Shown here in pieces: positions 1-61,822 of a stretch of DNA of 61,822 nucleotides. The DNA comes from a virus (lineage: Duplodnaviria; Caudoviricetes): the IMG/VR virus record IMGVR_UViG_3300036832_000756, positions 1-61,822 of that record; one strand, 5' to 3'. The notes beneath the pieces are model-generated. The model was not told the origin of the DNA, made no database searches, and saw only the letters and a program-made list of their open reading frames with translations. The stretch's first letter is position 1. Every line of letters starts with the position of its first letter. The position numbers and the translations under genes are program-made.

Positions 1-2757
1 CGGTGGCGGATCGAGCCGTCTGTACCCCCGTGGTGGTCGGTGCATACGCATAGCAGGTACTCGGTCAACGACGCCATGCCCACCGTGGCTGCGATCGTGG
101 ACAAGGTGGCCGCGCTCGGTCAGCCCGCGGTGGCGATCACCGACCACGGCAACATGGCCGCGAGCGTGGAGCTGTACCAGGCCTGCAGGAAGGCCGGGAT
201 CACCCCGTTCCCGGGCAGCGAGATGTACTTCGTGCCCGACACCATGGCCTACCGCGCCGACCGGGCGAGCAAGACGGTCAAGGCGACCATGTACCACCTG
301 GGCGTGGTGGCTTACACCACCCAGGGCTACGAGAACCTGGTCAACCTGTCCACCCTGAGCCACCGCAACCACCACTGGAAGCCGCTGATCGACTACCAGA
401 TCCTGGCCCAGCTGGCCCAGGACGGCCGACTGGCGGGACTGGCGGTGAGCACCGGGTGTTTCTACGGCTACCTGGCCCAGACCTTGCTGCATGATGGTCA
501 GGAGAAGGCTGAGCAGTTCCTGCACACCCTGGCCTCCTGGTTCCCGGGCTCGGTGTACGTGGAGATCCAGAACCACAACATCACCCATGACGAGGGCACC
601 GATGACGACCAACTGGCGGACGGGCTGGTGGTACTGGCTGACCGAGTTGGCCTTCCCGTGGTCATCACTCAGGACTCCCACTACCTTGAGCCGGCCGACC
701 GCGCCGACCACGACGGCCTCAAGCGCCTGGTCGCCTTCGGACCGGACCCCGACGACGCCGTTTTCCCCGGTGATGGGTTCCACCTGGCAGACGCCCGATG
801 GATTGCAGATCGTCACGGTGAACGTCGGCTTGCGCGAGGAATGGAAGGACTGGGAGATCTCCTCGGCCGTCACACACTCACGATCCCTGTCCTTGACTCT
901 TACTCGTACTCGGTCCCCGAGGTCGTAGCCAGTCCGTTCACGGCCATGACCGGGCGCACCCAGGCAGCCCTGGAGGGGATGTTCGCACCCCGGAAGGTGC
1001 CCCCGCGGTACCAGCGGCAGCTGGACGAGGAGCACGAGGTGATCAGTGCCTCCGGGATGGCGGGCTACCTGATGATGGTGGCCCAGGTCACCGACTGGCT
1101 GAGATCGCACGACGTGATGTTCCAGACCCGTGGATCCGCGGCCGGATCTATGGTGTGCTGGCTCCTGGGGATCAGCAACGTCGATCCGATCCGGTGGGGC
1201 CTGAGGTTCGAGAGGTTCCTCTCGAAGGACCGCACCAAGCCGCCAGACGTGGACCTGGACGTGGCCCACGACCGACGTGACGAGCTCCTCGAGATGCTCA
1301 ACCTCAGGTTCACCGCTCATCAGATCGGGTCGTGGGCCACTTACTCGCTGAACGACACCGAGGACGAGTTCGGCGAGACCCAGCGAGGGTCGTTGCGGGT
1401 CCGCTACTTCACCGCTGCTGGCAAGAAGGACGAGGGAGCCACGTCCTGGGACGAGGTTCCACTCGCCGATAGAGCCATGCTCTCCTCCTTGAGTGCCCGG
1501 CATCTGTACAAGGGCATGGGCACGAATGCCGCGGGCATCGTGTTGACCAGTACCCAGAATGAGTTCGACCGACTCGTGCCCATGGCCTGGATGCGGCGCG
1601 AGGGTAGCACCGGCGCTTTCGTCACGCAGTACTCCAAGGATCAGATCGAGGCCCTCGGCCTGGTCAAGCTGGACGCCCTGGGCTTGAAGACGATGACAGT
1701 CCTGGATCGTACGATGCGGCTGCTGGGCCTGCCAACGGCCCGGCTGGCCGACATCGAGTTCAAGGACGCGCCCACCTACCAGCTGGTCCGCTCGGGCAAC
1801 ACCGAGGGCATCTTCCAGCTCGAGGGCCGCTCCACCATGTGGGGGCTGCGGGACCTGAAGCCGACCACGATCAAGGACGTGATCGCGGCCATGGCGCTGT
1901 TCCGCCCGGCCACCATGAACACCGGTGCCACCCGGGCGTTCATCGCCCGCAAGCACCACCTGGCCGCGCTACCGGCCCGACACGCACTGATCACCGGCGT
2001 CACCAAGGACACGCACGGGATCATGCTCTACCAGGAGCAGGTGATCGACCTGCTCCGCTCCCTGGGCATGGGTGCCGACGACCTGACCGCGTTCCTGAAG
2101 GCGGTCAAGGCCAGCAACAAGGACATCGGCTCGGCGGGCGACGTGATCGAGACCTACCAGGCTTGGATCGCCGACCGGTGTGAGAGCGAGGGGATGAGCC
2201 GTGCCGACCAGGAGTACCTCCACGATGCGATCGCTGGCTTTGCGGAGTACGGATTCAACCGTGCTCACGCCACGGTCTATGGCATTACTGCGTACCGGTG
2301 CGCGTATCTGGCTGCGCGCCATCCTCTGGAGTTCCACACGGCCCTGCTGGGCGTGGCGTCGGGCGGTGAGTCGAAGAAGGAGAACAAGTACCTCCGGGCC
2401 ACCCGTCGCCGTGGCATCCGTGTCCTGGCTCCCGACATCAACATCTCCGGTGCCTCCTACACCCTGGATCAGTCCAGCGGTGCTGTCCGACGAGGACTTC
2501 AGTCGATTGATGGAGTCGGTGCGGTCAGCGCCGAGAAGCTGTCCGCGCTGCAGCCCTTCGACGGACTAGACGACCTGGTGGCCAAGGCCGCGGCGCACGC
2601 GATCTCGGGCCACAAGGAGTACGACGGCAGCCCGGACTCACTGACCGGGATCCTGGGGAAGATCTATGCCTCGGGTGCCATGACCACCCTCATCCATGGA
2701 AGGAGCAACGATGTCTCGATGCGAGGCGATGGTGTCGATAGCCACCAGTCCGAGTAG
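1..2757 (+). CDS. dnaE: DNA polymerase III alpha subunit (DnaE-like), probably 5'-truncated by the window edge
   Basis: PHP motifs HTHSRYS, AITDHG, TQDSHY; RGSAAGS; catalytic PDVDLD; KLDALGL; YGFNRAH. Frame is open from base 1 (ORF track starts at GTG 40). Confidence 0.93.
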   Translation, partial: RWRIEPSVPPWWSVHTHSRYSVNDAMPTVAAIVDKVAALGQPAVAITDHGNMAASVELYQACRKAGITPFPGSEMYFVPDTMAYRADRASKTVKATMYHLGVVAYTTQGYENLVNLSTLSHRNHHWKPLIDYQILAQLAQDGRLAGLAVSTGCFYGYLAQTLLHDGQEKAEQFLHTLASWFPGSVYVEIQNHNITHDEGTDDDQLADGLVVLADRVGLPVVITQDSHYLEPADRADHDGLKRLVAFGPDPDDAVFPGDGFHLADARWIADRHGERRLARGMEGLGDLLGRHTLTIPVLDSYSYSVPEVVASPFTAMTGRTQAALEGMFAPRKVPPRYQRQLDEEHEVISASGMAGYLMMVAQVTDWLRSHDVMFQTRGSAAGSMVCWLLGISNVDPIRWGLRFERFLSKDRTKPPDVDLDVAHDRRDELLEMLNLRFTAHQIGSWATYSLNDTEDEFGETQRGSLRVRYFTAAGKKDEGATSWDEVPLADRAMLSSLSARHLYKGMGTNAAGIVLTSTQNEFDRLVPMAWMRREGSTGAFVTQYSKDQIEALGLVKLDALGLKTMTVLDRTMRLLGLPTARLADIEFKDAPTYQLVRSGNTEGIFQLEGRSTMWGLRDLKPTTIKDVIAAMALFRPATMNTGATRAFIARKHHLAALPARHALITGVTKDTHGIMLYQEQVIDLLRSLGMGADDLTAFLKAVKASNKDIGSAGDVIETYQAWIADRCESEGMSRADQEYLHDAIAGFAEYGFNRAHATVYGITAYRCAYLAARHPLEFHTALLGVASGGESKKENKYLRATRRRGIRVLAPDINISGASYTLDQSSGAVRRGLQSIDGVGAVSAEKLSALQPFDGLDDLVAKAAAHAISGHKEYDGSPDSLTGILGKIYASGAMTTLIHGRSNDVSMRGDGVDSHQSE

Positions 2758-3046
2758 CCCCCGGGTCCAGTTCGTGATGTGCGGACAGGAGCCGGCCGAC
2801 CTGCATCACAAGCTGACCCGGGCCCGAGGCGGGATCCTGCTCGACATCGCCGGGGAGAGCTACCACCAGCTCTACCTGTGCCGCGAGCACCACGACATGG
2901 CCCACGACGAGGGCAGCGCGTTCGAGCGCGGCCTGCTGATCCACGGCCAGGTGATCACCGGACCCGACGGCAGGCCGCTGTACCACGGCCCCGACGAGTA
3001 CCTGACCGAGCACTACGGGCCCGAGTCGGGGGACCGGAAGCCATGA
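2711..3046 (+). CDS. HNH-like small nuclease/zinc-binding protein
   Basis: C...C..DLHHKLTRARGG...LYLCREHHDMAH pattern; AGGAG RBS before ATG 2711. Confidence 0.6.
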   Translation: MSRCEAMVSIATSPSSPRVQFVMCGQEPADLHHKLTRARGGILLDIAGESYHQLYLCREHHDMAHDEGSAFERGLLIHGQVITGPDGRPLYHGPDEYLTEHYGPESGDRKP

Positions 3047-3246
3047 CCCCGTACGAGCACCTCAAGCAGGCCGAGGCGCTGCTCGGAGCAGCCGATGTGG
3101 CGGTTTCAGAGATCGAGCGGCTGGGGGCCACCCCCGAGGCCCTCAAGCTCCTGACGATCATGGTGGCCACCGCCCAGGCCCACGCCCAGGTGGCCACCGC
3201 GATGAGGACCCAGGTGATCGACCATCGGCGGCCGATCCAGCCCTAG
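3043..3246 (+). CDS. hypothetical protein (67 aa)
   Basis: ATGA overlap with previous stop; MTPYEHLKQAEALL...; high GC3. Confidence 0.7.
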   Translation: MTPYEHLKQAEALLGAADVAVSEIERLGATPEALKLLTIMVATAQAHAQVATAMRTQVIDHRRPIQP

Positions 3247-3277
3247 TCGTACACACGTTCGTCGTACTAGTGTTCGA
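3247..3277. promoter_or_regulatory. two tandem LexA (SOS)-box-like operators
   Basis: TCGTAC-ACAC-GTTCGT (3247-3262) and TCGTAC-TAGT-GTTCGA (3262-3277) versus actinobacterial consensus TCGAAC-N4-GTTCGA; they fill the gap before the Cas4-like gene. Confidence 0.6.
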
Positions 3278-3285
3278 TGTAGGAG

Positions 3286-4047
3286 ATGCCCATGAAGTTC
3301 TCGGAGACCCTCAAGCACACCGGTCCCGACCTGGTGGTCAGCCAGCGCCACGATGCCTGGCTGCTGGCCAACGACCACCCGGTCTACAGCGAGGAGGCGA
3401 TCTCGTTCGCCACCGCGATGCTGACCAGCGTGGACCGCAATCGGGTCGGCACCCTGAGTGCCAGCTCGCTGGGGGAGTGTGCCCGCTACCAGCAGTTCGT
3501 GTACCTGGGCATGCCCAAGATCCCGCCGGACCAGAAGGGCGCGATGAAGATGGCCAACGGGGCCTTCATGCACCTGCGCTGGCAGATGGCCGGGCTCACC
3601 GAGGGCTGGCTTCCCCAGGCCGAGGTGTGGGTGAGCAGTGCCGAGCACCAGCTGGTCGGGACCATGGACGGGATCTGCTACGACGACTCCATCCTGGAGC
3701 TGAAGTCGATCAACATGAACGGATTCAGTCGTGTGCAGACCTTCGGACCACTGATTCCGCACCTGTTCCAGATGGCTACCTACATGCTGTGCACCGGTCG
3801 GGAGCAGGGTCGGTTCGTCTACGAGTGCAAGGACAACCAGGAGTACCTGGAGGTCCCGATCACCGCCGACCAGCTGCCCATGAGCGAGGCCGAGGACAAG
3901 GCCGAGGCACTGGTGGCCGCCAACGCCGACCACCGGCTGTTCGAGCCGCTGGGCAAGTGCATCGACCGGACCGGCTGGGTCTACACCTCGTGCCCGTTCC
4001 GGGACCGGTGCCTGCACATCCAGACCTGGGAGGAGGCGGCTGCGTGA
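3286..4047 (+). CDS. Cas4-family / PD-(D/E)XK exonuclease
   Basis: SASSLGECAR, G..MH, GTMDG...ELKS, HLFQMATYM, C-terminal C-x10-CPFRDRC. Start may be ATG 3292. Confidence 0.85.
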   Translation: MPMKFSETLKHTGPDLVVSQRHDAWLLANDHPVYSEEAISFATAMLTSVDRNRVGTLSASSLGECARYQQFVYLGMPKIPPDQKGAMKMANGAFMHLRWQMAGLTEGWLPQAEVWVSSAEHQLVGTMDGICYDDSILELKSINMNGFSRVQTFGPLIPHLFQMATYMLCTGREQGRFVYECKDNQEYLEVPITADQLPMSEAEDKAEALVAANADHRLFEPLGKCIDRTGWVYTSCPFRDRCLHIQTWEEAAA

Positions 4048-4199
4048 AGCAGCAGACCCGGCTGTGCCCCGTGCATCTCGATGCCGTGGCCGGCGACCTC
4101 GATGAGTTCATCGACTGGGAGATCGGTAGTGAGCTGGAGATCACCGTCACCACTCCCGAGGACTGCGACATCTGCGCCGACCTAGAGGTCGGGACGTGA
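4044..4199 (+). CDS. small hypothetical protein (CPVH...CDIC, possible Zn binding)
   Basis: GTGA overlap, GGAGG RBS, coupled to next gene. Confidence 0.6.
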   Translation: MKQQTRLCPVHLDAVAGDLDEFIDWEIGSELEITVTTPEDCDICADLEVGT

Positions 4200-4621
4200 A
4201 GGTGATCCCCGGCCAGGTCAAGGCACCCAACACAAACCGGAGCGTCCGGTACTCCCGCCGGCTGCTCGAGGTGGAGGTGCTGGAGGGCCTGGGCACGCCG
4301 GAGGAGCTGCATGACGAGCTCCTGGGCTACGCCAACGTGATCCTGGGCCGGGCCGACCCGCCCAACGAGATGGACTCGATCATGGACCTGATGGAGATCG
4401 CGGCTGCCTACTACGGGCGCGCGAAGGAGATCGACATGCTGATCCACTGGGAGGAGCAGAACCGGAGGGTGATCCGGGGCAGCCCCTACAACAAGTTCCG
4501 CACCGGCCAGCTGAGGAGCTTCATCGAGATGGCCAAGATGATGGCCGACCTGGGCTCGCGGAGGCTGACCGCCGAGCGGCTGCTCTACGACGCCCGCTAC
4601 GACGCCGGGAACGGGTCATGA
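4196..4621 (+). CDS. hypothetical protein
   Basis: 141-aa ORF, 4-bp overlaps on both sides, phage-like codon use. Confidence 0.75.
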   Translation: MKVIPGQVKAPNTNRSVRYSRRLLEVEVLEGLGTPEELHDELLGYANVILGRADPPNEMDSIMDLMEIAAAYYGRAKEIDMLIHWEEQNRRVIRGSPYNKFRTGQLRSFIEMAKMMADLGSRRLTAERLLYDARYDAGNGS

Positions 4622-4812
4622 GAGCCACCCCGGAGCCCGGTGAGACCCAGTACGAGGCCGACTACCGCCAAGAGATTCGCGAGCTGGCAGAGGAGCTGCT
4701 GATGCGCCGTCGCCAGGTGAGCCGGGTGCTGCTGCTGTGCGCGCGGTGGGACCAGCTCTCCAAGGGCGAGTCACCCACCACCCAACAGATTCGGGAGGCG
4801 TTGCACGAGTGA
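4618..4812 (+). CDS. hypothetical protein
   Basis: 64-aa ORF, ATGA overlap. Confidence 0.65.
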   Translation: MRATPEPGETQYEADYRQEIRELAEELLMRRRQVSRVLLLCARWDQLSKGESPTTQQIREALHE

Positions 4813-4973
4813 TCTGGGAGATCTGGATGCACCACTCCGAGAAGCAGATCTGGGTGCAGGTCACCAAGGGCAGCCTCGAGGAGTGCCTCGATGACCTGTT
4901 CGAGTGGCGGCTGCACTCGGCCTCATACCCCAAGTACGACTCGGTTCGGCTGGAGGTGACCCGCCCTGCCTGA
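4809..4973 (+). CDS. hypothetical protein
   Basis: GTGA overlap with GGAGG RBS; VIWEIWMHHSEKQ... Confidence 0.6.
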   Translation: MIWEIWMHHSEKQIWVQVTKGSLEECLDDLFEWRLHSASYPKYDSVRLEVTRPA

Positions 4974-4989
4974 GAAGATCCCGCCCGAG

Positions 4990-5193
4990 GTGGTCCAGGT
5001 GGCCCTGGAGAGAGCCGCCTGGGACAAGCGCCGGGCGGCCAGCGACTACCGGGCCGCGGTGCTGATGGCGCGGGGACAGGGCTGGGCCTACACCGACATC
5101 GCGCGGGTGGTGGGAGTGACCGAGGGAGCCATCCGGCTCTACATCAAGCGCGGCGGACCGAAGCCGATGAAGCGTGCCGAGAGGCGTGGATAG
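4990..5193 (+). CDS. helix-turn-helix DNA-binding protein
   Basis: ARGQGWAYTDIARVVGVTEGAIRLYI HTH; true start may be CTG 4966. Confidence 0.8.
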   Translation: MVQVALERAAWDKRRAASDYRAAVLMARGQGWAYTDIARVVGVTEGAIRLYIKRGGPKPMKRAERRG

Positions 5194-5940
5194 GTGGTTA
5201 CTGTGGTTGACATAACGTTGGACGCGATGCACTGTTCGATGCAGTTCACCGACTCGTCCCAGCACAAGCGCGATGACGCCGAGGCCATCTTCAAACGGGC
5301 TGCCCAGCGCGGTACGGACTGGGTGAGCGGCACCGAGGCGGCCCAGGGTGTGTCCTCTGACCTGCGCAGATACCTGGCTGCGTCGGCCAAGAAGTACGGC
5401 TACCGGCTGCACCTGGGGGGCACGGTCTGGGTGGCGGTGGCCAACAGCTTCTTCACCAGCTACCAGGGTGGGTTCATCCCGGTGATCGCGGCCAACGAGG
5501 GCCCGAGCAGGCACAACCCACGCGGGATCGCCTGGGTGCGGGTCGGGAGCAAGGTCGGGACCGTGAACATCGCAGCGGCCCACTACCTGACCAAGGGCAG
5601 CCAGCCGGGACAGCCCAACTACCTGCTGAACGGCCGGTTGACCCGGGCCATCGGGGACTGGGGCCGGCGGGTGGGGAAGGGCCGCGCCCTGGCCTTCATC
5701 TCCGCCGACACCAACACCGCGGACCGGACCAACGACGTGTTCCGGGGCCAGCCCTTCACCACGCTGGCCGATGAGCTCAAGCAGTGGAAGGACACCGGGC
5801 ACGGCGCGATCGACGTGATCGCCTCCTACAACGCCGACACCAGGGTCAAGGCCAAGTACTGGCGACCCCTGCCCGACAGCGAGTTCCGGCTCAACACCGA
5901 CCACTTCGCCTGCGAGGGCGGGTTCACGGTGCGACCCTGA
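5194..5940 (+). CDS. endonuclease/exonuclease/phosphatase (EEP, DNase I-like) protein 1
   Basis: GTE, AAAH, SADTN, AIDVI and TDH motifs in EEP order. Confidence 0.7.
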   Translation: MVTVVDITLDAMHCSMQFTDSSQHKRDDAEAIFKRAAQRGTDWVSGTEAAQGVSSDLRRYLAASAKKYGYRLHLGGTVWVAVANSFFTSYQGGFIPVIAANEGPSRHNPRGIAWVRVGSKVGTVNIAAAHYLTKGSQPGQPNYLLNGRLTRAIGDWGRRVGKGRALAFISADTNTADRTNDVFRGQPFTTLADELKQWKDTGHGAIDVIASYNADTRVKAKYWRPLPDSEFRLNTDHFACEGGFTVRP

Positions 5941-5975
5941 GGGCGGGGTACGAGGGGACAGGAAGGGAGTGAGCC

Positions 5976-6068
5976 ATGAACACCAAGACCCTGGAGTGGA
6001 TCATCCTGGTGCTGCAGATCGTGATCCTGCTGCTGTTGATCTTCCCGTACGCGCGCAGGCGGCCGTAG
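5976..6068 (+). CDS. small membrane peptide (30 aa)
   Basis: MNTKTLEWIILVLQIVILLLLIFPYARRRP; GGAAGGGAG RBS; one TM helix plus basic tail. Confidence 0.65.
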   Translation: MNTKTLEWIILVLQIVILLLLIFPYARRRP

Positions 6069-6085
6069 GACAGGTAGGCACACAG

Positions 6086-6154
6086 GTGGTACCACTCGGT
6101 GGTACCACTACCTCCATGTGGTACCAGGTACCACATCTGCTATAGGTTGGTCTC
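6086..6154 (+). promoter_or_regulatory. operator array (four GGTACC-core palindromes) and leaderless promoter of the RHH gene
   Basis: GTGGTACCAC at 6086-6095 and 6099-6108; ATGTGGTACC-A-GGTACCACAT at 6116-6136; -10 TAGGTT at 6143-6148, 6 nt before ATG 6155. Confidence 0.75.
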
Positions 6155-6397
6155 ATGACTGACCGAACCCAGATCAACCTGCGTATCGACACTCCGCTGC
6201 TGACCGAGATCGATCGGCGGATCGAGGTGGTGAATGCCCGGAAGAAGCGGGACGGGGAGCAGGCCATCTCTCGCAATGACTGGTTCAGCCACATGGCGAA
6301 GTGGACCGTCACCCAGCTCCCACACCAGGCAGTGCGGTCCGACCTGATCAAGGCCTGGCCGAACCTGCCCGAGGAGGCCTTGGGAATCGAGCCGTGA
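6155..6397 (+). CDS. ribbon-helix-helix (Arc/CopG-like) regulator
   Basis: TQINLRID strand, helix LLTEIDRR, and SRNDWF second helix. Confidence 0.75.
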   Translation: MTDRTQINLRIDTPLLTEIDRRIEVVNARKKRDGEQAISRNDWFSHMAKWTVTQLPHQAVRSDLIKAWPNLPEEALGIEP

Positions 6398-6858
6398 ACA
6401 TCCGGGGCAAGAACGGGATCTGGTACAACGTGCCCGACCACGTGTTCGGGGATCGGGATGGCAGGACGTTCGTCCGGGGCCTGGACCGGCAGTCGCTGGA
6501 CACCGAGGCCGGGCTCACCTGGATCTTCATGACCACCCATGAGTGGGTGACCCCGCAGGAGGTGGCCGAGGGGATCGGGTGGGATGCCTGGGACCATGGC
6601 AGTGTCACGGCTCGGATCCGGGACCTGCGCAAGCTGCAGTTCGGCAGCTACACCGTGCTCCGCCGGCGGCGGGAGATGCCACACACCAAGCGCCTGCACG
6701 AGTACCGTCTGATGGACCCGGTGGAGGGGGTGAACGAGATATGGCCGGACACCCGACCTTCCGGCACACCCACTGCTCGAGCCGCTACGACCGAAGTGCC
6801 CAGTCCCTCGAGACCGACCTCGACACGTGGATGGCGGATAGCTCCCTCATCACCCTGA
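6394..6858 (+). CDS. putative winged-helix DNA-binding protein
   Basis: WVTPQEVAEGIG...SVTARIRDLRK...EYRL; GTGA overlap; last ~118 nt overlap the next gene. Confidence 0.65.
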   Translation: MNIRGKNGIWYNVPDHVFGDRDGRTFVRGLDRQSLDTEAGLTWIFMTTHEWVTPQEVAEGIGWDAWDHGSVTARIRDLRKLQFGSYTVLRRRREMPHTKRLHEYRLMDPVEGVNEIWPDTRPSGTPTARAATTEVPSPSRPTSTRGWRIAPSSP

Positions 6859-7694
6859 CCGAGATCACCAACAACAACCGCGCGGCCCGGATGGCCGAGC
6901 AGGGCTGGCGCTACTTCAACGCCCGTGACGACGTGGGCAACGACGCCGACAACTGCGGGATCTGCTGGAAGACCGAGGTCTGGCACCGCAAGGACGCCTG
7001 GATCCGCAAGCTGAGCGCCCGACGCTGGATCCGGATCCAGACCCAGCGCCCGGGCCCGCCGCTCTGGTCGTGCAACGTGGTGCTCAAGCACGTGCTCAGC
7101 GACCGCACCCTGCTGGTCAGCCTGAGCCATCTGCCGCCCGCGGTGCAGGGCTACTGGCGCAACCCCGGCCCGGAGCAGTTCCGGGCCCGCAAGGAGGCCT
7201 ACACCGACGCCATGCACCAGTGGAAGAACGGCGTGATCCAGGCCGAGCGCAAGTGGCAGCCGGACGGGGTGCTGGTGGTGGCCGACTGGAACCTGGACCT
7301 CAAGGAGGACTGGGTGCGCGAGTACCTGGACGGGCTGTGGAAGGAGTGCGGGCTGATCCGGGCCTGGACCAACTTCGGCACCGCCGGCAGCTCGCTGGGC
7401 GGGAACCGGCAGATCGACGGCTCCTACTACGGCGGGATGACCAAGGCCATCGAGCCCTTCCTGATGCCCCGGGTGGCCAGCTCGGACCACCGTCCCTACA
7501 AGGAGTCCTTCACGATCATGGGCGGCATGGACATCGCCAAGCCCGGTGCCCAGGACCCCTCCGAGGGCCAGACCAGCCCTGGCAAGCCCTGGTGGGGCTT
7601 CGGGGACTACCAGTACGACGAGATGTTCGAGAAGGTCACCGTGACCGACGAGGGCACCGTGGTGACCTTCGACTTCGACTCGCCACCGTACTGA
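6741..7694 (+). CDS. EEP-family protein 2
   Basis: ITLTE, CGICWK, SHLP, VADWN, QID, SDH motifs; GGAGGGGG RBS. Confidence 0.75.
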   Translation: MAGHPTFRHTHCSSRYDRSAQSLETDLDTWMADSSLITLTEITNNNRAARMAEQGWRYFNARDDVGNDADNCGICWKTEVWHRKDAWIRKLSARRWIRIQTQRPGPPLWSCNVVLKHVLSDRTLLVSLSHLPPAVQGYWRNPGPEQFRARKEAYTDAMHQWKNGVIQAERKWQPDGVLVVADWNLDLKEDWVREYLDGLWKECGLIRAWTNFGTAGSSLGGNRQIDGSYYGGMTKAIEPFLMPRVASSDHRPYKESFTIMGGMDIAKPGAQDPSEGQTSPGKPWWGFGDYQYDEMFEKVTVTDEGTVVTFDFDSPPY

Positions 7695-7711
7695 GGTGCG
7701 ATGATGGCCCC

Positions 7712-7789
7712 ATGAGTCCTGTGCTGTGGGTCATCGTGATCGTGCTGGTCGTCGTGCTGATCGCCGCGATGGCGCGTGGTCGCTTCTGA
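7712..7789 (+). CDS. small membrane peptide (25 aa)
   Basis: MSPVLWVIVIVLVVVLIAAMARGRF; leaderless -10 GATGAT at 7700; TGATG coupling to ruvC. Confidence 0.55.
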   Translation: MSPVLWVIVIVLVVVLIAAMARGRF

Positions 7790-8289
7790 TGAGGCTGCTG
7801 GGCATCGACCTGGGCATCCACAAGGTGGGAGTCGCGGTCCTCGGAGGTGAGCCCTTCGGCCTGCAGCACGCGGTCGCCTACGAGTCGGTGGCCACCGAGC
7901 GGGATGTCCAGCTGGCCGAGCTGATGGGCGCGGTGCACGGGATCGCGCTGCTGCACGAGGCGGACTCGGTGTGGGTCGAGGACGTGCTGGTGGGCAACAA
8001 CCACAAGTACTCCCTGGCGCTGGCCGAGACCAAGGGCGCGGTGCTCGCCGGCCTGGCCCAGCTGCGCCTGGCCAGGGGCACCGACGTGCGCACGGTGCCG
8101 GTGGGGACCTGGAAGCGCGAGGTGGTCGGGAGTGGGAACGCGACCAAGGAACGGGTGCAGAACTACATCCGTGAGACTCATCCTGCGTATGCTCCCCTGT
8201 GTGGCGACGACCAGGACCTCTATGACGCCTCCTGTGTCGGCCTCTACGGCCATCTCGTCCTCGAGCGCGCATCCCAGCTCACCCTCTAG
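7789..8289 (+). CDS. ruvC: RuvC-like Holliday junction resolvase
   Basis: LLGIDLG, VWVED, GNATKERV, DLYDA motifs. Confidence 0.88.
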   Translation: MRLLGIDLGIHKVGVAVLGGEPFGLQHAVAYESVATERDVQLAELMGAVHGIALLHEADSVWVEDVLVGNNHKYSLALAETKGAVLAGLAQLRLARGTDVRTVPVGTWKREVVGSGNATKERVQNYIRETHPAYAPLCGDDQDLYDASCVGLYGHLVLERASQLTL

Positions 8290-8779
8290 CTACCTGCTGG
8301 ACGAGTGGATCGAGGCCACCGGGCAGTCGGTGCCGGACTCCGACAGCCAGCGCTGGGTCTCCTACAACGTCGATGACCTCTACCCGGACTGGCAGGAACG
8401 GGCGCACTGTCGCGATGTCGGGGTGGGCTACTACTTCGGGGAGTCGATCCAACAGGTCCGCCGGGCCTCCAAGCTGTGCGATGTCTGCCCGGTCTTCTAC
8501 GAGTGCCTGATCCACGCCCTGACCGTGCGCGAGGGCTACGGGGTCTGGGCGGGCACCTCGGGGCGGATGCGCCGGCAGATCTTCAAGCTGATGGATACTG
8601 GGCAGACCACCGTCTCCGAGGTGGTGGAGGTGTTCCGCAATGGCGAAGGTGACCGATATCGAGTCCCAGGCAAAAGCCAAGGGCTCAGCAGCCAAGGGCT
8701 CAGCAGCCAAGGGCTCAGCGTCAAGGACCCCGGCCCGGCGTATCTCCCAGACCCCGGCCGTGCACTGGGAACGGGCTAG
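8222..8779 (+). CDS. whiB: WhiB-family transcription factor (start uncertain)
   Basis: WQERAHC...LCDVCPVFYEC...GVWAG four-Cys WhiB signature. Confidence 0.88.
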   Translation: MTPPVSASTAISSSSAHPSSPSSYLLDEWIEATGQSVPDSDSQRWVSYNVDDLYPDWQERAHCRDVGVGYYFGESIQQVRRASKLCDVCPVFYECLIHALTVREGYGVWAGTSGRMRRQIFKLMDTGQTTVSEVVEVFRNGEGDRYRVPGKSQGLSSQGLSSQGLSVKDPGPAYLPDPGRALGTG

Positions 8780-9155
8780 GGAGGCCTTCGACCTGAGGAT
8801 GGCCGGGCACACCCTGGGTGAGATCGGCGAGATCCTGGGCACCGACTACGACTCGGTGCGGCAGATGCTGAGCCAGCTCTACGGCTTCGAGGCCGCCTAC
8901 ATCGATGACCAGGAGCGGAAGACCGCGCTGGCCACCGAGGTGATGCGGCTGGACAAGCTGCAGACCGCCTTCTGGTCCAGCGCCATGATGGGCGACGTGG
9001 GCAGCGGCCGGATGGTGCTGGACTGCATCAAGGAGCGGTCCAAGCTGACCGGCCTGGAGCAGGCCGACCCGGTGGTGAACAAGAACCTGGTGCTGGTGAT
9101 GGGGGACAAGGAAGAGGACTACATCGCCGCGCTGAAGGCCGCCACCGATGATTGA
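8640..9155 (+). CDS. probable terminase small subunit (HTH)
   Basis: RAREAFDLRMAGHTLGEIGEILG...ERSKLTGLE pattern typical of actinophage TerS-like proteins. Confidence 0.6.
   Translation: MAKVTDIESQAKAKGSAAKGSAAKGSASRTPARRISQTPAVHWERAREAFDLRMAGHTLGEIGEILGTDYDSVRQMLSQLYGFEAAYIDDQERKTALATEVMRLDKLQTAFWSSAMMGDVGSGRMVLDCIKERSKLTGLEQADPVVNKNLVLVMGDKEEDYIAALKAATDD
8676..8720. repeat. 3x 15-bp tandem repeat GCCAAGGGCTCAGC(A/G)
   Basis: Copies at 8676, 8691 and 8706, inside the whiB/terS overlap. Confidence 0.95.
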
Positions 9156-9429
9156 GCTCGCCGGGTTCACCGAGATGCCTCCCGAGGAGATCAGGGCGGC
9201 CATGTGCGAGTGGCTGAGGTTCCACGGGATCGACCCGAACCTGGTGCCCATCCCGTGCGACATCACCAGCGACCACGAGTCCTGCTCGATCTGGGTCGAT
9301 GAGTTCGTCCTCGACAAGGACGGTGCCAGGACCATCGCCGAGGACGGCACCTACGCCAAGGTCAGGATGCAGCACCAGGGCGAGACCGCTCCGCTGCCCA
9401 TGCCGTGTCCGAAGATCGTCGGACCGTGA
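9148..9429 (+). CDS. hypothetical protein
   Basis: 93-aa ORF in operon. Confidence 0.7.
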   Translation: MIELAGFTEMPPEEIRAAMCEWLRFHGIDPNLVPIPCDITSDHESCSIWVDEFVLDKDGARTIAEDGTYAKVRMQHQGETAPLPMPCPKIVGP

Positions 9430-9830
9430 TGACCGACTGGGAGCCGCCGGGCCTGCGTCAGATCGTGGACTCCATCACCTACCTGCCCGGCTGGATGGTC
9501 TACCTGGGCCACAACAACGAGGACGGGAGCTGGCTCTGCCTGCACATCGTCTCCGCTACCCCCGACTCCTACGACCAGACCAGGACGGTCCGGGTCAACC
9601 ACTCCTTCCTGGTGCCCATGGCCACCTACAACGAGCGCACCTGGAAGGCCTGGATCTTCGACCGCTGCCTGGACGTGTGGCGGCACGAGACCGGGGAGTT
9701 CCTGCAGTTCTCAGGGGTGCGGGAGTTCGCGCCCCACCACGGCAACGGCGAGGACCCCTACCGGACCTGGCACGTGGGCGACCTGGCCGACACCCGGGTC
9801 AAGGCCGGGGACGCCAAGGCAGCGGACTAG
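9429..9830 (+). CDS. hypothetical protein
   Basis: TGATG coupling; ITYLPGW...HETGEF...FAPHH. Confidence 0.75.
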   Translation: MTDWEPPGLRQIVDSITYLPGWMVYLGHNNEDGSWLCLHIVSATPDSYDQTRTVRVNHSFLVPMATYNERTWKAWIFDRCLDVWRHETGEFLQFSGVREFAPHHGNGEDPYRTWHVGDLADTRVKAGDAKAAD

Positions 9831-9852
9831 CGCGGCTCGGGATGATGGTGTC

Positions 9853-10239
9853 ATGGGAGCCGCGAACGTACCGATGGAGATCGACCAGGGCGAGGACTGG
9901 ACCACCACGATCGTCTACACCGACGACTTCGATGAGCCGTACAACGTCATCGCTCCGTGTCGGATGGACATCAAGAACCAGCAGGGTGCCGTCCAGCTCT
10001 CGCTTGCCACACCTGATGAAGAAGTACTCCAGGGGACGATCCCGCAGATCGGGGTGAGCGAGGACATCGGGCTGATCCAGCTGCACATCGAGGACTCGGT
10101 GACCGCCAGCCTGATGCCCGGGGTCTACAAGTACGACCTGTTCGTGACCGTGAACGACGGTGACGAGTACGCCGGCAACCAGATCCAGCGGCTGGTGGCC
10201 GGCACGGTCACCGTGAACCAGAGAGTGACTCAGCTATGA
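9853..10239 (+). CDS. virion structural protein (BppU N-terminal-like)
   Basis: IDQGEDW...GVYKYDL...LVAGTVTV beta-sandwich pattern. Confidence 0.6.
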   Translation: MGAANVPMEIDQGEDWTTTIVYTDDFDEPYNVIAPCRMDIKNQQGAVQLSLATPDEEVLQGTIPQIGVSEDIGLIQLHIEDSVTASLMPGVYKYDLFVTVNDGDEYAGNQIQRLVAGTVTVNQRVTQL

Positions 10240-10541
10240 GCCGTTCCGCCTTCGGCATCGAGCACGGGGAGATCACCAAGGCCCGCACGGCCAGGCAGCA
10301 GGAGTCCGCCAACGACCTGCAGCGTGGGGCCCGGATCGGGGTCGGTGCCGCCGGAGCGGCCGGAGTCGCCACCGGGGTCAAGGCCGCCCGGCGCACCAAG
10401 AGCACCAAGAAGGCCGTCCGAGCCGCCGTCGGGGTCGGCCGGGGTGGGCGTACCTTCATGGCGACCGCTGCTCCGGCCGCGATCACCGGCTACGTCGGCG
10501 TGGCCGGGGCCAAGGCGCTGCGGCGCAGGAAGCAGGGCTAG
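10236..10541 (+). CDS. SAFG-tag basic Gly/Ala-rich protein 1 (putative internal virion cargo)
   Basis: MSRSAFGIEHGEITK leader; GVGAAGAAGVATG hydrophobic segment; Lys/Arg-rich. Confidence 0.75.
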   Translation: MSRSAFGIEHGEITKARTARQQESANDLQRGARIGVGAAGAAGVATGVKAARRTKSTKKAVRAAVGVGRGGRTFMATAAPAAITGYVGVAGAKALRRRKQG

Positions 10542-10544
10542 GTC

Positions 10545-11234
10545 ATGGGCAACGTGGTCAAGCTGGTCAACGGCGGGTCGATCCAGGTCCGCACCGGAGT
10601 GATCCAGGGCATCGGCCCGGTCGGGCCTCGGGGCGCGGTGGGACCGAACGGGCCGCAGGGCGACCAGGGACCGACCGGCGACACCGGCGCGATGGGCCAG
10701 ATCCTCCAGGTCGGCGCTCGCACGGACGTGAGCACCACCAACGCCCTGGCCGCGGCCACCGACACGGTGATCTCCTTCGGCAACATCAAGTACGACGACC
10801 CCTCCTGCATCTACACCTCGGCCAACATCCTGCTGCGCGACATCGGGGACTACATGCTCAACGTCTACCTGCGCTTCGACGACGCGGCGGCCGGTGGGCG
10901 TGAGGTGTGGTTCGCCAGCCAGACCGCGGGCCTGATCGCCCGGACCTCGAGGGTCAGCGCGCCGGGTGCCCCGTTCTACGTGGACCTGTCCATGCCCTAC
11001 CGGGTGCTGGCTCCCGGCAACGAGTACCTCAACGTGCTGGCCCGCTCCGCCCAGGCGCTGAACATCTCGGCGGGCTCACTCGGTGTGACCCGGATCGGCT
11101 CCGGGCCGGTCGGTGCCCAGGGCCCGATCGGTCCACAGGGACCTCCGGGAGCCACCGGGGGCAAGGGCGACACCGGTTCACCGGGCGCGCCGGGCGGTGT
11201 GTACACCAGCTACGCACAGCTGGTCGGGCACTAG
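10545..11234 (+). CDS. collagen-repeat minor tail/fibre protein
   Basis: Two Gly-X-Y tracts flanking a beta domain. Confidence 0.75.
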   Translation: MGNVVKLVNGGSIQVRTGVIQGIGPVGPRGAVGPNGPQGDQGPTGDTGAMGQILQVGARTDVSTTNALAAATDTVISFGNIKYDDPSCIYTSANILLRDIGDYMLNVYLRFDDAAAGGREVWFASQTAGLIARTSRVSAPGAPFYVDLSMPYRVLAPGNEYLNVLARSAQALNISAGSLGVTRIGSGPVGAQGPIGPQGPPGATGGKGDTGSPGAPGGVYTSYAQLVGH

Positions 11235-11240
11235 CCTGGG

Positions 11241-11858
11241 TCAGTGCTGGACGGGCGTGGGCGAGTCGTCACGGTTCACCACAACCCGAGCTGAGTCACC
11301 GAGCTCGAAGATGTGGTTGCCCGCGGTGTCGCGGAGCAGGCGCACCCACTCCGGGTGCCGGTGGCTGTTCAGCGGCGGTCCGACGTAGGCCCGCTCCCGG
11401 TCGGCGAAGATATTGTTCCCGGCGTGGCTGTCCCGGATGGTGACCTGACCGTCCTCACCGTTGGCCGCGATGTTGTTCTTGGAGGTCACGTCGCAGATCA
11501 GCACGTTGTGGCTGTGCTGGATCTTCACGTTGTTGCCCACCAGCGGGTCGAACTTGCAGCCCGGGGTGGAGATGATCACGGTCCCGGTCACACCTCTGGC
11601 CATGATGTTGCGGGCCACGTTGGTCCGGATGGTCAGGTTGGCAGCGCCCTTCTTGGCGTGCACCCCGCCGGTGACGGTGGCGTCAGCAGCCAGGGTGCAG
11701 CTCGAGCCCGCCTGGATGGTGACGTTGTGAACCTTGCCATGGATGGTGGTGTCGCAGTTGCGGATGTTGGGCCCATGGCCGGCGGCCTGGGCAGGAGCGG
11801 TTACGGACAGAGCAGCGAGCGTCAGTGCGCTCACACCCCCCAGCAGTGTCTTCAACAT
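11241..11858 (-). CDS. secreted beta-helix-like protein (moron)
   Basis: Signal peptide MLKTLLGGVSALTLAALSVTAPAQA-A; repeated (V/A)xNNI units; own leaderless -10 TACGGT 6 nt before ATG 11858. Confidence 0.75.
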   Translation of the reverse strand: MLKTLLGGVSALTLAALSVTAPAQAAGHGPNIRNCDTTIHGKVHNVTIQAGSSCTLAADATVTGGVHAKKGAANLTIRTNVARNIMARGVTGTVIISTPGCKFDPLVGNNVKIQHSHNVLICDVTSKNNIAANGEDGQVTIRDSHAGNNIFADRERAYVGPPLNSHRHPEWVRLLRDTAGNHIFELGDSARVVVNRDDSPTPVQH

Positions 11859-11916
11859 CCCGGCACCGTACCCACAGTGCCCGGACATACAGGAATCCCA
11901 CCGCTAGCCTCATCCC

Positions 11917-13737
11917 ATGACCATCGACCAGGCCCAGTCATCCAGACTGGGCCAGCGGGTGGCACCCGAGTCCACCTACGTCCAGATCTTCGACGTGGAC
12001 CCCGCCACCCCGACCTCGGACCTGGTGGAGGCGGCCTGGCCCGGGATGCTGATCTTCCGGATGGACATCGGGATCCTGCAGATCTTCAACGGCACGGCCG
12101 GGGCCTGGCAGGACGTGGCCGGCGGCGTGGCCGGCAAGCTCACCTACGTCGGGCCGGACGAGCCGGTCGAGAGCCCGCCCGCCGTGGTCTTCGCCGAGGG
12201 CGACATCTGGTTCGATGACGACGACGGCTTCAAGCAGTACGTCTGGGCGCTGACCCCGACCCCGCACTGGGAGCCGGTGGTGGCCGGGATCGCCTCGCAC
12301 TCCCAGGGTGCCAACACCGACGGCACACCGCCCGGGGTCACGATCGGGGACATCTGGTTCAACACCGACGACAAGAACCGGCCCTACTGGTGGAACGGCA
12401 CCACCTGGCTGGACATGCAGAACCCGAGCATCCAGGACATGGCCGACTCGATCGGTGACAACGCCAACAACATCGGCAACAACACCCTGGCCCTGCAGGA
12501 CCTGAGCACCATCGTGGAGAGCGTGGCGCTGACCGCCTCCAGCGCCAACAACACCGCGGACACCGCCGACGGCCGAGTCTCGATGAGCGACTACATGCCT
12601 GGCGGCGACGACGTGGCGGGCCGGGTCAACGGCTCGATCTGGTTCACCCGGACCCGGCCCCGGACCAACGTCTGTACGAACCCCTCCTTCGAGACCAACA
12701 CCAGCTTCTGGACCTTCGCCCCCGGCGTGGTGGCGGTCCGGGACTCGACCCTGTTCGTGCCGGCCGGGGTCTGGACGCTGAAGGTGACCAACGGGGCCAC
12801 CGGGCCGTTCACGGTGGCCTGGGGACAGAGCGCCCAGCCGGTCTGCGCGGAGGGCCAGACCTTCACCGCCTCGATCTACGCCGAGCTGCTCAGCGGCAGC
12901 GGCGCGAACGTGGTGCTGGAGATTCTCTGGTACGACGCCACCGCCACCCTGATCGGCACCAGCACCAGTGATCCCTTCCAGCTGGTGCTGAACGCCTTCG
13001 ACCCCAGTCAGCTGGGCACCGCCGCCGAGCCCCGGCTGTTCGTGACCGATGCGGCCCCGGCCGGTGCGGTCTCCTTCTACGTGCGCGAGACCAACCCCAA
13101 CGCCGGGGATGTCTGGCACACCGGGGAGCTGCTGGTCGAGGCCGAGGACGACCTGGGCCGGTACTTCGACGGAGACTCCTTCGACGGCTCCTGGACCGAT
13201 GTCCCCCAGAACTCCACCTCGGAGCTGGCCGGCGACAAGATCATCCAGATCTGGGAGCTGCGGGACGGGCAGTGGATCCAGAAGTACCTGACCGAGGACA
13301 CGCTCTACCTGATCAACGTGGCTAAGCTGATCGGGGAGCTGGACGGCTCGGTCAGCCTGCAGGACAACACCGTCCCGGTGGACAAGCAGCAGGTCGCGCA
13401 GTGCTTCGCCACCGAGCCCCTGACCGCGGGCGACCTGGTGAACATCTGGAACAACAACGGGGTGTTCAGCGTCCGCAAGGCCTCCGCCACGCTGCGTCAG
13501 GGGGCCTCCGGCTTCGTCCTGGACACGGTGAGCACCGGAGTCTGGGTGAACGTCTACCACGTCGGCTACAACCCGTTCATGACCAACCTGACCCCGGGCG
13601 CGCAGTGGCTGTCGGTGACCGGTCAGGTCTCCTCACGGCCACCCACCGCGGTCGGGTCGCTGGTGCAGCGGGTGGGCTCGGCCTCCACCAGCACCACCTT
13701 GAACTTCCATCCCACGGTCTCGGTCAAGATCACCTAG
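11917..13737 (+). CDS. minor tail protein with carbohydrate-binding-like domain
   Basis: GDIWF repeats; NVCTNPSFETN CBM-like start; YFDGD. Confidence 0.75.
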   Translation: MTIDQAQSSRLGQRVAPESTYVQIFDVDPATPTSDLVEAAWPGMLIFRMDIGILQIFNGTAGAWQDVAGGVAGKLTYVGPDEPVESPPAVVFAEGDIWFDDDDGFKQYVWALTPTPHWEPVVAGIASHSQGANTDGTPPGVTIGDIWFNTDDKNRPYWWNGTTWLDMQNPSIQDMADSIGDNANNIGNNTLALQDLSTIVESVALTASSANNTADTADGRVSMSDYMPGGDDVAGRVNGSIWFTRTRPRTNVCTNPSFETNTSFWTFAPGVVAVRDSTLFVPAGVWTLKVTNGATGPFTVAWGQSAQPVCAEGQTFTASIYAELLSGSGANVVLEILWYDATATLIGTSTSDPFQLVLNAFDPSQLGTAAEPRLFVTDAAPAGAVSFYVRETNPNAGDVWHTGELLVEAEDDLGRYFDGDSFDGSWTDVPQNSTSELAGDKIIQIWELRDGQWIQKYLTEDTLYLINVAKLIGELDGSVSLQDNTVPVDKQQVAQCFATEPLTAGDLVNIWNNNGVFSVRKASATLRQGASGFVLDTVSTGVWVNVYHVGYNPFMTNLTPGAQWLSVTGQVSSRPPTAVGSLVQRVGSASTSTTLNFHPTVSVKIT

Positions 13738-13748
13738 GGGGTGGAGTC

Positions 13749-15812
13749 ATAGCGATCGACTGGGGGGCCTACGACTCATCCGGCGGGCTGGGGGTCCGGG
13801 TCGGGATCGACGTGTCGGTGGAGACCGCGATCGGGCACAACGAGTCCAGCTGCACCTTCACCGTGGACTACTACACCCAGAACCAGCACAGCTGGAGCGA
13901 CTCCCAGACCCTGAACCTGACCGGTGCGATCGGGGGCTCGATCGGGTTCTCCAACAACTCCGGTGACGGTGCCGTGGTCAAGCGCGGGTCGCGGACCTAC
14001 GTCTACAGCTACGCAGGCAACGAGTACGGCAGCTCGCCCGGGAACCGGACCTTCGGGGCCACCCTGGTCGGGGCCTTCAACGGGATCACCCCCTCCAACA
14101 GCCACACCTCCGCGATCACCGCGCGCCCGTACGGAGCGCCGGCCAAGCCCACCCAGACCGCGGTGGACCGCTACTCCAACGACACCGCTCACATCACCTG
14201 GAACAACCAAGACACGGTGGGCGAGCCGTACGGCAACATCTACGTCGAGCGCTACGCCTACGGGCACGGCACCTGGAACCGGATCACCACGCTGCCCGGC
14301 GGGGCCACCGCCTACACCGATGGCGGTGCGATCCCGAACCGGAAGTACACCTACCGGGTCCAGGCCCACAACAGCGTCGATGACTCGGGCTACGACCAGA
14401 CCGGGATCATCTGGACCACGCCGGCGGCACCCAGCGGGATCGGTCGAGCCACCTCGGGTGCCAACCAGGTGGTCACCTGGACCACCAACGCCGACTACCC
14501 CGAGGCCGAGAACGTGGTCTACCACGCCGCGAACGGGGTCTGGGACGGCTCCGCGCTGGCCGTGGTCGGCGGCCAGAGCTACACCCACGTCGCGCCGGAC
14601 CCGACCAAGCGGCACAAGTACCGGGTCCGGACCAGGACCACCTCGGGTGCGACCCTGTACTCCGACTACTCCCCGGAGACCAGCGAGTCGGCGCTGACCA
14701 CCTCGGCCCCGAACCCGCCGACCAACCTGTCCCCGGCCGGCGATGTCACGGTCAACGAGGCCGCCGTGGTCGTGCTCAGCTGGACCTACAACCCCGCGGA
14801 CGGGAGCGCGCAGACCGCCTTCACCATCCAGCATCGGGAGTACGGGACGACCGCGTGGACCGTGGTGAGCCCGCCCGGCTCCTCGGCGAAGACGTACAGC
14901 CTGCCGGCCAACACCTACGCCAAGGACAAGCGGGTCGAGTGGCAGGTCCAGACCGCCGGTGCCAGCGGCACGATGAGCGCCTTCTCGGCCTCGGCCACCT
15001 TCTTCACCCAGGCCACGGTGACCACCACGATCACCAAGTACCCGCTGTTCATGGACATCATCACCGGTCAGATCGAGGCCGACTCCCAGGGCCTGCCAGG
15101 TCCGACCGCGGATGCCGCGGACTGGTACTCCAGCTCCGCCCAGGCGATCGCGAACGGCGGGGGCATCAGTCAGGTCACCGGGCTGGCGCTGGTGGGTGCG
15201 GCTCCGACCTGGGGGCACCTGAGCGGGAGCAACGTGGTGATCGACAAGGCGGGCACCTATCTGGTCACCGGCTCGGTCACCTTCGCCGCCAACACCGCCG
15301 GACGCCGGCTCGCGGCGATCGTCGTCAACGGAACCGAGGTACGCCGCCAGGATGTCGGTAGCGCCACCGTCGCCTCCAACCCCGCCACGGTGACGGTCTC
15401 GACGCTGGTCGAGGCGGCCCTGAACGACACGATCGGACTGTGGGCCTTCCAGAACGGTGCTGCGAGCAACCTGCTGGGTAACCCCGGCCACGACCTGCAG
15501 ATCGCCCCGCTGGTCACGGTCTCCACCGGCGGCGGAGGTGGCGGTGGGTCCGGTGGCGCGCCCACTGGCGCTGCGGGCGGGGATCTGATCGGCTCCTACC
15601 CGAACCCCTTGATCGCGAGCGCCACCTTCAGCTTCGCCACGGCCAGCACGCTGTGGTCGTGCCCGCACAACCTGGGCAAGCAGGAGGTCCTGGTCTACAC
15701 CCAGGACAACAGCAACGTCGAGCAGTTCGGCGATGTGACCAGGGTCAACGCCAACCTGGTGGAGATCCGCTGGTACAACCCGATGACCGGCCTGGTCCGG
15801 ATCAGCAAGTAG
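13749..15812 (+). CDS. fibronectin type III-repeat tail protein (probable ATA start)
   Basis: PAKP..ITW..YTYRVQAHN FN3 units; frame reads (M)AIDWGAYD from ATA 13749. Confidence 0.75.
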   Translation: MAIDWGAYDSSGGLGVRVGIDVSVETAIGHNESSCTFTVDYYTQNQHSWSDSQTLNLTGAIGGSIGFSNNSGDGAVVKRGSRTYVYSYAGNEYGSSPGNRTFGATLVGAFNGITPSNSHTSAITARPYGAPAKPTQTAVDRYSNDTAHITWNNQDTVGEPYGNIYVERYAYGHGTWNRITTLPGGATAYTDGGAIPNRKYTYRVQAHNSVDDSGYDQTGIIWTTPAAPSGIGRATSGANQVVTWTTNADYPEAENVVYHAANGVWDGSALAVVGGQSYTHVAPDPTKRHKYRVRTRTTSGATLYSDYSPETSESALTTSAPNPPTNLSPAGDVTVNEAAVVVLSWTYNPADGSAQTAFTIQHREYGTTAWTVVSPPGSSAKTYSLPANTYAKDKRVEWQVQTAGASGTMSAFSASATFFTQATVTTTITKYPLFMDIITGQIEADSQGLPGPTADAADWYSSSAQAIANGGGISQVTGLALVGAAPTWGHLSGSNVVIDKAGTYLVTGSVTFAANTAGRRLAAIVVNGTEVRRQDVGSATVASNPATVTVSTLVEAALNDTIGLWAFQNGAASNLLGNPGHDLQIAPLVTVSTGGGGGGGSGGAPTGAAGGDLIGSYPNPLIASATFSFATASTLWSCPHNLGKQEVLVYTQDNSNVEQFGDVTRVNANLVEIRWYNPMTGLVRISK

Positions 15813-15821
15813 GAGACGCTC

Positions 15822-17339
15822 ATGCCCAACTTCGGTGCCCAGATCAACACCAGCCGGATCCCGATCCTGGGGCTGATCCCGGAGCAGGCGGCTACCGCGT
15901 CCCCACCCGCGTCGCCGGTGGAGGGGCTGTTCTGGAACGACACCACCGCCCATGTGATCAAGGTCTACCTGGCCGGAGCCTGGACCACCCTGGGCAACGC
16001 GGGCGCGGGCGGTCCACCGTCCGGTGCCGCGGGCGGGGACCTGGGCAGCAGCTACCCGAACCCGACCGTGGTCAAGGCCCAGAGCGGGTTCACCATCAAC
16101 GGGGTCGCCGCGGTGATCACCACCGACAGCAGGCTGAGCGACTCCCGTACGCCCAGCGGCACCGCCGGCGGCAAGCTGGTCGGCACCTACCCGAACCCGT
16201 CGCTCGTCACTGGCGCGATCACTCCCAACGAACTGGCCTCTCAGGCAGTCGGTCCGAGTGCCATCGGCCTCGGCCTGATCAGTACTGCTGACAGCGGTAA
16301 TGCGGCGAACACCACTGCGGCGCTGCGCTCGATCGGCACGTCCAGCGGCCAGGCGATGAACGGCAGCACCAGGCTGGACCAGATCATCCCGCCCACCGCG
16401 CCGCTCAGCATGAACGGGTCGCGGATCACCACCATGGCCGATCCGCAGGCCGCGATGGATGCGGCGAACAAGAACTACGTGGACACGGTGGCCCAGGGCC
16501 TGGACCTGCACGGCTCGGTGAAGCTGGCGACCACGACCAGTCTGAGCAGTGGCGGCGTGCCCACCGGAGCTCAGACCGTGGACGGGATCGCGGTGGTCAC
16601 CAACGACCGGGTGCTGGTCAAGAACCAGTCCAACGCGGTGAACAACGGCATCTGGATCGCCAACACCGCTGGTGCCTGGAACCGCGCCACCGACGCCGAC
16701 AACACCAACGACCTGTCCCCGGGCTCGTTCGTGTTCGTCGAGCAGGGCACCGTCCAGGCCGACACCGGCTGGGTGATGACCAACGACACCCCGCCCGCCC
16801 CTGGTACCGACGCGATCAACTGGACCCAGTTCTCCGGGGCCGGCTCGATCATCGCCGGCACCGGACTGGCGCAGACCGGGACCACCATCAACGCCCAGGG
16901 CACCCCGAGCCGGATCAGCGTCTCCGCGGACAACATCGACATCGACGCCGCCTACGCCGGGCAGGCCTCGATCACCACCCTGGGTGCGGTGGCCACCGGT
17001 GCCTGGAACGCGACCACGATCGCGATCGCCAAGGGCGGCACCGGGGGCACCGATGTCAAGACCGCCCGGAACAACCTGGGGGTGCCCTCGAACTTCCAAG
17101 GGGTCGTCCCGGCGCTGACCGCGGGAGCCTGGACGACGATCCAGACCTACAAGGGCGGTCCCTACCCCACCGACATCACGCTCTGGGTCGCCGCCACCCT
17201 CGAGCAGATCTACCTGGACGTGCGGTGCGTGACCCCGGGAACCGGGGGTGCGGCCTACACCGACGTGCAGGTGCGGCCCGGGATCAACTACGCGGCGAGC
17301 GCGCTCTCCTACAGCGTCTCCGGGCAGGACTGGAACTGA
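15822..17339 (+). CDS. tail fibre protein
   Basis: AGGDLGSSYPNP repeats, DAANKNYVD, DRVLVKNQ...NGIW fibre motifs; AGGAG RBS. Confidence 0.8.
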   Translation: MPNFGAQINTSRIPILGLIPEQAATASPPASPVEGLFWNDTTAHVIKVYLAGAWTTLGNAGAGGPPSGAAGGDLGSSYPNPTVVKAQSGFTINGVAAVITTDSRLSDSRTPSGTAGGKLVGTYPNPSLVTGAITPNELASQAVGPSAIGLGLISTADSGNAANTTAALRSIGTSSGQAMNGSTRLDQIIPPTAPLSMNGSRITTMADPQAAMDAANKNYVDTVAQGLDLHGSVKLATTTSLSSGGVPTGAQTVDGIAVVTNDRVLVKNQSNAVNNGIWIANTAGAWNRATDADNTNDLSPGSFVFVEQGTVQADTGWVMTNDTPPAPGTDAINWTQFSGAGSIIAGTGLAQTGTTINAQGTPSRISVSADNIDIDAAYAGQASITTLGAVATGAWNATTIAIAKGGTGGTDVKTARNNLGVPSNFQGVVPALTAGAWTTIQTYKGGPYPTDITLWVAATLEQIYLDVRCVTPGTGGAAYTDVQVRPGINYAASALSYSVSGQDWN

Positions 17340-17752
17340 TGCCCCTCCTCGGAGCTGCGCTGCAGCTGCCCCAGCAGGCCACGCCGGCCAACCCCGCTGC
17401 CGGGTACGCGCTGCTGTACGTCAAGAGCGACAACAAGGTCTACGTCAAGGACTCCAGCGGCGTCGAGTCCGTGGTCGGGACCGGAGCCGGGGGCCCGGTG
17501 ATGCAGACCGGGACGGTGCTCATCACCATCCCCACCACGGCGTACTTCGCGACCGTCACCGTCAACTTCACTCCCGGGCTGTTCGCCGCCGTTCCCGTCG
17601 TGACCGCGACCGCCAACGCGGCCCCGACCGCCGTGTATGCCTCCACGACACTCCCCACCACCACCTCGGTCGCGATCTACGCGGTCCGGCGCGACGGCTC
17701 GAACCCGTCGTCCGCGCAGGCGATCACGGTCTCGTGGATGGCGTTCCAGTGA
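17339..17752 (+). CDS. small tail fibre / lectin-like protein
   Basis: TGATG coupling; VNFTPGLFAAVPVVTA...VSWMAF. Confidence 0.65.
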   Translation: MPLLGAALQLPQQATPANPAAGYALLYVKSDNKVYVKDSSGVESVVGTGAGGPVMQTGTVLITIPTTAYFATVTVNFTPGLFAAVPVVTATANAAPTAVYASTTLPTTTSVAIYAVRRDGSNPSSAQAITVSWMAFQ

Positions 17753-17801
17753 GCGTGCTGGCCGTGACACGGATGAGACGATCAAGACACAGGAGGTAGC
17801 C

Positions 17802-18131
17802 ATGCCCGCCAACACTCCGATCCAGGGGTTCCGGGTCCCGATCGGGACCGACGACCCCGATGTGGTCGATGACATGACCCAGCTGGCCAAGGGCATCGAG
17901 AAGCGGGTGGTGGGCATCTACGCCACCACCGTGGCGCGGGACACCGCGGTCTCGGGCCTGGTCGAGGAGGGCATGATGGCCTTCACCAAGGACACCAACA
18001 AGCTCTGGTACTTCGACGGCGCGGCCTGGCAGGAGTTCAAGCAGGGGTCCTTCAAGATCGGCTCCGGACCCTCGGTGCCCACCAACTCCGACCCCGGGTA
18101 TGTCAACGGAGACGTGTTCTTCAAGATCTGA
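17802..18131 (+). CDS. minor tail protein
   Basis: AGGAGG RBS; EGMMAF..DTNKLWYFDGAAW, NGDVFFK. Confidence 0.7.
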   Translation: MPANTPIQGFRVPIGTDDPDVVDDMTQLAKGIEKRVVGIYATTVARDTAVSGLVEEGMMAFTKDTNKLWYFDGAAWQEFKQGSFKIGSGPSVPTNSDPGYVNGDVFFKI

Positions 18132-18142
18132 GCGGAGCCTCG

Positions 18143-19270
18143 ATGTCGCTGAGCATCAAGATCAACGGTGTCTGGACCGACGTTCAGCGACCCTACGTCA
18201 AGCGCAACGACGTGTGGGTGGCGGCCAACGAGGCCTGGATCAAGACCGGCGGGGCCTGGGTACGGGCCTACGAGTACGACGTGATCCCGCCGAACCCGCC
18301 GGAGATCACCCTGGAGGTGGTCGAGGACTTCGACTCCAAGCAGGTGCTGCAGACTCGCTACATCAAGGTGGGCACCCGGCTGCCGGGGGCCTACAACGAC
18401 CCCGACGCCCGGCTGACCCGGGTGCTGACCAACTACTCCGGCAAGCCTCCGCAGACTCAGTTCGGCGGCACCTTCACCTCGACCCCGGACAAGGACTGGA
18501 CCGGCGAGCCGTGGAGCGAGTGGCGCTACAACTCCTACGGCGACCACAACGACACCTCGAACTACACCTACAAGCAGTGGCCGCCCAACGTCTCAGCCGG
18601 GTACACCATCCCGGGCGACAAGGACTACTACTTCGGCGGCTGGTCCCTGGACGACGCCGGCAACTGGTCGGCCGGCAACCAGGCCGTCATCAGCATTCCC
18701 AAGGACTCGATCAAGACCGCCAACATCGTGGTCAAGGAGGCCCGGTTCCAGCCGAACGGGTCGGGCACCTGGCGCAGCGACGGCTACCACAGCGGCGACC
18801 TGATCCAGCAGCAGAATCCACGGGCGTACGGGATCTGGTTCCACGGCAACCAGTTCACCGACTCCATCGGCGCGATGGGTGCGCCCACGATCCGCAGCGC
18901 CCAGATCTACATCCGCCGGGAGGGCAGCGACCAGGACACCGGGACCGGAGGCGCGGCGAACCTCTACCTGTACTGGCACGGCTACGCCACCCTCGCCTCG
19001 CTGCCTGCGGCCGGGACCGGGCTGGACATCCACGATCTCACCAAGATCACCGTGGCCAAGGTGGGTCAGCTGGCCAAGGGCGAGGGCCAGTGGTTCGACC
19101 TGCCCGACGCCTTCAACGACAACCTGAACACCCAGACCAAGGGCATGGGACTGTTCTGGAAGGATCCGGTCAAGGCGGCGGCCGCCCCCAACGACTACTC
19201 GAGGATCGTGGGTACGAGCGAGGCACTGCGCTGCGGCGAGGTGCACGTGGTGTGGGAAGAGAAGCTGTGA
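18143..19270 (+). CDS. minor tail protein
   Basis: IKINGVW..YVKRNDVW..IKTGGAW N-terminal repeats typical of fibre proteins. Confidence 0.65.
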   Translation: MSLSIKINGVWTDVQRPYVKRNDVWVAANEAWIKTGGAWVRAYEYDVIPPNPPEITLEVVEDFDSKQVLQTRYIKVGTRLPGAYNDPDARLTRVLTNYSGKPPQTQFGGTFTSTPDKDWTGEPWSEWRYNSYGDHNDTSNYTYKQWPPNVSAGYTIPGDKDYYFGGWSLDDAGNWSAGNQAVISIPKDSIKTANIVVKEARFQPNGSGTWRSDGYHSGDLIQQQNPRAYGIWFHGNQFTDSIGAMGAPTIRSAQIYIRREGSDQDTGTGGAANLYLYWHGYATLASLPAAGTGLDIHDLTKITVAKVGQLAKGEGQWFDLPDAFNDNLNTQTKGMGLFWKDPVKAAAAPNDYSRIVGTSEALRCGEVHVVWEEKL

Positions 19271-19291
19271 CCAACCGAGAAGGGAACCAAG

Positions 19292-19654
19292 ATGAGTGAG
19301 CAGGACCAGAAGCGCGCCGAGAAGGACCAGCTGCGTCCGCAGGACCAGAAGCGGCCCCAGCAGGAGAACGTCGAGAGCGACGACAGCAGCCAGGTAGTGG
19401 ACTCCGGGGTACCCGGACAGATCCAGTTCCCGGACCGCACCGTCTACGCCGAGCGAGCAGCGGCCTTCGCCGCCGGCAAGGAGGACACGCTGTACCCGCC
19501 CGAGGACGAGCCGGACGACTCCACCCGTCAGGTCTACAACACCCAGGCCGATCCCATCGAGCCCGGGGACGAGACCGGCGAGGAGACCGAGCCGGCCGCG
19601 ATGCGGGGCATGGACACCGACGACGAGGACGACGACCACAGGGACGACAGGTAG
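19292..19654 (+). CDS. acidic hypothetical protein
   Basis: GAAGGGA RBS; Asp/Glu-rich, 120 aa. Confidence 0.7.
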   Translation: MSEQDQKRAEKDQLRPQDQKRPQQENVESDDSSQVVDSGVPGQIQFPDRTVYAERAAAFAAGKEDTLYPPEDEPDDSTRQVYNTQADPIEPGDETGEETEPAAMRGMDTDDEDDDHRDDR

Positions 19655-19657
19655 GTC

Positions 19658-19918
19658 ATGACCGAGCAGCCACGCGACCCGGAGACCGGGCAGTTCACCA
19701 CCGAGGAGCCGGCCGAGGACGAGGAGGAGCTCGAGACCTCCGAGGCCGACGAGGATGAGGCCGACGAGGACGAGGACGAGGTGGACGAGGTGGATGACGA
19801 GGACGAGTCCACGCCCCTGGACTTCGACGGTGACGAGGAGATCGATCCGGACGACTCCGCAGACCCCGGCGGCGGCGGTGCCGGTGAGGCCGACGACGGC
19901 GATCCGGGGGTGAGCTGA
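19658..19918 (+). CDS. extremely acidic hypothetical protein
   Basis: 86 aa with long D/E runs; N-terminal RDPETGQF; TGATG coupling to endolysin. Confidence 0.65.
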   Translation: MTEQPRDPETGQFTTEEPAEDEEELETSEADEDEADEDEDEVDEVDDEDESTPLDFDGDEEIDPDDSADPGGGGAGEADDGDPGVS

Positions 19919-20352
19919 TGCGCCCGGTCAACAAGCCGATCGGGACCCCGTACGGCAGGCGGGGTCCCTACTGGTCCTGTCGCAGAGACAGTCGCGGCTG
20001 GGGGATCCACACCGGCGTGGACTTCCCGGCCCCGATCGGCACCACGGTGATCGCGGCCCGGGGCGGCAAGGTCGTCTACTGCAACCACGGCTCGGCGTTC
20101 GGGAGGCACCAGATCGAGATCGTCCGGGGCGACGGCACCCGGGACTTCTACGCCCACATGAGCAGGCGCAGCGTGCCGAACGGGGCCAGGATCCGGGCCG
20201 GCCGGAAGATCGGCGAGGTCGGGATGGAGGGCAACGTCACCGGTCCGCACCTGCACTTCGAGCGGCACTCGGTGTCGTCCGGCCCGTGGTCGTGCGCGAT
20301 CGTGCGCGACCCGCAGCCCAGCATCGACTTCAAGCCGAAGAAGAGGAAGTAG
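19918..20352 (+). CDS. M23 peptidase endolysin
   Basis: HTGVD, YAHM, GPHLHFE Zn motifs. Confidence 0.88.
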   Translation: MRPVNKPIGTPYGRRGPYWSCRRDSRGWGIHTGVDFPAPIGTTVIAARGGKVVYCNHGSAFGRHQIEIVRGDGTRDFYAHMSRRSVPNGARIRAGRKIGEVGMEGNVTGPHLHFERHSVSSGPWSCAIVRDPQPSIDFKPKKRK

Positions 20353-20363
20353 GGAGCCCCGAG

Positions 20364-20612
20364 ATGACCAACTTCCCACCGAAGGTCCGGCAGACGCTGT
20401 ACCGGATCCAGTACGTCGTCTCGGGCATCATGTTCCTGATCGGAGTCGGCTACGCGGCCTCGACCACCGCGCTCCCGGAGTGGTACGGCGTCGTCACCGC
20501 CGTGCTCTCCGCGCTGTGGACCTACACCGGGATCACCGCGGACCGGAACGTGCCCGCGGTGAGCACGCCCGGCACCCCACCGCAGGGCTACCCGGACCCA
20601 CCGGTGATGTAG
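20364..20612 (+). CDS. holin
   Basis: Two TM helices; PKVRQTLY start; directly after endolysin. Confidence 0.75.
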   Translation: MTNFPPKVRQTLYRIQYVVSGIMFLIGVGYAASTTALPEWYGVVTAVLSALWTYTGITADRNVPAVSTPGTPPQGYPDPPVM

Positions 20613-20614
20613 CC

Positions 20615-20929
20615 ATGCCCATCGGGGTCACCGTCACGGGGTGCTTCACGCGCAACGATCGTCCGGTCCAGGGCCTGGTCCGGTTCGTACCGGAGCGGCT
20701 CTGGGTGATCGAGGGTGGGATCACCTGGGCCTGCCTGGCACCGATGGTGCTGCTGGACGGCGGTGGCCGGTTCGAGGTCAAGCTGACCCCCACCGACGCC
20801 GACAGCGTGCCCTGGTGGTACATCGTGGAGACCCCGGTCCGGGCCTGGCGGTTCCGGGTCTACAAGGGCCGGGATACCGTCGGCCTGAAGGAGCTGCTGG
20901 GTGAGCATCATCCTCGGCCGCGGCCCTAA
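20615..20929 (+). CDS. hypothetical protein (tail-protein N-terminal-like domain)
   Basis: VTVTG...GLVRFVP...LDGGGRFEVKL...WWYIVE. Confidence 0.55.
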   Translation: MPIGVTVTGCFTRNDRPVQGLVRFVPERLWVIEGGITWACLAPMVLLDGGGRFEVKLTPTDADSVPWWYIVETPVRAWRFRVYKGRDTVGLKELLGEHHPRPRP

Positions 20930-22403
20930 GACAGACGATGAGCTGTACCAGCTGGTCAAGACCATGTGGGGGATTACGATCCCGAGGCACAAGGTCTGCA
21001 GCGACCACGACGCGCCCTTCGACGCCTTCGCCGAGGCCTACTTCCGGCGGCGCTCCTCGATCCTGATCCACGGCTCCCGAGGCCTGTCCGGCAAGTCCCG
21101 GCTGATGTCGATCCTCGGGCTGACCGTGGCCAGCGTGCTGGGCAGCGACGTGAACATCGTGGGCGGCTCACTGAACCAGTCGATCAACATCCACAACACC
21201 ATCCGCAACGCCTGGGAGAACGAGCAGGCCCCGCACTACCTGGTCAAGGAGGAGACCGCCACCCGGATCAAGCTGACCAACAAGGCGGTGATCATGCCGC
21301 TGACCGCCTCCCAGAAGTCCGTGCGTGGCCCGCACCCGCCGTCCCTGCTCCTGGACGAGATCGATGAGATGGAGCTGGCCATCTTCGATGCCTCGCTCGG
21401 CCAGCCGATGCCCCAGGAGAACTGGAAGGGCGACATCATCCGGCCGATGACCGTGATGACCTCGACCTGGCAGTACCCGGACAAGACCTTCGCCGAGGTC
21501 CAGCAGCGCTTCATCGACGCCGACGAGCACATCTACCGCTGGTGCTACCTGGACACCGCCAACCCGATCGACGGCTGGCTGGACCAGGAGACCATCGACC
21601 AGAAGAAGCGCGAGATCCCGGCCGAGATGTGGCGGGTGGAGTACGACCTCGGCGAGCCCTCGATCGGCAACCGCGCCATCGACTCCGAGGCGGTGGAGAA
21701 GATGTTCTCCCTGCCCGAGACCGCGATCGCCCAGACCGTGAGCAAGGAGCGCCAGGTCTACCGGTTCTCCGACCCGAAGTCAGACCGGGAGTACGTGATC
21801 GGCGCGGACTGGGCGCAGTCCCAGGACTGGACGGTGATCACGGTGGCCGACGTGACCTTCTCCCCGGCCCGGGTGGTGCACTGGACCCGGATGCGCCGGC
21901 ATCCCTACCCGGTGATGATCGGGGCCTTCAACAAGCTGATGAAGGAGTACAACGCCGAGGGCATCCACGACGCCACCGGCCTGGGCGCGGTGGTGGCCGA
22001 CTACATCGACCGGCGGGCCCGCGGCTTCCTGATGACCGGGGAGAAGCGGGACAACATGCTGAGCGAGTACATCTCAGCGATCGAGAACGGCAAGTGGCTG
22101 GCTCCCCGGGTCCCGGTCTTCTACAAGAACCACCTCTACGCCTCGGTGGAGCAGATCTACGCCCGCGGCAAGGAGTACCACCTGCCCGACGAGATCTGCT
22201 CGATGGCGCTGTGCTGGCGGCTGGTCTCCAAGCGGGCCATCCCCGCGCTGCCGATCGTGCTGGCCGGGAACAACGACCCGTCCTGGATCGAGCGGGAGAT
22301 GCAGGAGAACGCCGACGCCAAGCGCAAGCCCGGCCACTGGGTGGTGGGCAGCGTGCAGAACAAGTCCAACCAGACCGCCGAGGAGTTCGATCTGATGGTC
22401 TGA
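20901..22403 (+). CDS. terL: terminase large subunit
   Basis: GSRGLSGKS Walker A, LLLDEIDE Walker B, IGADWAQSQDWT RNase H-like nuclease; precedes portal. Confidence 0.9.
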   Translation: MSIILGRGPKTDDELYQLVKTMWGITIPRHKVCSDHDAPFDAFAEAYFRRRSSILIHGSRGLSGKSRLMSILGLTVASVLGSDVNIVGGSLNQSINIHNTIRNAWENEQAPHYLVKEETATRIKLTNKAVIMPLTASQKSVRGPHPPSLLLDEIDEMELAIFDASLGQPMPQENWKGDIIRPMTVMTSTWQYPDKTFAEVQQRFIDADEHIYRWCYLDTANPIDGWLDQETIDQKKREIPAEMWRVEYDLGEPSIGNRAIDSEAVEKMFSLPETAIAQTVSKERQVYRFSDPKSDREYVIGADWAQSQDWTVITVADVTFSPARVVHWTRMRRHPYPVMIGAFNKLMKEYNAEGIHDATGLGAVVADYIDRRARGFLMTGEKRDNMLSEYISAIENGKWLAPRVPVFYKNHLYASVEQIYARGKEYHLPDEICSMALCWRLVSKRAIPALPIVLAGNNDPSWIEREMQENADAKRKPGHWVVGSVQNKSNQTAEEFDLMV

Positions 22404-22430
22404 GGGTGACAGCCTCGGGAGACTGAGGGT

Positions 22431-24320
22431 ATGGCAGACCAGCGGCTTCCCCAGGGTGACATCTCCACCTGGGACGAGGACAACGCCGGCGACGAGATCC
22501 CCACGCGCTTCGGGCCGATGTCCGAGCTCGGGGTCACCGGCGTCAAGCGGGTCTCCGGCTACATCGATGAGGAGTTCCTGCCCGCGCTGCGCGGTCGCAA
22601 GGCGGTCCGGGTCTTCCGGGAGATGTCGCTGAACGACTCGATGGTCGGCGCGATGCTGTTCAGCATCGACAAGCTGATCCGCGAGGTGGAGTGGAAGGTG
22701 CTGCCCGCCGACCAGTCCCAGGAGAACGTGCTGGCCCAGGAGTTCCTGGAGAGCTGCATGGACGACATGAACGAGCCCTGGGACGCCTTCATCGGCGAGG
22801 TGCTGTCCATGCTCACCTACGGCTGGTCCTGGCACGAGATCGTCTACAAGCGCCGGCTGGGCCCCTGGGAGAAGGACCCGAGGCGGCGCTCGAAGTACTC
22901 CGACGGGCTGATCGGCTGGCGGAAGATGCCGATCCGCGCCCAGGAGACCCTGATGCGCTGGTCCTTCGATGAGACCGGCGGGATCCGGGCGCTGGTGCAG
23001 ATGGCTCCGCCCAAGTACCAGACCACGGTGATCCCGATCGAGAAGAGCGTGCTGTTCCGCACCGCGGTGGCCAAGGGCAACCCGGAGGGCATCTCGATGC
23101 TCCGGACCGCCTACCGGCCCTGGTACTTCAAGAAGCGCCTGGAGGAGTTCGAGGCGATCGGTGTGGAGCGGGACCTGGCCGGCATGCCGGTAGGAAGGGT
23201 CCCTGCGGACTACCTGACGGCGGCCACGGGCACTCCACAGGCCAAGACCGTGGATGCCTTCCGGAAGATGGTCCGTGGGGTTCGCCGGGACGAGAACGAG
23301 GGCCTGGTGCTGCCCACCCAGTACGACCCGGACACCAAGCAGCCGCTGTTCGACTTCGAGCTGATGAGCTCGGGCGGCACCCGGCAGTTCGACACCAACT
23401 CGATCATCAGCCGCTACGAGCAGCGGATCCTGATGAGCGTGCTGGCCGACTTCATCCTGGTCGGGCACGAGTCCACCGGCTCCTACAGCCTGCACACCGA
23501 CAAGACCGGCATCTTCCGCTCGGCCCTGAACGCCTTCGCCAAGGGGATCGCCGACACCCTGAACCGGTACGTGGTGCCCCGGCTGTTCGCGGTGAACGGC
23601 TGGAAGCTGGACCAGCTGCCCCGGTTCGAGCCCACCAACGTCGATCCCCCGGCCCTGGACCAGCTGGCCGCCTTCATCTCCGCCACCGCCGGTGCCGGCA
23701 TGCAGTGGTTCCCGGACCCGGAGCTGGAGAAGTACATCCGCGAGATCGCCCGGCTCCCGGAGATGACCGATGAGGACGTGGACTACAAGCGGGCCATGTA
23801 CCAGCAGCAGCAGGCCACCGAGTTCGCCGGCGGCCAGATGGAGCTGCTGGGCATGAAGCAGAAGGCCGAGCTGACCGCCCAGGGGCTGAGCCCGGAGCAG
23901 GCCCAGATGCACTCCGAGCAGCCCACCGCGGAGATGCAGCAGCAGTACGCGGTGGACGGGGCCAACTCCGAGCAGGAGGGCGAGGCCGCCCGACGGCTGC
24001 ACCCGGTGGGACAGGCCGACCAGGCCGACGCCCAGATGCAGATGCAGATCGAGCAGTCCCGGGAGGAGATGAAGAACGCCCCGCCCCCGGCGGACCCGAA
24101 CGAGGACAAGCGGTTCGCCCGCGAGAAGCAGAAGTCCGACCAGGACGAGAAGTACGCTGCTGTGGGCCACAAGCGGGAGACCGAGAAGATGAAGCTCGCC
24201 GACCAGCTGGCCGAGCGCAAGCACAACCGGGACATCGCGGTGCTGCGCGAGAAGAAGAAGCAGATCGGCCGGCCGGACCGGCGGGTCGCGAAGAAGCCGC
24301 CGCCGAAGAAGGGGAAGTAG
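22431..24320 (+). CDS. portal protein
   Basis: Follows terL; GNPEGISMLR..YRPWYFK, GSYSL, LFAVNGW portal-like motifs; long charged C-tail. Confidence 0.85.
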   Translation: MADQRLPQGDISTWDEDNAGDEIPTRFGPMSELGVTGVKRVSGYIDEEFLPALRGRKAVRVFREMSLNDSMVGAMLFSIDKLIREVEWKVLPADQSQENVLAQEFLESCMDDMNEPWDAFIGEVLSMLTYGWSWHEIVYKRRLGPWEKDPRRRSKYSDGLIGWRKMPIRAQETLMRWSFDETGGIRALVQMAPPKYQTTVIPIEKSVLFRTAVAKGNPEGISMLRTAYRPWYFKKRLEEFEAIGVERDLAGMPVGRVPADYLTAATGTPQAKTVDAFRKMVRGVRRDENEGLVLPTQYDPDTKQPLFDFELMSSGGTRQFDTNSIISRYEQRILMSVLADFILVGHESTGSYSLHTDKTGIFRSALNAFAKGIADTLNRYVVPRLFAVNGWKLDQLPRFEPTNVDPPALDQLAAFISATAGAGMQWFPDPELEKYIREIARLPEMTDEDVDYKRAMYQQQQATEFAGGQMELLGMKQKAELTAQGLSPEQAQMHSEQPTAEMQQQYAVDGANSEQEGEAARRLHPVGQADQADAQMQMQIEQSREEMKNAPPPADPNEDKRFAREKQKSDQDEKYAAVGHKRETEKMKLADQLAERKHNRDIAVLREKKKQIGRPDRRVAKKPPPKKGK

Positions 24321-27300
24321 ATGCCCTACGCGAGCAAGGCGCAGCGTGGCTACCTGCACGCCCACCCCGAGATCACCGACAAGAAGGGCCACCCGGTGGC
24401 CGCCAAGTGGGACGCCGAGATCCGCCGGCGGAAGCGGGTGGCGAAGGCCAAGGCCCCCGGCTGGCTGCAGCCGCTGGCCATCGGCACCGCCGGTGGCGCG
24501 CTGGCCAACCAGCTCCCCTCGTTCGAGGAGCAGGCCCGGCTGCGGGAGAACCGGCGTCGCCGGAAGTCGGCTGCCAAGGCGAATGTGAAGAAGAACTATT
24601 CACCACCGGTCTGGCCCGATGACGGCTACTTCAACGCCCGGGCGGCCCAGCAGGCCTACGACCTGGTGATGAAGATGGACGACGACACCGCCGAGATGTT
24701 CACCACCATCGTGGTCGGCGACATCCTGGAGGGCGACATCGAGGCCAACCAGCGCACCCTGCAGAAGCACCTGAACGAGGTGGTGGCCAAGCGGATCACC
24801 GACCTGAAGCGGGCCACGCTGCGGGCGGTCAGCAAGTCCGGGGGCGACTCCGCCGAGCAGGTCGCCTTCGCCCAGGCGCTGGCCGTGCTCGAGCGGCTGG
24901 TGAGCAAGGCCGACGACGACTTCAAGTGGGACCCGAAGGCGCACCCGCGCGGCGGGGTCAACCCCGGCTGGTTCCGCAGCAGCGTCAGCCACACCCAGCA
25001 GAAGCCGCTGCATCCCAAGACCGCGGAGACGATCGGGATCAAGCGCCATCCCGCCCACCAGGACATGAACGACAAGCAGCGGGCCCAGTACCAGGACGAG
25101 TACCGGCAGCTGAAGGGCTTCCTGGACCAGGCCTACCAGGCCAGCCCCAACCCCGGCGACACCAAGATCCAGCTGCACTTCCGCGACCACGACGGCACCC
25201 AGTACGCCGAGGAGCACCCGGGGACCAGGCCGAAGCCGAAGATGCTGGACCCCCGGGAGCGGACCCTGGTCGGGATGAGTGCGCAGCCAGCGGGGCTGAC
25301 CCTGGGCGGGGCTGCGTTCGGGCTGACCTCGGCCCTGGGCGGGAGCATGTCGCCGGGGGTGATGGGCGGGCTCAACACCGCCGGGCAGAAGCTGCCGGAC
25401 TTCGCCGAGAACTGGACCAAGGCAGGCAGTGGGGCGAACAGCAACGAGCGTCTCTACAACCGGCTGGAGACCGGGAGCGGGCTGCTGCGCGACCTGACCC
25501 CGAACGGCTCCAAGGCGAACCTGGCCGGGCACGTGGGCAACTTCGTGGGCTCCTACGGCCCGCAGGCCGAGGCCGTGATCGGCCCGCCGGCGCGTCGGAC
25601 CGCCTACCGGTACCGGGGCACCGAGAAGAAGCCGGACCCGCAGATGGTGGCGGCCTACGAGACCGCGATCCGCAACTCGATGGGCAACCGCGGCCGGAAC
25701 GTGGAGGACGACGCGATCACCCGGCGCGCCCAGAACCGGGCGATCGAGGCCAAGCGGAGGGAGGTCGCGGACGCCACCAAGACCCCGGTGGAGGCGGTCC
25801 GGCTGACCGCCGACGAGCGGGTCGAGGCGATGAACTCGGCTCGCAGCGAGCGGAGGGCGGCCTCGACCAGCCCGAACCCGACGTTCACAGAGCAGCAGGG
25901 AGCCGCCGCCGAGATCGCCGCCTACCTGGGACGGTCGGCCGACGACCCCCGAGGCGGGGCAGCCCCCAGAAGGGGGCTGTACAACCTGCAGCTGGCCAGC
26001 GGGAACACCCCGCCGTCCGAGGGCGTGATCCTGGATCGGAACGGCAAGATCGTCACCCAGGCGATCGGCTACGGCGACGACCACTACCTGCCGTTCAACC
26101 TGAAGAACCTCAAGGGCCTGAAGGGCGGCTCCTACATCCGCAACCGCTCGGTGGGCGGGCTGACCAGCGAGGACATCTACACCGGGCTGGTCAGCGGGGC
26201 GCGCTCGGTCACGGTGGTCTCGAGGTCGGGCACCTTCACCATGGAGTTCGAGCCGGACTTCCGAGGCGGGCGTCGGCACAACGACAAGGCGCGCCGGATG
26301 ACCCGGCGCTACGAGCAGATCCTGGACGCGGTGCAGTCCGAGCAGGTGGAGCGCCAGGGGATCATGCCGGAGACGCGCCGGGCGATCGCCGACAAGGTGC
26401 GGGCCGAGGCCGAGAACAACCCGCTGATGGGTCCGAATGTCATCCGGGCGGAGGTGAACCGCCGGATCGAGGAGTACAAGGCCAACCCGGAGATCGAGCC
26501 CGAGGACGAAGAGTACTTGGACTTCATGACCAACTACCAGACCGCCGGGATGGCCCTCGACAGCCCCGAGCGGAATGCCATCAAGAGCAACCTGCGCAAC
26601 CAGATGGCTGCGGAGAAGGAGCTGAAGTTCCGACTGAACGGCGACGGCTACGCGGCTGCCCTGGAGGGGCTGCGCGAGCAGTTCCCCTACTACATCAAGG
26701 TCCGCTCGGAGCCGACGAAGGAGGGGAAGTTCGAGCGGGAGCCGGACCTGGGCTACGTGGAGCCGGACAAGATCCGTCCCACCGCCGCAGCCGCCGGTCT
26801 GTTCGGTGCCAAGCGCCAGCACCAGTACCAGAGCAGCCCGGGGAAGATCTCGGCTGCCGAGGCCGACTACGCCGGCGGTGCGCCGCGTCGTGCTGCTCCT
26901 GCGCCTGCGGCTCCGGCCGCCGAGGCTCCGGAGGGCGAGACCACGGCCACGCCCGAGGGCACGGCCGAGAAGACCAAGGCCGCCAAGCCCGAGACTCTGG
27001 ACCCGGTGTCCCAGGCCGGGTACGCCGACAAGGCGGTGACCGTCCAGCAGGCGATCAAGTCCGAGGTCGCCTTCGCGCCGGGCAGCGTGGTCCCGCCCTG
27101 GGTGAGGATGGACGAGGACCAGTTCCGCGCCCACCTGCGGGACAAGGACAACCTGACCAGGTTCGACCAGTGGATCTCCCAGCACCAGGAGATGCTGGCC
27201 TCCGACCCCGAGGTGGACAAGACCCTGCTGGGCTACCACCAGGCGGCGGGCCGGATCGGGCAGAAGATGTACGAGCCCGCCCTGAACCAGGAGTGGCGGC

Positions 27301-28034
27301 CCAAGCCCTACCGGTTCCCCGACGAGAGCAAGGCCTATCGCCCCGAGGCCACGACCGCCGAGCGGCAGGCCGAGCTGAAGCGGATCGGAGCGAACGCGGT
27401 CGGGGTGGTCAGCCTCAAGCCGGTGGCGTCGATGAGCGATGCCGAGCTGCAGGCCGAGGTGGCGGGGGTGGCCGGGGTCCGGCGGAAGCTGGGCAGCCTG
27501 GAGGGTGCTCCCGACTTCGAGGACATGAAGACGCTGCTCACCGGGATCAACCGGGACTCGCCCACCCTGGCAAGCGTGTTCCGGGACGCGACGAACGACC
27601 CGAAGGGGATGGACGACTACCTGGAGATGGTCCACCGGACCAGAGCGGTCAACCAGGCGGTGCCGAGCGCGGAGCGTGGTGCGGCTCCGGCGCAGGAGGA
27701 GGTGGTCCACAACCCGATCACCGAGAAGGAGAACACCGTCAAGCCGCTGCTGGAGAAGATGGAGCGGATCAAGTATCTGACCGACCACACCATGAGGCTC
27801 CATGCCGAGGGCACTCCCGAGCGCAAGCGGCTGCAGCACCTGCGCGACGACCTCGGGCTGATCGAGGACGAGGACGGCACCGGAGCCGACGAGCTGATCG
27901 GCATGTCGGACGCCCATCCGGAGGCGGTCGATCTGATCCTGCACGCCCTGCACACCGGTGATGTGCAGGACTGGCAACCGGCACCGGAGCCGGAGCGGGT
28001 ACCGGTACCGCGTAGTGGTCCGATCCTGTCGTGA
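24321..28034 (+). CDS. large putative internal head (poly)protein with degenerate JAB/MPN-like domain
   Basis: 1237 aa between portal and MuF; MPYASKAQRGYLHAHPE N-motif, HPRGG motif, several hydrophobic-x-K sites. Confidence 0.7.
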   Translation: MPYASKAQRGYLHAHPEITDKKGHPVAAKWDAEIRRRKRVAKAKAPGWLQPLAIGTAGGALANQLPSFEEQARLRENRRRRKSAAKANVKKNYSPPVWPDDGYFNARAAQQAYDLVMKMDDDTAEMFTTIVVGDILEGDIEANQRTLQKHLNEVVAKRITDLKRATLRAVSKSGGDSAEQVAFAQALAVLERLVSKADDDFKWDPKAHPRGGVNPGWFRSSVSHTQQKPLHPKTAETIGIKRHPAHQDMNDKQRAQYQDEYRQLKGFLDQAYQASPNPGDTKIQLHFRDHDGTQYAEEHPGTRPKPKMLDPRERTLVGMSAQPAGLTLGGAAFGLTSALGGSMSPGVMGGLNTAGQKLPDFAENWTKAGSGANSNERLYNRLETGSGLLRDLTPNGSKANLAGHVGNFVGSYGPQAEAVIGPPARRTAYRYRGTEKKPDPQMVAAYETAIRNSMGNRGRNVEDDAITRRAQNRAIEAKRREVADATKTPVEAVRLTADERVEAMNSARSERRAASTSPNPTFTEQQGAAAEIAAYLGRSADDPRGGAAPRRGLYNLQLASGNTPPSEGVILDRNGKIVTQAIGYGDDHYLPFNLKNLKGLKGGSYIRNRSVGGLTSEDIYTGLVSGARSVTVVSRSGTFTMEFEPDFRGGRRHNDKARRMTRRYEQILDAVQSEQVERQGIMPETRRAIADKVRAEAENNPLMGPNVIRAEVNRRIEEYKANPEIEPEDEEYLDFMTNYQTAGMALDSPERNAIKSNLRNQMAAEKELKFRLNGDGYAAALEGLREQFPYYIKVRSEPTKEGKFEREPDLGYVEPDKIRPTAAAAGLFGAKRQHQYQSSPGKISAAEADYAGGAPRRAAPAPAAPAAEAPEGETTATPEGTAEKTKAAKPETLDPVSQAGYADKAVTVQQAIKSEVAFAPGSVVPPWVRMDEDQFRAHLRDKDNLTRFDQWISQHQEMLASDPEVDKTLLGYHQAAGRIGQKMYEPALNQEWRPKPYRFPDESKAYRPEATTAERQAELKRIGANAVGVVSLKPVASMSDAELQAEVAGVAGVRRKLGSLEGAPDFEDMKTLLTGINRDSPTLASVFRDATNDPKGMDDYLEMVHRTRAVNQAVPSAERGAAPAQEEVVHNPITEKENTVKPLLEKMERIKYLTDHTMRLHAEGTPERKRLQHLRDDLGLIEDEDGTGADELIGMSDAHPEAVDLILHALHTGDVQDWQPAPEPERVPVPRSGPILS

Positions 28035-30202
28035 CCGCCGTCCCGGTCCCCCGTCCTACCCCGGCGGTCGAGCTCCGGTTCCACCCCACCGACCTGGACG
28101 AGGGGACGCTGCGGGAGGCGCTGCGCCCCCTGGGCTCACCGAGCGAGGCGATCGAGGCCGCGCTGATGACGGCCCGGCTGATGGTGGTCACCCAGGCCAA
28201 GGCCGAGGTGGCTGCGCTGACCGGGGAGATGAGCGCGGCCAAGCTGATCGGAATCGCGGACCTGGCCTGGCAGGTCTATGCGCCCACCTTCCTGCGGTCG
28301 CTGGGCCCGGTCTTCGCCGAGGAGTACCTGCGCACGATGCGGGCGGCCGGGGCCGGGGACATCCCGATGGCCACGGTCTACGCCCTGGCCGAGCAGCACG
28401 CCGCCCGGATGGGCACCCACTTCCACGAGTCCTCCCGGGACGCGCTGGGGCAGGGGTTCAACACCTTCGTGAACCGGAGGATGACCGAGCGGGTGGCCGC
28501 CGACCGGGTGCTGGACGGCTACGGGCTGACCGCCCGGGGGATGGCCGGGTACACCTCGCGGTCGCTGGACAAGGCCAACACGGTCACCCCGCTGAAGCTG
28601 AAGGAGCGGGTGGGCGACTACATCGGCACCTCGGTCCGCCGGCGGTCCAGGCTCTTCGCCACCCAGGAGCAGCACAACATCAGCCAGCAGGCCCGGCAGG
28701 TCGCCTGGATGTGGATGCAGGACAAGGGCCAGATCACGGCGGGGGCGGAGAAGGTCTGGATCACCGCCCGCGACGAGCGGACCTGCGACCAGTGCGCGCC
28801 GATGCACGGGGTCCGGGTGCCGGTCACCGAGCGGTTCACGCTGCCCAACGGCACCCAGGTCTACGTGCCGGGGATGCACCCGAACTGCCGGTGCACCGCC
28901 GAGCTGCTGGACCACCCGTGGATGGCCACGGTGGACAAGCGGGGCGTGCTGAGCAAGGCCGAGACCTGGAACCCCAAGGAGCACCCGCGTGGCGGCGACT
29001 CGAGGAACCCCGGCCGGTTCAGCGCCAAGGCTCGCTCATCGCCAACCAGGCCACCGGTGACCGAGCAGCAGGACTACTCCGCGTTCCAGCGGTTCCTGGA
29101 CACCGCTGCAGAGCAGATCGAGGAGGAGGTCAAGCCCAAGGTGGTGATCGATGACCGGCCCAAGGTGGTGATCAGCGATCGTTCCCCGGTGGTGATCAAC
29201 GACCGCCCGCCCCCGGTGGTGGTCAACGACCGTCCTCAGAGGCTCACCATCAACGACCCGGCGGCCCCGAAGGAGAAGCTGACGATCACCAACGTCGCCG
29301 ACGAGCGGGTCAAGCCGGTCTTCCGGCCCAGCCCGAAGCAGCGGCTCCTGATCAACGAGGGCACCGCGAAGACGATCATCCGGGGCCTGGCTGAGGTGAA
29401 GGCCAAGCTGCCACCGCCGCCCAGCCGGCCGCACAAGGACACGATCAGGCTGGACGGACCCGGTGGTCCCGGGCCGGTGTACTACATCGCCACCCCGTAT
29501 GAGATGGCCGAGAGTGAGCACTACCGGGACGGCCTGATCGAGCTGAACACCGAGATGGAGTTCGGCCAGGAGCAGACCCATGGCGACGAGACCGGGGAGG
29601 ACGCGATGGCGCGAGCCGCCCGGGAGTACTTCAATGAGCAGTTGACCAGCGAGTCGGATGCGATGTGGGAGAACGAGGAGAACTACCTCGAGCGGACCGA
29701 CGAGCACGGCACATCGATCCGGGCGCTGATCCCCGAGGAACACCTCTACGACATCGTGGCGGCAGCAGCTTGGAACGACCCGGGCGGTCCGGGCGACGAC
29801 CACATGAGGATCGACTGGACGATCGACAGCCCCGGATCCTCATCGCACGGGGAGCCGGTGGCCACCGAGTACATGAGGTACTCCGAGGTCGCCCAGGAGA
29901 TGAAGCTGAGTCCTGAGTCCTTCGTGCTCAGCGTCCTGGTGCTCACCGAGGGTCACAACTCCGACCTGGGCAAGACCCGCCAGCTCGCCACCGGGACCAG
30001 GTACGGCGATGAGGTCTGGACCGGCACCGGTCTGTACCGGCTCGAGCCGATGACCGGGGTGATCCAGGAGGCCAACGGTCCCCCGATCCGGTTCATGCAT
30101 CTGGTTCCGGAGGGCATCGAGCCCTACGACGTGATCCCGCCGGGCTACGTCCCGCCCGAGGATGACGAGCCGACACCCGGCAGGCCGCCGTATGGGCTGT
30201 GA
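28031..30202 (+). CDS. MuF-like (SPP1 gp7-like) head morphogenesis protein with C-terminal extension
   Basis: KVWITARDERTCDQC...HPNCRC MuF signature. Confidence 0.85.
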   Translation: MTAVPVPRPTPAVELRFHPTDLDEGTLREALRPLGSPSEAIEAALMTARLMVVTQAKAEVAALTGEMSAAKLIGIADLAWQVYAPTFLRSLGPVFAEEYLRTMRAAGAGDIPMATVYALAEQHAARMGTHFHESSRDALGQGFNTFVNRRMTERVAADRVLDGYGLTARGMAGYTSRSLDKANTVTPLKLKERVGDYIGTSVRRRSRLFATQEQHNISQQARQVAWMWMQDKGQITAGAEKVWITARDERTCDQCAPMHGVRVPVTERFTLPNGTQVYVPGMHPNCRCTAELLDHPWMATVDKRGVLSKAETWNPKEHPRGGDSRNPGRFSAKARSSPTRPPVTEQQDYSAFQRFLDTAAEQIEEEVKPKVVIDDRPKVVISDRSPVVINDRPPPVVVNDRPQRLTINDPAAPKEKLTITNVADERVKPVFRPSPKQRLLINEGTAKTIIRGLAEVKAKLPPPPSRPHKDTIRLDGPGGPGPVYYIATPYEMAESEHYRDGLIELNTEMEFGQEQTHGDETGEDAMARAAREYFNEQLTSESDAMWENEENYLERTDEHGTSIRALIPEEHLYDIVAAAAWNDPGGPGDDHMRIDWTIDSPGSSSHGEPVATEYMRYSEVAQEMKLSPESFVLSVLVLTEGHNSDLGKTRQLATGTRYGDEVWTGTGLYRLEPMTGVIQEANGPPIRFMHLVPEGIEPYDVIPPGYVPPEDDEPTPGRPPYGL

Positions 30203-30228
30203 GTAGACCGGATCGGGATCATGAGGGT

Positions 30229-31335
30229 ATGAGCACCGACCAGGAGCTGTATGCCACCAACGAGACCTTCCGCGAGGTGGCCGACCTGTTGTTCGGCGGT
30301 GGCGGTGACCAGCTGCTGGCCGGCATCTCCAAGGCCAACCCGGGCCAGTCCGACCTGGCCACCAGCGACCGGAAGAAGCGCGCCCTCACCGCCGGGCTGA
30401 GTGCGGTCGGGGCCACCGCCGGCGCGGCCGGCCTGGGCTACGCCGCCCACAAGACCGGCGGGGCCTACCGGGCCGCCCGGTTCGGCGAGACCACGCTGAA
30501 GGCGGCGAAGACGGCCCGGGCCGCTGGGAACGCGGCCCCCAAGCTCCAGCCGGTGATGTCGCGACCACGTGCGGTCGGGCAGGCGATCAAGCACGAGAAG
30601 CTCGGCACCGCGCTGGTCCCGCTCGAGGTGGCCGGTCTGGGCGGCGAGATCATGTCCACCAAGATCCTGCACGGGGACACCAAGCGCAGCTCACCGAAGA
30701 AGCCGGTGATCAAGCGGCTGAAGGGTGGCGGCCTGGTCAGGAAGGACATCACCGAGATCCCCGAGGCCGGGCAGCTGCCCAGGACCAAGGGCCAGCTGAC
30801 CCGGGCCGTGGTGACCAACCCCAAGGTGCAGGCCAAGGGCCTGGAGTACACCAAGAAGGGAGCCGGCGCGCTGAAGAAGCTCCCGAGCAAGGTGAAGACG
30901 GTGAACACCTCCAAGCGGCTGGAGCCGGTCGATGTGGTCTGGTCCGGGGAGTTCGCCAAGGCTGACGCCGACAAGCAGCAGCTGTTCGGCTGGGCCTCGG
31001 TGGTCGAGGTGGACGGCGAGCCCGTGGTGGACCTGCAGGGCGACGTGATCACCGCCGAGGAGATGGAGAAGGCGGGCTACTCCTACGTGATGAAGTCCCG
31101 CAAGGGCGGGGACATGCACCTGCGGGACAACTGGGAGCCGATCCAGAAGTCGGAGATGATCGAGTCCTTCATCGTCACCGACGACAAGCGCCAGGCGATG
31201 GGGCTGCCGGACTCGGTGCCCACCGGCTGGTGGGTCGGGTTCCAGGTCCAGGACCCCCAGGTCTGGGCGGACGTGAAGGCCGGGAAGCGGACCGGGTTCT
31301 CCATCCATGGCACCGGCAAGAGGACTCCGGCATGA
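30229..31335 (+). CDS. XkdF-like prohead serine protease with Gly/Ala-rich basic N-terminal extension
   Basis: FGWASV, VDLQGD, GDMH, GWWVGF, TGFSIHG; leaderless -10 GATCAT favours ATG 30229 over 30199. Confidence 0.85.
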   Translation: MSTDQELYATNETFREVADLLFGGGGDQLLAGISKANPGQSDLATSDRKKRALTAGLSAVGATAGAAGLGYAAHKTGGAYRAARFGETTLKAAKTARAAGNAAPKLQPVMSRPRAVGQAIKHEKLGTALVPLEVAGLGGEIMSTKILHGDTKRSSPKKPVIKRLKGGGLVRKDITEIPEAGQLPRTKGQLTRAVVTNPKVQAKGLEYTKKGAGALKKLPSKVKTVNTSKRLEPVDVVWSGEFAKADADKQQLFGWASVVEVDGEPVVDLQGDVITAEEMEKAGYSYVMKSRKGGDMHLRDNWEPIQKSEMIESFIVTDDKRQAMGLPDSVPTGWWVGFQVQDPQVWADVKAGKRTGFSIHGTGKRTPA

Positions 31336-32183
31336 CCATCTCCAAGATGAGCGACACCGAGCTGCGGCACCGGCGCAAGGTCCAGGGCAACATCGCCCGG
31401 ACCACCTCGACCCTGGGCCTGAGCGGGCTCGGGATCACCGGGGCCGCCCTGGCGGCCCGGAAGTCTCCCGGCGCGCTGAAGGCGATGGGCAAGATCCCCA
31501 AGGTCGGCGCGAAGCTGGGCAAGGACCCGAAGATCGCCTCGGAGAAGCTGAAGAACACCGCCCTGACCACGGGCATCGTCTCCGGCGGCATCGGCGGTGT
31601 CGGCGGGTTCAACCAGGCCTCGATCTACTCAGCAGAGTCCAAGCGGAAGAGGAAGCCAGCCATGCCCGTTGCCAAGTCACGAGGGATCGAGCCCACCACC
31701 GCCGGCGAGGTCGGCGTGGCCAAGAACTACGAGGATCTGGTCAGGAAGGAGTGGTCGGCCAACGCCTCCAAGTTCGACTCCGAGCGCTCCCGGATGAAGC
31801 GCTCCCAGGGCTACGAGGACGTGGGCACCGCGGCCACCGGCGGCCTGGCGGCGGGTGCTGCGGTCAAGGGAGCCCAGGCCGGGCGCAAGATCATGGCGAA
31901 CCGAACCCCGGGCCAGCTGAAGGCCCGGCACCTGCCGTCGGTGAAGGCGGTCCAGGCCGGGCGCAAGGCGGCGGCGGTCAAGCACGGCAAGGTCGGGGCC
32001 GGGCTGCTGGCCGCCTCCACGGCCACCGGAGCGGCCACGCTCGCGGTGAAGAACCGGAACAAGTCCAAGTCCTGGTCCCCCTACTCCAAGCGGGACACGA
32101 CCAGCGCGTTCGGGGTGGACCACGAGCCGGTAGCCAAGGTGTTCAAGGCGATGAGTGGACACCACCGTGAGACTGATCAGTAG
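31332..32183 (+). CDS. SAFG-tag basic Gly/Ala-rich protein 2 (tag at C-terminus)
   Basis: ATGA overlap; four hydrophobic Gly/Ala segments; C-terminal SAFGVDHEPVAK. Confidence 0.78.
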   Translation: MTISKMSDTELRHRRKVQGNIARTTSTLGLSGLGITGAALAARKSPGALKAMGKIPKVGAKLGKDPKIASEKLKNTALTTGIVSGGIGGVGGFNQASIYSAESKRKRKPAMPVAKSRGIEPTTAGEVGVAKNYEDLVRKEWSANASKFDSERSRMKRSQGYEDVGTAATGGLAAGAAVKGAQAGRKIMANRTPGQLKARHLPSVKAVQAGRKAAAVKHGKVGAGLLAASTATGAATLAVKNRNKSKSWSPYSKRDTTSAFGVDHEPVAKVFKAMSGHHRETDQ

Positions 32184-32194
32184 AGGTTGATGAC

Positions 32195-33007
32195 ATGCCA
32201 CGACGGAACAACTTGACCGACATGGAGATCGATGAGATCTCCACGGTTGACAAGACCGCGAACCAGCTCTCGAGGTTCGTCATCGCGAAGCGGGCTCCTG
32301 AGGAGGATGAGATGCCCCAGATCTACAACCAGCAGGGTCAGCCGCTGAAGGAGGACGACCTGGAGTTCGGCGACATCGTGTTCGATGACGACGGACAGGC
32401 CTACGAGTACGTCGAGGACGCCGGTGAGGAGATCCCGGAGGAGGAGCGACAGGAGGAGATGGCTGCCGTCGGCAAGTCCGCCTTCTTCGAGCCCGGTCAG
32501 CCCAGCCAGGGCACGTTCGCGGCCTCGGTGATGGAGGAGCTCTCCAAGGCCTTCAGCGACGACGACCGGGACAAGGTGATCGCCAAGGCGCTCGGCCGGG
32601 TCGAGGAGCTGGAGAAGGCGCAGAACGAGGCGGCCAGGATCGCCAAGTCCGAGCGCGACCTCCGCCTGACCCGTGAGTACGTCTCCAAGGCCGCGGAGTA
32701 CAACCTGCCCGTCGCGCCCGACGAGCTCGGCCCGGTGCTCTACCGGATGGCCGAGACGATGAGCTACGACGACTGCGCCGTGATCGCCAAGTGCCTGGAG
32801 ACCGCCGGCAACATCCTCTACGAGGAGGTCGGCTACCAGGGCGGCGGCGACAACTCCGACATCTACTCCCAGGTCGAGGCCCACGCTCTCGACACGTTCG
32901 GCAAGGCCGAGGACTTCAACCAGGTCGATGCCATCAACAAGGTGTTCGACGCCAACCCGGACGCCTACGACGAGTACCTGGCCGCGCAGCGCATGAACGG
33001 TCGATGA
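32195..33007 (+). CDS. capsid scaffolding protein (N-terminal protease-strand motif)
   Basis: Acidic and helical, precedes decoration/MCP; EISTVDKTAN N-motif; many hydrophobic-x-K sites. Confidence 0.78.
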   Translation: MPRRNNLTDMEIDEISTVDKTANQLSRFVIAKRAPEEDEMPQIYNQQGQPLKEDDLEFGDIVFDDDGQAYEYVEDAGEEIPEEERQEEMAAVGKSAFFEPGQPSQGTFAASVMEELSKAFSDDDRDKVIAKALGRVEELEKAQNEAARIAKSERDLRLTREYVSKAAEYNLPVAPDELGPVLYRMAETMSYDDCAVIAKCLETAGNILYEEVGYQGGGDNSDIYSQVEAHALDTFGKAEDFNQVDAINKVFDANPDAYDEYLAAQRMNGR

Positions 33008-33026
33008 GGAAAGGTAGGGAAGCTCG

Positions 33027-33428
33027 ATGGCTTACGAGGAGAGCCTGCGGTCGATCACGCTGAATGCGGATTCGTCCATCGGCATCTACACGGGCGTACC
33101 GGGTGCACCGGGCTCCCCGGACCCGCACGGAGGCAAGCAGTACCACTTCGTGAAGGTGACCGGAGTCCATCAGTGCGGGCTGGGCGACGGAACCGGACCC
33201 TGTATCGGGGTGCTGCAGAACAAGCCCCAGGGACCAGGCCAGGCTGCCACGGTGGGATTCCACGGTGTCTCCAAGGTGGTCTGCGACGTGCCGGTCACTG
33301 CCGGGACCAAGATCCAGGTCAGTGCCGACGGCCAGGCCACCGGAGCCGGTGCCACCGCTGTCGTCGGCATCGCACTGTCCACCACCGTCAACGCTGGAGA
33401 ACTCGTCAACGTTCTCCTGACGATCTGA
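33027..33428 (+). CDS. capsid decoration/cement protein
   Basis: GVLQNKP...GVSKV...VVGIAL...GELVNVLL; between scaffold and MCP. Confidence 0.78.
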   Translation: MAYEESLRSITLNADSSIGIYTGVPGAPGSPDPHGGKQYHFVKVTGVHQCGLGDGTGPCIGVLQNKPQGPGQAATVGFHGVSKVVCDVPVTAGTKIQVSADGQATGAGATAVVGIALSTTVNAGELVNVLLTI

Positions 33429-33441
33429 GAGGAGAGAAGCC

Positions 33442-34440
33442 ATGCCGAACCCCACTCAGAGCGATCTCCACGTCAACGTGCCGCTGACCAACATCAGCAT
33501 CGCCTACATGCAGGACAAGGCGACGTTCATCGCGGACAAGGTGTTCCCGCGGGTGCCGGTCCAGAAGCAGTCGGACATGTACTGGAAGTACTCCAAGTCC
33601 GACTGGCGCAGGACCGACGCGCAGAAGCGCGCGCCGGGCACCGAGTCGGCTGGTGTCGGCTGGAAGCTCGACACCGGGCAGTACTTCGCCGAGGTCTGGG
33701 CCGTCCACAAGGACATCGATGACCAGGTGCGGGCCAACGCCGACAGCAACTGGCGGCTGGACTCCGACGCCACCGCCTTCGTCACCAACCAGCTCCTGCT
33801 CCGCCGGGACCTGGACTGGAACGACAAGTTCTTCAAGCCCGGCCAGTGGGGCACCGACCTCACCGGCGTGACCGGGACCGTGGCCGCGGGGCAGTTCCTG
33901 CAGTGGAGCGACCCGAACTCCGACCCGATCGTGCAGCTGACCGACCTGCAGACCAACTTCGTGGAGCAGTCCGGCCGCAAGGCCAACACGCTGGTCCTCG
34001 GAGCCCGGACGGTCACCCAGCTGAAGAACCACCCGGACATCATCGACCGGATCAAGTACACGCAGAAGGGCGTGGTCACCACCGACCTGCTCGCCTCGCT
34101 GTTCGACGTGGAGAAGATCCTGGTCTCCTACGCCTCGGTGTCCGACGTGTCCGAGATCAACGACGCCAAGGCCCAGGACGCCGCGGCGACGTACCGGTTC
34201 ATGTCCAACTCCAAGTCGGCGCTGCTCTGCTACACCCCGAGCTCGCCGTCGCTGATGACTCCCGCCGCGGGGTACACCTTCACCTGGAACGGCTACCTGG
34301 CCGGCAACTCCTTCGGGATCCGGATGAAGAACTTCCGGATGGAGTGGATCGAGGCAGACCGCATCGAGGGCGAGATGACCTACGACATGCGGGTCATCGC
34401 CAAGGACATGGGCATCTTCATGGCCAGCTGCGTGGCATAG
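33442..34440 (+). CDS. major capsid protein
   Basis: PLTNISIAY, FIADKVFPRVPV, HPDIIDRIKY; strong RBS; position. Confidence 0.9.
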   Translation: MPNPTQSDLHVNVPLTNISIAYMQDKATFIADKVFPRVPVQKQSDMYWKYSKSDWRRTDAQKRAPGTESAGVGWKLDTGQYFAEVWAVHKDIDDQVRANADSNWRLDSDATAFVTNQLLLRRDLDWNDKFFKPGQWGTDLTGVTGTVAAGQFLQWSDPNSDPIVQLTDLQTNFVEQSGRKANTLVLGARTVTQLKNHPDIIDRIKYTQKGVVTTDLLASLFDVEKILVSYASVSDVSEINDAKAQDAAATYRFMSNSKSALLCYTPSSPSLMTPAAGYTFTWNGYLAGNSFGIRMKNFRMEWIEADRIEGEMTYDMRVIAKDMGIFMASCVA

Positions 34441-34453
34441 CGCAGACTGGTTC

Positions 34454-34490
34454 GAGGTGGGTCGTGGGTATGACCCGCGGCCCATCTCTT
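34454..34490 (+). terminator. hairpin after the major capsid gene
   Basis: GAGGTGGGTCGTGGGT-ATG-ACCCGCGGCCCATCTC-TT; 16-bp stem with G-U pairs on the + strand. Confidence 0.65.
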
Positions 34491-34504
34491 ACGTAGGAGG
34501 ACCG

Positions 34505-34849
34505 ATGTACTCAGCGTTCGGAGTGGACCACGGCGAGGGCATCTCCAAGCTCAGCCAGGAGACCAAGGCCGGCATCCTGGGCCCGATCTACACCGCGGGA
34601 GCAGCGAAGCAGGGCAAGGGCGGGGCGGCCTACCGCACCCAGTACGGGCATGGTCTGGCCGGAGCCGCAGTGGGAGGTGGGGCCGGGGCCGGTATCGGAG
34701 CACTGGCCGGACGTGCTGCGGGCAAGGGCAAGGCCGGGCTCGGGGCCGCCATCGGTGGCGGGGCGCTGAGCGCCGTCGGCAGCTTCCACGGCAACAAGGC
34801 CGGGTACAAGGCAGCGAAGAAGAAGGGCTACCTCAGGGAGGGAAGCTGA
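34505..34849 (+). CDS. SAFG-tag glycine-zipper protein 3
   Basis: AGGAGG RBS; MYSAFGVDHGEGISK; GAAVGGGAGAGIGALAG zipper. Confidence 0.8.
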   Translation: MYSAFGVDHGEGISKLSQETKAGILGPIYTAGAAKQGKGGAAYRTQYGHGLAGAAVGGGAGAGIGALAGRAAGKGKAGLGAAIGGGALSAVGSFHGNKAGYKAAKKKGYLREGS

Positions 34850-35421
34850 TGGGAAGTCCACTGCTCAGCAACGACCGAGTTGGCTTCGTGGTCTCCAAGC
34901 CGTTCACCTCCCGCGAGAAGGAGTACGCGGTCGGGGACGACTTCGACCAGACCGACGCCCGCAACATCGAGGTCCTGGTCCGGGCCCGGTACGTGATCCC
35001 GGTGGTGGAGGACCTCAAGGACCGGCCGAAGTACTGGTACAAGGAGGTCCGGCTGAAGTCCGACGTGCTGGCCCGGCTGTTCCGGGAGAACGTCCAGCTG
35101 CGGATGCACCACGAGCCGGACTCCGACGACGTGGTGAACATGGAGCGGCTGGTCCGCCCGGAGACCACCCCGACTGCGGAGGAGCTGGCCCAGGAGAACG
35201 GGACCTCCGAGGAGAACGACGAGAGCACCTCGGAGGCGATGGCCGAGCAGCAGGAGGAGGCTGCGGCAGCCTCTGAGTCGGTGCACACCGAGACCTACGA
35301 CCCGACCTACCACACGGTGAACGAGGTCAACGCCTACCTGGCCTCGCATCCCGAGGAGCGTGAGCGGGTGCTCGAGGTCGAGCAGGCCGGCAAGGCGCGG
35401 AAGGGGATCCTGGAGTCATGA
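34849..35421 (+). CDS. hypothetical virion-associated protein
   Basis: TGATG coupling; C-terminal YDP..HTVNEVNAYL...VLEVEQAGKARKGIL domain. Confidence 0.72.
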   Translation: MGSPLLSNDRVGFVVSKPFTSREKEYAVGDDFDQTDARNIEVLVRARYVIPVVEDLKDRPKYWYKEVRLKSDVLARLFRENVQLRMHHEPDSDDVVNMERLVRPETTPTAEELAQENGTSEENDESTSEAMAEQQEEAAAASESVHTETYDPTYHTVNEVNAYLASHPEERERVLEVEQAGKARKGILES

Positions 35422-35807
35422 GAAGCGCGTTCGGGGTCGAGCACGACTACTCCGAGGTCGAGAAGGCCAACCCGTTGGCGGCCCTGCGTACCTTCGGAGC
35501 CACTGCCCGGAGCACAAGCGCCGGCGTCGGAACAGCGATCGGTGCTGCTACCCATAAGGCCGGCGGTGCCCTCGTCGGCCGGAGTGCCAATGTGGGAGCC
35601 AAGCTCCGGGCCCGGCCCGGGGTAGCCAACTTCGGCCGGTCGGCCGGAGTGGGTGCGGCCGGGCTCGGACAGCGCGGCGGTGGTGGGCTGAAGCGTCTGG
35701 GCGGAGGGATGATGAAACGTCCTGGCCTGACCGGCGGAGCTGCCATCGGTGGAGTGGCTGCGGCACCCACCGCCTACGGCGTGTCCAGTACCCGTCGGCG
35801 GTCCTGA
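35418..35807 (+). CDS. SAFG-tag basic Gly/Ala-rich protein 4
   Basis: MRSAFGVEHDYSEVEK leader, then a Gly/Ala/Arg-rich body with no acidic residues. Confidence 0.78.
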   Translation: MRSAFGVEHDYSEVEKANPLAALRTFGATARSTSAGVGTAIGAATHKAGGALVGRSANVGAKLRARPGVANFGRSAGVGAAGLGQRGGGGLKRLGGGMMKRPGLTGGAAIGGVAAAPTAYGVSSTRRRS

Positions 35808-35810
35808 GCG

Positions 35811-36326
35811 ATGGCCGGCACCTACTCCTACGACGGGGCCGGGACCACCGACAAGGACACCCTGCGGTTCCTGATCCAGGACACCGACCCCCATGCCGTC
35901 GGGGAGTGGCAGGTCACCAACGAGGAGGTCCAGTGGGCCTACGACACCTGGTTCCCGGTCCAGCCGTCGCTGTACTACGTGGCGGCGACGCTCGCTGATA
36001 CCATCGCGGCGCGTTACGCACGCGAGGCGTCCTACTCGGCCGACGGGGTGAGCATCTCGCTCGGTCCGGTCGGGGATCAGTATCGGGCGCTGGCTGCCTC
36101 CCTGCGAGAGCAGCACAAGGCGCTGCTCGTCGGGGGCATCCCCGATGTCGGCGGGATGACCCCCGGCGAGCAGCTGGAGCCGGACACCAAGCCCTTCTCC
36201 TTCGGCAAGGGCATGCACGACGACATCGAGGCCGGTCGCCAGGACTACGGCGGGATCTACCCGCCCGACGCCTACTACCTCAACCCGGCCGGCGTGCCCG
36301 ACTACGAACGGATCGTGGAGCCATGA
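35811..36326 (+). CDS. head-to-tail adaptor
   Basis: DTLRFLIQDTD...YYVAA...SISL..QYRALA pattern. Confidence 0.78.
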   Translation: MAGTYSYDGAGTTDKDTLRFLIQDTDPHAVGEWQVTNEEVQWAYDTWFPVQPSLYYVAATLADTIAARYAREASYSADGVSISLGPVGDQYRALAASLREQHKALLVGGIPDVGGMTPGEQLEPDTKPFSFGKGMHDDIEAGRQDYGGIYPPDAYYLNPAGVPDYERIVEP

Positions 36327-37036
36327 ACGATGGACTCTCGGCTTTCGGTGTGGACCACGGCGGGGTCTCCAAGCGCGACGACGAGCGCGCCAAGCACTAC
36401 GGCCGGATGGCGGCGGCCACCGGCACCCTGGGTGGTACGGCCGCCGCCGTCGGTGCCGGAGCCGGCGCGATCGGGCTGGCCGAGTCCAAGGGCCACGACC
36501 CGGTGGGGTTCCTGCCGCAGCGCTCGGCACGGCACAAGCCGGCCAGCCACGCAGTGAAGATGCGGGTGCTCAAGCCGCTGTCTCGCGACCACGGCAGGCA
36601 GGCCGCCGTCCTGGGCGGGCTGAGCGCGGGCACCCTGGCCATCTCCGGTGCCTACAAGCACAAGCAGAACAAGGCACTGGCCAAACGCGACCTGGGGCGC
36701 AAGGCGACCGACGCCGGGCTGGCCGCGGGCACGACCGGGGCGGCCGGAGCCACCGGGTACTACGGGGTGCGCCAGGGCAAGGTGTACGCCCAGGGTGCCT
36801 ACGCCGGTGGCAAGACGGCCTCCTACGCCCATCACGACATCCGCAGCGCCAAGCAGGGCCGGTACAAGGCCACCGCCGCCCATCTGGCGCACCTGAAGAG
36901 CACCCGGAACACCGGTCTGCGGATGGCGGCCACCAAGGGCGCGGGCGCGGTCGGCACCGGGGTCGCCGGTGCTGCCGGTGCCGCGGGCCTGTTCGAGCTG
37001 GGCCGGAACGCAGCGAGGAAACGGAAGCCGTCGTGA
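36323..37036 (+). CDS. SAFG-tag basic Gly/Ala-rich protein 5 (two modules)
   Basis: MNDGLSAFGVDHGGVSK-RD; internal LAK-RD; four hydrophobic segments. Confidence 0.78.
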   Translation: MNDGLSAFGVDHGGVSKRDDERAKHYGRMAAATGTLGGTAAAVGAGAGAIGLAESKGHDPVGFLPQRSARHKPASHAVKMRVLKPLSRDHGRQAAVLGGLSAGTLAISGAYKHKQNKALAKRDLGRKATDAGLAAGTTGAAGATGYYGVRQGKVYAQGAYAGGKTASYAHHDIRSAKQGRYKATAAHLAHLKSTRNTGLRMAATKGAGAVGTGVAGAAGAAGLFELGRNAARKRKPS

Positions 37037-37479
37037 GCGAGCTGAACGACCTGCTGGCCCTGCTCCCGGACAACAGCAGCGGGGAGATCAGCGCTGCCGA
37101 CCTGCGCACCATCGTCACCGAGCTGTACAACGACGCGAACTCGGTCTTCAACCAGTACGCCTACAAGTGGGACTCCGGCACCACTCCGGCCTCCGGCAAG
37201 CTCAACCTGGCGGCGTGGACTGCCGACACCGACACCACCCTGTACATCAACGATGTCAGCGCCGGCAGCATCGCGCTTCCCTTCGGGTTGGTGGACACCG
37301 ACCCGAAGTTCACGCTGGCCCGTGACGACGGCACCGCCAAGGCCAGCGGCACGGTGATCGGCCCTTCGGTGCCACACAGCGGCTACCACGAGGTGCCTGT
37401 GCATCTGGACACCACCACCGGGACCTCCCCGACCAACAACACTCCGCTCACGCTCTCACTGATGGTGACGTTGACATGA
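37033..37479 (+). CDS. hypothetical virion protein
   Basis: LLALLPDNSSGEISAADLR N-terminal motif; GTGA overlap. Confidence 0.7.
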   Translation: MSELNDLLALLPDNSSGEISAADLRTIVTELYNDANSVFNQYAYKWDSGTTPASGKLNLAAWTADTDTTLYINDVSAGSIALPFGLVDTDPKFTLARDDGTAKASGTVIGPSVPHSGYHEVPVHLDTTTGTSPTNNTPLTLSLMVTLT

Positions 37480-37955
37480 GCGAGTTCAGCACCGACTTCG
37501 CCCCGGCCTTCGCCGCGGTCCCCCTGTCGTCTGCTGCGACCCACCGCTCGCCGATCACTGCCGAGGCCCGTGCTTATGTCAGGTCACGGGCCACCCTGGT
37601 GATGGAGCACACCTGCCAGATCACCCGTGGAGCCACCCCGGAGGGCTACGACGAGAACACCCTGGTCTTCACCGCCGCGGGCATCGCCGAGCTGGTCTAC
37701 GAGGGACCGTGCCGGATCTGGGAGCTGTCCTCGGCCCAGTCGCTGCTGGTCGGCGAGGCGGAGATCTACCAACAGCCCACCCAGATGTCCATCCCTTGGG
37801 ACGAATCGGCGCTCATCAGGCGATACGACCAGGTGCTGGTCACCACTGCGCCGGAGGACTCCCAGCTGGTCGGGGAGCGGTTCGAGATCCAGACGATCGC
37901 CAAGGGAGGCGAGCTCCGGGCCTCTCGGCGCTTCGAGATCACCGGGGTGATGTGA
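37476..37955 (+). CDS. head-to-tail stopper (DUF6093-like)
   Basis: MEHTCQITR...VYEGPCRI...LVGERFEI. Confidence 0.72.
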   Translation: MSEFSTDFAPAFAAVPLSSAATHRSPITAEARAYVRSRATLVMEHTCQITRGATPEGYDENTLVFTAAGIAELVYEGPCRIWELSSAQSLLVGEAEIYQQPTQMSIPWDESALIRRYDQVLVTTAPEDSQLVGERFEIQTIAKGGELRASRRFEITGVM

Positions 37956-38257
37956 TGCTCTCCGCCGATGGACGTTCCGCCTTCGGTGTGGAGCACGGTG
38001 AGGTCTCCAAGGCGTTCCGGCGGCTCGGTCCCCAGCTACGGGCGACCCTGAAGGACAGCAAGGGCGTCAACATGGACGAACGAGCCCGACACAACTACGC
38101 GATGTTCCGTCAGGTGGCCGGAAACCTCGGTCGAGGCAGCCGTGGTAAGCCTGACCAGGCTGCCATCGAGCTACAGCGACAGTTCAAGGGGGCTGCACAC
38201 GCATCGGTGACCGCGGCTGGAAACATCAGCAGACGGAAGGGCCGGTACCTGCCATGA
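37955..38257 (+). CDS. SAFG-tag basic protein 6
   Basis: TGATG coupling; MLSADGRSAFGVEHGEVSK-A; Arg/Lys-rich. Confidence 0.75.
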   Translation: MLSADGRSAFGVEHGEVSKAFRRLGPQLRATLKDSKGVNMDERARHNYAMFRQVAGNLGRGSRGKPDQAAIELQRQFKGAAHASVTAAGNISRRKGRYLP

Positions 38258-38712
38258 CTGCCGAGGCCTCGGCCGACATCTCCCGGCTGTCCGAGGCGCT
38301 GCGCCAGACCGCCGCCCAGTCCCAGACCACCACCATGGACGTGCTGGTGCGGTCCGCGGACTTCATCAAGACCGAGATGCAGGCCAAGGCCCCGGTGCGG
38401 ACCGGCAACCTGCGGAACTCGATCTACGTCAAGGTGGAGACCGACCGGGTGACCATCGGCCCGAACGAGACCTCGGCCCCGTACGCCGGCTACGTGGAGT
38501 TCGGGACCAAGCCGCACGTGATCGTGCCCAAGAAGCCCGGCGGCGTCCTGGTCTTCCACGTGGGCGGCAGGAAGGTCTTCACCAGGCGGGTCCACCACCC
38601 CGGCTCCCGGCCGCATCCGTACGTGATGCCGGCCTTCCAGTCCTGGGTGGACAGCCTCGGCACGATGGCAGCAGAGGCCAACGTGAAGGTGTTCAACGAC
38701 CATGCCAGCTGA
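38254..38712 (+). CDS. HK97 gp10-like neck/tail completion protein
   Basis: APVRTGNLRNSI, YAGYVEFGT, HPGSRPHPY. Confidence 0.85.
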   Translation: MTAEASADISRLSEALRQTAAQSQTTTMDVLVRSADFIKTEMQAKAPVRTGNLRNSIYVKVETDRVTIGPNETSAPYAGYVEFGTKPHVIVPKKPGGVLVFHVGGRKVFTRRVHHPGSRPHPYVMPAFQSWVDSLGTMAAEANVKVFNDHAS

Positions 38713-39172
38713 TGCGATCTCCCGCGGACCGATCACCGACCAGCTGCTCGTGCAGCTGGCGAGTGAGGGGTTCCCGGTGGGCGACGACGCCGCTCCGACC
38801 ATCCCGTTCGGATGGCAGGGCGAGCCGAACGACCCGGGCAAGACCTTCACGCCCTGGCTCACCCTGACCCCGAGCGCGGGCATCCCGCAGAGCCCGGCCG
38901 GGCCGCTGGCCAACACCTACGCGGACTGGAGGCTCGGCTACCTGGTCGCCTACGCGGGGGTCAGCCGGAAGCAGACCGAGGCGCTGGCGGACCGGATGCG
39001 GCACAACCTGATCTACCTCGAGCGGGAGCTCATCGTCACCCCGACCGGGGGCTGGAAGGTGCAGAAGGTCAGCTGCAACAACATCGGCAACACCATCCGG
39101 ATGGGCTCTGCCTACCCGGACTACTTCACACAGTCGGACACGTTCGAGGTATGGGTCACGAAGGGAAGCTGA
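38702..39172 (+). CDS. tail terminator
   Basis: Position before major tail; PVGD..AP, QTEALADRMR. Confidence 0.65.
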   Translation: MPADAISRGPITDQLLVQLASEGFPVGDDAAPTIPFGWQGEPNDPGKTFTPWLTLTPSAGIPQSPAGPLANTYADWRLGYLVAYAGVSRKQTEALADRMRHNLIYLERELIVTPTGGWKVQKVSCNNIGNTIRMGSAYPDYFTQSDTFEVWVTKGS

Positions 39173-39173
39173 G

Positions 39174-39347
39174 ATGCCGTACGGAAAGCAGATCAAGATC
39201 ACCAAGGACGACGACGAGGCCACCATCGAGGCGTCCTCGTGGAAGGTCTACGAGCGCAATGGCTGGACGCGCACAGATGATGGAGGTAGTGAAGCAGGAC
39301 CGCCTGCAGCTGCTCCGCAGTCCGCGGCACCGACCCAGGAAGGCTGA
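39174..39347 (+). CDS. small hypothetical protein (57 aa; missing from ORF track)
   Basis: MPYGKQIKITKDDDEATIEASSWKVYERNGW...; GAAGGGA RBS. Confidence 0.65.
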   Translation: MPYGKQIKITKDDDEATIEASSWKVYERNGWTRTDDGGSEAGPPAAAPQSAAPTQEG

Positions 39348-39350
39348 CCG

Positions 39351-39839
39351 ATGGCACGCATCATCCCGAACGAGGATGAGCGCAGCGTGCGTCAGCGGGA
39401 GCGCTACGCCAGCGATCCGGAGTACCGAGCGATGCACCTGGCTTCCTCCCAGGCATGGCGAGACGCCAACCAGGAGCGGAAGCGGGCGTACAACGCCGAG
39501 TGGTACCAGAAGAATCGGGAGAAGCTCCTCGCTGACCCGAGCCGGAGACGAGCACAGCGCGCACACCACCTGAGGAAGAACTACGGCATCACCATCGAGC
39601 AGTACGAGGAGATGCTAGAGGCGCAGGGTGGTACCTGCGTCTGCGGAGCCACTGAACCTGGTGGTGGGGGCCGGTACCAGAACTTCCTGGTCGATCACGA
39701 TCACGAGACGGGGGAGGTCCGAGGCCTCCTCTGCTACACCTGCAACACGGCTGTCGGCCTGGTTCAGGACAATCCGGACACGTTGCGTGCACTGGCTGAC
39801 TACCTGTCCGCCCACGCAGAGATGGAGAGGGTGAGCTAG
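39351..39839 (+). mobile_element. free-standing endonuclease VII-family (HNH) homing endonuclease gene
   Basis: LRKNYGITIEQYEEMLEAQGGTC..C, VDHDHETGEVRGLLCYTCN; first 8 aa duplicate the major tail N-terminus. Confidence 0.85.
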
Positions 39840-39841
39840 TC

Positions 39842-40321
39842 ATGGCACGCATCATTCCCAACGAAAACACCTGGATCGGGTTCACCCCTGCCAGCATCAC
39901 CGACCCGGCTGCGCCCACGGCGGCCCAGGTGGCGGCGGCGATCGACCTGACCGGCTGGTGCATCAGCCTGAACGCCTCGGCTCGGGGCAACACGGTGCCC
40001 ACCCCGGCCTTCGACAGCCTGTTCGAGACCAGCACGGCCGGCACCTCGGCGGCGACCTTCGATGCGGACTTCTACCGCGACGACGAGGACGACACCGCCT
40101 GGGAGACCCTGCCGCGCGCCACTCGCGGGTTCTTCATCATCGCCCGGTTCGGCGGCACCGGCACCGGGAACCTGCCGATCGCCGGCGACGACTGCGAGGT
40201 CTGGCCGGTGATGATCACTTCGCGAACGATGGCCAACATGAGCTCGAACACCGTCTTGACCTTCACCGCGTCCTGCGCGGTCATGGTGGAACCCGCTGAG
40301 GATGCCGTCGTTGCCGCCTGA
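39842..40321 (+). CDS. major tail protein
   Basis: APTAAQVAAAIDLT..., EVWPV; precedes chaperones and tape measure. Confidence 0.85.
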   Translation: MARIIPNENTWIGFTPASITDPAAPTAAQVAAAIDLTGWCISLNASARGNTVPTPAFDSLFETSTAGTSAATFDADFYRDDEDDTAWETLPRATRGFFIIARFGGTGTGNLPIAGDDCEVWPVMITSRTMANMSSNTVLTFTASCAVMVEPAEDAVVAA

Positions 40322-40350
40322 CGGCTCTGACCAGGGCTAGCATCTGGTCC

Positions 40351-40785
40351 ATGCCAAGCACTACAGCGAAGACCACCGAGGCTCGCCAGAAGCAGTCCGC
40401 CGACGACAAGCGCGCCACCATCGACGCGCTGATCAACAAGCCCCGCAACACCCACGAGTTCTCCCTGTTCCTCTCCGACGGCAACGGCGGGTCGAACGAG
40501 GTGACGCTGAAGTACCAGGCGATCGGGATGCGGGCCTACGACAAGCTGGTGTCCAAGCACCCGCCCAAGGCCGACCAGCGAGCGGAGGGGTCATCCTTCG
40601 ACATCGACTCCTTCGCCCCGGCCCTGATCAGTGCCTGTGCCGTGGAGCCGGAGATCAGCGTGGCCGAGGCCAAGGCCATCTGGGACTCCGACGACTGGTC
40701 GCGCGGGGACGTGATGGTGCTGTTCCGCAACGCCGTCGAGCTGAACAACCGGGGGCTGGACATCCCTTTCAACGAACGCGACTGA
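40351..40785 (+). CDS. tail assembly chaperone (G-like)
   Basis: YDKLVSKHPP, FAPALISAC; ends at slippery site C CCT TTC. Confidence 0.85.
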   Translation: MPSTTAKTTEARQKQSADDKRATIDALINKPRNTHEFSLFLSDGNGGSNEVTLKYQAIGMRAYDKLVSKHPPKADQRAEGSSFDIDSFAPALISACAVEPEISVAEAKAIWDSDDWSRGDVMVLFRNAVELNNRGLDIPFNERD

Positions 40786-41138
40786 GGAGGGACCCCAACT
40801 TCTACATGGAGATGGCGTACTGCCACGAACACGCCATCCCGCACAGCAAGTTCCTGAAGTGGGACCCCGAGGACCGGGCCAAGACCCTGGCCTTCTCGAT
40901 GGAGTCGGCGATCCGCTGTCAGATGTGCGGCACCGCCGAGTGGGAGTGGGCCGAGAACAAGTTCGCCTTCACCGCGGTCGAGGAGTTCTGCCAGGGCTGC
41001 TACCAGAAGAGCGTGTTCAGTGACCAGCAAGGCTCGTCACTGCCCGGGACCAATGTCAAACTGATCCCGACCACTCCACAGCTCACTGCGCAGATGGCCG
41101 CCAAGGCGAGGAAGCGCGCCAGGCTGAGGATGGACTAG
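40764..41138 (+). CDS. tail assembly chaperone -1 frameshift extension (GT-like)
   Basis: Heptamer CCCTTTC at 40764-40770; the -1 frame is open into ORF 40806-41138 (CQMC...CQGC). Confidence 0.8.
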   Translation, partial: PFQRTRLRRDPNFYMEMAYCHEHAIPHSKFLKWDPEDRAKTLAFSMESAIRCQMCGTAEWEWAENKFAFTAVEEFCQGCYQKSVFSDQQGSSLPGTNVKLIPTTPQLTAQMAAKARKRARLRMD

Positions 41139-41144
41139 GACGAG

Positions 41145-44100
41145 ATGACCAGCCAGCCCGTAGAGGCCAATGTCGTACTGACCGCTGACAACAGCGGCTA
41201 CGACCAGGCGATGGGTCAGTCCGCCACCGCCACCGACCGGGTGTCGGCCTCGGTGGACGCGCTGGGCAACAAGATCACGAAGATGACCAAGGTCGCCGGC
41301 AAGTCCCTGATCGGGATCTCGGTGGCCGACACCGGCATGATCGTCGGGGCCACCAAGGCCTGGAACGACTACGAGAAGCAGATGGCCCGGCTGAACTCCC
41401 AGTCGGCCGTGCTCTCGCGCACCCAGGACCAGCAGACCAAGGTGATGAAGGACTACACCGGCGCGGTGAAGAACCTGCGCTCGGAGTTCGGCACCTCCAC
41501 CTCCGAGGCAGCCAAGCTGGTGGAGACCCTCTCCAAGGTCACCAGCGTCAAGCAGAGCCGGGACCTGCAGGACCTCTCCCAGGTCTTCATCAAGATGGCG
41601 GCGGCCACCGGGGAGAGCTCGGAGGGACTGGCCAGCTCGCTGACCAACCTGCAGAAGATCATGGGCACGCCGATCAACGCCCAGCAGAGCAAGAAGTACG
41701 CCGACACCTTCACCTACCTGGCTGCCCAGACCAACTCCAGCGCCCAGGGCCTGATGGACTTCACCGCCCAGCTGGCCCCGGTGGCCAAGTCGCTGGGCAT
41801 GAACACCCAGCAGGTGGCCGGGTTCGCCACCGCCTTCACCAAGGCCGGTGCGGACGGCGGGGCCGCGGCCACGGCGTTCACCAAGGTCACCGGCGACCTG
41901 CTGAAGTCGCTGCAGTCCGGGTCCCCGGAGCTGGCCCACTACGCCAACATCGTCGGGACCACCCAGGGCAACTTCCGGAAGCTGGCCAAGGACAACTCGG
42001 CCGAGGCCGTGGTCGAGATCTTCGAGTCGCTGGCTCGGCACAGCAAGTCCGCCACCACCGAGCTGAACCGGCTGGGCCTGGACGGACCACGCACCATCCG
42101 CCAGATCACCCAGATGATGAACGCCCCGGGCGGGATCCGGGCGTCCATGGGAATGGCCGAGGACCCGCGGGCCAAGGGGGCCACCGACCGCGGCTACCAG
42201 GCCACGATGGCCGGGCTGAGCGACGAGTTCGACAAGCTGCAGGAGGACCTCAAGCAGACCGCCGAGGCCTTCGCCACCTATCTCGGCCCGGCCCTCGAGC
42301 TGTTCCTGAAGGGGATGGAGAAGGCCGCCTCGATCGTGCAGTCGATCACCGAGGGGCCGATGGGCAAGTTCCTCCAGGTGGTCTCGGGGTTCCTGGCCCC
42401 GCTGGCCGGCGCGGCCGGGCTGCTGCTGCTGTTCGCGGGGGCCCTGGTCAAAGTGGCCAGCGCCTTCACCCTGCTCCGCTCCTCGGCCGCCTACGGCCTG
42501 CGGGAGGGCTTCGGCGGTGCGGCCGGGCTGACCAAGACCGGGGTGGACGCCGAGGGCCGGAGCATGTTCGGTCCGATGGGCGGAGGTGCCCTGGGCAAGC
42601 GGGGCGCGCAGCTGGCCGAGGGCGGCACCTGGATCCAGCGCGGGCTGTACACCGGCGGTGCGTTCGCCGGGCAGGGGCTGGGTGCGTTCCGGCGCGGGGG
42701 TGCGGTCCCGGAGAGCTGGTACCAGACCCGGGAGGCGCTGAGCTCGAAGATCCCGTGGACCGAGCAGTACGCACGCCCGACCGAGGGCACCATGCGCGGC
42801 CCGCTGTCCTACCTGGCCGGCGGGGTAGCCAAGGGCATCGACGAGTTCGTGACCCCGACCTTCGACGCGATGCGCTACGCCGACCCCACCAAGCGGCGGC
42901 AGTGGGTGGACCGGGAGGCTCCCTGGGCCAAGCTGTCGCAGCGGGCGGACCTGGTGCGGTCGATGGGCCGGACCGGGCTGGTCGAAGGTCAGATGGACAC
43001 GGTGCGCTCCGAGATCGCCAAGGTCCACGAGGACCCGTTGATGACCAACGAGGCCCGGGAGGCGCGGCTCCAGGAGCTGCGCACCATCCGCTCGGAGACC
43101 CAGCAGCGGGTGACCTCGGCCAGGGCCCAGGAGTCCGCCGACCGCGAGGTGATCGCCAGCCAACAGCTGCTGACCCGGGAGAACGAGACCGCGGCGGCCA
43201 GTACCAAGGGGCTCGGTGCATCACTGGGGAAGCTGGGAGCCAACGTCGGCGGCGGGATCCTGGGTGCCGGCCGAGCCGGGCTCGGTGCCGCCTGGCGGTC
43301 CGGGATGGTCGGCCAGGGCGTGGCCATGGGCGCGACGATCGCCGGCGGGATGACCGGCTCGAACGCGCTGATGATGGGTGGCACCGGCGCGATGATCGGC
43401 TCGATGCTCCCGGGCCCAGGGACCGTGATCGGGGCCGGGGTCGGCACTGCCGCCGGCCTGGCGATGGACGCGGCGCACGCCAACGACTCGGTGACCGAGT
43501 CGATCAAGAACCTGAACGACCAGGCCGACGAGGCCTCCCGGACCGGCTCCGGCCTGTCCGACCTGAACCAGGCCACCCTGGACTCCCAGAAGGGCCTGGA
43601 CGACTGGTCCAAGAGCATCGGCGGGTCCGGCAGCAAGCTGGACTACTGGTTCGGCGCGCCGAAGCTCTCCCAGATCACCAAGGCCCCCGGCGCGGTGAAG
43701 AACCTGGTCGAGGGGGTCCTCGGCAGCTCGGACGTGGAGGAGGCCCAGAAGAAGCAGGACGAGGCCGTCTCGAAGGCCAAGAACACCGAGGCCGCGATCC
43801 GGGACCTGGCCAAGGCCAGCGGGGTCAAGCTGACCGGATCCGACACCAACCAGCGCGCCCAGCTGGAGCAGTTCATGTCCAACCGGGGGCAGGCGGCACT
43901 GGGCGCGGCGAACATCGAGCTGCCGGACTTCATCGCGGCCCGGAAGGAAGGCGGCGCGCACTACCAGCAGATGATCCAGCAGGCCACGGCCCCGGGCCAG
44001 GCCAACGGGATGTGGGACCGGCTGCGCACCACCGCAGCCGGCTCGGCGATGCTGGACGACAAGACCGCCCGGCAGTCGATCCGGTACCAGGGCGACGTGG

Positions 44101-47100
44101 CGAAGTTCTACGACGCCACCAACGAGGTCTTCGACAAGATGCGGAACTCGGGGATGTCCTACCTGGACATCATCAAGTCCACCGAGCAGGCGCAGCAGAA
44201 GATCGGCGACGAGAACACCCGCGAGTACGAGCTGCAGATGGCGATGAGCCAGAAGGCTCAGCAGGCGCTGCAGATGCAGGCCCCGCAGCTGGGCCGGGCC
44301 GCCACCTTCACCCAGCAGCTCCAGCTCGGTGCGACGGTGATGGGGATCAAGCCGAAGACCGAGGAGCAGGCCACCCAGATCGAGCAGCAGAAGCAGGCCA
44401 CGGAGCAGGCGATCGCCGACAACGACGCCTACTTCCGGCAGATGCTGCTGGCCCAGCAGCAGTACGACCGGAGCCGACGACGGGCCCAGGACGACTTCGC
44501 CCTGCAGCGCCAGTACCAGGAGTACGACTACAACCTGCAGCGCAGCCGGGCCGAGGAGAGCTTCAACCGGATGCGGGCCCGGGCGGTGGCCGACTACCAC
44601 CGCAGCGTGAGCCGGGCCTGGTCCGACTTCAACCTGCAGCGCTCCCGGCAGGAGGACGACTACAACCACCAGCTCGAGGTCCAGGCCAAGCAGCGGGTGC
44701 TGAGCATGAACCTCTACCAGCGCACCGACACCCAGAACACCTCCTCGGCCACCTGGCTGTCGGCCAACGCCGGCGACATGATCAGCCGGATGCGGACGCA
44801 GATCGCGGACCTGCGCAAGCTTCGGTCCTTCGGCGTCACCGACGAAGCGATCCAGATGTACCAGCTGGCCAGCCCGGAGAACCAGCAGGAGCTGTCCCGG
44901 CTGGTCGCGGAGATGACCCCGCGGATGGCCCAGCGGTTCAACCGGAACGTCTCCACGATGACCCGGCTGTCCGGGCGGCTGGGCCAGGACCCCGGGAACC
45001 TGGACGCCGCCGAGCAGGAGCGTGGGTACCGGCAGAGCCGGGAGCGCGGCATGGCGGACATGCGCCGCACCATGCAGCGGGGTCACGACGACTTCGAGCG
45101 CGGCCTGCGCCAGCAGCGCCAGGACTTCAACATCATGATGGACCAGCAGGCCGAGGACTACGAGACCCAGCAGGACCGGCAGCTGAAGGCCTACCACACC
45201 TCGATGCACCGGGCAGCGGTGGACATGGCGCACATGGCCGACGAGATCACCGGGTCCATCGAGTCGGTGCTGGTCCGGGCGCACAAGAAGCTGACCGGCA
45301 GCGCCCAGGAGCAGGCCGGGATCGCCCTGAAGGCGTTCCAGGACCTGAAGGCCTCCACCACGCCCGAGGCGGTCTCGCTGATGCAGGACCTGTCCCGGGT
45401 CTTCGGGTTCAAGTACACCAACCCGCTGACCGGCGGCGGGGGCGACGCGGCCTCGACCATGCCCTCGATCGGCGGGCGCACCACTGCCGGGGAGGCCTCC
45501 GGATCCATCGCCGCTCCGTACCACCACGGCGGGCCCGCTCCGGCCTACGTCCCCGGAGCCGCGCCGGGATCCAGCCCGTCCGCGGGCGGGGCGGCCGGGT
45601 TCCACGCCGGTGGCACCGTGCCCGGCTGGTCCCCGGGGCGGGACACGGTGATGGTCAACCTGTCCGGCGGCGAGGCGATCATGCGCCCGGAGTGGGCCCG
45701 GGCGATCGGGGAGCAGAACATCAACGCGATGAACCACGCCGCCAAGCACGGGCTGATCACCAAGACCGGCGGGGTCGCGGCGGGCAGCGGGTACGCCGAC
45801 GGCGGGATCTACCGCCCGGTCAAGGGCGGCACCCTGGTCCAGGGCCCGCACGACCAGTTCACCGGCTACACCGCGCTGGACATCGGGGTCCCGGTCGGCA
45901 CCCCGGTCTACGCGGTGGAGTCCGGGCTGATCAGCCGGTCCTACGACATCACCGGCTACGAGCCGCGCCGCAAGCTGCCCCAGGACGGCTACAAGTCCTA
46001 CGGCCGGGTGATGTACCTGCAGACCGACCACGGGCCCACCCTGGTCTACGCCCACCTGTCCAAGCGCGGCTTCTCCCAGGGCACCCACGTGCAGGGTGGG
46101 CAGGCGATCGGCCTGTCCGGCAACTCCGGCTACGTGCTCGGGGTCACCGGCGCGCACCTGCACTTCGGCGACTCCGACGGGAACCCCGGTGAGTTCATGG
46201 GCGGCGATGTCGGCTCGGGCACCATCCAGGGCGGGGTCACCGGCGGCGAGGTGAGCGTCGGGGCCACGATGACCCGGGGCCAGGCCCGGCGGATGGTGGC
46301 CCGGGACGTGCTGAAGGCGGTCTACGCCAAGGCCGAGGCCGCGGCGGCCAAGATGCACGGCGTGCACCCGCTGCAGGCCGGGATGATCAGCCAGGTCATC
46401 AACCGGATGGCGATCCGCAAGATCAACCAGCTGGTCCGGACCTACGGAGCCCCGGGCGCGGTCGGCGGCGGCGGGCTGACCAGCCTGGACCCCGCCGCCG
46501 GCTACGGAGGTGGCGCGGCCGGGGTCTGGAGGGCGCTGACCTCGGCCGGGTTCACCAAGGTGCAGGCCGCCGGGATCATGGGCAACATGCAGTCGGAGTC
46601 CGGCTTCGACCCCTTCATCGTCCAGGGCGGCGGGCACTCGATGAACCCGGCTGCGGCCGGTGGCGGCGGCTACGGCCTGGTCCAGTGGACGCCCGGGTCG
46701 AAGCTGAACTCCTACCTGAAGGGGAACCCGCCCTCGGTGGCCTCCGAGGTCAACGCCCTGTCCGCCCAGCTCGCCGGGCACGGCAGCTCCCCGGAGGGAG
46801 CGGCCGGAGCGGCCCTGCGCCAGGCCAGGTCGGTGGCCGAGGCGGCCCGGGCCTTCGAGATGAAGTACGAGCGGCACGCCGGCCCGCCGCAGCCCAACCG
46901 GACCAGCCAGGCCCAGGCCATCTACGACCGGTACGCCGCCGACGGCGCGATCATCCACAAGGGCCCGCAGCGGCTGGTGGTGGGCGAGGAGGGCCCGGAG
47001 GCGGTGATCCCGCTCAACGACAAGGGCGGTGAGTTCCTGGCCCGCTCACTCGGGCTGACCACCGCGCCGATGGCCGGCGGGTCGGTGAGCATCTCGAACT

Positions 47101-47240
47101 ACCGGATCGACCGGTCCACGAACTTCACCGGGCCGATCACGGTGCAGGCCAACGACCCGAACGAGCTGCTGGCCAAGCTGCAGGCCCGTCAGCGGGTCCG
47201 CGCCCTGAGCCGCCCCTCCCTGACAGGATCAGCGGCATGA
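41145..47240 (+). CDS. tape measure protein with C-terminal M23 peptidase and phage-tail lysozyme domains
   Basis: 2031 aa, Ala-rich helical; YAHL..AHLHFG (~45800-46195); AGIMGNMQSES..GLVQWT..YER (~46520-46935). Confidence 0.93.
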   Translation: MTSQPVEANVVLTADNSGYDQAMGQSATATDRVSASVDALGNKITKMTKVAGKSLIGISVADTGMIVGATKAWNDYEKQMARLNSQSAVLSRTQDQQTKVMKDYTGAVKNLRSEFGTSTSEAAKLVETLSKVTSVKQSRDLQDLSQVFIKMAAATGESSEGLASSLTNLQKIMGTPINAQQSKKYADTFTYLAAQTNSSAQGLMDFTAQLAPVAKSLGMNTQQVAGFATAFTKAGADGGAAATAFTKVTGDLLKSLQSGSPELAHYANIVGTTQGNFRKLAKDNSAEAVVEIFESLARHSKSATTELNRLGLDGPRTIRQITQMMNAPGGIRASMGMAEDPRAKGATDRGYQATMAGLSDEFDKLQEDLKQTAEAFATYLGPALELFLKGMEKAASIVQSITEGPMGKFLQVVSGFLAPLAGAAGLLLLFAGALVKVASAFTLLRSSAAYGLREGFGGAAGLTKTGVDAEGRSMFGPMGGGALGKRGAQLAEGGTWIQRGLYTGGAFAGQGLGAFRRGGAVPESWYQTREALSSKIPWTEQYARPTEGTMRGPLSYLAGGVAKGIDEFVTPTFDAMRYADPTKRRQWVDREAPWAKLSQRADLVRSMGRTGLVEGQMDTVRSEIAKVHEDPLMTNEAREARLQELRTIRSETQQRVTSARAQESADREVIASQQLLTRENETAAASTKGLGASLGKLGANVGGGILGAGRAGLGAAWRSGMVGQGVAMGATIAGGMTGSNALMMGGTGAMIGSMLPGPGTVIGAGVGTAAGLAMDAAHANDSVTESIKNLNDQADEASRTGSGLSDLNQATLDSQKGLDDWSKSIGGSGSKLDYWFGAPKLSQITKAPGAVKNLVEGVLGSSDVEEAQKKQDEAVSKAKNTEAAIRDLAKASGVKLTGSDTNQRAQLEQFMSNRGQAALGAANIELPDFIAARKEGGAHYQQMIQQATAPGQANGMWDRLRTTAAGSAMLDDKTARQSIRYQGDVAKFYDATNEVFDKMRNSGMSYLDIIKSTEQAQQKIGDENTREYELQMAMSQKAQQALQMQAPQLGRAATFTQQLQLGATVMGIKPKTEEQATQIEQQKQATEQAIADNDAYFRQMLLAQQQYDRSRRRAQDDFALQRQYQEYDYNLQRSRAEESFNRMRARAVADYHRSVSRAWSDFNLQRSRQEDDYNHQLEVQAKQRVLSMNLYQRTDTQNTSSATWLSANAGDMISRMRTQIADLRKLRSFGVTDEAIQMYQLASPENQQELSRLVAEMTPRMAQRFNRNVSTMTRLSGRLGQDPGNLDAAEQERGYRQSRERGMADMRRTMQRGHDDFERGLRQQRQDFNIMMDQQAEDYETQQDRQLKAYHTSMHRAAVDMAHMADEITGSIESVLVRAHKKLTGSAQEQAGIALKAFQDLKASTTPEAVSLMQDLSRVFGFKYTNPLTGGGGDAASTMPSIGGRTTAGEASGSIAAPYHHGGPAPAYVPGAAPGSSPSAGGAAGFHAGGTVPGWSPGRDTVMVNLSGGEAIMRPEWARAIGEQNINAMNHAAKHGLITKTGGVAAGSGYADGGIYRPVKGGTLVQGPHDQFTGYTALDIGVPVGTPVYAVESGLISRSYDITGYEPRRKLPQDGYKSYGRVMYLQTDHGPTLVYAHLSKRGFSQGTHVQGGQAIGLSGNSGYVLGVTGAHLHFGDSDGNPGEFMGGDVGSGTIQGGVTGGEVSVGATMTRGQARRMVARDVLKAVYAKAEAAAAKMHGVHPLQAGMISQVINRMAIRKINQLVRTYGAPGAVGGGGLTSLDPAAGYGGGAAGVWRALTSAGFTKVQAAGIMGNMQSESGFDPFIVQGGGHSMNPAAAGGGGYGLVQWTPGSKLNSYLKGNPPSVASEVNALSAQLAGHGSSPEGAAGAALRQARSVAEAARAFEMKYERHAGPPQPNRTSQAQAIYDRYAADGAIIHKGPQRLVVGEEGPEAVIPLNDKGGEFLARSLGLTTAPMAGGSVSISNYRIDRSTNFTGPITVQANDPNELLAKLQARQRVRALSRPSLTGSAA

Positions 47241-47713
47241 GACAGCCCAAGCCCTTCGTCAGCGACCCCGAGCCCGGGCTGGGCTACCTGGCGGTGGAGA
47301 TCTCCTACGGCTCCCGGTGGGTCAACCTCAACGACGGGGAGAGCTACAAGATCAACGGCGACCAGACCCGGGACACCACCAGCAAGTCCTGGCGGAAGGT
47401 GACCGCGGACTCCCCGGTGCTGGGCGGCAACTACCTGATCCACGCGGTGCCGGACATGGTGAACGAGACGATCGCGGTCTGGATCTACGGGCAGTCCCAG
47501 TCCGAGGTGGCCGACAACCTGTTCGGGCTGAACATGCTCTTCGAGCAGTACGACTACCGGATCCGGTGGACCCTGGACGACTACCGGGAGTACTGGCGCT
47601 GCCAGCTGGCCGAGGCGGCGATGAGCCGGGGCATGGTCTGGACCCACTCACTGATGGCGATGGCCTCCTTCACCATCCCGCGCTACCCGGACGTGACCCG
47701 GGAGCGGATCTGA
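47237..47713 (+). CDS. minor tail protein (distal tail-like)
   Basis: Immediately after tape measure, ATGA overlap. Confidence 0.7.
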   Translation: MRQPKPFVSDPEPGLGYLAVEISYGSRWVNLNDGESYKINGDQTRDTTSKSWRKVTADSPVLGGNYLIHAVPDMVNETIAVWIYGQSQSEVADNLFGLNMLFEQYDYRIRWTLDDYREYWRCQLAEAAMSRGMVWTHSLMAMASFTIPRYPDVTRERI

Positions 47714-48168
47714 TGGCGGGCCGGCTCACGATGTGGGGTGCCAGCGAGGTGCTCACCACCTTCTTCGGCAACGGCGAGCAGAGCCGGGACGCCCCCGGCT
47801 CCTTCTGGCTGGCCCTGGTCCGGGAGATCGCCCCCACCCCGTACATGTCCGGGGCCGAGATCGATGAGCCGGACCAGGCCGACTACGCCCGGGTGGAGAT
47901 CCCCAACGACACCCTGAACTGGGACAACGCCTCGGCCCCGCAGGTGATCAGCAACCTGCTGGTGGCCTCGTTCGCGGTCGCGGTCACCGACTGGGGCGAG
48001 TGCCGGTTCTGGGCGCTGTGCAACGCGCCGATCGACGGCTTCAACTACCTGGTCGGCGACCTCGAGGTCCCGCTCCTGGTGAGTGCCGGTGACACCGTGG
48101 AGGTGAGCGAGGGCGATCTGGGCGTCTCCTTGGGGCCGTTCTTCTCCGCCGAGGACGAGGACGACTGA
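47713..48168 (+). CDS. minor tail protein
   Basis: FWLAL..P...E....YARV...W...F..AVTDWG pattern; TGATG coupling. Confidence 0.72.
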   Translation: MAGRLTMWGASEVLTTFFGNGEQSRDAPGSFWLALVREIAPTPYMSGAEIDEPDQADYARVEIPNDTLNWDNASAPQVISNLLVASFAVAVTDWGECRFWALCNAPIDGFNYLVGDLEVPLLVSAGDTVEVSEGDLGVSLGPFFSAEDEDD

Positions 48169-49151
48169 TGGCGGTCCAGCAGATGAAGCCGGGAACGACC
48201 GCGATCACGGCCCGGGCGATCACCAAGGCCGGGGTGGTGCCGCCGCAGATCCGGCAGCTGCCCGGTGGGCTGTACCCGCTGCACTCGGCCGCCTTCGAGA
48301 TGGACGAGTACCGGATCATGGCCGGCTGGCCGGTGCCGGTGCCGGCCTACGACATCCGCGCCGACACCCTGATGAGCGCCGACGGCACCGTGCTGGACGA
48401 CCGGGACCCGCCCACCTCGCTGATCACCGGGGCCACCTTCCGCTGGATCGCCGACGACAACTACTACGACATCACCTCGCTGCGCTGGGCACCGATCCAG
48501 GGCGACTGCCCACCGTGGACGGCCAGCCCGGGCAGCGACCCGACCCTGGTCACCGACTACGAGTACCGGGTCGGGGACGAGCGGTTCACCGAGATGACCG
48601 CCCTGAACTTCGACTCCGACACCGCCGACTACCTGGCCTGCGACCTGAACCTGGTGATGGGCGGCTCGAACGGCTACTCGATCATCATGGTGCTGAGCCC
48701 GAACTCGGTCTACGGCAACAACCCCGACATCCCGGCCAACGGCCTGTTCGGGCCGATGGGCGACGACCACGCGCCTCCCGGCTGGTTCAGCCTGAAGATC
48801 AAGGGCAGCTTCCTGTGGCTGGACACCGACGACTCCGACGAGCAGAAGGGGGTCTCGATCGGGACCGGGCAGAACAACACCGCTCCGATGTTCCTGGCCG
48901 TGGTCGTGGGCAGGCCTCAGGCGGCCCTGTACGCCGCCTCAGGGCCTTCCAGCATCCTGACCAAGCAGATCCCCACCGGGGATGCCAGCAGGGCTCTGAG
49001 GGGCGACTTCTGGCTGGGCCGGACCCCGCTCACGCCGGCCACCGCGGACATGGCGCTGTTCGACCTGGGCATCTACGGCGACATGCTCACCAGGACCCAG
49101 GTGGCCAATGAGTTCGCGCTGCTGTCCGGCATCTACGGGGGCGACACCTGA
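48168..49151 (+). CDS. minor tail protein
   Basis: 327 aa in the tail operon, beta-rich. Confidence 0.68.
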   Translation: MAVQQMKPGTTAITARAITKAGVVPPQIRQLPGGLYPLHSAAFEMDEYRIMAGWPVPVPAYDIRADTLMSADGTVLDDRDPPTSLITGATFRWIADDNYYDITSLRWAPIQGDCPPWTASPGSDPTLVTDYEYRVGDERFTEMTALNFDSDTADYLACDLNLVMGGSNGYSIIMVLSPNSVYGNNPDIPANGLFGPMGDDHAPPGWFSLKIKGSFLWLDTDDSDEQKGVSIGTGQNNTAPMFLAVVVGRPQAALYAASGPSSILTKQIPTGDASRALRGDFWLGRTPLTPATADMALFDLGIYGDMLTRTQVANEFALLSGIYGGDT

Positions 49152-51391
49152 TGCCGGACTCGCTGAGCGCCTACGCCTCCGACCAGGTGCCGCTGGGCTA
49201 CTTCCGGATCTTCGCCCAGCCACCAGGTGGCTACCGGCGCGAGATCACGATCTTCCGGGGTGCCCCGATCAAGGTGGTCAACGTGACCACCGCGGACCCG
49301 TTCACCGAGGTCACCGCCCAGATCGCGCTGCCCCAGGTCACCCCCTTCGACCATCCCGGCGAGGGTGACCTGGACTGGTGGGTGTCCGACTGCGACATCG
49401 ACATCGTGTTCCAGCCGACCGGGGCCTACGACTTCGACTGGCGCTGGGAGGGCTACATCGCCAGCGAGTCCTTCTCCCTGTCCGGTGCCGACGCCAGCGT
49501 CACCATCGACTGCAAGGGGGCCTTCTTCGGGCTGGACGACTACCTGGCCATCCCGACCTTCCCGCGCCGGCCGATCCCCTACGAGATCCTGATCGCCAAG
49601 GCCTTCGACCAGGACCAGCACCCCTCGCGGCTGGGCAGCTTCCAGATGCTGTTCCCGTCGTGGTGGTCCAAGCGGGTGCCGGAGTTCAACGACCCGAGCT
49701 ACCTGATCGCCCTGAAGCCGTACGGGATCAGCACCGGCCAGCTGTGGACCGGGTTCACCTCCCGGTCCACCGGGTCCTGGGAGCCGCTGCTGACCGGACA
49801 CGTGCAGAGCCTGCTCGGGGTGATGTACGGCTCGGGCGGCAGCCAGTGGAGCATCCGCAACCGGGGGAAGCGTCGGGCCGAGCTCTTCCTGCGCACCGTC
49901 CCCAACAGCCACGACGACTCGATCATCGAGATCTACCTGGGCGCGCCGGGGGTGGCCTTCGACGGCAGCCGGGACTACACCCAGCGGGCCGGGGTGATCT
50001 ACGGCCAGGGGGCCGACGAGGCCGGGATCACCTACAACGGGATGGAGATCACCCCGGACGGGCGGACCACCTACTTCAAGCCCTTCGCCTACTCCGCGCG
50101 GCAGTGGCCGCGCCGGAAGAACCCGATGTTCGACAAGCGGGTCAAGCCCAAGGAGACGCTGGTCTCCTTCGTGCAGGGCGTGGACGAGATCTCGGCGGTG
50201 GCCATCGCCCAGGCCCAGTACCAGCGGTTCGCCGAGCCCGGGATCACCGGGACCGTCACCCTGCTCACCGACCCGCGCTACGCCGACGGCACCCTGTGCC
50301 CGCGGATGATGATCAAGGCCGGGTCCACGATCCGGCTGCACGGGCTGTTCGGGGTCAAGGAGGGGGTGCTGGCCCACGTCACCGGGTCCACCGTGGACTT
50401 CAACGCGCTGAGCACCGCGCTGACCTACGACACCAAGTACCGCGACGCGCTGACCGTGGAGGAGGTGCGGGCCCGGACCCGGGACGCGCTGACCCCGCTG
50501 CGTGCCCTGCAGGTGGGCAAGTACTCCAACACCATCAACGACCTGATCATCCCGTGGTCCTACAAGCACGGCTCGGGGATCATCCCGACCCCGGCCAAGG
50601 ACTTCTTCGGTCAGCTGCCCTCCACCGCCCAGTTCCCGTACGAGGAGTTCACTCAGAAGTACCCGCCGAAGGACCCCGACTGCGCGCCCTGGTACGTCCG
50701 GATCGGCCCGACCGATGTGAACAACTCCTCCAACAACTGGTCCGGGGTGATCCGGGAGCAGAAGATGACCATGGCGGTGCCGATCCGGATGGGCCAGGCC
50801 GGGGACATCCGGCTCACCCAGATCGCCGCCTACGACCGGGACGGCAACGTGCTGCCGGTCAAGTTCCACTTCTCGCTGTACTACGGCAACGGGGTGGCCG
50901 CGGACGGGATGCCCAAGTTCCCGAGGGACCTGGACGCCTCCGACGCCCCGGACTGGCGCAGGCCCCACAACGTGGCCGGGCAGGTGATCCCGACCAACTA
51001 CAAGGTCTTCCAGTCCTTCCCGTTCTACAAGGGGGCCTGGGAGACCCAGCAGGAGGACGGCACCACCTTCCCCTGGAGCAAGGACGCCAACATCGTCACC
51101 AACGGGGCCGGGTTCGTGGTCGGCTGGGGCAACTACTACGAGCCCGCCGGCTACGCCCCGGGCCGGGCCAGCAAGGGAGCGAGGCGCTCCGGGCTGCTCG
51201 AGGACGCCACCAGCTGGAGCTGGAACATCTCCGGGCACCAGAACATCGACTTCACAGACCCGTCGCAGAACGTCAACGAGGAGTACCTCGGGATGCTCTT
51301 CGTGCAGTTCTACTGCGACGACCAGGACGACCAGCCGGTCTTCTTCATGGGTCGGCTGATCAGAACCGACCCCGTTGGCGGGGCCACCTAG
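49151..51391 (+). CDS. minor tail / baseplate hub protein
   Basis: 746 aa; WEGYI..IDCKG, MIKAGSTIRL hub-like motifs. Confidence 0.7.
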   Translation: MPDSLSAYASDQVPLGYFRIFAQPPGGYRREITIFRGAPIKVVNVTTADPFTEVTAQIALPQVTPFDHPGEGDLDWWVSDCDIDIVFQPTGAYDFDWRWEGYIASESFSLSGADASVTIDCKGAFFGLDDYLAIPTFPRRPIPYEILIAKAFDQDQHPSRLGSFQMLFPSWWSKRVPEFNDPSYLIALKPYGISTGQLWTGFTSRSTGSWEPLLTGHVQSLLGVMYGSGGSQWSIRNRGKRRAELFLRTVPNSHDDSIIEIYLGAPGVAFDGSRDYTQRAGVIYGQGADEAGITYNGMEITPDGRTTYFKPFAYSARQWPRRKNPMFDKRVKPKETLVSFVQGVDEISAVAIAQAQYQRFAEPGITGTVTLLTDPRYADGTLCPRMMIKAGSTIRLHGLFGVKEGVLAHVTGSTVDFNALSTALTYDTKYRDALTVEEVRARTRDALTPLRALQVGKYSNTINDLIIPWSYKHGSGIIPTPAKDFFGQLPSTAQFPYEEFTQKYPPKDPDCAPWYVRIGPTDVNNSSNNWSGVIREQKMTMAVPIRMGQAGDIRLTQIAAYDRDGNVLPVKFHFSLYYGNGVAADGMPKFPRDLDASDAPDWRRPHNVAGQVIPTNYKVFQSFPFYKGAWETQQEDGTTFPWSKDANIVTNGAGFVVGWGNYYEPAGYAPGRASKGARRSGLLEDATSWSWNISGHQNIDFTDPSQNVNEEYLGMLFVQFYCDDQDDQPVFFMGRLIRTDPVGGAT

Positions 51392-51399
51392 GAGGAGCA

Positions 51400-51786
51400 G
51401 TGGACGGCACCATCAGCGATGCCCAGGTACACCTGTGGCTGCAGGACATCGCGGACTCCGGCTACGTGTCCCTGCACTTCGACACCCCGGCGCTGGGCGG
51501 GATCGCCAAGGCGGAGATCTCCGGCGGCGGCTACCAGCGGTTCAAGATGAGCTGGTCCAACCCCGCCAACCGGGCGATCTGGAGCGTGGTCGATGCCAGG
51601 TTCACCGGCCTGGTGCAGACCAAGGTCACCTACTTCGGGATCTGGGACGCACTCGGCCAGCGGAACCTGGTCACCAAGAAGCCGGCCCTGCTGATGGCCT
51701 ACACCGAGCTCGAGACCCCGGTAGCGGTGCTGAACGGCAAGGGGTTCGTGATCCCGGCCGGCCAGATCGCGGTCAGCATGGGCTGA
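51400..51786 (+). CDS. minor tail protein
   Basis: GGAGGAG RBS, GTG; YVSLH..EISGGGYQR..GIWDA (related to 47713 gene). Confidence 0.72.
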   Translation: MDGTISDAQVHLWLQDIADSGYVSLHFDTPALGGIAKAEISGGGYQRFKMSWSNPANRAIWSVVDARFTGLVQTKVTYFGIWDALGQRNLVTKKPALLMAYTELETPVAVLNGKGFVIPAGQIAVSMG

Positions 51787-51791
51787 GTGCT

Positions 51792-51815
51792 GTGACCAGA
51801 GTGACCAGAGTGACC
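51792..51815. repeat. short tandem repeat GTGACCAGA x2.7
   Basis: gtgaccaga-gtgaccaga-gtgacc. Confidence 0.85.
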
Positions 51816-51831
51816 TGAAAAAGGGCAGCAA

Positions 51832-51924
51832 AAAAGACCCGGTGCCCCCTCCCGAAGGAGGGGGCAAGGGGCCCGGAACGCAGAAAAGACCCGGTGCCCC
51901 CTCCCGAAGGAGGGGGCAAGGGGC
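51832..51924 (-). terminator. duplicated 41-bp intrinsic terminators (leftward)
   Basis: Direct repeat 51832-51872 / 51884-51924; on the - strand TGCCCCCTCC-TTCG-GGAGGGGGCA followed by T runs. Confidence 0.85.
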
Positions 51925-51929
51925 TGGGG

Positions 51930-52295
51930 GTATGGCCGAGTGGGGCCCGTCTGTGGCGAGACGAGCCCCACCCGGTGTTCGGCTGCGACCGTGGCTCGGA
52001 CTCCCCCGAATCCATCACCACTCGCTGCCGCTGGTACCCGGACCGGAGGCCGACTCGAAGACTCGGGATCATGAGTCGGCCCCGGCCCGGGGGCTGAGGT
52101 GCCGGGCCCGCTCTCCCTCCCCCAGTGGAGAGCGGGCCCAGCGAGCCGCGACTGCGAGGTTCCTTGGATCCTCACACACGTCGCTGCCCCATGAACCCGG
52201 ACCTAGGGCCGGCCGTGAACACGCACGGCCGACCCCGGTCCGGGGGTCTGTGGCTGAACTTCGAGCCCAGCGGAGTTCAGCCTCCGACCGTGGTC
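51930..52295 (-). ncRNA. candidate large structured non-coding RNA
   Basis: About seven consecutive hairpins; most mismatches become G-U pairs on the - strand; ends at the terminators. Confidence 0.45.
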
Positions 52296-52302
52296 TGTGA
52301 GG

Positions 52303-52557
52303 TCACACTCCGTAGGCGACGATCGCGAGCGCGAGCCTGGAGAACACCAGGTCGCGGCCGTACTCGTCCCAGAACTGGACGAACTCCTCGCGCAGCCAGG
52401 CCATGAAGGCGCGTGCCGCGCCGAGGCCCTGGCGCATCTGCACGCCGAGCTTGGCCCGGGCCAGTCTCCAGAACCCGGATGGCGCTCCCTGGTACTGCTC
52501 CTCGAGCCGGTCCATCTCCAGGTTGATCTCGACCGGTGCCTCTTCGGTTGCGGACAT
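52303..52557 (-). CDS. hypothetical protein
   Basis: AGGAAGGGA RBS; 84 aa. Confidence 0.7.
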   Translation of the reverse strand: MSATEEAPVEINLEMDRLEEQYQGAPSGFWRLARAKLGVQMRQGLGAARAFMAWLREEFVQFWDEYGRDLVFSRLALAIVAYGV

Positions 52558-52681
52558 GGTGTCCCTTCCTGTGGTGGTTGATGAGCCCGCGGGAGAGCGT
52601 TACTACACGCTGATCGGACGCCTTCTCGCATCTCCCCGGCTCTCTTGCGGCCGCGGTTCTCGGCTGGCTGCAAGCTCAAGG

Positions 52682-53539
52682 TCAGGCGACCTCGGGCATG
52701 TTGTCGGCACCGCCACGGTGCCGTACGGTCTGTCGCTCGCGACCGTGTGCGTAGTCGTTCCAGGCCCGGATGCCGTTGGCCAGGAACGTGGTCTGCTTGT
52801 AGGTACCGGGCACCTTGGCGTAGCCACTCTCGGTGATGATCCACTGCCGGAAGGCCCGGATCGGGCTGCCCGCACCCAGGTCCACCCCGTCGGCCAGCCG
52901 GGTCGCGAACTCCTCCTGGGCGTCCGGTCCGAACTCGGAGTAGATGCTGATCACCGCGAGAAGGACCGAGGCCGAGGTCTTGGTCCCGTACCGGCCGATC
53001 CCCTTGGCGATCTGGTGACCCGGTGCTACCGAGTCCTGGACCGGCTTCCCGATCTCCGGGTTGGCCAGGGCGATCAGCACGTCGGCGGTGGTCATCGAGT
53101 TCGTGGCCGAGCCCAGCGTCGAGTTCGTGCCCACGATCAGGGGGTAGGCCAGCACCTGCCGGGTGACCGCCGAGAGCACGTTGGTGTCCCGGTAGCCGGC
53201 GATGTGCAGGCTTTCCCCGGGGGAACGCGCCTTGCCGACATCGATGACCCCGAAGGTCTCCGGGTCGGCGTCGAAGGCGACCCAGGAGGTGATGTGCCTG
53301 CGCTGGCTGGCGATGGCGGTGAGCCGGTGCCGGCCGTCGAGCACGAACCCGGTGGGGTCCAGGGCGATCGCCTGGTGGGTGAACTTCCAGTCACCGTTCT
53401 CGATCGCGTGCAGGATCTTGGCCAGGTTGCGCTGGTTGATGGGGCGCTGGTTGCGCTCGGGGGAGACGGCCAGCCACTCTCGGGCCATCGTGGGAGAGAT
53501 CTTGACCTCCTCCACGCGCATCTTGGGTGTAGTGGGCAT
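52682..53539 (-). CDS. ParB/Srx-like nuclease-domain protein
   Basis: NQRPI...GDW..AIALD..G.VLDGRHRLTAI; start ATG 53539 (or 53548). Confidence 0.75.
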   Translation of the reverse strand: MPTTPKMRVEEVKISPTMAREWLAVSPERNQRPINQRNLAKILHAIENGDWKFTHQAIALDPTGFVLDGRHRLTAIASQRRHITSWVAFDADPETFGVIDVGKARSPGESLHIAGYRDTNVLSAVTRQVLAYPLIVGTNSTLGSATNSMTTADVLIALANPEIGKPVQDSVAPGHQIAKGIGRYGTKTSASVLLAVISIYSEFGPDAQEEFATRLADGVDLGAGSPIRAFRQWIITESGYAKVPGTYKQTTFLANGIRAWNDYAHGRERQTVRHRGGADNMPEVA

Positions 53540-53544
53540 GATCG

Positions 53545-53835
53545 TCATTCCTTCAATGTAGTGAGGAACTCGAGGAACTGCTCGTGCACCGCCCGGCTCA
53601 TGCTGACCGGGATCTTCCCGGTTCCGGCCTGGTGGGTGCGTCCGGCGATGAAGTACAGGACGCACATGGCGATGATCTTGTCCCCGAGCTGCTCGTCGTC
53701 GGCGGCGAAGGTGTCCAGCCCCTGCAGCTCGAAGACTGCGGGAGCCATGGCTCTGACCTCGGCCTCCTCCTCGTCGGTGAGGTTGGTGCCCGCGGCGTTG
53801 ATGGCCGCGGTGGTGAAGGCATCGGAGATCTCCAT
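53545..53835 (-). CDS. hypothetical protein
   Basis: GGAAGGAG RBS before ATG 53835. Confidence 0.7.
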   Translation of the reverse strand: MEISDAFTTAAINAAGTNLTDEEEAEVRAMAPAVFELQGLDTFAADDEQLGDKIIAMCVLYFIAGRTHQAGTGKIPVSMSRAVHEQFLEFLTTLKE

Positions 53836-53857
53836 GCCACTCCTTCCGTGAGAGCCC

Positions 53858-53890
53858 CGGGGGGTCGGCCGGGGCATGGCCGACCCCCCG
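53858..53890 (-). terminator. 13-bp stem hairpin downstream of AAA ATPase
   Basis: CGGGGGGTCGGCC-7nt-GGCCGACCCCCCG. Confidence 0.6.
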
Positions 53891-53914
53891 AGGTGCTTGG
53901 TTGATGCTGGGTGG

Positions 53915-55483
53915 TTACGAACGGACCATGATCTCTCCGTCGCTGAGGTCCACCATGTGCCGCTGCAGCGCCTGCTCGACCAGCGCTCCGAGCGCCTCGT
54001 CCAGCGCCGGCTTCGGGGGCCGGTCGGTGGACATCTGGTGCATCTCGATGGACGGCCGCAGCGCCTTCGCCGCCCGCACGAAGTCCTCGGTCGCCAGCGG
54101 CTGGCCGAGCTTCTTGGTGCGGATGATGGAGTACTTCACCACGTCCTCCAGGGACCGGACGATGAACGCCGGCATCATCCCCTCGTAGGCCTGGTACAGC
54201 GCTCCGTAGTCCAGGTCCAGACGCTGCGAGGACGGGATGTGGCCGTCGATCAGCCGCTTCACGCCGGGCTCGTCCAGACCACCGATGGTGATGGTGTGGT
54301 CGATCCGGTGCCCGCCCTTCATGGACTTCGGGATCTCCTCGATGTGGTTGGTGGTCATCAGCAGCGTGACCTCGAACCCCTTCGATCGCATCCCGTCGAA
54401 CTCGTCCAGCAGCGAGTTCATCGCGTCGAGGTTGCGGAACAGGTACTCCACATCCTCGACCACGACCAGCGCCGGCTTGTGCAGTGCCTGGGTGAACCGG
54501 AGCACCTGGGTGAGCGGCTCGTTCCACTTGGCCTCCACGAAGGTGTGCCCGAACTCCAGGCAGTACTGCCCGGCGATGGCGCAGGCCATGGTCTTGCCAC
54601 CGCCGTTGTCGCCGCTGAGCAGCACGTTGTTGGAGAGCTTGATGTGGGTGAACTCCCGCTTCGGCTTCCCGGTCTCCTCATCGATGACCGCGTTGCCCTC
54701 GGGGTCCACCACCTCGAACCCCTCGGTGTTGCCCTCGCGGATCAGGTCCGCGTTCTCGATCAGCCCGTAGACGTGGGCCTGCAGCTCGCCCCAGTTGTCC
54801 TCGGAGTAGGCCACGATGCTGCGGTCCACCTCGTAGGGGTCGTAGAACTCCGGCTCCGCGGTGACCCCCCGCATCGCCTGACCCGCGTAGATCGAGTTCT
54901 CCTTGAGGAAGTCCTCGAACAGGGCGAAGAAGTTCGTGATGTCGTCCTCGAACTTCTTGGCCCCGTAGGCCTCCACCTGCAGCGCCGGCCCGTACTCCGG
55001 GTGGTGCACGGCGTTGAGGTGGAAGGTGGTCTTCCAGGGGGCGAAGAACAGCTGCCCCCACGGGACGTTGATCCGCTTCTTGGGGGAGACCTGCACCCGG
55101 ATGATCTGCGGGGGCTGGTCGCCGAAGAAGCTGCGCACCGCCTTGCCGACCGGGAAGTCCCAGATCTTGGCCAGCAGCTGGTTGAAGTTCCAGGCACCGT
55201 CCGGGGGACGGCACAAGAAAGTCGCGGAGAACTCGTAGGTGTCGGCCAGGGACTCGATCTTCTCGTTGATCGTGTCCCGGGCCTCCTCGAGCTCCATGGT
55301 CTTGGGCAGCGCGACCTTGGTCCCGCCGTCACTGCGTCGCTCGATCTTCTCGATCGTGGTGACGCGATCTCGTCCGTACTGCGCCAGCATCTCGCTGACG
55401 CTCTCCAGCTGCTGCTGACCCGCCTCCTCGGTCCACGGGTCCACGGGCTCGGTGTTCTGGGTGTTGCGCTTGGTTGTTGGCAC
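53915..55483 (-). CDS. AAA+ ATPase
   Basis: Walker A SGDNGGGKT, Walker B VVVEDVE, sensor MTTN, HRID. Confidence 0.88.
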   Translation of the reverse strand: MPTTKRNTQNTEPVDPWTEEAGQQQLESVSEMLAQYGRDRVTTIEKIERRSDGGTKVALPKTMELEEARDTINEKIESLADTYEFSATFLCRPPDGAWNFNQLLAKIWDFPVGKAVRSFFGDQPPQIIRVQVSPKKRINVPWGQLFFAPWKTTFHLNAVHHPEYGPALQVEAYGAKKFEDDITNFFALFEDFLKENSIYAGQAMRGVTAEPEFYDPYEVDRSIVAYSEDNWGELQAHVYGLIENADLIREGNTEGFEVVDPEGNAVIDEETGKPKREFTHIKLSNNVLLSGDNGGGKTMACAIAGQYCLEFGHTFVEAKWNEPLTQVLRFTQALHKPALVVVEDVEYLFRNLDAMNSLLDEFDGMRSKGFEVTLLMTTNHIEEIPKSMKGGHRIDHTITIGGLDEPGVKRLIDGHIPSSQRLDLDYGALYQAYEGMMPAFIVRSLEDVVKYSIIRTKKLGQPLATEDFVRAAKALRPSIEMHQMSTDRPPKPALDEALGALVEQALQRHMVDLSDGEIMVRS

Positions 55484-55544
55484 TACGGATGCTTCCCTTC
55501 AACTTCGATCGTTCCGAGTGTGCGTTCGATAAGCGATGAACCGT

Positions 55545-55931
55545 TCAGTCGTTCTCCTCTCTGTCCAGGTCCAGCAGGACCTGATCGAAGATCCAGTCCT
55601 GGTCCTCGGCCTCGGCCGAGCCGGGCTCGTAATCAATCGGATCGGTCAGCTGGAAGACCAGGCGGTGGCGCTCCGGGCTGGTGCCGTCATCGAAGATCTC
55701 GATGCTCACGTGCACTCCACCGCCGTCGGTGGAGCAGCCGACGAAGGCGGTGGCCAGCATCCGGCCCGACATCAGCAGGCGCTGACGCTTCCGTCTCGCC
55801 CAGAGAATGGACATGTTGTTGTTCGGGTCGAAGGTCTCGCTGGTGTAATCGGTATCGACCAGCAGGATGTGGTCCCGGACCTCACCGTCGCGGATCCGAT
55901 CGATCATGTAGTCCAACGTGCTGTCTGGCAT
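55545..55931 (-). CDS. hypothetical protein
   Basis: GGAAAGGAG RBS; MPDSTLDY... Confidence 0.7.
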   Translation of the reverse strand: MPDSTLDYMIDRIRDGEVRDHILLVDTDYTSETFDPNNNMSILWARRKRQRLLMSGRMLATAFVGCSTDGGGVHVSIEIFDDGTSPERHRLVFQLTDPIDYEPGSAEAEDQDWIFDQVLLDLDREEND

Positions 55932-55955
55932 GCGCTCTCCTTTCCAGAGCATGGG

Positions 55956-55985
55956 AAAGGGAGGGGCCCGGTGTGGGCCCCTCCC
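55956..55985 (-). terminator. intrinsic terminator-like hairpin
   Basis: GGGAGGGGCCC-5nt-GGGCCCCTCCC followed by TTT on the - strand. Confidence 0.6.
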
Positions 55986-55995
55986 CTGTGGTGGA

Positions 55996-57084
55996 TCAGG
56001 CTGCCTTCTTGGCAGCCGCCTTCTGGGCGGCAGCAGCCTTCCTGTCCTTCTCCAGGCCGTCGAGCCGCCTCTTCTCGGCACCGACGCCCCGGTTGAAGGC
56101 CGTCTTGGCGAGGACGAGGGGCTTGCCCTCCGCCGCCGCCGCCTTCTTCATGTTCGCGACCCAGGCCCGGTGGACCTCGGCGTGAGTGGCCCGGGTGTTG
56201 ACGAACTTCGTCTTGCCCGCCCGGGTCTGGACCATGCACCGACGACCGAGGAGCTCGGAGTAGAACTCCAGGTCCTGGTCCGCCTGGTTCACCATGAGCA
56301 GGCTGTCGAGGAACTGGTAGCGATCCTCGAGGGTCTCGTTCTGGGAAGCTTCCCCGTCTTCGAGCCTGACCTTGTAGGCCCTGCGGTCGTTGGCCGTGAC
56401 CTCCTCGGCTACCTGCGCGGTCTCGATCCCCGTCTCCTGAACCTCCTGCGAAGCAGCAGCCTCCTCGGCTCGGGCCCGCTCGGCCTCCGCCTCCAAGACC
56501 CTGACCTCCGCCTCGGCTTCGGCCTTGCGGGCCTCGGCACGGCGACGACGGTCCTGCTTGGCCTCGAGGTCGAAGACCTTCTCCTCGAGCTCCCGGATCT
56601 TGGCCTCGGCCGCGGACTCCACGTCCTCCTCGACCTCATCGACGTACGTCTCATCGAGGCGGACCTTGACCGGCCGCCGGTTCCAGAGCCAGGCGATGCT
56701 GTACAGCAGGATCCCGGCCCCACCGATGGCGACCAGGACCGGCAGCAGCTTGGTCCCGAGCAGCCACCCGAGCGAGGCACTGGTGGCAGCCGCGAAGGGC
56801 TTGAGCACGTAGCGCTGACTGAACACTCGGCCGGGTTCGCTCCATGCCCAGGCCTTGGCGCTGAGCTTGAGAGTACGGTCGTACACCCACGACAGCGCAG
56901 CGATCTTGCCGACCCACTTCGTGGCCCGGACCATTCTGGAGCCCGCCTTCTTGGCGATCCCCATTGTTGCGATCCTGGCCTTTCTGGCCAGGAGTAATGC
57001 GTTGTCGGCAACCCGACGCAGACCGCTGACGACGCTCCGGAGGAACGTCTGGTCAGCGGCTGGAATGGCATATGTTGCAGCCAT
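55996..57084 (-). CDS. membrane-anchored coiled-coil protein
   Basis: GGAAGGGG RBS before MAATYAIP; TM segment LLPVLVAIGGAGILLYSIAWLW; E/A/R coiled coil. Confidence 0.75.
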   Translation of the reverse strand: MAATYAIPAADQTFLRSVVSGLRRVADNALLLARKARIATMGIAKKAGSRMVRATKWVGKIAALSWVYDRTLKLSAKAWAWSEPGRVFSQRYVLKPFAAATSASLGWLLGTKLLPVLVAIGGAGILLYSIAWLWNRRPVKVRLDETYVDEVEEDVESAAEAKIRELEEKVFDLEAKQDRRRRAEARKAEAEAEVRVLEAEAERARAEEAAASQEVQETGIETAQVAEEVTANDRRAYKVRLEDGEASQNETLEDRYQFLDSLLMVNQADQDLEFYSELLGRRCMVQTRAGKTKFVNTRATHAEVHRAWVANMKKAAAAEGKPLVLAKTAFNRGVGAEKRRLDGLEKDRKAAAAQKAAAKKAA

Positions 57085-57222
57085 TGGAATCAACCCCTTC
57101 CAAGGGTGATAGATGAGTAATGCATGACATTGCGCGCAGGATCTATGCAGATCCACCTCCGCAGAGGTGCCTCGCTATATGTCGTGGGTCTATGCAGACC
57201 CCGCCCGCAGGCTCCGGACATA

Positions 57223-57258
57223 CAAAAGCCCCGCCGACTCAGAGAGCCGACGGGGCTT
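57223..57258 (-). terminator. intrinsic terminator
   Basis: On the - strand AAGCCCCGTCGGCTC-TCT-GAGTCGGCGGGGCTT-TTGT, with G-U pairs. Confidence 0.75.
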
Positions 57259-57325
57259 AGCGAACGGGAGAGGTATCGAGCCTCACCCGTTCCGAGCGCA
57301 GGGCAGAGCCCGCGCTACTGAATGC

Positions 57326-57355
57326 AGTCTATCACAAGCACTACATCCACGTCTA
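57326..57355 (-). promoter_or_regulatory. leftward SigA-type promoter
   Basis: -35 TAGACG (57355-57350), 18-nt spacer, extended -10 TG-A-TAGACT (57331-57326). Confidence 0.6.
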
Positions 57356-57478
57356 TGGCCTGCTGTGCCGGGCTGTGTTGGCACGACCGCTCTACGCGGA
57401 GGACCTCGGTCCTGGCCTCACTGAGCTCGCAGGAGCCACACGAGGGGCTCCCTAGGAGCGACCCGGCACAGCAGGGGT

Positions 57479-57712
57479 CTAGGGGTCTGAGGTCAGACCT
57501 TCTGAGGGCTCTCGGACGGTGACGCCGGGGATCAGCAGCCGAGCGATCAGCTCCTGCACCTCCGGCGGGTAGAGATCCAGGTGGACCCCTACCGCATGGT
57601 CGGCGACAGCACGCTTGTCGATCGCCTCCAGGGCGTCGGCGATCCGGCCGGTGTTGACCGCGATCTGGTGGATGTGATGCCACATCTGCTGCTCTCCGAT
57701 AGTCACTCCCAT
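57479..57712 (-). CDS. hypothetical protein
   Basis: GAGGAGG RBS; 77 aa. Confidence 0.7.
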   Translation of the reverse strand: MGVTIGEQQMWHHIHQIAVNTGRIADALEAIDKRAVADHAVGVHLDLYPPEVQELIARLLIPGVTVREPSEGLTSDP

Positions 57713-57728
57713 GACTGCCTCCTCACCA

Positions 57729-57848
57729 TCAATCGAGTTTCTCGTACTCGCCCAGATCTCTCCGGGCCTTGGCGGTGAAGTAGGCCTCCATCGTCAGGCA
57801 GGTGATGACCGCGGTGCCGGCCGCGGTGAGGAGGGTCGAGAGCCACAT
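57729..57848 (-). CDS. small membrane peptide (39 aa)
   Basis: MWLSTLLTAAGTAVITCLTMEAYF...; TGATG coupling. Confidence 0.6.
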   Translation of the reverse strand: MWLSTLLTAAGTAVITCLTMEAYFTAKARRDLGEYEKLD

Positions 57849-58240
57849 CAGTACTCCGCTCCCCTCATCGCCCTGGCGTGCCGCTCCTCATCCTCGGCGC
57901 GGTGCGTCGGGCACAGGGTCTTGATCCAGTTGAAGGTGGCCCGCTGCTCCACGCCCTCGGTGGCACCACACCTCTCGCAGGTCTGGTCCGACTCCGCCTC
58001 GGCCTCGGAGATGGCCATGTGGAACGGGTCGGCCAGGATGTCCCCGGTGGTGGTGCCGGAGTTGGCGTAGTACCGCAGCCCGCCGAACTTCTCCTTGATC
58101 TGCAGGAGCTCGTAGTCCGGGTCGATCTCCAGCAGCCGCTGCTCCAGCCGGCGCACGAGGTCGTGCCAGCCGGTACCTACGTTGTTGATCCCCGTCATCA
58201 TGTTCGTGGGATCGATCTCAGATGGTCCTCGTAGACTCAT
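57848..58240 (-). CDS. conserved phage protein (QIKEKFGGLRYY family, C-terminal CxxC)
   Basis: GW..L...QIKEKFGGLRYY...SDQTCERCG...WIKTLC. Confidence 0.8.
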   Translation of the reverse strand: MSLRGPSEIDPTNMMTGINNVGTGWHDLVRRLEQRLLEIDPDYELLQIKEKFGGLRYYANSGTTTGDILADPFHMAISEAEAESDQTCERCGATEGVEQRATFNWIKTLCPTHRAEDEERHARAMRGAEY

Positions 58241-58598
58241 CGGCTTTCCCTTCCTTCCTAGTGAACAGCTCCCGGTAGGCACCGGGAGCGGCGGTCTGCA
58301 GGGCCTTCTTGGCCTGCGTGAGCTCGGTCGTGCGCTTGGTCAGCTCGGCTGCGATGCGCTGGATCTCGTCGGACAGCACCTGGTTCAGTGCCTCGTACAG
58401 GACAGGCACCTGGCTGTAGGGGATGACGATCTCCTTGACCGCGTAGCCGGTTCCGTGCGGCTCCTCCCAGGTGGCCAGCACGACCTCCCGGGCGGCCGGC
58501 CGGTCACGCAGGCCGGTGACCTCATGGGCATCGGCGGGGTTGAACCAGTCACCGGTCCTGGCCTTGGCCCGGACCGTGAGCGTCGGGTCGGTCATCAC
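58218..58598 (-). CDS. hypothetical protein
   Basis: 126 aa with C-terminal coiled coil; GGAGGG RBS. Confidence 0.68.
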   Translation of the reverse strand: MMTDPTLTVRAKARTGDWFNPADAHEVTGLRDRPAAREVVLATWEEPHGTGYAVKEIVIPYSQVPVLYEALNQVLSDEIQRIAAELTKRTTELTQAKKALQTAAPGAYRELFTRKEGKADESTRTI

Positions 58599-59104
58599 TC
58601 GCCCTCCTCGAACACCGAGTCAGGTGCTTCGAGAGCGGGCAGCGACGGACCACCGAGCTGGTCCAGCTCGATCAGGAGCTCGGCCCGGCGCTGCTCGTTC
58701 GCGAGCTCCAGGTCGTTCTCCAGCTTGGTCTGGCACGACTTGCAGTACATCTCGACCGGCTTCTCCTTCAGCCGCTTCGGGACGCCGTGCTTGGCATAGT
58801 AGGTGCTCATCCCGAACATCCCGAAGAAGCTGAAGACGCCGGCGAGCAGACCACCGATGCCAGACGCCCAGGCCGGGCTCACCTGGCTCCCGGACCACAG
58901 CACCATCGAGAGCGTGAACAGACACAGGGTGAGAACGCAGCCGAGGATCACTGCGCCCCAGGCGGACCAGAACAGCGCCGGACCCAGCCGGAACTGCCCG
59001 TTCCGCTTCTCCAGCACCCGAGCGGAGGAGATGCTTTCGTTCAGGACCTTGCCGTAGTAGTCCTGGACCTCGATGACATTGCCTTCGCGGTCGTAGATCT
59101 TCAT
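58595..59104 (-). CDS. two-TM membrane protein
   Basis: Two hydrophobic helices; CxxC. Confidence 0.7.
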   Translation of the reverse strand: MKIYDREGNVIEVQDYYGKVLNESISSARVLEKRNGQFRLGPALFWSAWGAVILGCVLTLCLFTLSMVLWSGSQVSPAWASGIGGLLAGVFSFFGMFGMSTYYAKHGVPKRLKEKPVEMYCKSCQTKLENDLELANEQRRAELLIELDQLGGPSLPALEAPDSVFEEGE

Positions 59105-59446
59105 TCAGTCCTCTTCCTTGGTGGGTAGTTCCAGCGAGATCAGGCGGGGCATCGGCTCGGGCCCGGTGTAGGTGACGCACCGACAGGTGGTGAGCACCGA
59201 CTTGGGCCCGAGCCGTCCGGGGTGGGTGTGCACCATGGTGTAGTGGCACCCCTCGGTGAAGTTGTGGAAGGAGTAGTGGTGCCCACAGCCGCACACCGCC
59301 TCCGGCTCTTCCAGGCTCTTCACCCGGAGGAGCAGCTGAGCGTTGGCGGCGCGGTAGGTCTCACCCCGTCCCAGAAGTAGCAGGCAGGTGAGCAGCAGCC
59401 CCAGGCTCAGGGCCGTGCTGACCCCTGCCCAGAGCTGCAGGGTCAT
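59105..59446 (-). CDS. membrane-anchored Cys/His-rich protein
   Basis: N-terminal TM; CGCGHHYSFH...C...CRCVTYTGP. Confidence 0.72.
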   Translation of the reverse strand: MTLQLWAGVSTALSLGLLLTCLLLLGRGETYRAANAQLLLRVKSLEEPEAVCGCGHHYSFHNFTEGCHYTMVHTHPGRLGPKSVLTTCRCVTYTGPEPMPRLISLELPTKEED

Positions 59447-59706
59447 CTGACGATCACGTCTCCGTCGGCATTGGCCCGGTAAGTGGTGTAGGTGTTCTCC
59501 GGGTCGGCCACGATGGCCTTCGCCGCCGCCAGCGCCATCGGGTGCGGCTCGTGGTGGTAGTCCAGCGGCGTGCGTACGGGCCTGGACGGGGCCTTCCTGG
59601 GCTTGCGGGGCGTGGTCTGGACCTTCCCCTCGGCGATGGCCTTCACGGCCCTCTCGTGCAGGCTGGCGGTCTTCTGGACCGCCCGTACTTCCTTGTCCTC
59701 AGACAT
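59443..59706 (-). CDS. hypothetical protein
   Basis: GGAAGGAG RBS before MSEDKE. Confidence 0.68.
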   Translation of the reverse strand: MSEDKEVRAVQKTASLHERAVKAIAEGKVQTTPRKPRKAPSRPVRTPLDYHHEPHPMALAAAKAIVADPENTYTTYRANADGDVIVR

Positions 59707-60007
59707 CGGTGACTCCTTCCGGTGAGTCGGGTACGGCGATGAACTCCAGGTCCTTCCCATGGGCCTGGAAGATCGCCTTCATGTGGATGAACAGCGAGCC
59801 CATGGCGTCGAGGCTGTCCTCGTAGCCATGAGTGACGATCCCCGCCCTCTCGTCGTCCTCGAGGAAGACGATGGTGCGGATCGGTGGGTGCTCCCCGGTC
59901 TCGGCCGCGAGGGCCTCGTCCAGGGCATCGGTCATCGTCTGGCACAGCGTGGTGAGCCGGTCGAACGGCTCGTTGCTCATGGCGGGCTCGGTGGGCTCGT
60001 CGGTCAC
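59699..60007 (-). CDS. hypothetical protein
   Basis: AAGGAGG RBS before GTG 60007. Confidence 0.68.
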   Translation of the reverse strand: MTDEPTEPAMSNEPFDRLTTLCQTMTDALDEALAAETGEHPPIRTIVFLEDDERAGIVTHGYEDSLDAMGSLFIHMKAIFQAHGKDLEFIAVPDSPEGVTDV

Positions 60008-60204
60008 GGGACTGCCTCCTTGCAAGTGGCCCGGTGGATCAGGTACAGCTGCCGTGCCAGGTAGGCATCGGCCTTGAGCCGCTGCAGCCGCCGGCGCTCC
60101 GGCGGGCTGGGGTGTCGGCTCTTGATGCGCATCTGAAGGTCACGGTGCTCACTGGTCGCGACGATCAGGTGACGCTTGAGGTCCTGACACTCCGTGCAGG
60201 TCAC
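60004..60204 (-). CDS. small Cys/His protein
   Basis: GTGA overlaps; CTEC...HRATC. Confidence 0.55.
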   Translation of the reverse strand: MTCTECQDLKRHLIVATSEHRDLQMRIKSRHPSPPERRRLQRLKADAYLARQLYLIHRATCKEAVP

Positions 60205-60419
60205 GAAGTCTCCGGGGTGGCGAAGAACGCCTTCAGCTCCGCGACGGCCTCGGGATCGGCGGTCGTGGGGATCGACAGCCCGGTGTACATCGGCTGGCCG
60301 CAGTTGCCGCAGAACAGGAACAGGTCGATCTCCCCCTCCTTCTCGATCATCTGCGGCGAGGAGAACTTGCTCGACCCGCAGTTCTCGCAGCTGACCACGC
60401 CGTTCTCGTCGATTCTCAT
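60201..60419 (-). CDS. zinc-ribbon protein
   Basis: CENCG...CGNCG; GGAAGGGA RBS. Confidence 0.68.
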   Translation of the reverse strand: MRIDENGVVSCENCGSSKFSSPQMIEKEGEIDLFLFCGNCGQPMYTGLSIPTTADPEAVAELKAFFATPETS

Positions 60420-60475
60420 TCCGTTCCCTTCCTGGTGGCTGGCATGATGGAGACTCATTCCCTTCCATGAGTGAC

Positions 60476-60514
60476 GCAGAGGCCCCGGAGCATGGTGAAC
60501 TCCGGGGCCTCTGC
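60476..60514. terminator. 15-bp stem hairpin
   Basis: GCAGAGGCCCCGGAG-9nt-CTCCGGGGCCTCTGC, intergenic. Confidence 0.65.
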
Positions 60515-60528
60515 GATGTGGTGACGAG

Positions 60529-60822
60529 CTAGGCAACCTCGTCTTGGGGTGGTGCCTTGTCCACGCAGTCACAGTCGTAGTGATCTGAGTAGATGTGCTG
60601 GGTGACCGGACGCTTGCCATCGGCATCCTCCGCGCCGTACGCCACCACGGTGAGCCTCGCGATGTGCCGCGAGCCCGGGACGGTCAGCAGCCTGGGGTCG
60701 ATGGCGATCCTCAGCATCCAGGCGTACTGCTTCATCGCCTCCTCGAGGTCGGTCGTCTCATTGGTGAAGACGCGACCACTGCAGAAGGTGATCCCCACCT
60801 CGAACTTCTCGGACCTGGCCAT
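60529..60822 (-). CDS. hypothetical protein
   Basis: GAAGGAGGG RBS before MARSEK. Confidence 0.68.
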   Translation of the reverse strand: MARSEKFEVGITFCSGRVFTNETTDLEEAMKQYAWMLRIAIDPRLLTVPGSRHIARLTVVAYGAEDADGKRPVTQHIYSDHYDCDCVDKAPPQDEVA

Positions 60823-60854
60823 GGTCCCCTCCTTCTTCTCGGTCCCGACCGGCC

Positions 60855-61226
60855 TCATCGCCAGTCCAGGATCTGGATGTAGCCATGATCGACTGCCGTG
60901 GGTGCGGGAGCCAGCGGCCGGTCTGGCGGACCGGTCAGACGGTTCCCGGAGTACCTCGAGCAGGTGATCGTGTAGTCACCCCAGACCACCGCATCCAGTT
61001 CGGTGGTCCGGTGCTCCTCACCTAGGACGGTGAGGAGCCTTGTCAGGGAGTCGGTAGACGGTGCCTCCCGACCCCTCTCGATGCCGTAGAGCATGGTCCG
61101 GCTGAAGCCGACTGCTCGTGCGACCTCGGCTCCCGAGAACCGGTGCTGGGTGCGCACCCCCCTGAGTAGCTCACCCAGCACGCGGTTGTCCTTGAGATGA
61201 CCAGCACCGACGTGCAGCGTGGTCAC
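60855..61226 (-). CDS. XRE-family HTH DNA-binding protein
   Basis: LRGVR..FSGAEVARAVGFSRTMLYGIERG..PS. Confidence 0.78.
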   Translation of the reverse strand: MTTLHVGAGHLKDNRVLGELLRGVRTQHRFSGAEVARAVGFSRTMLYGIERGREAPSTDSLTRLLTVLGEEHRTTELDAVVWGDYTITCSRYSGNRLTGPPDRPLAPAPTAVDHGYIQILDWR

Positions 61227-61636
61227 GAGTAGAACTCCTCGACCTTGGAGTCCAGGTGGTCCGTGTCGTCATCCTCGGCCTGGTGCCAGGCCAGCCAGTC
61301 GGAGAAGCCCAGGAGGGTCTCCTGCTGAACGACCTCCGCACGCCACAGAGCATGCTTGCCATGCTCGCGCTCCACGGTGTTCAGGAGAAACGCATGGCAG
61401 TCCGCATAGCCCTTCCGGTAGCCCGACCAGACGTTCTGCCGGGCGTCGTGCGGGACCTCGCGGACAGACCCGGACTTGGCCCGGCAGAGAGCACCGCCCC
61501 GGGCCCCGCAGTAGGGACACCACACGTCGAGCACGGTCGGGCCGGGCTCGGGTACCTCGGCTGCCTGGATGTCCGAGAGCTGCACGCCCTGGACACCGTA
61601 GAAGTCGGAGGCCTTGGGCTCCGGTGTCTCGTCCAT
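61223..61636 (-). CDS. zinc-finger protein
   Basis: CPYCGARGGALC...PHDAR motif; TGATG coupling. Confidence 0.68.
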   Translation of the reverse strand: MDETPEPKASDFYGVQGVQLSDIQAAEVPEPGPTVLDVWCPYCGARGGALCRAKSGSVREVPHDARQNVWSGYRKGYADCHAFLLNTVEREHGKHALWRAEVVQQETLLGFSDWLAWHQAEDDDTDHLDSKVEEFYS

Positions 61637-61818
61637 CAGCCCTCCCTGGTCCAGTCGTGGCACTTGCCGCAGTAGCCCTCGCGGGCGTCGTTGGGGTTCC
61701 ACGACTCCGCGCCGCAGCGCGGACAGGTGAACGACGGCTGCTCGGCGATGATCCGGTTCACCGCCTCCTGGGCACGACGAGCGCGGTCCAGGAAGGCCCG
61801 GAGCACACCCTCGTCCAT
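61636..61818 (-). CDS. small zinc-binding protein
   Basis: FTCPRCG...YCGKCH. Confidence 0.65.
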   Translation of the reverse strand: MDEGVLRAFLDRARRAQEAVNRIIAEQPSFTCPRCGAESWNPNDAREGYCGKCHDWTREG

Positions 61819-61822
61819 GTCG

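Follow-up and report, generated by a model that had tools for sequence, protein, structure and literature searches.

What does a phage gain from placing one short peptide on a series of otherwise dissimilar proteins? The question is raised by a 61,822-nucleotide stretch of tailed-phage DNA, analysed as a whole and here called the window. In it the heptad SAFG[VI][DE]H (the tag) occurs in frame six times, always on the + strand (at 10245, 32103, 34511, 35424, 36338 and 37976), five times N-terminal and once C-terminal, in agreement with the positions and placement given in an earlier note on this DNA. A back-translated heptad pattern run over the window gives six forward and no reverse matches, and its reversed-pattern control gives none. 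The same note had read the varying serine codon as conservation at the protein level, and this extends to relatives, in which all seven tag codons vary synonymously and Ser is encoded by both TCN and AGY. GC3 of the tag-carrying ORFs is coding-type at 0.73-0.90, with a value of 0.60, measured only within a longer ORF, for the gene at 37955, and most ATG starts of the tagged genes are preceded by a GGAG-like sequence. The tagged genes, with their predicted propeptides and bodies, are the following.

10236-10541, + strand: tagged gene 1, 101 aa; propeptide MSR-SAFGIEH-GEITK (10236-10280); body 86 aa, pI 12.0
31332-32183, + strand: C-terminally tagged gene, 283 aa, basic; tag at 32103-32123
34505-34849, + strand: tagged gene 2, 114 aa; propeptide MY-SAFGVDH-GEGISK; body 99 aa, pI 10.3, G+A 0.52
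35418-35807, + strand: tagged gene 3, 129 aa; propeptide MR-SAFGVEH-DYSEVEK; body 113 aa, pI 12.0
36323-37036, + strand: tagged gene 4, 237 aa; propeptide MNDGL-SAFGVDH-GGVSK; body 220 aa, pI 11.0
37955-38257, + strand: tagged gene 5, 100 aa; propeptide MLSADGR-SAFGVEH-GEVSK; body 81 aa, pI 11.7

The spread of the tag was followed in 79 viral contigs chosen by scaffold homology alone. It is present in 65 of them, and all of its 194 copies lie on the coding strand; no other common N-terminal peptide was found in the 14 tag-less scaffold relatives. Five related genomes, four of them at least 99% complete, carry one to eight copies each on a single strand per genome, and in relatives the tagged genes occupy fixed slots of the head-neck operon. 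A profile built from the tags, a search that the earlier note had proposed, retrieved 593 protein clusters at 50% identity, with no named family among them. The variants SAWGIEH, NAFGV[DE]H and [NTS]PFGV[DE]H occur alongside canonical tags in the same contigs, which makes covariation of the tag with candidate receptors unusable. The tag-bearing group consists of uncultured, high-GC phages with genomes of roughly 60-80 kb and a Mu-like portal.

Beyond this group the tag was not encountered. At 120 bacterial-genome loci among the matches listed, none of 121 in-frame AFG[VI][DE]H occurrences is an N-terminal tag. Searching 50,697 GenBank phage records by tblastn with the 36323 protein and the C-terminally tagged protein gave no match and no cultured tag-bearing phage, and the sole megablast match of positions 28000-40000 was 50 nt of the capsid gene. 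The Arthrobacter phages Kovu and Kharcho, whose capsid proteins are 43-45% identical to that of the window, have no tag in the regions motif-scanned, while Rhizobium phage RHph_Y60 (45% identical) shows, by annotation alone, a compact head-tail block with no interleaved small genes. The label 'actinophage' used in the earlier note is thus not established, since the capsid protein is roughly as near to Rhizobium phages as to Arthrobacter phages (45% identity). Nor was the heptad found in the literature searched, including the papers listed on capsid targeting, XkdF and propeptides. On these sequence comparisons, the tag is a protein-level feature specific to one phage clade.

The proteins behind the tag are hypervariable and polybasic (pI 9.8-12), with a net charge of about +14 for every 100 residues and of +8 to +98 per body. 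Over 6216 pairs, identity is 87% in the tag core versus about 9% in the body, and BLAST sorts the bodies into 64 clusters, of which 47 are singletons. Their common denominator is extreme positive charge together with sequence turnover. A Pfam scan of 71 long tagged ORFs returned 0 families; a GNAT domain was found in one tagged protein (P0139, PF00583, 33 bits). P0129 had looked ParB-like, which profile matching did not confirm. For the window itself, the earlier description of the bodies as basic holds (pI 10.3-12.0), whereas 'five Gly/Ala-rich' slightly overstates the case: G+A reaches 0.39-0.52 in four only, and is 0.26 in the 37955 gene and 0.28 in the C-terminally tagged one. No window protein matches the glycine-zipper family PF13441 or its relatives. 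The tagged protein P0112 matches PF13441 below the cut-off, at E 7e-4. Tagged gene 2 appears glycine-zipper-like by structural likeness in the Atlas (TM about 0.6), a lead only. The suggestion of membrane-active peptides finds little support, as a 19-residue stretch with a Kyte-Doolittle mean of at least 1.6 occurs in just 3 of 112 mature bodies.

Between tag and body lies a second conserved element. Four kinds of comparative evidence strongly support the proposal of a portable tag joined to a hydrophobic-x-K cleavage site: an orientation rule, the same site in protease and scaffold, its avoidance in the bodies, and polyproteins. Among 157 unique tags, 114 are N-terminal, and in every one of these the first Lys stands 4-10 residues past the His and is preceded by I/V/F-x (P3 = I59, V48, F7; P2 = S77, E17, A8, T5). 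For C-terminal and internal tags the site moves to the other side, with [IVLFYM]-x-K at most 12 residues upstream in 40 of 44, against a background of 12.9% of windows; seven C-terminal tags terminate exactly at the His. That the predicted cut-site lies between heptad and body in either orientation (114/114 N-terminal, 40/44 C-terminal or internal) is strongly supported. The C-terminally tagged protein of the window, ending ...SPYSK/RDTT-SAFGVDH-EPVAK/VFKAMSGHHRETDQ (slashes mark predicted cuts), has candidate Lys sites on both sides of its tag (K codons 32088-32090 and 32136-32138). Polyproteins repeat the arrangement as ...h-x-K/SAFG...h-x-K/, a pattern that fits 11 of 11 multi-tag proteins among 128 proteins examined; P0121 and P0123 hold five tags each.

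The bodies themselves avoid the site. In 112 mature bodies, [IVF]xK occurs at 0.49 of the shuffle expectation (z -6.9) and [LM]xK at 0.64, whereas the control motifs [IVF]xR (1.22), K.[IVF] (1.37) and [IVF]K (1.00) are not depleted; the shuffle expectation ignores local composition, for which the R and reversed-order controls answer in part only. Other window proteins show no depletion of hydrophobic-x-K either, with ratios of 1.07-2.38. The 104 propeptides examined are 13-21 residues long with a net charge of -4 to +1, and none shows either of the Sec/Tat features looked for, namely a twin-arginine motif and a hydrophobic core at least some 8 residues long.

The earlier note had placed the tagged genes between core virion genes, and these are present as described:

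22431-24320, + strand: Mu-like portal (Portal_Mu, PF06074, E 8.5e-36)
28031-30202, + strand: MuF-like head morphogenesis protein (PF04233)
30199-31335, + strand: candidate XkdF-type prohead protease (PF14550, 63.3 bits vs a cut-off of 24)
32195-33007, + strand: scaffold-like protein, acidic; linker element AVGK/SAFF at 32465-32488
33442-34440, + strand: major capsid protein (phrog_1005, E 1.3e-88), without a delta domain

The neighbourhood also includes genes for a DUF6093 protein and an HK97-gp10-like protein, which flank tagged gene 5 (37955-38257). Tagged gene 1 lies outside the head block, 20 kb away and immediately 5' of a collagen-repeat gene with large Ig-domain genes beyond.

Two of these head proteins carry the Lys site themselves. 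The candidate protease has its XkdF domain at the C-terminus (residues 251-375) and a long, basic N-terminal extension containing a tag-like element, LLFGGGGDQLLAGISK (30286-30333), that ends at K45. The consensus of this N-terminus is LLFG..[DE]L[IV][STA]K, in which all 29 relatives keep K45, and the capsid protein N-terminus MPNPTQSDLHV is echoed directly after K45. In the disordered linker of the scaffold, a [VIA]GK motif has its G93 and K94 unchanged in all 13 sequences. By sequence, a predicted lysine cut-site is thus common to the tag junctions, the protease N-terminus (29/29) and the scaffold linker (13/13). The literature searched gave no cleavage specificity for XkdF/PF14550 enzymes, so that the cut after Lys is predicted from comparison alone. 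D278, D282, H307, S368 and H370 of the protease are invariant in 29 sequences and are its candidate catalytic residues. The protease model has no match in the PDB at E <= 0.001 (Foldseek), and the AF2 model of the scaffold has a helical C-terminal half and a linker with pLDDT <50. In the AF2 models of full protease and scaffold, the tag-like segments both have pLDDT <50, so that docking in cis is not readable. Co-folding protease residues 238-378, which hold the XkdF domain, with the N-terminal 32 residues of one tagged protein gave scores of 0.00 and 0.00 in a run without controls, which is no answer either way.

We consider it probable that SAFG[VI][DE]H and its Lys site form a capsid-loading propeptide of the T4 CTS type, cut by the XkdF-type prohead protease. 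Of the earlier interpretation, the tag and cut-site are retained and the membrane-active cargo is weak. The prohead loading, the identity of the cutting protease, the receptor and the function of the cargo are what we infer from the comparisons. The heptad would be the docking half of a removable two-part sorting peptide, and the hydrophobic-x-Lys cut-site the other half. The late head operon would produce one to eight tagged proteins per genome, whose heptad would bind a conserved part of the assembling prohead core, so enclosing the protein; the receptor could be the XkdF protease, the scaffold or the capsid protein on its inner face. The protease would then cut after Lys at three kinds of site, namely its own N-terminal propeptide, the linker of the scaffold and the junction of tag and body. 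Cleavage would free hypervariable, polybasic and largely disordered bodies that remain with the DNA, where they would most likely serve to neutralise charge or condense the DNA and be ejected along with it. Glycine-zipper segments may occur in a minority of bodies, and enzyme cargo would be rare.

A simpler reading takes the element as a pro-sequence removed by the protease that has no part in targeting and either keeps polybasic or glycine-zipper proteins inert or marks substrates; the acidic scaffold would draw the proteins into the prohead by their charge, or they would work outside the capsid once cleaved. What the Lys site and its scarcity in the bodies show by themselves is exposure to a protease, not loading, and between a very acidic scaffold and bodies this basic, charge alone could suffice. 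We nevertheless judge this reading unlikely. C-terminal copies that stop at the His or 1-2 residues past it retain an intact heptad, which, together with the near-constancy of the heptad over unrelated bodies (87% identity), points to a function separate from the cut-site. Moreover, propeptides charged between -4 and +1 cannot mask bodies of +8 to +98.

A host system could instead read the tag as a sorting or cleavage signal for secretion, membrane insertion or a host protease, the products being late non-virion factors for lysis, exclusion or anti-defence. A precedent exists in staphylococcal phages, which have proteins that mimic the L27/Prp cleavage motif of the host, and some bodies resemble glycine-zipper membrane proteins, as in the structure lead and the sub-threshold match of P0112 to PF13441. 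Yet neither a twin-arginine nor a hydrophobic core occurs in any of the 104 propeptides, the bacterial-genome matches listed hold no tag-like N-terminus (0/121), hydrophobicity of transmembrane grade is confined to 3 of 112 bodies, and the same Lys site sits in the phage's own protease and scaffold, which leaves such a signal improbable. We give scarcely any weight to the idea that the tagged proteins act in assembly as additional, disposable factors akin to the scaffold, recruited by the tag and then degraded by the protease and expelled rather than carried as cargo. The scaffold itself holds K/SAFF and the genes are placed among assembly genes, but avoidance of hydrophobic-x-K in the bodies argues for survival of the protease, and body turnover (64 clusters) is far above that of every assembly protein in the module, the capsid protein remaining 56-96% identical. 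Chance or a DNA-level repeat, with nothing in its favour, can be discarded given the strand bias of 194 to 0, the synonymous codon variation and the conserved N-terminal placement.

The capsid-loading reading can be extended to a seven-residue address label, usable in either orientation and fitted with a Lys tear-off line: the product of any gene acquiring it, singly or as part of a polyprotein chain, would be loaded into the capsid and set free inside it by the XkdF protease, giving the phage an arsenal of injected proteins. The heptad resembles the residues directly past the scaffold cut-site (K/SAFF) and the scaffold N-terminal EIS.VD motif, and for that reason the protease may also be the receptor. 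We hold this extension tentatively, as a close call tilting slightly against. If true, the arsenal would consist of fast-evolving polybasic proteins with occasional enzymes such as GNAT, and the peptide would offer a ready handle for foreign cargo in HK97-fold capsids outside the T4 group, a short transferable tag for engineered capsids. Confirmation would mean that loading by tag plus cut-site arose independently, and would make many uncharacterised injected proteins accessible to study. To our knowledge, capsid targeting sequences are experimentally established essentially only in T4 and its relatives, and how internal or ejected proteins are loaded in other tailed phages is mostly unknown. 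In this context, sequence comparison alone already supplies a precise tag, a precise predicted cut-site and hundreds of natural candidate cargo proteins (593 clusters), in a phage group whose protease belongs to a different family.

Several known systems share parts of this design. Encapsulins fill an HK97-fold shell with unrelated cargo that bears a short terminal peptide as its loading signal; unlike the tag with its predicted cut-site, these peptides stay uncleaved, and the shell has no portal, scaffold or protease. Several capsid and scaffold proteins of staphylococcal phages share an N-terminal peptide with the L27/Prp-type motif, from which one protease frees them. That motif, however, imitates a protein of the host and is processed by an enzyme of the host, whereas here no host copies appear among the matches listed (0/121) and the site lies in the phage's own protease. 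In the giant phages SPN3US and phiKZ, the N-terminal propeptides of several head or ejection proteins all finish in a single motif, are cleaved by the prohead protease and are thought to target the proteins to the prohead; most are long (111-254 residues) and the account consulted mentions no common sequence, in contrast to the near-invariant heptad reused here (PMC10052503).

The closest parallel is T4, whose precedent, raised in the earlier note, fits in detail. As far as the source describes them, T4 CTS propeptides have 10-19 residues, of which the N-terminal ones determine targeting and those at the C-terminal end determine processing; divergent basic internal proteins have them in common, and the protease gp21 has a propeptide of its own (PMC9026906). 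Like the CTS of IPI-III and Alt, which gp21 removes, the tag is part of a short, two-part terminal propeptide on the products of poorly conserved, here candidate, cargo genes (PMC9026906). The sequences are unrelated, though. The protease here is of the PF14550/XkdF type and not gp21, and the predicted cut falls after Lys where that of T4 falls after Glu. The tag can also stand at either terminus and form a predicted excisable spacer in polyproteins, as seen here at the sequence level. Given a protease that matches PF14550 only and a tag unlike the T4 CTS as described (PMC9026906), neither of them homologous to T4 components, the system is, by sequence, analogous to T4 capsid targeting rather than a member of it.

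In the 61,822 bases of the window, an IMG/VR virus record (estimated to be 76% complete, with a GC content of about 0.64-0.71), a six-frame scan located the heptad SAFG[VI][DE]H at 10245, 32103, 34511, 35424, 36338 and 37976, confirming the six peptides reported in the earlier note; all are in frame on the + strand. The back-translated pattern gave six forward and no reverse matches, a reversed-pattern control gave none, and the surrounding ORFs have a coding-type GC3. Corrected gene limits uphold the proposed division into five N-terminal tags and one C-terminal tag.

Tagged genes in the window
10236-10541, +, N-terminally tagged gene
31332-32183, +, C-terminally tagged gene (C-tag gene)
34505-34849, +, N-terminally tagged gene
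35418-35807, +, N-terminally tagged gene
36323-37036, +, N-terminally tagged gene
37955-38257, +, N-terminally tagged gene

The 10236 gene lies directly 5' of a gene for a collagen triple-helix repeat protein (PF01391, 10545-11234), which is followed by large ORFs, one of them with an Ig-like domain; the collagen-repeat gene and these ORFs, upstream of the terminase gene, probably encode fibre or tail proteins. The other tagged genes belong to the head region, where 3' of the capsid gene they are interleaved with the conserved adaptor-like, DUF6093 and HK97-gp10-like neck genes.

Head-region genes of the window
20901-22403, large terminase
22431-24320, Mu-like portal
24321-28034, 1237-aa ORF without Pfam or PHROG match
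28031-30202, MuF-like protein
30199-31335, protease, its C-terminal 125 residues matching PF14550/XkdF (63.3 bits)
31332-32183, C-tag gene
32195-33007, acidic scaffold-like protein
33027-33428, head-fibre-like protein
33442-34440, major capsid protein
35811 (start), adaptor-like gene
37476 (start), DUF6093 gene
38254 (start), HK97-gp10-like gene

The product of the 1237-aa ORF between portal and MuF is basic and glycine-zipper-like at its N-terminus. With several hydrophobic-x-K sites between residues 155 and 196, it may be a further processed internal protein.

The heptad is widespread among related viruses, and the contigs bearing it come from soil-type samples. Its DNA pattern occurs at no fewer than 118 loci in IMG/VR, many with several in-frame copies at ORF starts, and Met stands exactly two residues before Ser in 57 of 83 occurrences (IMG/VR matches listed, plus the window). 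To avoid circularity, a contig set was chosen by scaffold homology alone (alignment A2; 79 loci): 65 of these loci have one or more tags, and all 194 copies lie on the coding strand, none on the opposite one. Five relatives (four at least 99% complete, one 65%) hold 3, 4, 8, 3 and 1 copies, on a single strand within each. Scaffold relatives that are more remote (less than about 47% identical, some of lower GC) have 0-1 tags, and a search of these for a substitute common peptide found none. Positions in the operon are fixed: 61 copies lie between the 34849-type gene and the adaptor, 30 at the end of the C-tag family gene, 25 after the protease, 22 after the capsid gene and 12 before the gp10-like gene. 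A profile of 50 tagged proteins retrieved 235 matches from a 90%-identity protein database, the 120 examined having neither a Pfam domain nor a name beyond 'hypothetical protein', and 593 representatives at 50% identity (E <= 0.001); the strict heptad lies within 10 residues of the N-terminus in 124 of the 128 newly listed 50%-identity representatives examined. In bacterial genomes, with at least 120 loci matching the DNA pattern, none of 121 in-frame AFG[VI][DE]H peptides among the matches listed was an N-terminal tag. GenBank phage records gave no match to the C-tag protein or the 36323 protein, database searches returned no family name for the tagged proteins, and we found no paper mentioning the literal heptads or describing such a tag.

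The scaffold-selected set and the window together provide 157 unique tags, of which 114 are N-terminal, 33 C-terminal and 10 internal. All seven heptad codons vary synonymously, Ser being encoded by both TCN and AGY, which bears out the earlier claim of conservation as protein rather than DNA repeat and indicates selection on the peptide. Every one of the 114 N-terminal tags has its first Lys 4-10 residues past His, with I (59), V (48) or F (7) at P3 and mostly S (77) or E (17) at P2. The resulting propeptides comprise 13-21 residues with a net charge of -4 to +1, and neither a twin-arginine nor a hydrophobic core was found in them. Among the C-terminal and internal tags, 40 of 44 have hydrophobic-x-K within 12 residues upstream (background, 12.9% of windows), and the other four resemble N-terminal tags of genes that start at a codon other than ATG. 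In seven C-terminal tags no residue follows His. The candidate Lys site thus falls between heptad and body at either end. Long tagged proteins consist of successive modules linked as ...h-x-K|SAFG....h-x-K|, where h is hydrophobic and the bar marks the predicted cut, a layout seen in 11 of 11 multi-tag representatives; the database proteins P0121 and P0123 have five tags apiece.

The same motif is avoided in the bodies, the parts beyond the candidate cut-site.

Motifs in 112 unique mature bodies (14,724 residues), observed/expected from shuffling
[IVF]xK, 0.49 (66 vs 133.8, z -6.9)
[LM]xK, 0.64
[IVF]xR, 1.22
K.[IVF], 1.37
[IVF]K, 1.00
G.K, 1.00

In the window's other protein groups hydrophobic-x-K is not depleted (ratios 1.07-2.38), and the leftover [IV][SE]K sites fall chiefly in long, polyprotein-like members. 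Such avoidance would be expected if disordered bodies had to survive a hydrophobic-x-Lys-reading protease in a shared compartment.

The bodies themselves are diverse and strongly basic, with a pI of 9.8-12.0 (median 11.8), a median net charge of +14 per 100 residues and a median G+A of 0.34. They form 64 BLAST clusters, 47 of them singletons, and over 6216 pairs identity is 87% in the heptad and about 9% in the bodies. A Pfam comparison of 71 long tagged ORFs gave no match. The 275-aa database protein P0139 combines a perfect N-terminal tag (MISAFGVDHGTDVSK) with a GNAT acetyltransferase domain (PF00583, E 8e-8) and is a possible enzyme cargo. The suggestion that the released peptides are membrane-active or channel-forming could apply at most to a glycine-zipper subset and has little support for the bodies at large: a 19-residue window with a Kyte-Doolittle mean of at least 1.6 is present in just 3 of 112. 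In an Atlas look-up the 34505 body resembled glycine-zipper proteins, which serves as a lead only.

A prohead protease classically has both itself and the scaffold among its substrates. For T4, both are documented as such in a passage of PMC9026906. Here, the N-terminal part of the protease contains the conserved element LLFG[GD]G..[DE]L[IV][STA]K. Few positions are invariant across 29 sequences, and the Lys of this element (K45 in the window) is one of them; Ser368 of the protease is invariant too. Similarly, G93 and K94 of the scaffold linker [VIA]-G-K are invariant (13/13). Within a tag-rich subclade (3-7 tags per locus) SAFF directly follows this GK (window 32465-32488), replaced by GK-SFADEVRE or GK-ADLMR in scaffold relatives with 0-1 tags; either co-evolution or mere common descent could explain the pattern. 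The tag-relevant segments of both proteins are disordered in AF2 models, and the protease model found no match in the PDB.

After K45 (window 30334-30360) follows (A/M)NP.QSDL, a copy of the nearly invariant capsid-protein N-terminus MPNPTQSDLHV (33442-33475), as seen in the window and in alignments A4 (protease) and A3 (capsid protein). Self-cleavage would therefore leave the protease with an exposed capsid-like N-arm, and this arm may be how the protease itself enters the shell. Scaffold-like genes directly or a few genes downstream of an XkdF-domain gene always start with a motif of the form E-[IV]-S-x-V-D-x-[PG]-A: EISTVDKTAN in the window (32195-32300), ETSGVDHPAH in Arthrobacter phages Kovu (L125 7799-8581) and Kharcho (L126 7799-8578), FISIVDKGAN in Vibrio phage PG28 and EISGVDVPAQ in Roseobacter phage RDJL6 (loci compared besides those of the window, Kovu and Kharcho: L344 3074-4246, L345 3387-4490 and L266 10453-11544). 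FGVDHG, the core of the tag, is similar to this motif, which lies in a disordered segment of the AF2 model and may be a docking strand imitated by the tag. The PF14550/XkdF domains of Kovu (14773-15126) and Kharcho (53670-54020) lie in the C-terminal parts of gp20 and gp87, both annotated 'RNA ligase', and Kovu gp18, annotated 'capsid maturation protease', looks MuF-like in sequence; these annotations may need revision.

Taken as sequence patterns, the tag and Lys site fit a two-part removable sorting peptide, in which the heptad would act as docking signal and the Lys site as release point. Because of their charge and disorder, we favour reading the bodies as putative DNA-associated, co-ejected proteins. 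Tag variants coexist inside the same contigs, so covariation cannot point to the receptor.

By analogy, the closest known system is that of the T4 capsid targeting sequences (CTS), to which the heptad system is analogous, not homologous. As described in part of PMC9026906, these are propeptides of 10-19 residues common to divergent basic internal proteins, in which the distal part determines targeting and the part next to the body processing, and the T4 protease has its own propeptide. In giant phages, according to a passage of PMC10052503, many propeptides are removed by the protease. Unlike in T4, the protease here belongs to PF14550, the predicted cut follows Lys, and the tag occurs at either terminus and also as a spacer in polyproteins. 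The heptad system would represent putative CTS-like loading outside the T4 group, in a richer form.
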